Source: Piromyces finnis finn (Eukaryota > Fungi > Neocallimastigomycota). From it: 64,000 nt of DNA. The stretch covers positions 1 through 64,000 of the forward strand of contig MCFH01000100.1 in NCBI GenBank assembly GCA_002104945.1, given 5' to 3'. Shown one piece after another: positions 1 through 64,000 of the stretch. Made by a program: the position numbers and the translations under genes. The number at the start of each line of letters is the position of its first letter. The first letter of the stretch is position 1. The notes under the pieces were generated by a model that saw nothing but the letters and a program-made list of their open reading frames with translations, was not told where the DNA came from and made no database searches.

Positions 1-1284
1 AATAATATTTCAAAATTTTACTTTTATTTTAAAATATGTTATTGAAATAGTAATTAAATTGTTTAATAAAATAAAGATATTTAATATAATTAACCTTGTA
101 ATCTTGTATCCCATCACATTAATTAGGTCGAGAACCAGACTGCCGGTATTAAATAATTAAATTTTGATTATTTTGACATGAAATTTAAATTTTTATATAA
201 TATTAGTTAAATTAAAGCCAATATTTTTTAAAAAAACAAAATCTTTGGTAAAACGTAAAACGATATATCAATATATCTTTTGAAGTTATTTAATTTAGTT
301 TAAAACTTTAATTCTATTTGTTTTATTTAATTTGTTTTTTTTACAGTATATAGTATATAAGAAATAGAACGTATTATTATTAAATTTTTTATATATGATT
401 TTAATATTTTAATTTAATCAAGGTTATGAAATAATCTACTAAATGATTTATTTAATGTATTCGAATTATTAAAATTCATCCATTCGATTAATGTTGTTCA
501 GTTAAATTTCTATATTATTTTTATTGTTAATGAAATTTTATAATAGTTGCTATTTCGCTATTTCTACTACTACTACTACTACTACTAATAATATAATATA
601 TAAATATATATATTACTCAAAATATTATTTATGAATCAAAAAAATATTTTTTTTAAAGAGTAATATTTTATTATTATTATTATTATTATTATTAGTAGTA
701 GTAGTAGTAGTAGTAGAAATAGCGAAATAGCAACTATTATAAAATTTTCATTAACAATAAAAATAATATAGAAATTTAACTGAACAACATTAATCGAATG
801 GATGAATTTTAATAATTCGAATACATTAAATAAATCATTTAGTAGATTATTTCATAACCTTGATTAAATTAAAATATTAAAAATCATATATAAAAAAGTT
901 TAATAATAATACGTTCTATTTCTTATATACTATATACTGTAAAAAAAACAAATTAAATAAAACAAATAGAATTAAAGTTTTAAACTAAATTAAATAACTT
1001 CAAAAGATATATTGATATATCGTTTTACGTTTTACCAAAGATTTTTGTTTTTTTAAAAAATATTGGCTTTAATTTAACTAATATTATATAAAAATTTAAA
1101 TTTCATGTCAAAATAATCAAAATTTAATTATTTAATACCGGCAGTCTGGTTCTCGACCTAATTAATGTGATGGGATACAAGATTACAAGGTTAATTATAT
1201 TTAAATATCTTTATTTTATTAAACAATTTAATTACTATTTCAATAACATATTTTAAAATAAAAGTAAAATTTTGAAATATTATT
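1..1284. repeat. Near-perfect palindrome (arms about 1-592 and 688-1284, spacer about 95 bp); the left arm is cut by the window edge
   Basis: Position 1 pairs with 1284. tcgagaaccagactgccggtatt at 128-150 is the reverse complement of 1134-1156. The (CTA)n/(TAG)n tracts mark the inner ends. The arms differ by a few SNPs/indels. Confidence 0.95.
128..150 (+). promoter_or_regulatory. Conserved GC-rich motif TCGAGAACCAGAC(T/C)GCC(G/A)GTATT of homeodomain-gene upstream regions (copies at 128+, 1134-, 23390+, 32571+, 37101+)
   Basis: The same motif lies about 1.05-1.15 kb upstream of all three homeodomain ATGs and is followed by TTTTGACATGAAATTT. A regulatory role is inferred. Confidence 0.5.
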
Positions 1285-2354
1285 ATAATTTAATAAAATA
1301 TAAATAGGATTATAATAAATTGAATAAAAATTATTTATTATAACTACAACGGAATTTTAATATTTTATTTATGAATTATGGTCATTATAAATTGCGACTG
1401 TATAAAAACAATTATGTATAATTTATTATTTTAATTGTTTTCCAGAGTTTATAGATATATGGCTTTTCAATTTTTTAATTGATATATCAGAATTATTAAT
1501 GAAGTAAATAAACAAAAGAAAAAAATCTATTTAATAAAATAAATAATATATTATAATATTTTTTAATTATTATATTATATCAAATAATGGTAATTCATTA
1601 GCTATATAGAATATATATATAATAGCATTTGTATTTTATTCTATTCTATTTAATATTATTTTATATTATATTATATTATGATATATTAAACAATTACATT
1701 ATAATATTTCTATATTATACACTATATAAAATAATATAAAATGTCTTTTTTCTATTCTATATACATCTTCAAATTATCAAGTAAAATTTTGATATTTGGT
1801 GTAAAATAAAATTAAATCAATAATGGAAGGTACATCTAAGCATCTAGTAATGAAGTATAATCAAATAATATTATTTAAATTCATATGATACATTATAGCC
1901 ATGAAAAATTTTCTTCCTTATATACAATTTGTGGCTTGATTCTAAACTAATAAATATTTAATACAAATACATTAAATTAATACAAATAAGTAAATTGATA
2001 GATATTAAAGTATTTCTATAATATTGCTTTTTTTTTATATATAATTACTCTATAGTAAATCAAACGATATCAAGTGATATTCCATATTAAACATAAATAT
2101 TTCCTTTTTAGCTATTTATTTTATAGCAAAATAAAAAAGACAATGCTTGATATATATTGATTATGTAAAACAAAATAAAAATGACAATATTTAAAGTATT
2201 TACCTATTTACCAAGAGAAGAGGGATTGGTGGGTAATACAAATAATATACAGTATAAAACTAAAAAGGAATATCTATTTACATTATATATTATTATTAAT
2301 AAAAAATAATAATTTTAGTATTAGAAATAAATAATTTATCATATAAAAGACAAA

Positions 2355-2400
<46 letters not shown>
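688..2400 (-). repeat. Inverted copy of the HD-C upstream region (about 35770-37567)
   Basis: tacctatttaccaagagaagagggattggtgggtaatac (about 2200-2240) is the reverse complement of about 36020-36060. The match continues through the conserved motif and the (TAA)n tract. Confidence 0.9.
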
Positions 2401-2401
<1 letters not shown>

Positions 2402-3129
2402 GAGCACAATAACAAAAATAAAATATAAAATTTTAATTTTTTTTTTGTTAATATTTTTATATAAGCATTATTGTTATTATATGATTTATATGTATAATTT
2501 ATTTAAAAACAATATAATAAAGCAATACTAATAATAAATATAAAGGAAATTCAAATAAGATCGCAAATATAAGAAACTATAATAATTATATATATTAAAG
2601 ATTATATATATATTGTTAAATACTTAATTTGCATTTTAAATAAATAGATATATATTCTGGAATTAGTTTGTGTTAACTAATATAATTCTTTAAAACCAAA
2701 ATAATAATTATAATAAATTACATTAGTTTATTAAAACTATAAAATAAAATAAAAAAATAATAAATATATATTAAAAACACTTTATTAAAAAATATTTTTT
2801 AATTCTGGCATAATTGTAATTTTATGAGTTTTTCCTTTTACCTTTTTTGATTAAGATATTTGTAAATGTATTTTTTTTTTTACTTAAACATAAAAAAACT
2901 AAATATAATAAACTCTTTTCTTTATTATAATTAAATAATAGTAGGTGATTTTTGCCTTTCTAAAACTTAATAATATACTACAATTAATTTATACTACATC
3001 CCTATATCTCTATATGAAATATAGTATATGATTTTAATAATAATTATTTCTACAATGTGAAATAATGAAATGTAAATATTTGACAAATATAAGAATACGT
3101 AATGTAGATGTATAATCCCTAGAGTTCCG

Positions 3130-3166
3130 GCCTTATCGTTGAATAACAAATGATCAACGATAAGGC
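3130..3166. other. GC-rich perfect hairpin, 13-bp arms and 11-nt spacer
   Basis: gccttatcgttga-ataacaaatga-tcaacgataaggc, read directly. Confidence 0.85.
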
Positions 3167-4570
3167 TCGTTTATATAAATAGAGTAGAGTAATTATTATT
3201 AAAAATGCTTCTTGTTTATAGTTAATTTTAAATAGTTTATCATTTAAAGTTAAAATTCTAAAATTAACCCTATATCAATTCTGATATGAAATTAATATGT
3301 CTAATAGGTCTCGCTATTAGCTACCTTTTATTTCTATTTAAAATCATTTTTATTATTTAAAGTATTCAATTTCATATTTAAATGTTTATATCAAATATTT
3401 TGTAAAATGAAAATAAAAACCTATATAATTGAATATTACCATAAATGTTATATAAACATAGATTAATGTAATATTAGAATAGATTATTATGTAGTTTCTT
3501 TAGTACATTTTATTTAGTACATTAATGTATTTATTATATTTTTATAATCATGTGATAAATTAAGTAATATAAGTTAATTTTTTAGAAAGAATTTAATTTT
3601 AAATAATATATGTTTTATTAATAACTTTGTTTATTACGTTCCAATATTTCTATTCTATCTAAATACTAAAACGTTAACTCTGTCGTTTTTTACTATTAAA
3701 ACAAGAAGCCTTCTTAATAACAATTATTCCCTAGTCTATTTATACTAATGAGGCTTACTTTATAATTAATTGACCAATTATAAGAATTATATGGATTATA
3801 CATCTACATTATTCTTTTACATTACATGTTCTTATATTTGTTATATATTTACATTTACTTTCTTATACATTATAAAAATAGTTAATAATATAGTATAACT
3901 ATATAAAAAATTGAATAATATAATCAAGTAATATTTTTAAATGAATGAATATTGTAATGTAAAGATTTTTTATTAATATTTAAATTGATGTTACGATATT
4001 TTGATTCGAGAATATATAAAGTATCCCATTGATAAAAAAAATTAAAAATAGATTATTAATTTTATTTTTATATTTTAAGTACTATGTCTCATAATAATGA
4101 CTTTAATTATTTGATTTTTTACTTTAAAACTAAAATTAAATATTGTAAATTTGAAAATAGAAAGGTTTTTAAAATTTAAACTCTAATGCTTTAAAAATGT
4201 TAAAATCGACTGTGTAATATAGTTAAACAGAAATAAAGTTTAATGCTTAAAAACTTTCTATTAATTAATTTTCAAAATAAACTACAATTGATTAATAAAA
4301 GTTTAAATAGGTTAAAAATAGTTTAAAATCTTATTTATTTCGAAATTTGTATACCTTTATTTTTGTATTATTGGACTATTCTAAAAGAAATAGATGACAC
4401 AAAAAAAGTTAAAAATTCAAGTATAAAAATTCGTTTTCTTTTTTTTTTTTTTTGTTTTTTTGTTTTTGTTTTTCTATTTTATCTTTACTTTTTTTTTAAA
4501 AATAATAAAAGAAAATAAATTAACAATTAAATAACAATTTTTTTTTACTTTTTTTAATAAATTATTAAAA

Positions 4571-6156
4571 ATGTTTTACGATATTAATAATATTAATAAC
4601 ATTAATTATCAACAATTTGATATACTAAACTCAAAGAATTCTAATAATTCCATTTTAAATCTTCAAAGTGGTAATTTCTCTGATGTGTTAGATCCTACCT
4701 TGACGAACTTTACTCAAAACAATATTAAGAATATTCAGGTTACTTCCCATCCAAATATTGTCTCTCTTCCTTTTAATACTAACTACCTCTTTGATAATTT
4801 TGGTAATAACACTGTAAAAACAATATATGACAAGAATAATTATCAAAATAATAATAATCAAGTGAATTACATTCCAGCTATTGATATTAATAACAATTTT
4901 AATATTATTAATCATAATAATAATATTATTAGTGATATAAATATCAATAATAATATTGATTTTGGAAATTTAATCAATAATGAATTTATACTCAAAAATA
5001 ATAATAATTATAATTATAATAATTATAATAATTATTTAACTATTGTTAATAAGAATAATAATATTAATAATAATCAAATCTATATTAGTCAAATTAATAA
5101 TGGCCATATCAACAATCTAGTCAATTGCGATCAATTGAATTATAATCAAAATATTAATTATCAAGTAATCAATAATGATTTTATGAATTATGATCAAAAT
5201 GTTAATAATATTATTAATATCAACAATAATATCAATAATAATATCAACAATAATATCAATAATAATATCAATAATAATATCAATAATATCAGTATTGATG
5301 TTTATAAAAACGCTTTTAATAATAAAATTGATTATTATAATTATTATTATATTCCATCTAATGAAAATGATGACTTTTCAAATGAAGTAAGAAAATTAAT
5401 TCAACAAGCTTCAAATAGAATTGAAATATTAAGATTAGCAAAAGCAATGGATCAAGAATATCTTTTGTATTTTATGGAAGAATTGAATGATTGTGATGTT
5501 GAGTTTTTATTGAAAGATAAAGATATTTTACAAAAAATATCAACCATTTACACATCATTCATTTTCAATGAAAAAAGAAAATATGGTAATAAAATACCTC
5601 GTCCATTAAATTGTTTTATGATTTTTAAAAAATACTTGACCTACTATTTTAAACAAAACAATGCAATTCACTATAATTATAAAATTTTAAATGGATATTT
5701 TGGAGAATTATGGAAATGTCAAAATGATGAGGTAAAGAACGCTTTTATTCACCGTCAAAACATTCATAAAATAATTCATCATTATGTGTATGTATATATT
5801 TATACAATTATGTATTTATGTATTTTAATATTTTAATATTTAATTATAATAATATAATTAATTAAATATGATTATTAATAAAATTAAAATTATTAAATTA
5901 ATAATATTATTCTAATATATTTAATATTTTAATGGTATCAAAATGATTCAACAGATATAAAGGTTACAAGTTTATTCAAACCAAAGGCAAAAATAAGCAT
6001 GATTATAGATTCATTATAAGTAAGATGAAAAAGATGATAAAAGAAAATAAAATGAAGAAATGCCTTAAATATTTAGAAATGATAAAACCTGAAGATAGAA
6101 TAAAACATCGAGATGAAATTATCGAAATACTTAATTTTTTAAAGAAAAAAATCTAA
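4571..6156 (+). CDS. HMG-box transcription factor copy 1 (MATA_HMG-like), join(4571..5787,5955..6156), 472 aa, Asn-rich N-terminus
   Basis: KIPRPLNCFMIF...GELWK...HHYV|YKGYKF. A GTATGT donor at 5788 and a CAG acceptor at 5954 give an in-frame 202-nt exon 2 ending LKKKI-TAA. The same splice structure occurs in all three copies. Confidence 0.9.
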
Positions 6157-7000
6157 GCATTCAATATTTTCAAATTTAAAATTATAAAATATTGAATTTA
6201 AGGTTATAAAAATAAATAAAATAAGGTTGTTTTTTTTATATTTAACAAAATAAACTTTTATTTGTAATACTTATTCTTATAATAAATATATAAATTTTAA
6301 TGAAAAAAAAATATATTACTAATATTATAATATTTTTTTAATATAATAAAAAATTAAATAAAAAAAAAATTTCATAAAGAAATTTTAAATAATTATCATC
6401 TTATTAAATATATAATATGTTTAAAATATAAATTAAAGAATGTTATAGTTTTAGGTGTTTCACTAGTTCATTGTTTTATGTTTTAAGCTTTTTTTTTTTT
6501 TTTTTTTTTTTTTTTATGGTATAACAAAACATTACATATCCATAATAATTTTTTAATCTAAATTTAACTCTATTAATTATTAAATATATTCAATTTTACT
6601 TTTAATAATTCAATATAAATTTACCGAACTTTATATTGTAAAAAAAATGTTTTTTTAAATATTTTATTTAATAAATAATTTTATAAATAAGTAAAATGAA
6701 ATATTTATACATTAATAATAAGAAAAACACAAAATCCATTTTAATTATTGAATAAAACTTTTTTATTTTATTTTATTTTATTTATTGTTTTTTTATTATT
6801 AAAATATAATTTTTATAATTATTTAAATTTATTATATAAAAGGATTTATATACATGTGAGTATTTTAAAATATATTTAAAATTATGAAATTATAGTAATT
6901 GATAAAAAGTAAAAAAAAATGTTTTATTTATTTATTCATTTATAAAATTAAAATTATTAATAAGGCTTTATATTATTTTTTTATTAGTTTGATTCGTTGT

Positions 7001-7150
7001 TCATTGAACGACACAGCTACAAGTAACATATGGATTAATGTTACTTTTAATTTTATTTTTAGTTATACCATTTTTTGATTTTATAGAATTTGCAACAACT
7101 CTAGCACCAGTAGCTTTTAATAAAACGGAATTTGAATTTGAACTTGGCAT
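7001..7150 (-). CDS. 49-aa CaaX peptide P1, putative lipopeptide pheromone precursor: MPSSNSNSVLLKATGARVVANSIKSKNGITKNKIKSNINPYVTCSCVVQ
   Basis: Hand translation: ATG in AAA-ATG context, 150 nt, ends CVVQ-TGA. Three more intact copies exist. The pheromone function is inferred. Confidence 0.75.
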   Translation of the reverse strand: MPSSNSNSVLLKATGARVVANSIKSKNGITKNKIKSNINPYVTCSCVVQ

Positions 7151-10008
7151 TTTATTTTTTATTTGATTAATATTCGTGGAATATAGATGAAATTTATTAC
7201 TTTTTTAAATACTTTAAATTTAAATAATAGCAATATCTTTTTAAAATATTATTAAATTTTGATTTTTGAATTTCGATTATTATATTGAGAGAAGATTTAA
7301 ATAATAAAATTCAATTTTAAAATAATAAATAATCAAGAAAACAAATGCTTCTTATATATACTTTTATAAACCATTATTACAATTGCTATCCTATATAAAA
7401 TTACATTTTATTAAAGTTATTATTCTTTATAATTAACAACATTATTGTTATTAAATTTTAAAAGATAGGAGTTAAAACATATTATTAAAAGTTCCTATTT
7501 AATCTAAAAAGAATATACATATAATAGAACTAATAATATAACTTTAATTTACTTTTATTAATATTTTATAATTATTAAAAAATATTAATACTTAATTTTT
7601 ATTTTCCTTTTTTTAAAATTTAATAATTAATTAGATTAAACGAATATTCAAAAAGTTTGTATTAAAAATGAATTAAAACAGGAGAAGATAAATTTTATAT
7701 GGGCATAAAACTATAATGTATTAGAATTAAAAAACGGAATAATTTTGTAATTCTTATAAAATATTTGATAGTATTTAAACTTTACAACAATTTTAAAAAT
7801 ATAAATGTGACTATTTTACATTCCTATTACAAAAATAATAATTATTATAAAGATATTTTATTATTATTGTAATGATGAATAAACATTGTTTATGTTTTAA
7901 TTAATAAAAACCATATGATAATGTATCTTTTCTTAAAATTTAATTATTTAATAAGATTACTAATTATTATAATTAAATAAAAGAAAAAGATGTATTTTAA
8001 ATCATTAGTTATTTTATTACTCTTCTTCCAATTATGAATAACATAATTTATTAATTGAAACAATATATTATTACAGTTAAACCAGATTTCATATACAATA
8101 TATTAATAGTATTGTTTAGTTTAGTAATTATTTGTCTTTTTAATTAATAAATTATATCAATATAATTAGGTATTTATATTCTCATAGGATTTAAATATTT
8201 ATTGATAAAATTATTAAAATGAAAAATTATTATTATTTAAAAATATTATAGCGTTAAATGAAAATTATAAAAATAAGAAGTTTATGTATTTTATATAATA
8301 TTTAAATATTTATTTTCATTTTCATTATCAACATAGTTCATAAAGTACATTTAAAATAAATAAATAGGTTTCTATTTTCTCGAAATACAAAATATAAATA
8401 TATTTTTTTATCTTTTCTTCTTTTCCTTTCCCACTAATTAATTTTAAATTTTAATATAAAATGTGGATTATTTTTATTTTTTTTTTTATATTTATTAAAC
8501 TTTTTAAAAAATAACAAAGAAAACTTTTTAATTAAAAAATTGACCAATAAACATTCAAAATCAATAATTAAAAGATCTTTAAAAAAAGTTTACCTTTTAC
8601 TAAAACACTACTAAATGAATTGATGAATTGTTATCTTTTAATTATATAATGTTATTATTAATAAATCTTTATAATATTTTAATATTGGTAAATTGTATTT
8701 TAATAAGAATATTTAATATATTTTATAAACTAATTAATTATATTAACTAATACTAATACTTTAAATATTACTATTAATATATTAATATATTATATTGCTA
8801 TTAAAAGTTTACCTTAAACTTAAAAGAAATGTTGAGTATTTTTAATATGCCATTTAAATAAAAATAAGATAGGATTATTAAATATTTTATAGAAAATACC
8901 ACCAATACCATTTAAATTATAATATCTTAACTATATTAAATATTAATATCAAAACATATTAAAATAATATATAAATACTAATAAGATTTTTTAAAATAAA
9001 AAATAATATATATGAAATCTGGTTTAACTGTAATAATATATTGTTTCAATTAATAAATTATGTTATTCATAATTGGAAGAAGAGTAATAAAATAACTAAT
9101 GATTTAAAATACATCTTTTTCTTTTATTTAATTATAATAATTAGTAATCTTATTAAATAATTAAATTTTAAGAAAAGATACATTATCATATGGTTTTTAT
9201 TAATTAAAACATAAACAATGTTTATTCATCATTACAATAATAATAAAATATCTTTATAATAATTATTATTTTTGTAATAGGAATGTAAAATAGTCACATT
9301 TATATTTTTAAAATTGTTGTAAAGTTTAAATACTATCAAATATTTTATAAGAATTACAAAATTATTCCGTTTTTTAATTCTAATACATTATAGTTTTATG
9401 CCCATATAAAATTTATCTTCTCCTGTTTTAATTCATTTTTAATACACACTTTTTGAATATTCGTTTAATCTAATTAATTATTAAATTTTAAAAAAAAGGA
9501 AAATAAGAATTAAATATTAATATTTTTTTTAATAATTATAAAATATTAATTAATAAATAAACAAATATTAAAGCAAATTAAAATTATATTATCAACTTCA
9601 CTATATACGTTCTTTTCAGATTAAAAAAGTACTTTTAATAATACGTTTTAACTCCTATCTTTGAAATTTAATAGCATTTATTGTTGTTAATAATTAAGAA
9701 TAATAACTTTAATAAAATGTAATTTTATATAGGATAGCAATTGTAATAATGGTTTATAAAAGTATATATAAGAAGCATTTGTTTTCTTGATTCTTTTATT
9801 ATTTTAAAATTGAATTTTATTATTTAAATCTTTTCTCAATTTAATAATCGAAAATCCAAAAATCAAAATTTAATAATACTTAAAAAAGATATTTCTATAA
9901 AATATTTAAATATAAATTATTTAAATATATATTGTTTAAATTTAAAGTATTTAAAAGAGTAATAAATTTCATCTATATTCCACGAATACTAATCAAATCA
10001 AAAATAAA

Positions 10009-10158
10009 ATGCCAAGTTCAAATTCAAATTCCGTTTTATTAAAAGCTACTGGTGCTAAAGTTGTTGCAAATTCTATAAAATCAAAAAATGGTATAACTAA
10101 AAATAAAATTAAAAGTAACATTAATCCATATGTTACTTGTAGCTGTGTCGTTCAATGA
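10009..10158 (+). CDS. 49-aa CaaX peptide P2 (as P1 but K17 instead of R17)
   Basis: atgccaagttca...tgtagctgtgtcgttcaatga, 150 nt, in the opposite arm of the inverted repeat. Confidence 0.75.
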   Translation: MPSSNSNSVLLKATGAKVVANSIKSKNGITKNKIKSNINPYVTCSCVVQ

Positions 10159-10726
10159 ACAACGAATCAAACTAATAAAAAAATAATATAAAGACTTATT
10201 TATAATTTTAATTTTACAAATGAATAAATAAATAAAACATTTTTTTTTACTTTTTATCAATTACTATAATTTCATAATTTTAAATATATTTTAAAATACT
10301 CTCACATGTATATATAAATCCTTTTATATAATAAATTTAAATAGTAATAAAAATTATATTTTAATAATAAAATAAAATTAAAAAGTTTTATTCAATAATT
10401 AAAATGGATTTTTTGTTTTTCTTATTATTAATGTATAAATATTTCATTTTACTTATTTATAAAATTATTTATTAGATAAAATATTTAAAAAACATTTTTT
10501 TTTTACAGTATAAATTTAATTAAGTATAATCAATGAAATGTTAAATTAGGATTATAAAATTACCAGTAACAATAATTGTAATTATTTTTTAAATTTTATT
10601 TATATTATATAAATGTATACATTAATTATATCAAAACAAACTTAAACTTTATTACAATAAATGTTTTTTTTTATAATAAAAAGTTAAAAATAATAATTAT
10701 TAAAAATAATTAATTTAACTAATAAA

Positions 10727-11600
10727 GAACATTTAAAAATAAATAAAATAAGTTTTTATTTTCTCAAAATATAAAATATAAATATATTATTTTATCTTTT
10801 CTTCTCTTTAGCAACTTTTTTCTTTTTCGTATCTTCTACTTTTCCCACTAATTAATTTTAAATTTTAATATAAAATGTGGATTATTTTTATTTTATTTTT
10901 TTTTATATTTATTAAACTTTTTAAAAAATAACAAAGAAAACTTTTTAATTAAAAAATTGACCAATAAACATTCAAAATCAATAATTAAAAGATCTTTAAA
11001 AAAAGTTTTAACTTTTACTAAAGCACTTCTAAATGAATTGATGAATTGTTATCTTTTAATTATATAATGTTATTATTATTAATTCTTTATAATATTTTAA
11101 TATTGATAAATTGTATTTTTATAAGAATATTTAATATATTTTATTAACTAATTAATTATATTAATTAATACTTAAAGTATTAGTATTACCTAAAGTTTTC
11201 TTATTTTAATTAAGCTTTGAGTGTTTTTAATATACCATATATATAAAAATAATATATAATTATTATATATTATTATCAATATTTTAATATCTTATTATTT
11301 ATTATATATTGAATATCAATATTAAGGCATATTAAAACATTTTATAAATAGTATTAAGATTAAAAAAATAAAACATTATTTATGAAAATTGGTTTAATCA
11401 TAATAATGCATTGTCACAACTATTTAATCATATTATTCATTATTTTAAGAAGAATAACTTATAATTTGAAAATGCACCCTTTTATTTAATTATAATATAA
11501 CTTGTAACCTTATTTAATAATTTAATTTTTATAAAGATACATTATTACATGTATTTTATTAACTAAAAATTAAAATATGAACATATCATCTTATTATGAA
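10727..11600 (+). repeat. Partial, diverged tandem copy of the peptide-gene upstream cassette, no peptide ORF
   Basis: Repeats 8345 onward (aaaatgtggattatt...taacaaagaaaactttttaattaaaaaattgaccaataaacattc) and loses similarity before the ORF position. Confidence 0.75.
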
Positions 11601-14599
11601 AAAATATAAATACATTTAGTTTTCGTTTGTTAAATCAATGTAATTGTTTTTTAATATTTTTAATTTTATTTTTTTAACTATTAATTAATATATAGTTAAT
11701 AATACTTTTAAGAGTTAATTAATAAAATGTTTTAAAAATAAAAATTTTAATGTTTATTTTTTATTTTTGTGTTAATAAAATAGTTTTAATTATAATATCT
11801 GTTTTAACTTTATACTTTTACATTTTTAGTATAATTTTTATTATTTAATTATTTATTTAAATTAGTATTAAATTAGTTTTGTTTGTTTCATATTAAATAT
11901 ATGTATAATTAAATAGAATAATATATTAAAAATGAAAGTTAAAATACTTTTAATATTATATAGTTATCAATGATTTAAAAGGTGTTATATACTTTTTTTA
12001 TTTTATAGAGAATCCTAAACCATTGTAATTCAAAACCTTTATAATTTATTTATTATAAAGAAATAAACAATAAATCAGTAAAAATACATTATAATAATTA
12101 GGTTCAAGGATAATAATTTTTATATTGAATAATTTATTGTCCTTTTTTTTTTTTTTTTGTAAAAAGTATTTATTTCGAGTTTTTAATATATATATTTTAA
12201 ATATATAATTAATAATCTTTTATAAAAAATTTAAAATAAGTAATGAAATATTTTATTTTTGTTTTTTTTAATAAATAAAGGTAAATAGAGCATTTAATTA
12301 TGAATTTATTATATATATAATGATTTATATATAAAGTTTTTTATTAATCATTAGCTATTAATTTAAAAATTTATTAAAAATAATATATATTTCATTTTTT
12401 AAAAATATTATTAATATAAAAAAAATAAAACATAATGTATGGTGTCAAATAAACTTTCATGATTGTTTAATAACTATATTCATTGAATTACTAACATTTA
12501 ACCCTTTGAACCAATATTTAAATCGATCCTTTGTTACAACGGTATAATGCTAGCACTCTTGCCTATAGATTTATTACTAAACTAATCAAAAAGTAACTTT
12601 ATAGAGCTACTAATGGTAAAGAATGTTTTAGTATGACAAGTCACAAAACACTTTATATATATAAAGCATAAGAACGTGATGATCTATAAAGCTATTACAA
12701 ATATTCTAAAATTAATGATAAAAAGAATGTTTATTATGATCACAGCATATTCACAAGGCTTGGAATAACTCTATTAATTATCAATTATAATGCTGAAGGT
12801 ATTCTCAAAATTCGAATAGTTCATATAATTCCTAAGTTTAAATGAAGCTTATTATAGCCAATAAGTATTAACAAAATAATAAGTTTTGTTCGTATAATAA
12901 AGGTATTATTATTTAACATATTATAACAAAAATTATTAGTATTTCATAAAATATCAGTGTTGATGAGTTAAAGTACTGTATTATTTTTTTATAATCGATT
13001 AAAAAGGCAAAAAAAAATAAATAAAAACAATTTTAATGATTTTAAAAAATGTATTGTTTATTTACAGTAGAATATAATGTGGTTCTAATAATTAAAGTAA
13101 TAATCATTAGATGATACTGAAACCTTGTATTATGAAATTATATTTTAATAAAGTAATTATTAAAATAATAACAATTAGTTTGTGTATTAAAACTTCAGGT
13201 ATTTTATTTGTAAATATAAAAAGTATTTTATGTAAAAATTTTTAATTTTTTTAAAAATATTAAAGGGTTAGTATGAATGAGAACAATAAAAAGAAAAAGA
13301 AAAAAAAAACTTTCTATTAATGTTATTAATTATAAATAATTTACATAGTAGCAATGTTTACAGTGAAAACTTTCTACGAAAGAAACAAAATTTTCAGTAT
13401 TACTTTTTTACGACTTTTTAGACTATATTGTTAATACTGTAGATAAAATATTATACACTTGATCAAGTGGTATCTTGTGGGAAACTAATACTAATGCAAT
13501 AAATTATAAATACTAAAGATAACAAATTATTCAACTATGAACGTAGAATTAAATATGAAACTGATATAAATATTAAAGTTTTTTTTGTTTAACTGTGAAA
13601 ATAGTATTGAATTAGAAATCGATAAAAGTGTTAATGTTTTTTTTATTGTTATTTATGATAATAAACTATACTATTTTACTATTGGTAAAAGTTATTTATA
13701 AAACTAAATTATTAATTATCTGGTCCAGTTAATGGTGGGAATGAGAAATTATTTATTGAATTTGAAGATACAGTAACAAAAATGAAACCTGATATGAATT
13801 TATTAGTTAATTTCTTTAATATTTCATTATTTCTTAATTGATATTATTAGTTTATAGCTTTAATTATTAATTATAAAATAATATTATTTATATTAAACAT
13901 CATTTATCAATTTTTATAATTAAATTATAAAATAAAAACAACAACAATAATAGTAATAATAAAATAATGATGTTGCTATCATTATAAAAGATTTTGATTT
14001 CAAATAAATCTTCATTTTTTTAAATAATGAGATAAACCTTTCTCCATAGGTTTTTATAATCCAGATAGGTAATTTCTTTGAGAAATATTAATACATTTAT
14101 TTCTCAAAGAAATTAATTTATAATTTTCAAAGTTTTTTTATTATGACTTTTCTTTTCAAAATTTCAAAAAATAATATTAATTTCAAATGAGCTTTCAGAA
14201 AAGTAGACAATAAACATTAAAATAATTATTTCATATAATATAACTATTTTGTTTAAACACAAATTGGTATATTAGTGTATATATATAAGAAAACTAAATA
14301 TTTAAGCTTTTTATATTATAAATCTGTATTGCTCTTAGAAAATTTTTTTTAGCTAAAATGTTTGTCAAAAATTAGTGTAGTAATTAATAAATATCTTATT
14401 ATAAAAATAATAAAAAAAAATATTAAAAACCAATAGTACTAAACTAAATTATAAATAATTCTATTTAGTATCATTGGTTCTTTATTTGTTGGTATTCAAT
14501 ACCGAAAGTAAAAGTAATGTCTAATAATATTTAAAAACGGTTTTAAATAGTTCAAAGTGAATTAATAGCTATTTTTGATCGTAAGTAGTTAAGAAAGTG

Positions 14600-15750
14600 A
14601 TTGTAATTTCAGAAGAATTATTGATTATTACTGTGCAGGCGGTGATACATGCACTCAAACATATGAATATGTTAAAGATGAAACCTTAGATTCAACCGCC
14701 GGTACATTTTATTCAGAAAGTTCAATTATCAGTACTCAAGTTTCAGCTTTCGATATCTGTACAACTGGTAAAATAACTTGAACTAATACTAATGATGCAA
14801 GATTCTGTTTTGGTATTAAGGGTAGGGACAATACTCCTTTAGATATTAATATAACTACTGTTAAAAAGAAGAATATTTTTGGAATTGTAGATAAATATTT
14901 TTGATATTACCACTGAATATGTTACTGTAAAAGTCACTGATAACACAATTGCTTTAGATAAATCTGTTCCAGATAAATTAACTGTATAGAATTTAGTTTT
15001 TATTTGTTCCAAGTACTCATTATTAATTTTTTTTTATCTTTTTTTATTAAATAAGATTAAATAAATATTAAATTACATTTAACAAATGATATTTATAAAA
15101 ATAGCGATAGGAGCAGAGCACAAGCAAAAAAAAATTGCAAACCAATTACTATAGGCTCAACTGATCCAACGAAATGTAATATACTATTAATCTATTATTA
15201 ATCTATTGTTAATATTAATTTTAATGATTAAAATTTGGATTCATAATAACTTTATAAAATAAATTTTTTAAAATATAAAATCATAATAGGTACTAATGGT
15301 GTTAAATATTTCCTTGCTAAGAAAAATAATAATGGATTAACTAATGATATTTCAGTCAATGATTTATATATATGTAGAACTAGAGTATGTAAATAAGCAA
15401 TCAACAGTTACTGGTTATCTTTTGTATGCTGAAATCTACTACAAACTTCAATAATATATATATTAAATGTACATCAGCCGTAGGAAGAATAAATTCTTGT
15501 ACTTTATTTCCTAATTCCACTACAGGCGATAGTTGTAGTTGTAACTCTGTTAAATTAATTCAATCAACTATTGATAATTACAGAATTATATTGAAGGTGC
15601 TGCTTTTAAAGTATTAGATACAAAAGATAAATTTATTATTAGTGCTGCTGATACTACAAATGAATTTGTTGGAGGAATAAATGGTCATTTCATTGTCATT
15701 ACAAATGAAAATAATAACATTCTCTATAGCATTGGTGATAATTTATTTAT
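14600..15750 (+). pseudogene. Degenerate Cys-rich, scaffoldin-like coding fragments
   Basis: DYYCAGGDTCTQTYEY...FCFGIKG...FGIVDKY and later Cys-rich pieces, broken by stops and frameshifts. The family call is from motif resemblance to Neocallimastigomycota scaffoldin-like repeats. Confidence 0.5.
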
Positions 15751-15790
15751 TTATATGTAAAAGACTTTTAAATTTAAAAATAGTTTAATA

Positions 15791-15975
15791 CCATCTTTTT
15801 TTCCATTTACAAAAAATGTTGTTTTAACATTTTCTTTTTTAAGAATATCTAATATACTTTCGGTATATAAAACATCTGGACCATCCTCAAATGTTAATGT
15901 AATTTCTCCTGGATTACTACAATGATTATATGTTTCAATGTTAACAGCGGTTTCTGCATTAACATTATAATAACT
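15791..15975 (-). pseudogene. N-terminal exon of a CE4 (NodB/chitin deacetylase) domain
   Basis: HCSNPGEITLTFEDGPDVLYTESILDILKKENVKTTFFVNG, matching CE4 motif 1 (TFDDGP-like) plus the xTFF strand. Confidence 0.8.
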
Positions 15976-16429
15976 TTATTACAATGTAATTTAAAAAAGA
16001 GTAAACTTTAATGTATATCAACTTTTTATCATAATTTTTACAATTTCTATAATAAATTTAAAATTAAAATAAAAAACCATATAATGAAAATTACAATTAT
16101 TATATTAATTATGTGGAATATAATATTTGATTATTATTGACATTATTTATTCTTAATTCATGTTTGAATGATATAAGCTAATATCAAATAATTTATCATG
16201 CTTTATTTTTGATGAAAATAAGTGTGTAAAAGTTTCTAAATTTTAATTAATATTTATTTCTTACCAATTCACCTATTAAATGATTTTTTGATCTTTATCG
16301 CAGTTAAATAAAATGATAATAGTAACTTTAAAAGTCTATAATTATCATTTAAGTTTTATTAATTAATATTTCAATAAATAAATTTTTACAAATTCTTAAT
16401 TATAAAAAAATTACATATATCGAAGTTTA

Positions 16430-17630
16430 CTTTATTTTACTCCAGTAATAGTGTTCTCTTTATTAGTTTCATACATTGTAGTATCAATGAGATTGTAAGT
16501 TGATTCCGATAATGGTATCCCTTCTTTTGAAATACAAAGTTTCATTCTACTTTCAGTTAAGTTAATATTACCTTCATCACTTTTACCATTACAAATTTTA
16601 GATTCATAATTTCCACATCCATTTTCATTACATGATGCTAAAGCTACTGTACTACCATATTTTATGAAACCAGAGGTAGGGGTACATTTTCCATTAACCC
16701 AATCATAAAGATAAACTGAACCAAGATCATCTGAAGTTAATGAATCAAATAAATTTAATAAATTCTTATAATATCTTCTTCATTTACTTTTTAAGGCAAA
16801 ATTCCTGATTCAGTTAGTTCTTCAAATTTTTTACTTTTACGTTTATAAATTTTATTTTTTACTAAATAAGTTCCATCGTCTAATTATCATTAATAATAAA
16901 ATATTTTTTTTTCAATTAATACTGTATTCTTTGAAAATTATTTTTATTATTATAATATTTAATTTAATATATTTAAATACTAACCAACATTTTCCTGTAC
17001 TTCAGATCTTTCACATACACAATCCTCACATTCATATAAAGTATTTAAAATTGTACCGCTAACATATTGTTCTTTTCTTGAAATTATTTTCTTTTCTTAA
17101 TATTGACAAAATTTTTCATCTATTTATTTTTATAATAAATATTGTTTTTTATGATGAATAATTATTTCGATTAAATAAAATTAAATACAATTTTATATAG
17201 TATTTTTATTTTTATATGAATAGTAAACACTAGAATAATTGTTATTGAAATAAATTTTGTTTACATCACGATTTAAAACAATAACATCTTTACAAGTGGC
17301 AACAGAAGAAAAGATTGAACCTGAATTTATATTTCCATCTAAGATATAATTTTGTTTTACACCAAATTCAACACTTTCACCTTCTACAGATAAACAAACA
17401 CCATGATCTTTGTATTGTAAACTAATGTTAGTATTTCCATCACATTCAACACCATTTCCTGCTTTACTACTGGAATATGATTTAATTTCGTAATAATCTT
17501 CTTTTTTCTTCTTCTTTAGTATAAGTTACTTTAATTTAACCTTCAGTTTATTTACAAATATTACCTTTCTTACAAAGATGCATAAATAAACTTCCTTTCC
17601 ATTTCTAATTGGATTTTCAGTTTCACCAGT
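16430..17630 (-). pseudogene. Scaffoldin-like repeat fragments
   Basis: VYLYDWVNGKCTPTSGFIKYG...KLCISK; LYECEDCVCE; GVCLSVEGESVEFGVKQNYILDG. Interrupted by stops, frameshifts and AT-rich gaps. Confidence 0.55.
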
Positions 17631-17633
17631 TAA

Positions 17634-18450
17634 TTTAATCTCACTTATTCATTTATTACACTAAATCATGATAATTCTCCTGTAAACGATTTGGAAAATT
17701 TAATTACTTATGTAAAAAGTTTAGGATATAAATTTGTTACAATAGATGAATGTATTGGTGTAAATGCTTATCAAGAAATTGATGAAGAGGATACTTTATT
17801 AGTTAAAAGATTAAAAGATGAATATGATGAAGATTCTTTAGTTGCCTCGGCTAAAATTTTACAATCATTAATAACATCTAGAACAGCATACCCAAGTATT
17901 ATTGAATTTCTTGAAGATTATGATGATGATGATGTTGATATTGAAGATACCACTAAAATTTTCGAAGAACCAATTACAACAACTACTACCACTACTACTA
18001 CTACTACTACTACAGAAGAAACTACTTCTACCATTACTACTGAAATATTAGGTAAGGGATACTTTATTAATAATGATAAAAAGTTAATTAATTGTAATGG
18101 TAGTACTTGTGGAAATGTTATTAATGAAATTGGTTACTTCATAAATAATGAAACTTACATTAAATTAATAAAGGATCTGAAATTGAATGTGCCAATGCTG
18201 AAACTGTAATCGGAGATAATTGTGAAATTGGTAAATTAATTACTGGGGATATTGTTAAACTTTGTGTTGATGGTGTAAAAAATAAAGCTATTATTATCTT
18301 CACAGAAGGTGATAACAAAAAATACTTTATCAAGGCATCTGTATTAAATACTAGTGTTAGTGAAGAATCTGAAGAATCTCAAAAGTATTACATAATTAAT
18401 GTCGCTGAAAAAGAAGTTTTAACTGAAACTGATATTACTGGTAATTAAAT
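17634..18450 (+). pseudogene. C-terminal CE4 deacetylase piece, then acidic/Thr linker, then scaffoldin-like repeats (frameshifted, no 5' end)
   Basis: SFITLNHD...YVKSLGYKFVTIDECIG (CE4 motif 5 and C-terminus), poly-Thr, GYFINN..LINCNGSTC repeats. The frame shifts near 18170 and continues CEIGKLITGDIVKLCVDG. Confidence 0.7.
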
Positions 18451-18490
18451 AATATTTTTAAATGGATAAAATTAATATAAAAATTATATA

Positions 18491-18670
18491 GGTAAAGCAC
18501 AAAAAGAAAATATTAATGTTGCTAAATATTTAATTGAAGATAGAAAAATAAATATTAATATTAAAAATAGAAATGGAGAAATACCATTACATTCATGTAT
18601 TCAAGGGTATGAAAATGATATAAAATATTTAATTAAATACACCAACTTAAAATATTTGAATTTAATATGA
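18491..18670 (+). pseudogene. Isolated ankyrin-repeat fragment
   Basis: KAQKENINVAKYLIEDRKININIKNRNGEIPLHSCIQGYE, similar to the ankyrin gene at 58.7-59.6 kb (QAQKENVNLVKYLIENEKIDVN). Confidence 0.65.
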
Positions 18671-19307
18671 AATAATAAATTTAATAATACACTAGTCAAA
18701 CTATCATATTATTTAAAAAATTCATCATAACGAATTAACTATCTTAATATCTAAATTTTAATTTACACCATATAGTAATTTTTTTCTTGACTATTTTGTA
18801 TATTTTGTATATTTTGTATATTTTGTACATTTTGTATATTTTGTATATTTTGTATATTCTGTATTATACTTTATGTAATGTATTAATATATTAATAAATC
18901 TAAATTCATCAATTATTCAATTCTTCATATTTGTTTATTTACATTATTAAAATAGTAATTTTTCTTTGTTTATTCTCAATAGTAAATATAAGTCTTTTTT
19001 TTTTTTTAATTTACTCTAGTTTGAGTTCAATTTCTATTTTATTTCTTTTAAATTCATTTTCGACTTTATATTATTCTCTCAAAGAAGTTGACAATTTGCT
19101 AGTAAAGTTTAAAAAAAAGGTATAAATTCATATTTCATTAAAAGTTAAATGTTGGCAAACGAGTACTGTAAAGTGGAAAAAAAAATAGACTGAAACACTA
19201 CATAAAATTACCAAAAAGAAAATGTTATATGTCCTTGTTATTTTCTTTGAAATTAATTAAGAAGGGCTTTATTATATATTATTAATGAACTTAAAAATAA
19301 ACAATAC

Positions 19308-19480
<173 letters not shown>

Positions 19481-20094
19481 TTATCTTTTCTTTGTTCAGT
19501 AAGTCAATATTAATTTCTTTTAACAAAATAAAAGTTAACAACAAGATAAATGAGATCTTCAACAGAAATAATTATTATTAAATAAAAACAAGAATAAATA
19601 TAATATTAAGAGCTTACTAACCTTACAATTAAGCCAACTCGCTAATTATTCTTAAGTTTTATTGAAAATAATAATAGTTCAGTAATTGTTAAAGCTTTAA
19701 TTTTCTACTTTCAAATAATATTCTTGTTTAATTTAATTTTTTATAACTATAATTGGTATTAGAAATAATTACCATTTTAATATTCAAAAAAAAAAAAAAA
19801 AAACTTTTTATTTAATTTGGAATACTAATAGTTACTAATAGATGGGATTACTAGAAAAGATTACTCTATTCGACATTTCTCTATTCGTTATTTTTCATAT
19901 TCAAAAAACTATAAATAGCTTACTATTAAAAATTATATATATTTTTTTCCAAAAGATGACAAATCTACTCCTAATATAAGAAATTTATATTTAAGTATTT
20001 ACAATATATCAAGCTTCATATGAAATACTATTCATGTAAGTATAGATATAATTTTTATCAACAAACATCACTTAAATTAAGGAATTACTTGGAT

Positions 20095-20420
20095 TATTCC
20101 TATTCGATTCGATTATGAAAACACTACCAGAGTTGTTATTACTAGTAATAGAGTTATTCCTGACTACCCTTGTGTCTGTCCATGTTGCCGGTAGGATGAA
20201 CAATCTTTTTATCATTGGATTTTAGAATGTTTTGCATTCTTTGAATATTGAACTTCTTCACTCAGCTTTCATTATGATATTTTTACCCTTTTTTATATTT
20301 ATATTTTTATTTATTATTATTATTATGTCAAATCCATTATCACTTAATACAATATAAAGTAATATCACAAATTAAATAAATAAATATAAGAAGTATGTTC
20401 TCTTCCTAGTCTAAAAAAAA
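20095..20420 (+). mobile_element. Degenerate 3' fragment of a non-LTR retrotransposon (LINE-like), internally deleted relative to the 41.2-41.9 kb copy
   Basis: CVCPCCR*DEQSFYHWILEC (zf-RVT-like zinc knuckle), same 3' end as the other copy (gtct + poly-A). Confidence 0.7.
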
Positions 20421-20953
20421 TAAAGTATTTTTAAAATTTATTTTTTCTGTTATCCGCGGATATTGGATTATATGTTTTCAATAAATTATATTAATAGTAA
20501 ATATCTCAGTTTACAGAAAATATTATAGTATTAAATAATGAACAAACTTTTTTAAAAATATTGAAAGAAAAAAGATTGATTATTCTATACGAAACCCTCA
20601 ACATGATACTTTTTATTTATTTATTTATTTATAATAATTATAATGATAATAAAAAAAATGAAATGGCTTTTTACAATAAAAACTAAAATATTCTATTATA
20701 TAACTATTTTTCATATTCTTTGATTTAATAAATTTATTTATACTATAGATGAATATAATATTTATTTTTAAAGAATAGAAATAAAATTAAATTTAATTCA
20801 TAAAAAATGGAAATGTAATTATTTCAAATATAATTGAATGATTTATACAATAAGCACTTGTGAAGAGTAATGTTACTCGTATCTGAAGTTTTATAATTTA
20901 GACTGCAACAAAAATAATAGATTTAGTTTAATCAATTTTAATTATATATAGTA

Positions 20954-20984
<31 letters not shown>

Positions 20985-21577
20985 TTAAATAAAAAATATT
21001 ATCTACAAAAATACTTGGAATTAATAAATAAAAGATAACAAAAGTATTCAATAAAAAAATATATATATTTATTTTCGTTTTAATTTTCAGAAATTTTAAA
21101 TATATATTAAGAATTATAAATAAATTAACAATATTTTATATTTATATTTAAATTTAATAATGTTGGTACTCTTAATGCTACAAATTTTATATATATATAC
21201 ATAGAAACTAAAAAATGAGAAATGATAGTAAACATTTCTTTTAGAATGTAAGAATGGATAACTATACTCTTCAAATTAATGGGAATACATTAAAATTATA
21301 AAACTTATTGAGAAGTATAGTAATTTCTTGCTTTCACTACCAATCATAGAATATAATAAAATAATAAATAAAATTATTAACAATTTTTATTGTCAATAAA
21401 ACTTAAGAATAATTAGTAAGTTGGCTTAATTGTAAGGTTAGTAAGCTCTTAATATTATATTTATTCTTGTTTTTATTTAATAATAATTATTTCTGTTGAA
21501 GATCTCATTTATCTTGTTGTTAACTTTTATTTTGTTAAAAGAAATTAATATTGACTTACTGAACAAAGAAAAGATAA

Positions 21578-21690
<113 letters not shown>

Positions 21691-22889
21691 GTATTGTTTA
21701 TTTTTAAGTTCATTAATAATATATAATAAAGCCCTTCTTAATTAATTTCAAAGAAAATAACAAGGACATATAACATTTTCTTTTTGGTAATTTTATGTAG
21801 TGTTTCAGTCTATTTTTTTTCCACTTTACAGTACTCGTTTGCCAACATTTAACTTTTAATGAAATATGAATTTATACCTTTTTTTTAAACTTTACTAGCA
21901 AATTGTCAACTTCTTTGAGAGAATAATATAAAGTCGAAAATGAATTTAAAAGAAATAAAATAGAAATTGAACTCAAACTAGAGTAAATTAAAAAAAAAAA
22001 GACTTATATTTACTATTGAGAATAAACAAAGAAAAATTACTATTTTAATAATGTAAATAAACAAATATGAAGAATTGAATAATTGATGAATTTAGATTTA
22101 TTAATATATTAATACATTACATAAATTATAATACAGAATAAATAATATAGCCAAGAAAAAATTTAATATTTGGAGTAAATTAAAATTAAACCAATAATAG
22201 AGGATATGTAAGATACATCTAAGCATTTTAAGTATTGATCAAATAGAATCATTTAAATTTATCTGATACATTATTACATTATTAATTATGTATACAGAAA
22301 TTTTAAAAATAATTGTACAATTGTAAAACTATTATTCCACATTTTGCCACTAAATTTATTTATTGAAAATTCATAGAGAATTCTTCTTTAATATAATTTA
22401 TATATATTAAAATCTCTGGTATTACAAATTATTGTTTTTTTTGTATTTTTACCCCGGTGTTATGAACTAACGTTTATTTATATTTATTATTCAATTTATA
22501 TATTTTGGTTATTATATAATTTCTATTATTTAAAATAAATAAAATTATTATTAAATGCATATTGCTTTTAAAAAGAGCATTTATTTTATTATATAAAAAA
22601 GACAATATTAGTTTTTATTTTTTTCCTAAAATAGAGGTTTAAAAAAATATATAAAGTCTATTCTCCATAATTGTCTTTTTTCTTTAACTATATTAAATAG
22701 GTCAAAAATATCTTCCAATAATAAAAATAAATATAATTAATTAAATAAATAAAATAATATATGTGTATGTATATATTAATTTATATTATATAATATAATA
22801 GAAAATATTTAAAATGGTCTTTTATAGTATGGCCTATGGCTTATTATGAATTTAATTAATACATAATATATAGTTAATATTTGAATAAT

Positions 22890-25800
22890 AATATTATAAC
22901 CAATATGACTATATAATCAAATATCAAATATTTATAATATTATTTTCATTTTGGAAAATAATAGTACAAATTTCAAAATATTTTATATTTTTTGTTAATT
23001 ATAAAAATAAATAAATAAATAACTTCTTTAATACAAAATTCAACAACACATTAACATAAACTAACATAAGCATTCCTATAAAATATATAAAATATATAAA
23101 ATTTTAATCCATTATTATTTTATTTAGTAAAGAGAAATAGAATTTTAAAAGAATAAAAGTTTCTATGTTTATTTTGTTTATTTAATAGATTATTAAAATA
23201 TTTTTAAAATTACTTTCTTTTTAATTTTTAAAATTAGTTTAATTATATATATTATATATAATGTAAAGCAATTATAGTTAAATGATCCATTTATTCATTT
23301 ATACATACATTTCATAATATATTAAATAATAAAAAAATATTTATATATAATTAACTTTTTTGATCTTTTATTATATCACATTAATTAATTCGAGAACCAG
23401 ACCGCCAGTATTAAAATTAAATCTTAATTAATTATAAAAATAATATAATTATTATTATTTTAATTTTGACATGAAATTTGAATTTCTACATAATCTTAAC
23501 TTTATTATAACCAATATTTTTAAAAAAAAAAAAAAATAAAATTTTTGGTAAAGAGTAAAACTATATTTTAATATATTAAAATACATATCTTTGAAGTTAT
23601 TTTATTAAGTTTAAAACTTTAATATTATTTATTTTTTATTATTTTTTACAGTGTATAGTGTATACTATACAGCGTACTGACATAGGATTTATTATAATTA
23701 ACCATTTTAATATATGATTTTAATATTTGATTTCTAATAAAGGTTATATAATAATATAATAATCTATTTAATTATTTATTTACAATAATCGAACTATTAT
23801 AATAGTTAATTCTTTAGTTCATTAAGAGTTAAATGACCGTATTGTTTATAAAATTTATTAAAAAAATTTTATTATAATTTCTTTTTCCATTATTAATGAT
23901 ACTTTTAAAAACAATAAAAATAATTAAATATTACAATTAAAAATATGTTATTTTTTTATTTCAAAATATATATTGTCTGGCCTAAATTATATATATATTT
24001 TTTTCGAAATATTATATGATATTATTATGTAGAATGTTTCAAGTTCTTACTATTTTTCTATTAAAAAATAAACACAAAAAAGGAAATTTCATCATATGAA
24101 TATATATGTATTCTGGATATGGTTTAAAAATTTTTTTGACATTTTTTCCAAATGCATAATAATTAATTAATAAATGTAATAATATAGTATAATATTAATT
24201 AAAAATATAACATTACACTTTATGCTTCTTAAATGATTAAAATGTTTAATATAAAATAATATAATATATAATATGTTAACAGTATAATAAAATTATTAAA
24301 GAATAAAATAAAAAATAAGCAATAAATATATTAATTAAAAAAAGTCGAATTTGAAAAAAGAATATAAAAAGATTGAATTTTGATTTATTTTAAAAACATT
24401 TATTCTTAATTTGAATTATTTATATAATTAAAAACACTCATTATATTAAAATATATTAAATAAATCAAAATACTTTAAAAAGTAATCTATTATACTTATA
24501 TTCAATATAAAAGAAAAAAAAAATGAATTCAAAAGAAAGTCTTGCGAATCCCTCGAATAATTTTTTAGAATTATATAATGGCACTCCAATTTTTAAAAGA
24601 AATTCTACATTAGCAAATAAACTTCTTAGTGATCTTATAACAAATGATTATACCGAGGTATCAAGTTTTCCTTTAATACTTCCGGAAACCAGAGAGAGAA
24701 AAAATGACTTAATTCAAAATATGAGCCAAAATTCAAAGCAGAATACTAATTCAGTAAATATTATATATTTTATTTATTATTTTATTTATTTATTTATTTA
24801 TTTATAAAATATATTTTACATCATTAGTAATTATAAAAATATTAACATTCTTTAAATTTAATAATTATATATTTATATACCATTATAGTTATTTTCAAAT
24901 TTATCGTCACAAGACTCTTTTTCAATTGAAAACACAAGTCCAATATTAAATAATGCATCTTCATCACTAGTACCAATAATTGACCCCTCTTTTATTAGCT
25001 CACCATATTTATCATTTGAATTATTTTCATTTAATAATAATTTCTCTTCTTTCTATAATTCCAACTCAATTATTACTGAGTTTTGTTCAAATTTACCTAC
25101 AAATCCAAATCCAAATCCAAATCCAAATTCAAATCAAAATTCAAATCAAAATTCAAATCAAAATCAAAATCAAAATCAAAATCAAAATCAAAATCAAAAT
25201 CAAAATCAAAATCAAAATCAAAATCAAAATCAAAATCAAAATCAAAATCAAAATATAAATCAAAATATAAATCAAAATATAAATCAAAATCTATATAATC
25301 ACAAAAGATCAATTAAAAATTCATATTCAAATACAATTTTAAAAGAAAATAAACAAAAAAAGAAATGTGGGAACTCAAAGGGTCGTAAGCGCCCTAATTT
25401 TTCCAATAGCGTCACCAGTATATTGAAAGAATGGCTTGAGAGCCATTCTTTCCCTTATCCTACTACTGTTGAAAAAAAGTGTCTTTGTGAAGCTACAGGT
25501 CTTACAATGGTAAGTTATTTATCATTATCAATATTATAATTATTTTATAAAATTAATATATATATATTAACAATATTTTCTTTTTTTATTTTTTATTCAT
25601 GCTACATAATACAACCTATAAATGAATTTATATAATATAATTAAACATTAAAAATCTGTTTTATCTTTAGGATCAGGTATAAATTTTAAATGATTTTAAA
25701 TTACAAATTATAATAATGATATTTATTACAATTCTAATTTCTAATTATAAATTTTATTTTAATATTATAGCTTAATATCTGGTTTATAAATGCTAGACGC

Positions 25801-26620
25801 CGTTATATATAATTTGATGTAATTTTATTTAAATATAGAAATAGAATATTAAAGATAATAGTTAGTATTATTATTCATTATTATATTATTATTAAATTTT
25901 TTAATTACTTATTTATATATATTAGAACATTAACCTCTATCCTTAAAAAATTAAATAATAAACAATAAAATAGTAAAAATAATAAATATTTATATATATA
26001 TATATTCTTTACAATGTAATTTTAATCAAAAATAAATATTATATAATAAAGTTATTATAGTTTACAAAATAATTATAAATACTTTTGCTATTCATATTTG
26101 AGTGTCTTGTTTCTAATTCATTTATTTATTTATTCTTTCAATTTACAACGACTTTAAATTATTAATTTTAAAATTATTTCTAATTAAAAAATAAAAATAA
26201 TAATTTTATAATTATAAAATTTGTGGTTTTGTAATATTGAAAAAATATTAATATATATTTTTTAGTGTATTTTATACTACAGTAGGGTTATTATATATAT
26301 TATATATATCAATTATCCATTTAATATTATAGGAACATTATAATGAAAACGAAAAAAATAATAAAAATAATAAATTACATTATTAATATTTATAATGAAT
26401 TATATATATAATACATATATTACTATAATAAATGTATTTTGTTAAACACATTAATTTTATATTGAAAAGAATTTATTTTCAAATAAATAAATAAAATTAA
26501 ATATATATAAAAAATAACAATAAGTAGAAATATATTGTAAATAATATCAATTTTATTTTATTAATATGAAAAATTATAAAAACTTTTATTATTATTATTT
26601 ATATAAATATTGCAAAATTA
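22890..26620 (+). repeat. Homeodomain-gene unit A, direct duplicate of unit B (about 31590-35750)
   Basis: Upstream, intron and downstream sequences are colinear, e.g. ggaaaataatagtacaaatttcaaaata at about 22950 and about 31640. Unit B carries an extra block at about 32000-32500. Confidence 0.85.
24523..25812 (+). CDS. TALE-like homeodomain protein HD-A, join(24523..24753,24889..25509,25671..25676,25771..25812), 299 aa
   Basis: Spliced product reads RKRPNFSNSVTSILKEWLESHSFPYPTTVEKKCLCEATGLTM|DQ|LNIWFINARRRYI*. All introns are GT-AG, phase 0. Contains a long (NQ)n repeat. Confidence 0.88.
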
Positions 26621-28059
26621 ACTAGCTATAAATTTATAAAGAACATTTAAAAATAAATAAATAGGTTTCTATTTTCTCGAAATACAAAATATAAATATAT
26701 TTTTTTATCTTTCCTTCTTATACTTTTCCTTCTAATTAATTTTAAATTTTAATTTAAAATGTGGATTATTTTTATTTTATTTTTATTTTTATATTTATTA
26801 AACTTTTTAAAAAATAACAAAGAAAACTTTTTAATTAAAAAATTGACCAATAAACATTCAAAATCAATAATTAAAAGATCTTTAAAAAAAGTTTACTTTT
26901 TACTAAAGCACTACTAAATGAATTGTTATCTTTTAATTATATAATGTTATTATTATTAAAGCTTTATAATATTTTAATATTGATAAATTGTATTTCTCTA
27001 TGAATATTTAATATATTTTATTAACTAATTAATTAAATTAACTAATACGAATACTTTTAATATTACTATTAATATATTAATATATTATATTGCTATTAAA
27101 AGTTTACTTTAAACTTAAAAGAAATGTTGAGTATTTTTATTATGCCATTTAAATAAAAATAAGATAGGATTATTAAATATTTTATAGGATATACCACCAA
27201 TACCATTTAAATTATAATATCTTAACTATATTAAATATTAATGTCAGAGTATATTAAAATAATATATAAATACTAATAAGATTTTTTAAAATAAAAAATA
27301 ATATATGAAATCTGGTTTAACTATAATAATACATTGTTTCAATTATTAAATCATGTTATTCATAGTTTAAATATTTATATGATTTGAAATACATCCTTTT
27401 CTTTTATTTAATTATAATAATAATTAGTAACCTTAATAAATAATTTAACTTTTAAAAGATAACACTATCTTATGATTTTTAATTTTTATACCCATATAAA
27501 ATTTATCTTCTCCTGTCTTAATTCATTTTTAAAACACACTTTTTGAATATTCGTTTAATCTAATTAATTATTAAATTTTAAAAAAAGGAAAATAAGAATT
27601 AAATATTAATATTTTTAATAATTATAAAATATTAATAAAAATAAATAAAAGTAAATTAAAGTTATATTATTAGTTCTATTATATACATATTCTTTTTAAA
27701 TTAAATAGGAACTTTTAATAATATGTTTTAACTCCTTTCTTTTAAGATTTAATAACAATTATTGTTGTTAATAATTAAGAATAATAACTTTAATAAAATA
27801 TAATTTTATATAGGATAGCAATTATAATAATGGTTTATAAAAGTATATATAAGAAGCATTTGTTTTCTTGATTAATCATTATTTTAAAATTGAATTTCAT
27901 TATTCAATCTTTATCTCAATATAGCAATCAAGGATTCAAAAAGTAGAGTTTAATAACATTTGTTAAAATATTAATAAAAATATTTCTGTAATATATTTAA
28001 AAATAAATTATTTAAAAAAAAAGAAATATAATTTTTCTGTCTACATTTTTCGAATCAAA

Positions 28060-28212
28060 ATGCCAAGCTCAATGTTAAATTCAGCTTTATTAAAATCTAC
28101 TGGTGCTGGTTCTGGAGCTATTACATATTCAAAACCAAGAAATAATATAACTAAAAATAAAGTTAAAAGTAACATTAATCCATATGTTACTTGTAGCTGT
28201 GTTGTTCAATAA
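28060..28212 (+). CDS. 50-aa CaaX peptide P3: MPSSMLNSALLKSTGAGSGAITYSKPRNNITKNKVKSNINPYVTCSCVVQ
   Basis: Hand translation, 153 nt, ends CVVQ-TAA. The last 15 aa are identical to P1/P2. Confidence 0.75.
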   Translation: MPSSMLNSALLKSTGAGSGAITYSKPRNNITKNKVKSNINPYVTCSCVVQ

Positions 28213-28897
28213 TGAACAAAAAATCTAATTATTAAGAAAATAATTCTACCACTTATTCATAATTTTAATTTTACAAATATATAAACAAATAAATAAAACA
28301 TTTTTTCACATTTTATTAATTACTATAATTTCATAATTTTAAATATATTTTGAAATACTCTCACATGTATATAAATTCTTTTTTTATAAATTTAAATAGT
28401 AATAAAAATTATATTTTAATAATAAAAATTTCATTTTAATAATAAAATAAAATTAAAAAGTTTTATTCAATAATTATAATAAATTTTGTGTTTTTCTTAT
28501 TATAAACGTATAAATATTTAAATTCTACTTATTAAAAAGTTATCTATTAGACAAACAAGCAAAATATTTAAAAGTATTTCTATTTCTTTTTATGTGTAAA
28601 GTTTAATAAAATTATTGAATTATTAAATGATAAAAAGTAAAGTTTGGCTTACAAAATTTTTTTAAACTTTATTTATTTAATGTAAATGTATACATTAATT
28701 GTATCAAAATGTATTGTAATAAATATATTAAAAGATAATAAAGTAGAAAAGAAATCTATAAAATATTATTATACAAACACTATATAAAAAATCAATTTTT
28801 AACTTTTTTTTATTCATTTTTATAATCTTAAATCCAATATTATATAATTTTAAATTTAATTATAATTTAAAATTATAAATTTGATAATATTGAATGC

Positions 28898-30093
28898 TTA
28901 GATTTTTTTCTTTAAAAAATTAAGCATTTCGATAATTTCATCTCGATGTTTTATTCTATCTTCAGGTTTAATCATTTTTAAATATTTAAGGCATTTCTTC
29001 ATTTTATTTTCTTTTATCATCTTTTTCACCTTACTTATAATGAATCTATAATCATGCTTATTTTTGCCTTTGGTTTGAATAAACTTGTAACCTTTATATC
29101 TGTTAAGTTATATTGATACCATTAAAATATTAAAAATATATTAGAATAAATATTATTAATTTAATAATTTTAATTTTATTAATAATCATATTTAATTAAT
29201 TATATTATTATAATTAAATATTAAAATACATAAATACATAATTGTATAAATATATGCATACACATAATGATGAATTATTATATGAATGTTCTGACGGTGA
29301 ATAAAAGCGTTCTTTACCTCATCATTTTGACATTTCCATAATTCTCCAAAATATCCATTTAAAATTTTATAATTATAATGAATTGCATTGTTTTGTTTAA
29401 AATAGTAGGTCAAGTATTTTTTAAAAATCATAAAACAATTTAATGGACGAGGTATTTTATTACCATATTTTCTTTTTTCATTGAAAATAAATGATGTGTA
29501 AATGGTTGATATTTTTTGTAAAATATCTTTATCTTTCAATAAAAACTCAACATCACAATCATTCAATTCTTCCATAAAATACAAAAGATATTCTTGATCC
29601 ATTGCTTTTGCTAATCTTAATATTTCAATTCTATTTGAAGCTTGTTGAATTAATTTTCTTACTTCATTTGAAAAGTCATCATTTTCATTAGATGGAATAT
29701 AATAATAATTATAATAATCAATTTTATTATTAAAAGCGTTTTTATAAACATCAATACTGATATTATTGATATTATTATTGATATTATTATTGATATTATT
29801 GTTGATATTATTATTGATATTATTGTTGATATTAATAATATTATTAACATTTTGATCATAATTCATAAAATCATTATTGATTACTTGATAATTAATATTT
29901 TGATTATAATTCAATTGATCGCAATTGACTAGATTGCTGATTTGGCCATTATTAATTTGACTAATATAGATTTGATTGCTATTAATATTATTTTTCTGAT
30001 TAATAATAGCTAGATAATTATTATAATTATTATAATTATAATTATTATTATTTTTTAATGTAAATTCATTATTGACTAAATTTTCATAATCAA

Positions 30094-30138
<45 letters not shown>

Positions 30139-30472
30139 GATTGATATTATTAATATCAATAATAGGAATACAATTCACTTGGTTATTATTATTATTTTGA
30201 TAATTATTCTTGTCATATATTGTTTTCATAGTGTTATTACCAAAATTACCAAAGAGGTAGTTAGTATTAAAAGGAGGAGAGACGATGTTTAGATGGGAAG
30301 TAACCTGAATATTCTTAATACTGTTTTGAGTAAAGTTCGTCAAGGTAGGATCTAACACATCAGAGAAATTACCACTTTGAAGATTTAAAATGGAATTATT
30401 AGAATTCTTTGCATTTAACATATCAAATTGTTGATAATTAATGTTATTAATATTATTAATATCGTAAAACAT
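28898..30472 (-). CDS. HMG-box transcription factor copy 2, join(complement 29262..30472, 28898..29099), 470 aa
   Basis: Same HMG box and the same 202-nt terminal exon as copy 1. GTATGC donor, CAG acceptor. Confidence 0.9.
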
Positions 30473-33400
30473 TTTTAATAATTTATAAAAAAAAAGTAAA
30501 AAAAAACTGTTATTTAATTGTTAATTTATTTTCTTTTTTTATTTTAAAAAAAAGTAAAGATAAAATAGAAAAACAAAAACAAAAAAAAAAAAAAAAAAAA
30601 AAACGAATTTTTATACTTTAATTTTTAACTTTTTTTGTGTCATCTATTTCTTTTAGAATAGTCCAATAATACAAAAATAAAGGTATACAAATTTCGAAAT
30701 AAATAAGATTTTAAACTATTTTTAACCTATTTAAACTTTTATTAATCAATTGTAGTTTATTTTGAAAATTAATTAATAGAAAATTTTTAAGCATTAAACT
30801 TTATTTCGGTTTAACTATATTACACAGTCGATTTTAACATTTTTAAAGCATTAGAGTTTAAATTTTAAAAACCTTTCTATTTTCAATTTTACAATATTTA
30901 ATTTTAGTTTTAAAGTAAAAAATCAATCAAATAATTAAAGTCCTTATTATGAGACATAGTATTTAAAATATAAAAAATAAAATTTAATAAGCTATTTTTA
31001 TTTTTTTTACTCATGGGATACCTAACTAATTCTTGCATCAAAATATTAAAACATCAATTTAAATATTGAATTGATAAAAAAAATATATAGATTTATAAAC
31101 ATTTTTTTATTTTGAATATATACTTTTAAATGGATGTTAATTTTATTCATTACCATTATTATTTTTTATGCATAATGCCTTTCTTATGATAAATTACATG
31201 CATTATCAATGCATTATTAATACATTATATTAAATACATTTTACCATATAACATTAATAGTCAAAAAATATTTTATAAATTTTTTAAAATAAGTTAAAAT
31301 GTATTATCCTTTAGAATTATGTAGAGTAATAATATAACATTAATAAAAATAAACTTTTAACTATATTTATTGTACAATATACAATACATTTATTGTATTT
31401 AATGTATATTATTAGAAGTTGTTAATTTAGGATTTATAATTATTTCAACCTTTATTAGAGTAATGTATGATAAATAAATACATTCTATTCTAATCAAACT
31501 ACATTCATTAATATATTTATATTGTGACTTAAATATATATTCCAATACAATAGGATTCAATACATTTTAATGCATTTTAATAAATATTATAATCAATAAG
31601 ACTATAATTAATATCAAATATTTATAATAATATTTTCATTATGGAAAATAATAGTACAAATTTCAAAATATTTTATATTTTTTGTTAACTATAAGAATAA
31701 ATAAATAAATAACTTCTATAATATAAAATTCCACAACACACTAACATAAGCATTCCTATAAAATATATAAGATATATAAAATTTTAATCCAATATTATTT
31801 TATTTAGTAAAGAGAAATAGTAGTTTTAAAAAAATAAAAGTTTCTATGTTTATTTTGTTTATTTAATAGATTATTAAAACATTTTTAAAATTACTTTCCT
31901 TTCATTTTTAAAATTAATTCAATTATATATAATGTAAAGTAATTATAGTTAAATGATTCATTTATTCATTTATACATACATTTCATAATATATTAAATTT
32001 TATATTAAATTTTTTGTTTAAAGGTTGAAAAGCCATTAATTTATTAATTATGAAAAACATCTATTATGAATTTTACTAGAATGTTTTTATACAGTTACCT
32101 TTACACCTTTACAATTTATTATGATTACTTTTCATAAATTAAAAGGTTCATTATAGTTATATAATTATTACTTTTATGGTATATTCATTTTAACCATAAA
32201 AATATACCACATTCAAAATAAAGAAATTATTATTATATAGTTATATTTCTTGTAATAACATAAAAATACAAAATAAAAAAAAAATTATTATATATAAAAA
32301 TATATTACTTCTATTAATGACTTAATAATATGAATATATATTTGAAATATTATTTTTTTTAAATTATATTTCAAATATTGTTTAAATAATATTATTTTTT
32401 TTAAATAAGAGTTCCTATTATTTATTAATATTTTTTTATTATATTTTTATATTATAGTAATGTTTCAAATTTTATTTTATATTTAAACGTATTATTGAAA
32501 TATTAAATAATAAAAAAATATTAATAAATAATTAATTTTTTTGACATTTTATTATATCACATTAATTAATTCGAGAACCAGACCGCCAGTATTAAAAGAT
32601 TAAATCTTAATTAATTATAAAAATAACATTATTATTATTACTTTAATTTTGACATGAAATTTGAATTTCTACATAATCTTAACTTTATTATAACCAATAC
32701 TTTTTTAAAAAACAAAATTTTTGGTAAAGAGTAAAACTATATTTTAATATATTAAAATATATATGTTATTTAATTTACTTTAAAAACTTTAATTTTATTT
32801 ATTTTTTATTATTTTTACAGTATATAGTGTATACTATACAGTGTATTAAAATAGGATGTATTATAATTAACCCTTTTAATATGATTTTTATATTTGATTT
32901 TTAATAAAGGTTATATAATAATATAATAATCTATTTAGTAATTTATTTACTATACTCGAGCTATTATATAATTATAAGAGAAATGTATTAAAATTCATTT
33001 ATATCATAACAGATAATTCTTTAGTTTATTAGAAGTTAAATGACCGTATTTTTTATGAAATTTATTAAAAAAATTTTATTATAATTTCTTTTCCCATTAT
33101 TAATACTTTTAAAAATAATAAAAAAACAATTAAATATTACAATTAAAAATATGTTATTTTTTTATTTCAAAATATATATTATATGGATTTAATTATATTT
33201 CTTTTTTCTTCGAAAAATGATATGATATTGTATGGAATGTTTCAGGTTCTTACTATTTTCCTATTATGAAATAAATACAAAAAAGGAAATTTCATCATAT
33301 TTTGGATATGATTTAAAAAAAAAATTTTGACGTTTTTTCTAACTGCATAATAATAATTAATAATATATATATAAACTATTAATATTTTATCTAATATAGT

Positions 33401-33717
33401 ATAATATTAATAAAAGACATAATATTACACTTTATGGCACTAAAACAATTAAAAATTATAATATAAAATAATAAAATATATATAACAGTATAATAAAATA
33501 ATTACAAATATAATAAAAAATAAGTAATAATTAAAAAAAGTCAGATTTGAAAAAAAAATATAAAAGGATTGAATTTTGATTTATTTTAAAACATTTATTC
33601 TTAATTTGTATTATTTATATAATTAAAAACATTCTTTATATTAAGATATATTAAATATATCAAAATACTTTAAAAAGAAACTCATTATACTTATATTCAA
33701 CATAAAAGAAAGTAACA

Positions 33718-34838
33718 ATGAATTCAAAAAAAAGTCTTTCGAATACCTCGAATAATTTTTTAGAATCACCTAATCCAATTTTTAAAAGAAATTCTACATT
33801 ATCAAATAAACTTCTTAGTGATATTATAACAAATGATAATACCGCTGTATCAAGTTTTCCTTTAAAGCTTCCGGAAATCAGTAAGAGAAAAAATGACTTA
33901 ATTCAAAATATAAGCCGAAATTCAAGGCAGAATAATAATTCAGTAAATATTATATTTTTATTTATTGTTTTATTTTTTATTTTATTTATTTATATAACAT
34001 ATTTTATATTATATTTAATTAAAAAAAGTATTAACATTTTTTAAATTTAATAATTATATATTTATATACTATTATAGTTATTTTCAAATTTATCTTCACA
34101 AGACTCTTTTTCAATTGAAAACACAAGTCCAATATTAAATAATGCATCTTCAATGCCAGTACCAATAATTGACCCCTCTTTTATTAGCTCATCATGTTTA
34201 TCATTTGAATTATTTTCATTTAATGATATTTTTACTTCTTTCTATTATTCCAACTCAATTATAGCCGAGTCTTGTTCTAATTTACCTACAAATCAAAATC
34301 AAAATATAAATCAAAATTTATGTAATTACAAAAGATCAGCTAAAAATACATATTCAAATACAATTTTAAAAGAAAAAAAACAAAAAAATAAATGTGGGAA
34401 CTCAAAGAATCGTAAGCGCACTAAGTTTTCCAATAGAGTGACCAATATATTAAAAGAATGGTTCTCAAACCATTCTTTCCCTTATCCCACTATTATTGAG
34501 AAGAAGCGTCTTTGTGAAGCTACAGGACTTACAATGGTAAGTTATTTATTATTATCAATATTATAATTATTTTATAAAATAAATATATATATTAACAATA
34601 TTTTCTTTTTATATTTTTTATTCATGCTACATAATACAACCTATAAATGAATTTATATATATATAATTAAATATTAAAAATCTGTTTTATCTTTAGGATC
34701 AGGTATAAATTTTAAATGATTTTAAATTACAAATTATAATAATGATATTTATTACAATTCTAATTTCTAATTATAAATTTTATTTTAATATTATAGCTTA
34801 ATATCTGGTTTATAAATGCTAGACACCGTTATACATAA
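33718..34838 (+). CDS. TALE-like homeodomain protein HD-B, join(33718..33942,34078..34536,34697..34702,34797..34838), 243 aa
   Basis: KEWFSNHSFPYPTIIEKKRLCEATGLTM|DQ|LNIWFINARHRYT*. Splice sites are homologous to HD-A. Confidence 0.88.
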
Positions 34839-35774
34839 TTCTATGTACTTTTATTTAAATATAGAAATAGAATATTAAAGATAATAGTTATTATTACTAT
34901 GCGTTATTATATTATTATTAAACTTTTCAATTACTTATTTATATATATTAGAATGGTAATATCATATACTTAAAAAATTAAATAATAAACAATATAATAG
35001 TAAAAATAATAAATATTTATATATATATATATTCTTTACAATGTAATTTTAATCAAAAATAAATATTATATAATAAAGTTATTATAGTTTACAAAATAAT
35101 TATAAATACTTTTGCTATTCATATTTGAGTGTCTTGTTTCTAAAATATATTTATTTAATAATTCATTCATCCATTTATTTATTTATTTATTCTTTTAATT
35201 TACAACGGCATTAAACTATTGCTTTTAAAATTATTTCTAATTGAAAAATAAAATTTTATAATTATATAATATGTGGTTTTTTAATATAGAAAAGAAATTA
35301 TTATATTTTTTTAGTGTATTAACTATTTTATACAACAGTGTGTATTATATATTACAATGATCCATTTAATGTTAAAGGAACATTATAGTGAAAACAAATA
35401 ATAATAATAATAATAAAAATAATAAATTACATTATTAATATATCAATAATACACATATACCTATATTAAGTGTACTTTGTTAAACATATTATTTTTGTAT
35501 TGAAAAGACTACTCTTTCAAAAATAATATTAATAAATGAATATTCCAGGAAAAGAAAAAGTTTTAATATTGGATTATAATCAATTATAATTCAATTTTAA
35601 CAACAATATAAGAATTTTATGATAGTAAAAGAAAAGAATTTATTTTCAAATAAATAAATAAAATTAAATATATATAAAAAATAACAATAAGTAGAAATAT
35701 ATTGTAAATATTATCGATTTTGTTTTATTAATATGAAAAATTATAAAAACTACTACTACTACTACTACTACTAC

Positions 35775-35908
<134 letters not shown>

Positions 35909-37567
35909 TTTGTCTTTTATATGATAAATTAATATTTATTTCTAATATTAAAATTATTATTTTTTATTGATAATATATAATGTAAGTAGATATTCCATTT
36001 TAGTTTTATACTGTATATTATTTGTATTACCCACCAATCCCTCTTGGGAAATAGGTAAATACTTTAAATATTGTCATTTTTATTTTGTTTTACATAATCA
36101 ATATATATCAAGCATTGTCTTTTTTATTTTGCTATAAAATAAATAGCTAAAAAGGAAATATTTATGTTTAATATAGAATATCACTTGATATAGTTTGATT
36201 TACTATAGAGTAATTATATAAAAAAAAAAAAGCAATATTATAGAAATACTTTAATATCTATCAATTTACGTATTTGTATTAATTTAATGTATTTGTATTA
36301 AATATTTATTAGTTTATAATCAAGCCACAAATTGTATATAAGGAAGAAAATTTTTCATGGCTATAATGTATCATATGAATTTAAATAATATTATTTGATT
36401 ATACTTCATTACTAGATGCTTAGATGTACCTTCCATTATTGATTTAAATTTATTTTACACCAAATATCAAAATTTTACTTGATAATTTGAAGATGTATAT
36501 AGAATAGAAAAAAGACATTTTATATTATTTTATATAGTGTATAATATAGAAATATCATAATGTAATTGTTTAATATATCATAATATAATATAATATAAAA
36601 TAATATTAAATAGAATAGAATAAAATACAAATGCTATTTTATATATATTCTATATAATTAATGAATTGCCATTATTTGATATAATATAATAATTAAAAAA
36701 ATATTATAATATATTATTTATTTTATTAAATAGATTTTTTTTTGTTTATTTACTTCATTAATAATTTTGATACATCAATTAAAAATTTGAAAAGCCATAT
36801 ATTTATAAACTCTGGAAAACAATTAAAATAATAAATTATACATAATTGTTTTTATACAGTCGCAATTTATAATGACCATAATTCATAAATAAAATATTAA
36901 AATTCCGTTGTAGTTATAATAAATAATTTTTATTCAATTTATTATAATCCTATTTATATTTTATTAAATTATAATAATATTTCAAAATTTTACTTTTATT
37001 TTAAAATATGTTATTGAAATAGTAATTAAATTGTTTAATAAAATAAAGATATTTATATATAATTAACCTTGTAATCTTGTATCCCATCACATTAATTAGG
37101 TCGAGAACCAGACTGCCGGTATTAAATAATTAAATTTTGATTATTTTGACATGAAATTTAAATTTTTATATAATATTAGTTAAATTAAAGCCAATATTTT
37201 TTAAAAAAACAAAAATCTTTGGTAAAACGTAAAACGATATATCAATATATCTTTTGAAGTTATTTAATTTAGTTTAAAACTTTAATTCTATTTGTTTTAT
37301 TTAATTTGTTTTTTTTACAGTATATAGTATATAAGAAATAGAACGTATTATTATTAAACTTTTTTATATATGATTTTTAATATTTTAATTTAATCAAGGT
37401 TATGTAATAATCTACTAAATGATTTATTTAATGTATTCGAATTATTAAAATTCATCCATTCGATTAATGTTGTTCAGTTAAATTTCTATATTATTTATTA
37501 TTTATTGTTAATGAAAAAATTTATAATAATTGCTATTTCGCAATTTCTATTACTACTACTACTACTA

Positions 37568-37666
<99 letters not shown>

Positions 37667-38153
37667 TGGATTGAAGCATATTTCATTTTTCTTTGAAATA
37701 TGTTATTATATAGAACGTTTTAAGTTCTTACCATTCTTCTCTTTAGCAATAAACACAAAAAAGGAAATTTCATTATTTGTACTTTTAATATAATTTAAAA
37801 AAAAATTTTTTTGACATTCTTTCTAATTACATATGATAATAATAATAAATAAAATACTATTATACCTTATATAGAGTATAATATTAATAAAAGACATGAC
37901 ATTATATTTTATAATTATATTTTATAATATTAAAATGATTAAAAATATAATAAATAAATATATATATTAATAAAAAAGAACGAAATTTAAAAAAAAAATA
38001 TAAAAGGAATGGATTTTGACTTTTTTAAAACATTTATTCTTAATTTGTATTATTTATATAATTAAAAACTTTCATTATAATAAAGTATATCAAATATCAA
38101 ACATATCAAAATACTTTAAACAATCTCAACAGAAAAAAAGGAAATAGTGAATA

Positions 38154-39656
38154 ATGTCTTCTGAAACTCCTAAATCATTTTGTGCTTCATCTCCTTTTCC
38201 ACTATCTTTTTCTGCTGTAAATAATAGAAAATATTTTATGGAAATTAGAAGTCCTCTTCCCTCCCAAAGTAATTCAATTAATCCATTTATTACAAAAGAA
38301 AGTTTTACCAATCCCTTTGATAATTTTTTAGATTCACCTACTTGTTCTCCAGTCTTTAAAAGAAACTCTATATTATTAAATGAACTTTTTAGTAATCCCG
38401 AAATAAATTATAATAATGAGATATCAAGTAGTCCTATAGTACTTCCCACAACTAGAATTAATGAAAATCTATTTAAGAAAAATGAAGAAAATCAGTTTAA
38501 ATATATATCCCCAAAAATGTTAGAAAATAATAAGAATTTAGAGAAGAAGAAAAATGGGAAATTCAAATCAATGACAGAATTTGATAAGCTATCAACTGAG
38601 AATAATAAAATAAGTAAACAATTTTTAAATAAAAAAGATAGCTTGGAAGGAAAAAAAAAGAGGAAGAAGAATGATTTAATTCATAATATAAACCAAAAAT
38701 CAAAGCAGTGCAATAACTCAGTTAATATTAATAAAATTAAAAAAAATGTAAAAATACATATTTTATTTATTAACATAATATATTTTACATTTTAGTTAAT
38801 TGGAAAAATACTAACATTCTTTAAATTTAATAATCATGCATGTATATACTGTTTTAGTCATTTTCTTTTATACCATCAAAAGACCCTTTTTTAATAAAAA
38901 ACTATAGTCCCATATTAAATAATGTACCTTCAACATCAGTACCATTAATTAACACGCCTTTACTTAGCTCACCATATTCATCATGTTCACCATTTTTGTT
39001 TGATAATGTTTCCTCAAGTTCCGATTCCATTGTCTCAGAGTTTTATTCTAATTTTCCTTTAAATCCAAATCCAAATCCAAATTCATATCCAAATCTAAAT
39101 TCAAATTCAAGTTCAAATTCAAATTCAAATTCAAATAGTTGTGAAAAATCAATCATTAGTGTAGATTCATTGTGTTCAAATTCTGTCTCAAACGTAGATA
39201 AACATAAAAGAAAATGTGGGAACTCAAAGGGTCGTAAGCGCCCAAATTATTCTCACAAAGTTACTAAAATATTGAAAGAATGGCTCTCAAATCATTCTTT
39301 CCCTTATCCTACCATTACTGAAAAGAATCGTCTTTGTGAAGCTACTGGTTTAACATTAGTAAGTTATTAATTAATATCAATATTAATTATTTTCATAAAA
39401 TATATTTATATTAACAATATTTCTTTTTATTATTTTTCACACTACACGTCTACACAATATAAATTATAAATGAATATATAAATATAATTAAATATTAAAA
39501 ATACTTTTTTTCAGATTCAGGTATATTTTAAATAATTTTAAATTATAAATTATAATAATAATACTTATTACACATTACTAATATTTTATTATAAATCCTA
39601 ATTTCATATTATAGCTCAATAACTGGTTCGTAAATGCCAGACGCCGTTATTCATAA
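38154..39656 (+). CDS. TALE-like homeodomain protein HD-C, join(38154..38720,38858..39358,39515..39520,39615..39656), 371 aa
   Basis: KEWLSNHSFPYPTITEKNRLCEATGLTL|IQ|LNNWFVNARRRYS*. Longer exon 1; the first donor is the weaker GTTAAT. Confidence 0.85.
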
Positions 39657-40549
39657 TTTAATGTACTCATATTTAAATATAGAAATAGAATATTAAAAAA
39701 TAATTACTATTATTACTAATATTATTATTATTATATACAACTAAATTTTTATAATTATTTCTAATTATAAATAATATAGATTTATAATTTATTATTTAGT
39801 TTATTAATTTATATTACAATATAACATTTTAATATTGATATTGATCCATTTAATATTTTATAAATAATATATTAAAATAAAAAAAAATTGTAAGAATCAT
39901 TCAAAGTTTTTATATTTTCTTTTTTTTAAAAGGAACATTATAGTGTAAAAAAAAATAAAAATAATAAATTGCAAATATTAATATTTACAATTCATTATAG
40001 AAATAGAAAAATATCGATTATACATATTTAATTATATTAAGTGTACTTGGTTAAATTTGGTATTTTTGTATTGAAAAGATTACTCTTCAAAAATAGTGAT
40101 AATATAATTTTATAAATTAAGAAATATAAATAAATATAATAGTAATAATATCAATAACAATAAAAACATTAATAATAATAATTAATCACCAATAACAAAA
40201 ATACAATATAAAATTTAAAATTTTTTTGTTAATATTTTACATAAACATTATTATTAATATATATATAATTTATTTAAATATTAAATAATAAAGCAAAGCT
40301 AATAATAAATATGAAGAAAATTCAAAAAAAAAAAAAAAAAATCACAAATATAACAGATAATGTAAAATATATTTAATAATTTAAAAATAAAGCTATATTA
40401 AATAGAAATAAAAAAATAGAAAGTTTTGTAAAGTTATTAAACTAAAGAAGTATAAATTGAAAAAGTAAGTTATTTTTAATAATTTCATTTTTTTGAGTAG
40501 AATAAGTAAACTAAATATAAAAAAAATATAAAGAGAGAAATATAACTTT

Positions 40550-42254
40550 TTTTAAAATGATTATTACTTGAATCTTAAATTCATTTGATGTATTTTCATT
40601 TTCAGCCATTATTATATTTTGGAAAAACTAATAATAATAAAAACTAAAGTATTCGAAAGAAAGAATGAACCTATAATTACTATTTTTGTTATTTTATTAA
40701 TAATAACAAAATAGATAGATTAATTAATATATAAGCAATTATTTTAATTATTATTATTTATTAAAAAACTATTTATAAATATTATCTAAATATTATAACT
40801 TAATTATAAGTTGTATTTACTGAAAACTATTAGTATAATAACATAACTTATTCCTTTTACTCTAACACAAGAAATTTCAGTATTAGCCCAACTATCTGAT
40901 GTAAATAATTGAACAATTAATAATATAGAATTAAATATATTGTCGAAATTTTCATCAGGAATTTTATTTTCAAAATTCATCTTACCAGAAAATAATTGAA
41001 ATCCAAATGTGGCAAATATTATAACAAAAATAATCCAAATAATAAATAAACATAATTGTTTCAGAAAAGAATCCTTAATAACAATAAATAAAAATTGAGA
41101 TTGTTTTGAGTATCTACTAATTCGTAAAACTCTCAAAGATCTTAAAATTCTAAAAACAAATAAACCATTATTAGATGTTATGATAAATTGAATAATTATT
41201 GATAGAATGGTATTCAATTCAGTGATGAAAACCCTACCAGAATTGCTATTGCTAGTAATAGAGTTACTCCTGATTGCCCTTGTGTCTGTCCATGTTGCCG
41301 ATAGGATGAACAATCTTTTTATCATTGGATTTTAGAATAACCTGCATTCTCTGAATACAGAACTTCTTCACTCAGCTTTCTTGACGATCTTTTTACCCTT
41401 TTTCACAATAAATACAATAATCAATTCATCACTTACTTACTCTCTGAAATGGAAGTAAGAAAAATAATTTATAATTCTATTTTTACGTTTCTTCTTGGTG
41501 GAACTTTAGCTTATGACTATAAATCGATAAGGCGGAACAAAGACATTTGAATGAACAGCTTTACAGTTCATTGGGGTCTCATATTCCATAGGTAGTGGGT
41601 CTCTCGGCTTTTCTTACTAAAAAAAAAACCCTATCATTAGTTCATTAGTAGCTCAATGAAACTACTTTTTGATAGGTTTAGTAAGACGTCTAACGTCATC
41701 AAGAGTGCCGACGTCGTGGAACCGAATTGCAGAGTTCATTGAACATTTATGCAATTTTAATAATTATTTTATTTTATTTTATATTTATATATATATATAT
41801 TATTATTTTTATTTATTATTTATTATATCAATATGTATTATCACCTAATATAATGTAATATCACAAATTAAATAAATACAAGAAGTGTATTTCTTTCCAA
41901 GTCTAAAAAAAAAAAACCTGATAGAATGGTAAATATACAATCAACAATGTTGTATCCATATTGCTTTACATTACCAATGGGATTTAACATGTTTAATTTA
42001 CATATCATTTCCACTATAAATATTACAACAAATACTTTTGATAAATTGTCAATAATTTTTTTATCCTTTTCTGTACTATCTTTATTAATACAACTGACAC
42101 TAATAGTATCAACCATTATAACTATCATCATAAATGTAATTTGAATAGAATGTAACAATAGTAGTTCTTTATCATAAATTATATTAATAAAAGTTGACAT
42201 AATTATAAAATCTAAATTAACAACTCTTAAAAAGAATCTTAGAAGTGGAATCAA
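40550..42254 (-). pseudogene. Fragment of one repeat (S1-S6) of a four-domain voltage-gated cation channel, disrupted by a LINE insertion
   Basis: S2-S3 (IFIVEMICKL..YNIVDCIF), S4 (FRILRSLRVLRISR), S5, pore (ENFDNIFNSILLIVQLFTSDSW) and a frameshifted S6. No 5' end. Confidence 0.8.
41213..41917 (+). mobile_element. 5'-truncated LINE-like insertion with poly-A tail and 13-bp target-site duplication
   Basis: TGATAGAATGGTA at 41200-41212 and 41918-41930, poly-A at 41905-41915, degenerate CVCPCCR*DEQSFYHWILE zinc knuckle. Confidence 0.85.
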
Positions 42255-43856
42255 AATATAAAATATAAATATATATTTTTCTTCTTTTTAGCAACTTTTT
42301 TCTTTTTCGTATCTTTTTTCTTTTCCACTAATTAATTTTAAAATTTAATTTAAAATGTGGATTATTTATATTTTTTTTTTTTATATTTATTAAACTTTTT
42401 AAAAAATAACAAAGAAAACTTTTTAAATTAAAAAATTGACCAATTAATATTCAAAATCAATAATTAAAAGATCTTTAAAAAAAGTTTACTTTTTACTAAA
42501 GCACTACTAAATAAATTGATGAATTGTTATCTTTTAATTATATAATGTTATTATTATTAAATCTTTATAATATTTTAATATTGGTAAATTGTATTTTTAT
42601 AAGAATATTTAATATATTTTATTAACTAATTAATTAAATTAACTAATACTTTAAATATTACTATTAATATATTATATTGCTATTAAAAGTTTACTTTAAA
42701 CTTAAAAGAAATGTTGAGTATTTTTAATATGCCATTTAAATAAAAACAAGATAGGATTATTAAATATTTTATAGAAAATACCACCAATACCATTTAAATT
42801 ATAATATCTTAATTATATTAAATATTAATATTAAAGCATATTAAAATAATATATAAATACTAATAAGATTTTTTAAAATAAAAAATAATATATATGAAAT
42901 CTGGTTTAATTGTAATAATACATTGTTTCAATTATTAAGTCATGCTATTCATAATTTAAATATTAATATATGATTTGAAATACATCCTTTTCTTTTATTT
43001 AATTATAATAATAATTAGAAAACTTAATAAATAATTTAACTTTTAAAAGATAACACTATCGTATGGTTTTTAATAAATAAAAATTAAAATATTTACAATA
43101 TTAACATATCAATACAATAATAATAAAATATCTTTATAATAATTATTATTTTTGTAATAGGGATGTAAAATAGTCACATTTATATTTTTAAAATTGATAA
43201 AAAGTTAAATACTATTAAATATTTTATTAAAATTACAAAAATTATAATTATTCCGTTTTTAAATTCTAATACATTATAGTTTTATGCCCATATAAAATTT
43301 ATCTTCTCCTGTTTTAATTCATTTTTAATACACGCTTTTTGAATATTCGTTTAATCTAATTAATTATTAAATTTTAAAAAAAAGGAAAATAAGAATTAAA
43401 TATTAGTATTTTTTTAATAATTATAAAGTATTAATAAAAATAAATAAAAGTAAATTAAAGTTATATTATTAGTTCTATTATATGTATATTCTTTTTAGAT
43501 TAAATAGGAACTTTTAATAATATGTTTTAACTCCTTTCTTTTAAGATTTAATAACAATTATTGTTGTTAATAATTAATAATAATAACTTTAATAAAATGT
43601 AATTTTATGTAGGATAGCAATTGTAATAATGGTTTATAAAAGTATATATAAGAAGCATTTGTTTTCTTGATTATTTATTATTTTAAAATTGAATTTCATT
43701 ATTCAATTCCTATTTCAATATAGCAATCAAGGATTCAAAAAGTAGAGTTTAATAACATTTATTAAAATAGTAATAAAAATATTTCTGTAATATATTTAAA
43801 AATAAATTATTTAAAAAAAGAAATATAATTTTTCTGTCTACATTTTACGAATCAAA

Positions 43857-44009
43857 ATGCCAAGCTCAATGTTAAATTCAGCTTTATTAAAATCTACTGG
43901 TGCTGGTTCTAGAGCTATTACATATTCAAAACCAAGAAATAATATAACTAAAAATAAAGTTAAAAGTAACATTAATCCATATGTTACTTGTAGCTGTGTT
44001 GTTCAATAA
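43857..44009 (+). CDS. 50-aa CaaX peptide P4 (as P3 but R19 instead of G19)
   Basis: Hand translation, 153 nt, ends CVVQ-TAA, within a duplicate (about 42255-44600) of the P3 cassette (about 26640-28760). Confidence 0.75.
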   Translation: MPSSMLNSALLKSTGAGSRAITYSKPRNNITKNKVKSNINPYVTCSCVVQ

Positions 44010-44789
44010 TGAACAAAAAATCTAATTATTAAGAAAATAATACTACCACTTATTCATAATTTTAATTTTACAAATATATAAATAAATAAATAAAACATTT
44101 TTTCACATTTTATTAATTACTATAATTTCATAATTTTAAATATATTTTGAAATACTCTCACATGTATATAAATTCTTTTTTTATAAATTTAAATAATAAT
44201 AAAAATTATATTTTAATAATAAAAATTTCATTTTAATAATAAAATAAAATTAAAAAGTTTTATTCAATAATTATAATAAATTTTGTGTTTTTCTTATTAT
44301 AAACGTATAAATATTTAAATTTTACTTATTAAAAAGTTATCTATTAGACAAACAAGCAAAATATTTAAAAGTATTTCTATTTCTTTCTATGTGTAAAAAT
44401 TTAATATTGAATTATTAAATGATAAAAAGTAAAGTTAGGCTTACAAAATTATTTGTTAAACTAAAAAATTTTAAGTTATTTAAAACTATTTATTCTTTAT
44501 TTATTTAATGTAAATGTATACATTAATTGTATCAAAATGTATTGTAATAAATATATTAAAAGATAATAAAGTAGAAAAGAAATCTATAAAATATTAAAGT
44601 AACGTATTAGTGAAATATTTATTCATTATATTGTTCGTCTTTTCTTATATTGAAATTACAGATTAAAAAAAAATAAAAAATTAATATTTTTATAATTTAT
44701 GTTAAATACTAGTTGATTTATAAGTAACTGTAAAGTGTTTAATTATCCAATATTTTAGTTTTAATAAATATTTATATGTCTTTAAAAAA

Positions 44790-47700
44790 ACATAAGCTAT
44801 TTTTTACGTATTTTTTATCAATGGGATACCTAATTCTCATATAAAAATATTAAAACATCAATAATTGAATTGATAAAAAAATTTATATAGATTTATAAGC
44901 TTTTTTTATTTTGATTATATACTTTCTAAATGGATGTTAATTTTATTCATTATCATTATTAATGTTTATACATAATACCTTTCTTATATATATACATTTC
45001 ATTAATAAATTAATAAATATTGTAAAATAAAATTTAAATAAATGCTTTATGTTATTAACCAGAAAAAAAAATATCTAACAAAATACTTTTTCATTATTTT
45101 CTTTTTTCTTGTATAATTATTATAATTATCAAAGTTTTTTTTAACCAGTAACTATAATTAAAAAAGGCACAATTATGATTATGATTATTATTAAAAAATC
45201 TGAAGATTGATAAAAAAAAAAAAAAAAGCGCTTTTCAATAATTTAGATTTTTAATACTATAATTTTTTACCCTAAAATTTTATAAAAGAATTCCAATTTT
45301 TACCTAATTTTTTTTTTATTTTATTTTATTTTTTTCTTTATTCATAATTGATAAAGTTTATGATTCATTAAAGAATATAACTATTCCTTTTCTTTTTATA
45401 AACTATTTTTCTTTATTATTAATTATTAAAATAGTTTATTCTATTTTAACAAAAAAAAAAAAAGTTTTTCTTTTTTTTTTTTTTTATCCTTTTTATATTG
45501 AAAATATATAAATTTAATATCTATCTAAATGTATATATTTTCTGTTTTCTATTTTAATTAAAAATAGAAAATTTTATAATAATAAAAATCTATAATTATC
45601 CGTCAAGATATAATAAGCTTAATTTATAAAATGAAGGATAAATTTTTATTTTGTTTTTATTTTGAATTCTTTAATTCTTTTTAGTGGCCTTTTTAGTGAC
45701 AACCTTGACAGTAGTCTTTTTAGCAGCGGCTTTTGTTGTAGTGGTTTTTTTAGTAGTGGCTTTAGTTGTGATTTTTTTGTTGGTAGTTTTAATAGTAGTT
45801 TTTATAGTAGTCTTTTTAGCGGCAACTTTAGTAGTAGTAGTAGTAGTCTTCTTAACTGGAGTAGTAGTAGCCTTCTTAACTGGAGTAGTAGTAGTAGCCT
45901 TCTTAACTGGAGTAGTAGTAGTAGCCTTCTTTACTGGTGTAGTAGTAGTCTTCTTTATAGTTGTTTTGGCGGCAGTGGTGGTCTTTTTAACAGCTGCCTT
46001 TGTAGTGGTCTTAACGACAGGGATGGTAGTAGTGGTAGTAGTGGTAGTAGTAGTGGTGGTGGTGGTGGTGGTGGTGGTAGTAGTAGTAGTAATCTTTATA
46101 GCAGCTTTGGAAGTAGTGTTGACGACAGGAGTGGTTGTGTTATTTTCAGTAGTTTCAGGCATTTCCCAATCAATAGGATTCTTTAATTTAATAATTTTAG
46201 CTTGACCCTTTTGTAATGGAACCCAAACAGTAATTGGATCATTACCAACATGTTCAATGGTAGCACCAGAAGGAATAGCAGAAACCTTACCTGGAACTGT
46301 TACTGGAATAGTACAATCACCCTTACTAGCAGAGACATAAATACTAACAACCTTATTATTTTCAATAACTAATTTACTCTTAGCACCACAAGTTTCTAAC
46401 TTGGCACGTTCGGTGTAAATTTCTGCTTGCTTATCAAGTTTAATAGAAATTAATGGCCAATCTACATATTTAGTGTAAAGGTTAACGACACTTCTAGTCC
46501 AATCTTCAAGAAGAGATTCACCTAAACCATTTCCCTTTTGGAAATAACGAAGGTTAGCTTGATGGAATTGATGAGCTTCATGACGTAATTGAGTCATTAA
46601 AAGAAGAGTACGTTCACTTTCCTTTTTTAAGAATTCATTGTAATTTAATTTTCTACCATAATAACTTTCATATTGGTCATTATACATCCAAAGATTTTCT
46701 TCTCTAGTAGAACAAAAGTAATAAATTTCAGTTGGAGTACGTGGAATAATTGGGAAACCTGCTAAATGACTACTTTCATTTGTAGTATAGAATGGAAGAT
46801 ATGGATTATTAGTGTTAGTAATAGCCTTACGAGAAAGATCACCAGTTGCAGATTGGATACCATATTTTCTAAAGATTTCAAGAGCATCCTTGTTGTGAAG
46901 ACCAGAAATTTGTGGAGTAATAATGGAAGCACCAGACCAATATTCAGTATCAACAATACCCATTCTTTTACCGATATCAATATTTAAACGAATTTCATTA
47001 TCTACATCAGTTGCATGAATTTGATCTAAATTTTCGTGAGTAAATGTGTGAGAACTCCAGAAGAATTCCTTTTGAGCAGTAACATTATGACTGAAATAGT
47101 TGAAAATTGGATCATTTTTAAATGCATTAATTTGAGCATTACTAAATTGATAATTAATTTTTGGCCAACGTTGATCACCAGTTCCTGGTTCCTTTACCCA
47201 TTCTTCATCATGATAACGATTACAATCAATTTGAATAGATTGGGTGTAGTCACCACTAATCAAAATACCATTACCATTGTAGGCTAATTCAGCACGGTAA
47301 AAGGAACCCTTTGGCATAATATTTAATACATTTTTTTGGAATTCAGCAATTTTTTGGAAATCATATGGAGAAGTACGGAAAGTTTCACCACCAGTGGTTG
47401 TTTCTGTTTCAGGATTAACTAATTCAGTACCTAAAAAGACATCATCAATATGAGGGGTGAAATAAACACGACGGAAACCATTAAATAAAGCACGAGTACC
47501 CCAAGTTAACCATAAATGATTAATAATTGAACTACTTTGACTCCAAGAACCGAGACCAAAGAAGAATCTCATGACTTCACGACCATCATCATAAGTAGAA
47601 ATGGTAGCAGCAACTTCCCCTTTTTTACCATTTTTACTGTAATATAAAAATGGACGAGTAGTCTTAGTATTAGTAATTTTAACACGGGAGAAATAAATAT

Positions 47701-50340
47701 CATTTACGTCTAATGGAGCAGTCATCTTCACTCTAGCTTGATTAAATATAGTTTTAACTTCATCTGATTGTTCAACAATCAAGGATTGATTACTTGAAGT
47801 TTCACCCCATTTATCGGTTGCTAGAGCAACGTCAACCTTATTACTAATATCATCTGAAATGACAACTCTACGAATACTATTTTGAGCTTCGTATTTTTCC
47901 AAGAAAGACCATTGTTCAGGAGTTAAAGCACTTACCCAACTACCATTAAGTTCATAAGTAAGTTCACTACCATTAACAACAACGAGATTATATTTTGGTT
48001 CGTTACTTTTATTATATAAATCTAAATTACCAGTAAATGGACTAGCAGAAGAAAATTCAATAACTTCGTATGGGATACCATAAGAATTAAAATTATTTTT
48101 AATAGAAGTAATTTCAGTACCTTTTGTAGTTAAAACTAAAGCTTTCATAGTAATTTTACTACATGAAGAAACGGTAACTGCAATAGCAATACCGACTACT
48201 TTAAAAATTTTTGAAAAGATAACCATTTTTCTTTTTCTTTTTTTTTTTTTAATAAAATAATTCTATGTGTAATTTTTGTAATTTATTTTCTTATTTATTT
48301 ATTTATTTATATTTGTTATAGTTTGTATAATTCAATTTTTTTTTTTTTAAGTGTTGGTTTGATTTTATTATTTTATTATTTATTTTATTATATTTTATTT
48401 GTTAATGATATAATTTTATAATTAAACATTTATTGTTTTTTATAATTTTGTTTTTTTTTTACTTTTCTTTTATTAATTATTTTGCTTTTTTTTTTTTTTT
48501 CTTTCTTTCTTTCTTATTATTTACTACTTTTTTTTCATAATAAAGAAATTAAAAAAACAAAATTTTAAATTGAAGTCCAATTTCGGATAAGAAAATTTTT
48601 AACAAAAAAAAAAAAACTCCTTCCTTTTTCTTATTTATATAAATAAAAAATTTTTTTTTTTTTAATTAATCCATCTTTGTTAATATAAAAAAAATAAATA
48701 AAAAAATGAATCATTTTTCAAACTTTTTTTTAATAAAATATAAAAATTTAAAATTATAATAAATAAAGTTTAGAATCCTCTAAAAATCAAAGTTACACAA
48801 ATTAATATATACAAAGTAACATGAAATATATAAATGAATAATTAAATAAATTACTATAAAATAGATCATTTATTCTATATTATATGAATGAATGTATGTA
48901 AATAAATTTCTTTAATTTGTAAATTTTTTTTAATTTGGGGTGAAAAATAAATTAAAGACTTTGTAATATATAATTAAATACATAATAAATATATAATCAA
49001 TTTATTACAATATATATTATAGTATATATATAATTAGTTTTATTTATTTTAAAAAAATTAATAATAAATTTAAATTAGTACAAGTTTTTAAAAATTCTTT
49101 TGAAATATTGTTATAATTAATAACTGTTGGTAATGATGAGTGATAAAAGAACGTAACGATTAAAATACTAAATGATGTATACAATATTTATAACTTATAA
49201 TCTATATTATTGCGATCCATAAAGTCATCCTTTTTTTATTTAATTTATTTTTCAAACCAATTTATAAAAAAAAGAATTTCTGGATTATTCTTTAATAAAG
49301 TATATAAACTTTAATTTATAATAAAATAATTTTTATGTGTAACATATTCATATATTAATTTAAATTAAATTTAAAAAAATTTCAAATTTTTTAAAAAATT
49401 GATAAATTAAAAAAGTTTAAATATTAATAAATTTCATAAATTTCATAACCAAAAAATATTCGATAAAACAAAAGATTTTATTACAAATTAATTTGAAATA
49501 TTAAATTTAAACTTTAATTATTAATAAAATTGAATTGTTTTAAATGATCTAGACGTCGTAATAAAGTTTATTATAAAGTGGAATCAATGATCTAGAATCG
49601 GAGGTTTAAATAAAAAAGAAAAAAAGGTAATACTCATCATAAGAGCAATAAGAGTTATTTTAATAAAAAAAAATAATAAAAAATTAAAATTTATACATTT
49701 ATACAGCAAATAATAATAAAGATATGTGTATAAACAAAAATATTGGTAATAGAAAAAGGATACCCTTTGAAAATATAAAACTCTAAAGAACTATAAATTT
49801 ATGAATATACCTTTTATTAAACATAATAATTATAATTTTTTTAACATTCATATCTTATTAATAATATTATTACATTTTATGTACTTCTTTTAAATTCATT
49901 TTATATATCTTTAAAATAAATAACATTTTAATAATAATCATAATTTTATTATTTAATATTTTTTTTTTTTTGGATATCTTATTTAATTAAAGTAACTGAT
50001 TAAAAAACTTTGATAATTTAAATAATTTTAACAAAAAAATAAAAATATTATTTAATTTTGGTGTTTTTTAGGTAAAATGATGAAAACTATTTTAAATTAC
50101 CAATATTTATTAATTTATTAATGATTTATTTATATAGGAAAGGTATTATGTATAAATAATAATAATGATAATGAATAAAATCAATATCCATTTAAAAAGT
50201 ATATAATCAAAATAAAAAATGTTTATAAATCCATGTAAAGTTTTTTTTTATCAATTCAATATTTAAATTGATGTTTTAATATTTTGATGCAAGAATTAGT
50301 TAGGTATCCCATGAGTAAAAAAAATAAAAATAGCTTATTA
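44790..50340. repeat. Short inverted repeat (about 44790-44960 and 50165-50340) of HMG distal-upstream sequence flanking the deacetylase gene
   Basis: atgggatacc...attgataaaaaa...tggatgttaattttattcattatcattatt at about 44820-44950 matches 31014-31160 directly and about 50165-50315 in reverse complement. Confidence 0.75.
45671..48226 (-). CDS. Secreted Agd3-like (CE18) polysaccharide deacetylase with a Thr linker and Lys/Thr-rich basic tail, 851 aa, intronless
   Basis: Signal-peptide-like N-terminus. Motifs HIDDVF, SHTFTHE, PRTPTEIYY and HQANL correspond to the catalytic motifs known for Aspergillus Agd3. Confidence 0.85.
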   Translation of the reverse strand: MVIFSKIFKVVGIAIAVTVSSCSKITMKALVLTTKGTEITSIKNNFNSYGIPYEVIEFSSASPFTGNLDLYNKSNEPKYNLVVVNGSELTYELNGSWVSALTPEQWSFLEKYEAQNSIRRVVISDDISNKVDVALATDKWGETSSNQSLIVEQSDEVKTIFNQARVKMTAPLDVNDIYFSRVKITNTKTTRPFLYYSKNGKKGEVAATISTYDDGREVMRFFFGLGSWSQSSSIINHLWLTWGTRALFNGFRRVYFTPHIDDVFLGTELVNPETETTTGGETFRTSPYDFQKIAEFQKNVLNIMPKGSFYRAELAYNGNGILISGDYTQSIQIDCNRYHDEEWVKEPGTGDQRWPKINYQFSNAQINAFKNDPIFNYFSHNVTAQKEFFWSSHTFTHENLDQIHATDVDNEIRLNIDIGKRMGIVDTEYWSGASIITPQISGLHNKDALEIFRKYGIQSATGDLSRKAITNTNNPYLPFYTTNESSHLAGFPIIPRTPTEIYYFCSTREENLWMYNDQYESYYGRKLNYNEFLKKESERTLLLMTQLRHEAHQFHQANLRYFQKGNGLGESLLEDWTRSVVNLYTKYVDWPLISIKLDKQAEIYTERAKLETCGAKSKLVIENNKVVSIYVSASKGDCTIPVTVPGKVSAIPSGATIEHVGNDPITVWVPLQKGQAKIIKLKNPIDWEMPETTENNTTTPVVNTTSKAAIKITTTTTTTTTTTTTTTTTTTTTTIPVVKTTTKAAVKKTTTAAKTTIKKTTTTPVKKATTTTPVKKATTTTPVKKATTTPVKKTTTTTTKVAAKKTTIKTTIKTTNKKITTKATTKKTTTTKAAAKKTTVKVVTKKATKKN

Positions 50341-50856
50341 AATTTTATTTTTTATATTTTAAATACTATGTCTCATAATAAGGACTTTAATTATTTGATT
50401 GATTTTTTACTTTAAAACTAAAATTAAATATTGTAAAATTGAAAATAGAAAGGTTTTTAAAATTTAAACTTTAATGCTTTAAAAATGTTAAAATCGACTG
50501 TGTAATATAGTTAAACCGAAATAAAGTTTAATGCTTAAAAACTTTCTATTAATTAATTTTCAAAATAAACTACAATTGATTAATAAAAGTTTAAATAGGT
50601 TAAAAATAGTTTAAAATCTTATTTATTTCGAAATTTGTATACCTTTATTTTTGTATTATTGGACTATTCTAAAAGAAATAGATGACACAAAAAAAAGTTA
50701 AAAATTAAAGTATAAAAATTCGTTTTCTTTTTTTTTTTTGTTTTTTTGTTTTTTGTTTTTCTGTTTTATCTTTACTTTTTTTTAAAAAATAATAAAAGAA
50801 AATAAGTTAACAATTAAATAACAATTTTTTTTACTTTTTTTAATAAATTATTAAAA

Positions 50857-51181
50857 ATGTTTTACGATATTAATAATATTAATAATATTCATTATCAACA
50901 ATTTGATATGTTAAATTCAAAGAATTCTAATAATTCCATTTTAAATCTTCAAAGTGGTAATTTCTCTGATGTGTTAGATCCTACCTTGACGAACTTTACT
51001 CAAAACAATATTAAGAATATTCAGGTTACTTCCCAGCCAAATATTGTCTCTCCTCCTTTTAATACTAACTACCTCTTTGGTAATAATACTATGAAAACAG
51101 CATATAGCAAGAATAATTATCAAAATAATAATAATAATCAAGTGAATTACATTCCAGTTATTGATGCTAATAATATCAATC

Positions 51182-51221
<40 letters not shown>

Positions 51222-52383
51222 TATTGATTATGAAAATTTAGTCAATAATGAATTTACATTCAAAAATAACAATAATTATAATTATAGTAATTATAATGAT
51301 TATTTAACTATTGTTAATGAGAATAATAATATTAATAACAATCAAATCTATATTAATCAAATTAATAATGGCCAAATCAACAATCTAGTCAATTGCGATC
51401 AATTGAATTATAATCAAATTGTTAATTATCAAGTAATCAATAATAGTTTTATAAATTATGATCAAAATATTAATAATATTATTAATATCAACAATAATAT
51501 CAATAATAATAGCAATAATAATATCAGTATTGATGTTTATAAAAACGCTTTTAATAATAAAATTGATTATTATAATTATTATTATATACCATCTAATGAA
51601 AATGATGACTTTTCAAATGAAGTAAGAAAATTAATTCAACAAGCTTCAAATAGAATTGAAATATTAAGATTAGCAAAAGCAATGGATCAAGAATATCTTT
51701 TGTATTTTATGGAAGAATTGAATGAATTTGATGTTGAATTTTTAATGAAAGATAAAGATATTTTAAAAAAAATATCAACTGTTTACACATCATTTATTTT
51801 CAATAGAAAAAGAAAATACGGTAATAAAATACCTCGTCCATTAAATTGTTTTATGATTTTTAAAAAATACTTGACCTACTATTTTAAACAAAACAATGCA
51901 ATTCATTATAATTATAAAATTTTAAATGGATATTTTGGAGAATTATGGAAATGTCAAAATGATGAGGTAAAGAACGCTTTTATTCACCGTCAGAACATTC
52001 ATAAAATAATTCATCATTATGTGTATGTATATATTTATACAATTATGTATTTATGTATTTTAATATTTTAATATTTAATAATAATATAATTAATTAAATA
52101 TGATTATTAATAAAATTAAAATTATTAAATTAATAATATTTATTCTAATATATTTTTAATGGTATCAAAATAACTCAACAGATATAAAGGTTACAAGTTT
52201 ATTCAAACCAAAGGCAAAAATAAGCATGATTATAAGTTCATCATAAGTAAGGTGAAAAAGATGGTTAAAGAAAATAAAATGAAGAAATGCCTTAAATATT
52301 TAGAAATGATAAAACCTGAAGATAGAATAAAACATCGAGATGAAATTATCGAAATACTTAATTTTTTAAAGAAAAAAATCTAA
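50857..52383 (+). CDS. HMG-box transcription factor copy 3, join(50857..52022,52182..52383), 455 aa
   Basis: Same HMG box, donor GTATGT at 52023, acceptor CAG at 52181, 202-nt exon 2. Confidence 0.9.
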
Positions 52384-52903
52384 GCATTCAATATTATCAA
52401 ATTTATAACTAAAAATTTAATATATAATTAAATTTAAAATTATATAATATTGAATTTAAGGTGATAAAAAAAAAAAGTTAAAAATTGATTTTTTCTTTTA
52501 GGTTTAACAAAATAAACTTTTATTTGTAATACTTATTCATAAATGAAAATTATAATAAATATACTAATATAAAAAATTTTTATATTTATTTTACAATAAA
52601 TAAAAAAATATGATATTATAATTTTTATAATTTTTACTTTAATGATTATAAAAAAAAAATAAACTACTTTGAAAGTAATTTTAATAATTATTTTTTATTT
52701 ATAATGTTTTAAATGTGAAGAATACTTGATTTTAAATAAATATTTATAATTAAAAAATAAGAGAACACCAAAATATAAAATAATAAAATTGTCTTTAAAG
52801 TTTATTGTTACATATATAAATAATATATCTTTATGATTATTAATAATATTTAAAATTTTATAATACGAAATGAAATTATATTAATAAATTAATAGTATAT
52901 AAA

Positions 52904-54254
52904 ATGCCATCCTTGGAATCTGAGGTACATGATACAAAATGCTTTGAAAGATGAAAACATGAAGGTTCTTATTTATTATTATAATGATTATAATATATAT
53001 TTAGAAATTCATATTAAATTTCTATTATTAAATTTATATATATTCTAAGACTGTTAAAGATGATTTAAAACAACTATATCAAATTAAAGCTACAACTTCT
53101 TTATTACAGGTAATTAATGAAACCCAATAAAAAGTATTATTTTTAAATTAATTTTATATTAATAATAATAATTAATAATTCTGTTTTTATTAATAATAAA
53201 AGCAAACTCAAATTGGTAAAGTTGTTAATCATGTTAAAAAAAATCCAAATGTTACGGATGATATTATAAAGCTTTCTAGAAAGATTATTTACAATTGGAA
53301 ACAAGATATTGAAGAAGAAAATAAAAGTATTAATCAGATTCATGTATATAATTATTTAATTAAAATAAGTTTTTATTGTTAAAATTAAAAAAAATATATA
53401 TATAATTAATAATTGAATATGTTGAAGATAAATCTGAAGCAACCAAAAAGTCACTATCACGTTGTAAATATTAAAATATAAAATATGCTAGATATTATAA
53501 TTTATTAATGATCATAAATAGAATATGAATTGTTGGATATTAATTTATATAAATATAATTTAAGCATCATCTCATGATTCAGTATCAAAAGATTCTGTTA
53601 ATAATGCAAAAGCAACAAAACCAGAATCTAAAGCTAAACCCGAACCACCAAAAAGAACTTCAGTTACTGATGGTATTAGACTTGTATCAACAGGAAATAA
53701 GGCTCGTGCTGGATGTGCAAATATGTTATATAAAGCTTTAGCACTTTATGAAGGTTCTAGTAAGTAATACCATAATTTATATAATACTTAGTAATAGTAA
53801 AAAGTTTCATAAGTTATGGCTATTTATTAAATATAAAATAGAAATAATGTTAAGGTAAAGGAATGAAATATATTTAATGCTTATATATATTTTTAAATAT
53901 TTATATTAATAGGTCCACAAATACTTTCCAAAAAAAGCTTCACAAATCGAAAATGAAGTTTATAAATTGTTTCAAAGTGTTGATAGCAAATATAAAACAA
54001 AGATAATGTCTTTATATTTAAATTTAAAGGATAAATCAAACCCACAATTAAGAGAAAAAATTATTAATGATGATATTAGTGCATCAGAGTTTTGTCAAAT
54101 GTCCCCAACTGTAAATTATTATAATGAATATTATTAATAGCAATACTATGTATAAATGCAATGTGTAAATAATAATTTATTTTTATTATTTATAATTATT
54201 ATATAGGAAATGGCTTCAGAGCAAAAACAAGAAGAATTAAAGATAAAAATTTAA
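52904..54254 (+). pseudogene. Transcription elongation factor TFIIS, frameshifted and lacking the C-terminal zinc ribbon
   Basis: Exons give TQIGKVVNHVKK..IIYNWK (N domain), TGNKARAGCANMLYKAL, YKTKIMSLYLNLKDKSNPQLRE..MSPT|EMASE (central domain), then a stop. Apparent frameshifts near 52930 and in the A7 run at about 53930. Confidence 0.8.
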
Positions 54255-54935
54255 TACAAATACATTAAATTAATACAAATACATAAATTGATGGGTTTGT
54301 AGAACAATGTAATAAATTAATATTATAAATTTAATTTAATTCTTTTGGTTGTTAATACTATTTAATATTATTAAAAAAAGAATAAATTAAAAAATATATT
54401 ATATGTATTATACATATAATATATAGAACTTATATATAATATATTATATTCTAAATTAATACATATATAAATAATGTATGAATGTATGTTAAGTAATGTA
54501 ATGTAATTTACTTATAAGATAAAAAAAAAAAAGGTGCTAAATAAATATAAAGTTTATTTAGTGTGTTGTCATTTGAAAACAGAAATGGAAAATTTAAATC
54601 ATAACATTATAATTTAATAATAATATATAAAATAAATATTTTATGTTATTTATTTTTAAATATAATTAATAACTAATATATTATGATAAAAGAAAAATAA
54701 GTAGAAATTGATTAAAAATAAAATAAAATAAAATTAAAAAAAAAAAAAAAAACATATGTAAGCTATATAGAAAGTAAGCAAATTAATTTAAAACAATAAT
54801 ATTTATACCAAGAAATATTATAATATAAAATATGATCTGAAATACAAAATTAATTTAAAAGAAGGAAAAAAAAAAGAAGCATTTTAATAAATGATTTTAT
54901 AACAATAAATTACCATTAGAATTAATTCTATAAAG

Positions 54936-56084
54936 ATGGTAGAGGACAATTCTAAAGTGAAATCAAAACTGAATTTAAAGTTAAATAAACAAGAGCAAGT
55001 CCTGAAACGTAAAGATTCTGAAAATCTTGAGAGGTATTTTTTTTTAATTGATGTATTTCATCTATATTCTTTTCCAAAAACTAAATTATTTGTTTGAAGC
55101 AATATCAATAAAAGAAATTGCATTAAAGATTTAGATAATAAAAATGAAAGTAGTGTTGAAAATGAAAATGAAAGAAGCAATAAAATAACAAAAAAAAAAG
55201 AGGTAATTTAACTTATTAATTCATAAAAACTTCTTTCTTTATAAAATTTTTTATTATTTTTATTATTATTATTTAAAAAACAATTTATAATTAATTTTAA
55301 TAAACTTTAAAAATACTCTTAATTAAAAAGGCCCAAGGTCAGGCTTTTTAAATGAAATGGTTAACAATAGAGTTAAAAAAATTTTGACAGATTCAAATAT
55401 ACAAATATACCTTTTGAAATTAAAAATGGCTCCATAGTTTTTAAAAATAGTACTGATGATAATATTATTGAAGGAGTAAACATTAAAGAATCCAAAAAAG
55501 AATTTGAAATTTTACAGAGCAATTCAATTCATCCCCAAGTTTCAAAAGGAAAATTAAATGAAACTGTTTCGGACATATTTGATGATAATATGAATAGATT
55601 ACAAAATTTTTATAATATGTATTTAAATTCTTATAATAATGATGTAAAAGAATATCATAATACCCATGAAATTTTGTCCTTTGATGAATTCAATGAAATA
55701 TCTATACCTTCTAGTATTAAATTTAAAAATACACAGAGAATAAAACTGTCTGATCAATCTTTGATTGAATGTACCTCGGAACTTTTACCAAATATTGTTC
55801 ATTTGAATTTTAACATACTGACAGATTATTTTAAGTATGCACATAGTTATTCACCAATTATACAACCAACTGTCTTGATTTACTGTATAAAAAACAGAAC
55901 ACTATCACCTGGTCTACTTTTAACAATATATGCATTAACATTTTTATTTAGTCCCAATCAAAATAAATTACTAGCAGATTTTTATTTTGATAAAGCAGAA
56001 CAATATTTAACTTGTAATATTAGTTCATCTGATATTCAGAATGTTCATACCACTTATTTATTATCTAATTATTATAAGTACTAG
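54936..56084 (+). pseudogene. Truncated fungal-specific transcription-factor-domain gene
   Basis: YFKYAHSYSPIIQP..LLLTIYAL..YFDKAEQYL..DIQNVHTTYLLSNY resembles the Fungal_trans middle homology region. Apparent frameshift near 55400 and an early stop. No Zn2Cys6 cluster seen. Confidence 0.55.
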
Positions 56085-56204
56085 CAATAAGATTAATAAA
56101 TAATAATTTGTAAAAAATTTTCATATATACTATCTGCATAATATTATAAATTTTATTCTAATTTCTTTTTTTATGAAAAAATATTTATTATATAAAAAAA
56201 AAAG

Positions 56205-57983
<1,779 letters not shown>

Positions 57984-58679
57984 GGCACAATCTCTAATTA
58001 AAATTTAAAAAAAAAAATGAAGAAAATAAAAAATCGCTTCATTCATTAAGAAAATAAAAAAGTAATTTTCAAATTTTGATTATTATGACTAATCAAAAAT
58101 TGAAAAATAAAAAATAGAAAAAATAAATAAATAGAAGAAGAAGTCTATTCTCTTCTTAGACAAATAAAAAATAAAAAAAAAAATAGAATTTACACATTGA
58201 TAGTGTATATAATAATAAAAAATATCATAGTAAAATAAAAGAAAAATAGAAAAATAGTAATATTTTTTTTTAATAATTCTTTAATAATAAAAAAAAAAAA
58301 ATAAAATTAAAAGATAAAATAATTTGGTTCTATAATACTTTTTTTATTTTTCATTTTATTATTTTATTATTTTTTTTAAATAAAAATAAAAGCATGAAAA
58401 TATTAAAATGAAAAAAAGTTTATCATTTGTATTATTAAATATTAAATACAACTAATTTTCATTATTTTTATTTGTTAAAGAGAGCAAAGCGATACTTTTT
58501 TCTTTATTAAAAAATTTTAATTTTCTTAATAATTATTTAAAAAAAAAAAAAATAAATAAAAACAAGAATAAAATTTTTTATTTTATTTTTTTTTTTTCCA
58601 ATTTAAATGTTATTTTTTATATTACTTGTAATTTTAGTATATGAAATAATAAAATATTTTACTTATTTCTGTTGAATTA

Positions 58680-59586
58680 TAAATTTTAAAAAATGTTGAA
58701 AAAAAGGCCACTTTTTAAATTTTCATTATTACTTTCAACTGCTCCCTTTTCATTTAAATATTTAATTATATTTACGTGCATAATATAATTGTGTCCTTCC
58801 ATTATCATCTTGACTATTAACATCTATTTTTTCATTTTCAATTAAATATTTAACTATCTCTTCATTTCCTTGATAACATGCATAATGTAATAGTGTTCAT
58901 CTATTATCATCTTGAATATTAACATCTATTTTTTCATTTTCAATTAAATATTTAACAAGATTAACATTTTCTTTTTGTGCTTGACATGCAAAATGGATGA
59001 TTATGTTTCCATATTTACTTTTTGTGTTTACATCTGCTCCTTTTTCAATTAAATATTTAACTATCTCTTCATTTCCTTGATAACATGCATGATGTAATGG
59101 TGTCCATCCATTATCATCTTGACTATTAACATCTATTTTTTCATTTTCAATTAAATATTTAACTATCTCTTCATTTCCTCTATCACATGCAAAATGTAAA
59201 GGTGTACATCTATCCTTATTTTGAATATTGATATCTGCACCTTTATCAATTAAATATTTTACTATATTTTCATATCCTTTTTCACAGGCATAATGTAATG
59301 GTGTCCAATTATTCATATCTGTAGCATTCACATTTGCCCCTCTATCAATTAAATATTTAACAATATTTTCACATCCTTTTTTACATGCGTAATGTAAAAA
59401 AGTATAACCATCCTTGTCTTTATTGTTTATTTCAAATTTTAATTCTTCAATATTGTATATAATCGGGTATATATCATTATCATCAAAAGAAAACCTTTCA
59501 GTAAAAAGAAGATTATCATTTAATGACTCATTTGAGTCACAAATAGAAAATTCATCTTCACTAATATCTGAACCATTAATATCCAT
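58680..59586 (-). pseudogene. Ankyrin-repeat gene with a premature TGA at 58897-58899 and a decayed tail
   Basis: Tandem TPLHYAC..G..EIVKYLI repeats. The frame continues after TGA as TLLHYACYQGNEEIVKYLIENEK, then frameshifts. The part up to TGA could still be expressed. Confidence 0.8.
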
Positions 59587-60559
59587 ATTAAAACAATAAT
59601 ATAATGAAATAAAATAGGAATTATAAGTTTTTTATCAAATTATTAAACATTAATTATTTTAAAATAAATATTCTTAACTTGTATTTATAATAATATTAAT
59701 AAGAAGTAAACTTTATTTATTAAAATTTTAACAATTAATTTAATTGTAAATTTTCTTTCTTTTTTTTTTATTTTCTAAAGTCATAAATCAAAAAATGATA
59801 ATTTATATAATTTTTTTTTACTAATAATTATTTTTTTTTTGTAATCTTTTATTATATTTAAAAAGAAGATTAAAAATATAATATAAAGACCATTAAAACT
59901 ATTAATAATATAATAGTAATTATTCTTTATTTATAAAAATAAAAATTATAATTATAAATACTAATATTTTTTCTTATTAATTTAATTATTTATTATATAG
60001 GTAAAAAAATTAAAATTAAAATATATTTGAAACGTCAAGAGAAAATTACAATAATTAAATAAAAATATTGGATAACAAAATACATTTTATATTATTAATT
60101 ATACCTTAAATTATGAATAACATGACTAAGTAATTGTAACAATGTATTATTATAGTTAAACCAGCTTTCATATATAATATTTTATTTTTTGTTATTATTA
60201 CTTATTTTTAATATAGAGTAAAAATATTAGAATTGATAAAAGATATTAATATAATTTATATTTAATAATGATACTAATTCATTTTATTTGGCATATTAAA
60301 AACACTCATCGTTCATTTAAAATCAAAAATAAACCTTATTATTAAAAATCATAATATTTTAATAATAATAATTAGATTAGTAATAATAATGATTTAACTT
60401 TTTAGTTAATATATTAATAAAATAACATAATGAAAAAATTATAATTATTATTTAAAAATATTACAATGTAAAGTAAAAAGTTGTAAATTTAATAAGCAAA
60501 TAAAAAAATGAATATAAAATTATAATTAACATAATTCGTAATTAATTCAATTTATAAAT

Positions 60560-60930
60560 TACATTAAAAAATAAATAAAATAGTTTTTTGTTTTCTCATA
60601 GTATAAAATATATTTTTTTCTTCTTTTTAGCAGCTTTTTTCTTTTTCGTATCTTTTAAATATTTTTTTAATTTGATAGTGCTCCGATTATTTTTTTTTTT
60701 TTATATTTAAAAAACCTTTTTAAAAATAACAAAGAAAACTTTTTAATTAAAAAATAATTAAATGATTTTTAAAAAAAGTTGACTTTTTTATTTATTATAC
60801 TAAAATATTTTTAAATGAATTCTTATCTTTTAATTATGTAATATTCTTACTAATCTCTATAATATTTCAATATTGATAAATTGTAATTTTTAAGAATATT
60901 TAATATATTTAGTTTTATAATTAAATATAT
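60560..60930 (+). repeat. Diverged partial copy of the peptide-gene distal upstream cassette, no ORF
   Basis: cttctttttagcagcttttttctttttcgtatc...taacaaagaaaactttttaattaaaaa matches 42280-42430. Confidence 0.6.
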
Positions 60931-62281
60931 TTTAAAAAATATACATGTATAATAATAATAATATATCTCAATAAAAAAATATAAAAAAAAAAGGTTCTCT
61001 CTATCTTTTTAAAATTCATGTGTATAACTATTCAAATTTATATAATAAAAATTTGGAATATTTATGAAAACTTAGTATTAAGTAAAAGTTCATTTTAATA
61101 TGTTATATTTTTTTTATTCATTATTAAAATCCACTTTTTGTTTTACGAAAATATATATATATATAAATTCAACCAATTTTCAAATGTTTTTGTTATAAAA
61201 CACTTTTAAAATATATAATATAATTATATAAATGTTGTTATGGACCTAATTTATATATATGAAAGGTTTTCATATTTTTTTAATGATAAAATATTAATGA
61301 ATATTTTATTGGTTATTATTTAATTGTAAACATGATATTTAGGTTGTTAACAGGCACAAAAGGTTTGGTTACATTAAAAGATGGTTTTACTTCTCCAAAA
61401 TTTTTCATTTGGATTTGATGTCATTTTTGTGAATAAATAATAAAAATTGGAGATTCAAACAAAAATTATCAAAAGGGTTAGATATTAAAAATTAATTAAG
61501 GTGTATCTTTTCTTATTTACTACTACTACAAAAACATAAATAAAAATAGAATATATATTTTATGTATTAAATATTTAATAATTGATGCAAAATATGAAAT
61601 TATTTTTTAACCTCATCTACAAACTCCTACTTTATTTTAATATTTAATATAAAAAAAGAATTATAATAAACTTTATTTAAAAACTTTAAATCAAAATTAA
61701 TATAAATATTAAAATATCTATTATTTAAGTATTTTCCATCATCTTTATAAATAGCACAGTCTTTTCGTATCATAGACATAAATATATTATATACAATAAA
61801 ATATTTAAAAATACTTTTTCTTTTTAATAATAAATATTCTTTAATTTATTTAAACTAGTGAAATTTTCTCATTGATTTTTTAACTTAATTATAATACTAA
61901 GGTTTTATGTTTCAAACATTTTAATTTCTAAATATTACAAATTAATAATATTATATTCATATATAATATAATTTATATTATAGGAATGATTTAAGAGAAA
62001 ATTACTTTGTTAATATAAATTTAAAAAATTAGCAAAATTATTTATAAATAATTTTTACTTTTATTTCTTATTAGAAAAGATGCTTTATTATTAAAATTTA
62101 AATTGCATATAAAATTTTATATTATTTTTGGAATGATTAAATGCATCATAATTATTATTATTTTTAATTTATAAAAAATAAGCAAAATGAAAATTGACAT
62201 ATATATATAATTAAATTTTATACAAAAATATTTAAATTCCATTATTAATTTTTGTTAAAATAATGTATTTTTCTAATATAT

Positions 62282-63918
62282 TTAATAAATAGTACTTTTT
62301 ATAATTTCATTTTTAATAGGTGCTGATTTATTTTTATATTTTGAGGAATCTGAGTTTAAATTAGTTGTTGAATTTAATGGTAAAAAACCATATTTTTTTA
62401 GTTTATATTTTCTTTGTAATATATATATCTTATGAATAACATTAAATGGAAGTTCTTTTGTTTCCATCCATAAAGCATCATTATGTCTTGTATAATTTTT
62501 AGAAAATATTACTTTTTTAATTATCATATGCCATCCGTTATGTTCCCAAATAGCATTCCTAACATTCAACGGTAAATCATCATTAACCCAAAAACTAGTC
62601 AGAGAAAAAAGAACATCAGTATAGGTACAATAATTATAATAAACTTTTAAATTTCTAAATAAAAGTTCAATAGGAGGCTTATTTCTAACATATCTAATAT
62701 TTTGACTTCCCCATTCAAAGTTGGATGGAATTTTAACTGAATTATACATTGCTACAACATCTTTAAATGATAAGTACCCATTTCTATCTATATCATATTT
62801 ATTCCATTCATCCGTGAAATATTCTTTTATCAATTCTATTTTATTAATTTCTTTCTGTTCTTGAAGCATCATTACAAAAGTATCCATAATAATAGCAATA
62901 AAACTATTTACAAATATCCAATTAAAAACAATTTGTAAAGACATATAATATAAAGGCGAAATAAAACTTCCACAATTTTCATTTTCTGAACAGAATCTTA
63001 AAGTTCTTCCAATACAATCTGACATTCCTATTGGATAATTCTCACCTATTTTTTTTTTTAACAAATAATAAAAAAATATTATTATTTTGATATTTTTTTA
63101 AAAAAAAAACTTTTTAAAATGAAATGGGTTACAAACCTGTTGTGAAAATAAATACAGTGAGCATACTTTTTAAAAAAGTAGAAAAATTTAAATGATTATT
63201 TAAAAGCTCTGTATTATTATAATTAATATCGCCAAAGAAATAACATCCTAAAAAGGCATAGACAACTAATACTATAATCATTAACTATTATTTATTATAA
63301 TAATAAAATAATAAATTAATATATTAATTTAATATATATTAATACAATATATAATTAAAAAGCAACGCTATTTTATATTTATAATATATAATTTATATAA
63401 CTTACGAAAAGAATATTTAATAATTGTTTATAATTTATAATTATAACTTGTAATAATGCTCTTATTCCATGGGCAAATTTCAAAAAACGTCCTATTCTAA
63501 GTAATCTAATAGTTAAAAAGATATTTGATTTTTGAATGTCCAATGAAAAAATTAAGCTTAGGTAAGAAAGAACAACAATTATTAAACAAAGATTTCTCCA
63601 ACGATCATGGAAGAAATTCTTGAATCCATAAGATATAAAAGATAATAAAACTTCAATAGTATAAATTACAAGAAATATATATTCAGATATATTTTGAATA
63701 TCATTTTCTAATTGACTTTGATCAAAATGACCTAATGAATGAATGATTACATTTATTAATAATACGAAAAATATAATGGTATCATATTTGGATGATTCAA
63801 AAAAATTTCTAATTTTGATACACCATTTGTTTTTAGAATGTGGAATGTTTTTATATGGTTTTTTAGTGATTAATAATTTAACATATTCATGAATTTTCTT
63901 TTGATTACTATTTAAATC
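62282..63918 (-). CDS. 3' part of a four-domain voltage-gated Ca2+/Na+-type channel (III-IV linker, domain IV, EF-hand-like C-terminus); continues beyond the window
   Basis: In-frame exons 63918-63406, 63284-63137 and 63045-62282: KKPYKNIP linker, S4 IRLLRIGRFLK, pore FTTGENY, S6 FIAIIMDTF, EWNKYDIDRNGYL. Confidence 0.88.
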
Positions 63919-64000
63919 CTAAAAATGAAAAATTAAATAAAATAATAAATTATATCAAAAAGTATTAGATTAGACAGTAAATAAAATTAGAAATTAATTA

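Follow-up and report, generated by a model that had tools for sequence, protein, structure and literature searches.

Putative CaaX mini-genes resembling lipopeptide pheromone precursors in a repeat-rich region of Piromyces finnis

Described CaaX peptides and their genes

CaaX boxes in which X is Q are of the farnesyl type. In S. pombe, mfm1-3 encode precursors with differing N-terminal parts, which give one mature farnesylated nonapeptide with Pro-Tyr near the lipidated Cys; transcription of these M-factor genes depends on the HMG-box factors Ste11 and Mat1-Mc. The pheromone gene copies of Cryptococcus lie in inverted repeats. G-gamma subunits, many of which have an additional Cys, likewise end in NP[FYW]...CaaX. 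To our knowledge, free-standing fungal CaaX peptides of ~50 aa are either pheromone precursors or G-gamma, and we know of no intracellular family of this kind. [quoted passage not shown]

In S. cerevisiae, Mfa1p carries a 21-residue N-terminal extension that is dispensable for export, and the final cut is made after Asn, between N21 and Y22 (PMC2148179). A variant of a-factor ending in CAMQ has been used in yeast genetics (PMC2148179). The a-factor properties cited in an earlier note on this DNA agree with that source. Repeat-rich mating-type regions of basidiomycetes hold multi-copy CaaX precursors of 35-70 aa together with homeodomain genes (e.g. PMC8305134); Ustilago mfa, Cryptococcus MFalpha/MFa and the mushroom B/PR loci were used for comparison. 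Lipopeptide pheromones and Ste3 receptors are regarded as having arisen in Dikarya (PMC3251606), Ste3 is placed mainly in Dikarya (PMC12842992), and no Ste2 or Ste3 receptors were found in Chytridiomycota in a published survey (PMC3251606). In a genome survey of anaerobic gut fungi, no complete mating pathway was found and the peptide mating factors of S. cerevisiae had no homologues; homologues of STE6, STE20 and GPA1 were reported (PMC6883316). In anaerobic chytrids, CAAX peptidases of the Rce1 type are present in larger numbers (PMC8778642). No mention of a MAT locus in anaerobic gut fungi was found in the literature searched.

A family of short ORFs ending in CVVQ

The DNA analysed (hereafter the window) comprised 64,000 nucleotides of Piromyces finnis contig MCFH01000100.1. 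All four CaaX ORFs located by the earlier note were present and intact. P1 (7001..7150, minus strand; end ...NPYVTCSCVVQ, stop TGA) and P2 (10009..10158, plus strand) encode 49 aa, form subtype A and differ by 1 nt (R17K). P3 (28060..28212, plus strand; stop TAA followed by TGA) and P4 (43857..44009, plus strand) encode 50 aa, form subtype B and also differ by 1 nt (G19R); the P4 sequence is identical at L011:3001-3153. A fifth copy, P5, was found on the minus strand of a second Piromyces finnis scaffold (MCFH01000056.1, L012:12261-12413). In the GenBank annotation there is no gene model at P4 or P5, so for these two copies the description as unannotated holds.

CVVQ and a stop codon terminate every one of the five copies. 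P1-P4 have the C-terminal end ITKNK(I/V)KSNINPYVTCSCVVQ, and the shared terminus proposed previously was confirmed, all four ending KSNINPYVTCSCVVQ; apart from one I/V difference, their last 22 residues are identical. Start contexts in P1-P4 are AAAATG or CAAAATG. As read from the sequence, the peptides start MPSS(N/M)... and are hydrophilic at this end: hydrophobic stretches of 7 or more residues are absent, as is a hydrophobic signal. X of the CaaX box is Q. Variable sites number ~30 in the first 84 nt of the ORF and 2 in the last 66 nt. The GTC/GTT synonymous change that had been noted is real. The single in-frame 3-nt indel described before is in the DNA two indels, of 6 nt and 3 nt, both in frame, and the supposed TGA/TAA stop swap is actually a 3-nt TAA inserted ahead of TGA.

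Sense-frame codon usage gave log-likelihoods of +32 to +35 bits for all of P1-P4 (P1, +32.6), with means of +29 bits for true coding windows and -40 bits for intergenic windows as yardsticks; the 99th percentile of the best-of-six-frames score was 13 bits. The antisense strand of the CaaX ORFs likewise carries an open frame, of 42-44 aa. This frame scored just 3-12 bits, and the antisense reading was rejected on codon usage. GC content is 27-28% in the ORFs, a level attained by only 1.9% of intergenic 150-nt windows, and 10-15% in the flanks.

P1-P4 are embedded in segmental repeats of 2-4 kb. P1 and P2 form an inverted repeat and lie head to head, with their ATGs 2.9 kb apart. A conserved non-coding block is located ~210-660 bp upstream of the ORFs. 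At P3 it spans 27483..27887 (plus strand), shows 92-100% identity between subtypes and contains TATAAAAG/TATATATAAG; equivalent blocks lie at 7317-7743 (minus strand), 9361-9807 (plus strand) and 43247-43686 (plus strand). The block holds no open frames and is a candidate promoter. Next comes a divergent patch (27888..28144, plus strand; 67-85% identity between subtypes, with indels) that takes in the upstream DNA nearest the ORF as well as its first 28 codons; the C-terminal 22 codons (28145-28212, plus strand), which follow directly, are nearly invariant. Scans of the window for tRNAs and Rfam families were negative, so no tRNA or known RNA family accounts for the conserved flanks.

Because the ORFs sit in segmental repeats with conserved non-coding flanks, conservation alone is not evidence of coding, and homogenisation by gene conversion could be a part-cause of the pattern. 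With 19 non-synonymous and 7 synonymous changes, the subtypes have a dN/dS of ~0.76, which is uninformative, and all four changes between P3 and P5 are non-synonymous; classical purifying selection is therefore not demonstrable. The earlier case for coding constraint, built on one synonymous change and the stop swap, is weak for the same dN/dS and because the flanks are conserved too. The position of the conservation is more specific. In the last 66 nt there are 2 differences vs 15-33% divergence in neighbouring DNA, and the local peak falls on the 22 terminal codons, identity dropping immediately 3' of the stop. Frame and ATG were both kept through ~24 substitutions plus the two indels, an outcome reached in 8-14% of neutral simulation trials with indels left out of the count. 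The P5 ORF shows 97.4% identity without gaps vs 82-94% with gaps in its flanks.

Searches for relatives were negative within their scope. P1 had no homologue candidate among 5.8 billion predicted proteins, and exact look-ups of P2 and P3 among 153 billion gene positions returned no record. A degenerate DNA pattern for NPYVTCSCVVQ had 0 matches in JGI metagenomes, and a profile-driven metagenome scan gave 600 pattern matches, of which 0 were confirmed by tblastn. In the ESM Atlas nothing exceeded chance (best score 0.74).

A transcript signal, graded as weak, was found at P3. In run X3, a 235-nt unspliced contig is colinear with 28020-28254 and spans the P3 ORF plus 40 nt on the ATG side and 42 nt on the stop side; it is the sole substantial X3 contig on this 2.95-kb stretch. 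Its depth is 3.9 and its strand is not known, and it comes from one of three small runs, the RNA status of which was guessed. Other matches of RNA runs on the stretch were mostly AT-rich alignments of 20-30 nt attributable to chance, which were disregarded.

These observations bear on whether any peptide is made. The ORFs might be chance frames or decayed relics in duplicated, gene-converted segments, with a coincidental CaaX end. The copies belong to one repeat family and count as about one independent event; the flanks are conserved as much as the ORF, dN/dS is ~0.76, the antisense frame is open, the RNA evidence is thin, and protein, metagenome and ESM Atlas searches gave no homologue. Chance alone yields 0.23 CaaX-ending ORFs of at least 40 aa per Markov-shuffled window of such composition. 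Against a non-functional origin, sense codon usage is on a par with bona fide genes and far beyond the intergenic range, which the antisense is not; the ORFs form GC islands, the conservation peak stops at the stop codon, frame and ATG persist, and the ORF is intact in 5/5 copies on two scaffolds, even where the adjacent HMG-box gene has been lost. We regard non-functional ORFs as fairly unlikely.

The earlier note itself had named terminal exons of a longer, G-gamma-like protein as a refuting alternative. In a wider form, the ORFs would be terminal exons of a prenylated protein (G-gamma, small GTPase) with distant upstream exons, the apparent ATG being internal or intronic. As in G-gamma (e.g. 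Ste18), the peptide is small and has an NP-aromatic motif before the CaaX box and an extra Cys nearby; the N-terminal half of the ORF, moreover, diverges between subtypes like non-coding DNA. Unlike G-gamma, it measures 49-50 aa rather than ~60-110, is Ser/Asn/Gly/Pro-rich where the coiled-coil helix belongs, has no coding exon in the 700 bp upstream and exists in five copies, which would be odd for a G-gamma gene. Over 700 bp upstream, stops fill each of the three frames in 4/4 copies, and the 2.9 kb between the head-to-head P1 and P2 hold no ORF >40 aa and no conserved open frame. Pfam scans of the peptides gave no G-gamma or GTPase match even at E up to 10, the sole match (CUB, E 0.024) being due to chance. 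The X3 contig is colinear from -40 through the entire P3 ORF, codon usage is coding-like along the whole ORF, and no JGI gene model ends at P4 or P5. The upstream-exon reading was rejected for the upstream stops, the lack of a Pfam match and the unspliced contig, and with the arrangement of P1 and P2 it appears very improbable.

P1-P5 are thus probably real CaaX mini-genes. Codon usage, GC island, kept frame, C-terminal conservation peak and the colinear RNA-run contig support P1-P4 as self-contained protein-coding mini-genes that lack introns and end in a CaaX box of the farnesyl type. The peptides would then presumably be translated and prenylated.

HMG-box and TALE homeobox neighbours

Three HMG-box gene copies were found in the window. 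Copy 1 (4571..6153, plus strand; two exons, 421-aa exon-1 ORF) lies tail-to-tail with P1. Copy 2 (28898..30472, minus strand) encodes 470 aa and consists of exon 1 (30472-29262), a 162-nt intron and exon 2 (29099-28898), a structure given by a spliced contig in run X1 that agrees with the JGI models; it is tail-to-tail with P3, the stops being 686 bp apart. Copy 3 (50857..52380, plus strand) has no adjacent CaaX ORF. Counting both scaffolds, an HMG-box gene is the convergent neighbour of three of the five CaaX copies. The HMG box is divergent and SOX/MATA-like, with Pfam HMG_box scores of 19-25 bits over the full profile (cut-off 25.4); the best PDB match of copy 2 is SOX-18 (E 0.004), and JGI models P0001 and P0002 of this family carry the UniRef name 'HMG box domain-containing'.

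TALE homeobox copy 1 (24511..25536, plus strand) is assigned by paralogy of the repeat blocks only, its scanned ORF having no Homeobox_KN match. Copies 2 and 3 (~34078-34563 and 38151-39367, both plus strand) match Homeobox_KN at 24.2-24.6 bits. On scaffold 56, a TALE paralogue is represented by a 259-aa model with PF05920, so that TALE homeobox genes occur in both loci. The loci on scaffolds 100 and 56 show 80-88% identity throughout the 21.5 kb compared and may be either paralogues or diverged haplotypes.

MAT-type transcription-factor genes (HMG-box and homeodomain) are thus present at the locus. The pairing with HMG-box genes and the nearby TALE genes suggest, by analogy, a mating-type-like regulatory neighbourhood. 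As for the S. pombe M-factor, five genes with variable N-termini and one C-terminus lie beside HMG-box genes; homology is not demonstrable, and the HMG link is a physical one in Piromyces finnis. As in basidiomycete mating-type regions, multi-copy CaaX precursors occur in a repeat-rich region with homeodomain genes. Basidiomycete pheromone genes, however, adjoin a Ste3-type receptor gene and differ in their mature-peptide alleles, whereas no receptor gene is visible within the Piromyces finnis window, every copy has one C-terminus, and the partner genes are HMG-box plus TALE homeobox.

An HMG-domain profile searched against 1.84 billion representatives gave 16 matches, from Pecoramyces and metagenomes. 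The contigs bearing these homologues are 1.7-3.4 kb long or end ~1 kb beyond the HMG gene, except L018 (8.6 kb), the one contig with usable flanks, which has no CaaX ORF beside the HMG gene. The synteny comparison therefore covered that one contig.

Proposed processing and meaning

As the likeliest of the readings considered, though at somewhat less than even confidence, we propose that the CaaX mini-genes encode pheromone precursors working like those of yeast a-factor, S. pombe M-factor and the MAT-linked pheromones of basidiomycetes. At 49-50 aa and without a signal peptide, the peptides fall in the size class of about 30-70 aa, a variable N-terminal part precedes an invariant C-terminal part, and the genes are multi-copy, some in inverted repeats. 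The four in the window are its only Met-started ORFs of at least 25 aa with a CaaX end. The HMG-box and TALE homeobox neighbours strengthen the analogy. S. cerevisiae MFA1/MFA2 also specify short cytosolic precursors without signal peptide, with a CaaX end and from more than one gene copy; the yeast cut falls after Asn, and an Asn-rich stretch stands before the invariant end of the Piromyces finnis peptide. The two differ in having no sequence similarity, in length (49-50 vs 36-38 aa), in the CaaX box (CVVQ vs CVIA) and in a further Cys at position -2 relative to that of the CaaX box. In addition, the yeast genes are unlinked to MAT, and a Ste3 receptor has not been reported in chytrid-like fungi (PMC3251606).

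The processing steps are proposed because of the analogy with a-factor. Each mini-gene would give a 49-50-aa cytosolic precursor without signal peptide. The CVVQ box would direct farnesylation at Cys46/47, Rce1- or Ste24-type proteases would remove VVQ, and the newly exposed C-terminal Cys would become a methyl ester. The variable N-terminal 27-28 residues would be cut away, and the short lipopeptide from the invariant ...KSNINPYVTCSC end would be exported by a Ste6-like ABC pump to act as a cell-to-cell signal. Speculatively, the mature product might be (N)INPYVTCSC-farnesyl methyl ester, as suggested earlier, with the second Cys palmitoylated or disulfide-linked. Processing, export and pheromone function would all follow the a-factor model. 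Since all five copies would yield the same mature peptide, copy number would raise the dose and not the number of specificities. The common C-terminus speaks against a pheromone in that it gives no sign of mating-type-specific pheromone alleles. The negative searches for relatives, the L018 contig with its HMG gene but no CaaX ORF, the window devoid of a visible receptor gene and the surveys reporting no Ste2 or Ste3 in Chytridiomycota also count against it.

The same coding evidence would fit a prenylated micro-protein with an intracellular role, anchored on the cytosolic membrane face and never exported, for example a small regulator or a decoy for the prenylation or membrane-targeting machinery. 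A lysine-rich stretch with an extra Cys and a CaaX box resembles the membrane-targeting tail of Ras or Rho. In TKNK(I/V)KSN...CSCVVQ, basic residues likewise occur along with a second Cys and a CaaX end, and Ste3-type receptors have not been reported in chytrids (PMC3251606). The multiple copies, the variable N-terminal and identical C-terminal parts and the linkage to HMG-box and homeobox genes are more readily reconciled with a processed signal. The ~50-aa fungal CaaX peptides known to us, being pheromone precursors or G-gamma, also weigh against an intracellular role, which we likewise consider fairly unlikely. Intracellular peptides would represent an undescribed class of prenylated micro-protein, and lack of expression would be a warning on short ORFs in segmental repeats.

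We consider it on balance unlikely that Neocallimastigomycota have a genuine mating-type-like region made up of HMG-box, TALE homeobox and lipopeptide pheromone genes, with the five mini-genes as the last of these. If true, the mini-genes would encode the first farnesylated peptide pheromone outside Dikarya, the origin of a-factor-type signalling would predate the split between chytrid-like fungi and Dikarya, and it would follow that anaerobic gut fungi have a cryptic cycle, sexual or parasexual. A receptor would also be needed, either an unrelated GPCR or a Ste3 that has diverged very strongly. A CaaX family tied to HMG-box and homeobox regulators is a concrete, synthesisable candidate signal, which would make the question of whether anaerobic gut fungi mate directly testable. 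If mating proved inducible, anaerobic gut fungi, which are difficult to engineer, could also be bred.

Peptide ORFs and their copies

The sequence belongs to scaffold MCFH01000100.1 (GCA_002104945.1) of Piromyces finnis, an anaerobic gut fungus of the Neocallimastigomycota, and has a GC content of 17%. Window coordinates are identical to record coordinates (P4 at record 43857-44009), and the same genes were present on the locus fetched from the MCFH01000100.1 record. All four CaaX peptide ORFs claimed in the earlier note were confirmed as intact: P1 (7001-7150, minus strand), P2 (10009-10158, plus strand), P3 (28060-28212, plus strand) and P4 (43857-44009, plus strand). Their 49-50 aa products form two subtypes, P1/P2 and P3/P4, with 71% protein identity between them. 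The N-terminus MPSS..NS.LLK.TGA and the C-terminus ITKNK(I/V)KSNINPYVTCSCVVQ are common to both. No other Met-started, CaaX-ending ORF of at least 25 aa was found in the window; Markov-shuffled windows contained 0.23 CaaX-ending ORFs of at least 40 aa per window. A fifth intact copy, P5, is located on the minus strand of scaffold MCFH01000056.1 (scaffold-56; record 287745-287897, positions 12261-12413 of the fetched locus L012). It is 97.4% identical to P3 without gaps, with flanks at 82-94% including gaps; all four differences are amino-acid changes confined to the N-terminal part, which leaves the C-terminus unaltered.

The earlier note had itself raised the alternative that these ORFs are terminal exons of a longer protein such as a G-gamma-like subunit. 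This was checked and rejected as highly improbable. All frames within the upstream 700 bp are stop-filled in 4/4 window copies, P1 and P2 diverge across 2.9 kb with no ORF >40 aa in between, and the peptides gave no match to Pfam G-gamma. For P4 and P5, the annotation supplied with the two fetched loci contains no gene model ending at the ORF, and for these two copies the description as unannotated was thus borne out.

The peptide ORFs are situated within 2-4 kb segmental repeats and are not isolated conserved islands. Identity between subtypes is 92-100% in a non-coding block approximately 210-660 bp upstream, which contains TATAAAAG and TATATATAAG, 67-85% with indels over the following 300 bp (proximal upstream region and first 28 codons) and 96-97% over the last 22 codons; directly after the stop codon it drops again. 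A distinct AT-rich repeat of ~0.85 kb was located at 8340-9215, 10722-11574, 26633-27481, 42251-43092 and 60083-60966. Copies are found upstream of the peptide genes P2, P3 and P4, and two more lack such a gene; the repeat units that carry the peptides are accordingly composites. Separately, a non-coding repeat of ~1.8-2.4 kb is present at 1-2425 and 35838-37595 in opposite orientations with 97% identity; it has internal inverted repeats (80-390 vs 893-1204) and looks like a foldback-type mobile element.

Coding status and transcription

A synonymous change and a stop codon swap had previously been put forward as an argument for coding constraint on the C-terminus. They carry little weight, because dN/dS between subtypes is ~0.76 (7 synonymous and 19 non-synonymous changes) and the repeats are conserved beyond the ORF; the swap is really a TAA inserted before TGA. 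That the peptide ORFs are non-functional is nevertheless considered unlikely. Codon scores were calculated from frequencies trained on Pfam-supported window ORFs against intergenic trinucleotide frequencies. Each peptide ORF scored +32 to +35 bits in the sense frame, compared with means of +29 for true coding windows and -40 for intergenic windows and a best-of-six-frames 99th percentile of 13. GC content of the ORFs is 27-28% vs 10-15% in the flanks, a value reached by only 1.9% of intergenic 150-nt windows. Between subtypes, ATG and frame are kept across ~24 substitutions plus 6-nt and 3-nt indels; in neutral simulations both were retained in 8-14% of trials, with indels uncounted. At a local divergence of 15-25%, the p value for no more than two differences across the final 66 nt is 2e-3 to 1e-6, a figure weakened by mosaic gene conversion. 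On balance, the CaaX mini-genes are probably real and translated.

A hydrophobic antisense ORF of 42-44 aa is open against each peptide ORF (9993-10121, 28041-28175 and equivalents, minus strand). It was rejected as a gene because its codon usage is not coding-like (only 3-12 bits), and it probably arises as a side effect of the sense frame.

For transcription, three small RNA-labelled P. finnis runs were compared with positions 26700-29650; most matches were 20-30-nt chance matches. One run (X1) yielded a 759-nt contig in which the neighbouring HMG gene is spliced at a 162-nt intron. In another (X3), the one substantial contig on this interval has 235 nt at depth 3.9, is colinear with 28020-28254 and covers P3 with an additional 40 nt ahead of the ATG and 42 nt behind the stop codon. 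It is P4-like with GTC at Val48 and 97% identical to P3; since it matches none of P3, P4 and P5 exactly, its source may be another copy or allele at a different place in the genome or strain. The contig favours a small, unspliced transcript over DNA contamination, because contamination would cover the flanks too. As it is strandless and of low depth, transcription of the peptide ORF is weakly supported.

HMG-box and TALE homeobox neighbourhood

Three gene families are held by the repeat blocks: HMG-box, TALE homeobox and peptide genes. HMG-box genes are located at 4571-6153 (plus strand), 28898-30472 (minus strand) and 50857-52380 (plus strand), and on scaffold-56 at 10001-11534 of the fetched locus. 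The spliced model of 470 aa corresponds to JGI models named 'HMG box domain-containing'. The proteins begin with an Asn-rich region, after which come a conserved domain of ~80 aa (NYYYIPS...LLYFMEELN) and a divergent SOX-like HMG box, which is interrupted by the 162-nt intron. The Pfam HMG_box profile is covered in full at 19-25 bits, slightly below cut-off, and every one of the closest solved structures is a SOX box (best E 0.004). With only 16 matches among 1.84 billion representatives (Pecoramyces and metagenomes), the family as sampled is narrow and lineage-restricted.

Three TALE homeobox genes (about 24.5, 34.1 and 38.2-39.4 kb) lie in block copies at 23319-26495, 32500-35536 and 37034-39776; copies 2 and 3 score at the Homeobox_KN threshold, and copy 1 was assigned through paralogy. 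Scaffold-56 carries two TALE blocks (4389-7576 and 14228-17167 of the fetched locus), one with a called PF05920 gene. TALE blocks are interleaved with HMG and CaaX blocks, which is a MAT-like combination. P1, P3 and P5 are each tail-to-tail with an HMG gene at a spacing of 0.7-0.85 kb; P2 and P4 have lost the HMG neighbour and are still intact. Across all 21.5 kb fetched, the scaffold-56 locus has the same blocks at 80-88% identity and may be either a paralogue or a diverged haplotype of the window locus.

The remaining window genes encode an Agd3-type deacetylase, NodB deacetylases, cation-channel pieces, TFIIS and an ankyrin protein; no 7TM receptor gene was seen within the window. The Agd3-type galactosaminogalactan deacetylase gene (45671-48226, minus strand) is intronless and encodes 851 aa with CBM87, CE and C-terminal domains (E 1e-78); at 33%, its GC content is ~2x that of its surroundings, and it was possibly acquired horizontally. 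Cation-channel gene pieces (Ion_trans/PKD-like, one with EF-hand) are scattered among the repeats at 20075-20221, 40807-41331 and 62285-63918 (minus strand), and some look like duplicated fragments.

A candidate lipopeptide precursor

By analogy, the best fit for the peptide genes is an a-factor or M-factor-like precursor. The a-factor properties cited in the earlier note are correct: Mfa1p has a 21-residue extension dispensable for export, and the final cut falls between N21 and Y22; a CAMQ variant is also usable (PMC2148179). STE6, STE20 and GPA1 homologues have been reported from anaerobic fungi (PMC6883316), and Rce1-type peptidases are more numerous in anaerobic chytrids (PMC8778642). As to novelty, a published survey of Neocallimastigomycota found no homologues of S. 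cerevisiae peptide mating factors (PMC6883316), and the literature searched made no mention of a MAT locus in this fungal group.

Against a pheromone, published surveys report that Chytridiomycota lack the receptors Ste2 and Ste3, which are largely restricted to Dikarya (PMC3251606, PMC12842992). No relatives of the peptide were found outside P. finnis among 5.8 billion predicted proteins or by exact look-ups, metagenome scans and ESM Atlas, and no CaaX ORF accompanies the distant HMG homologue on an 8.6-kb contig, the sole long contig among the HMG-homologue loci. All peptide copies have one common C-terminus, so nothing points to mating-type-specific pheromones. A secreted pheromone-like signal is proposed only tentatively; that the products are instead intracellular prenylated micro-proteins is considered unlikely.

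If the peptides follow the a-factor route, the precursor would be made in the cytosol, the cysteine of CVVQ farnesylated, VVQ clipped off and the new C-terminus methyl-esterified; after removal of the variable N-terminal part, a short lipopeptide derived from the invariant end would be exported. Based on one genome, the CaaX mini-gene finding represents a well-founded, testable hypothesis.
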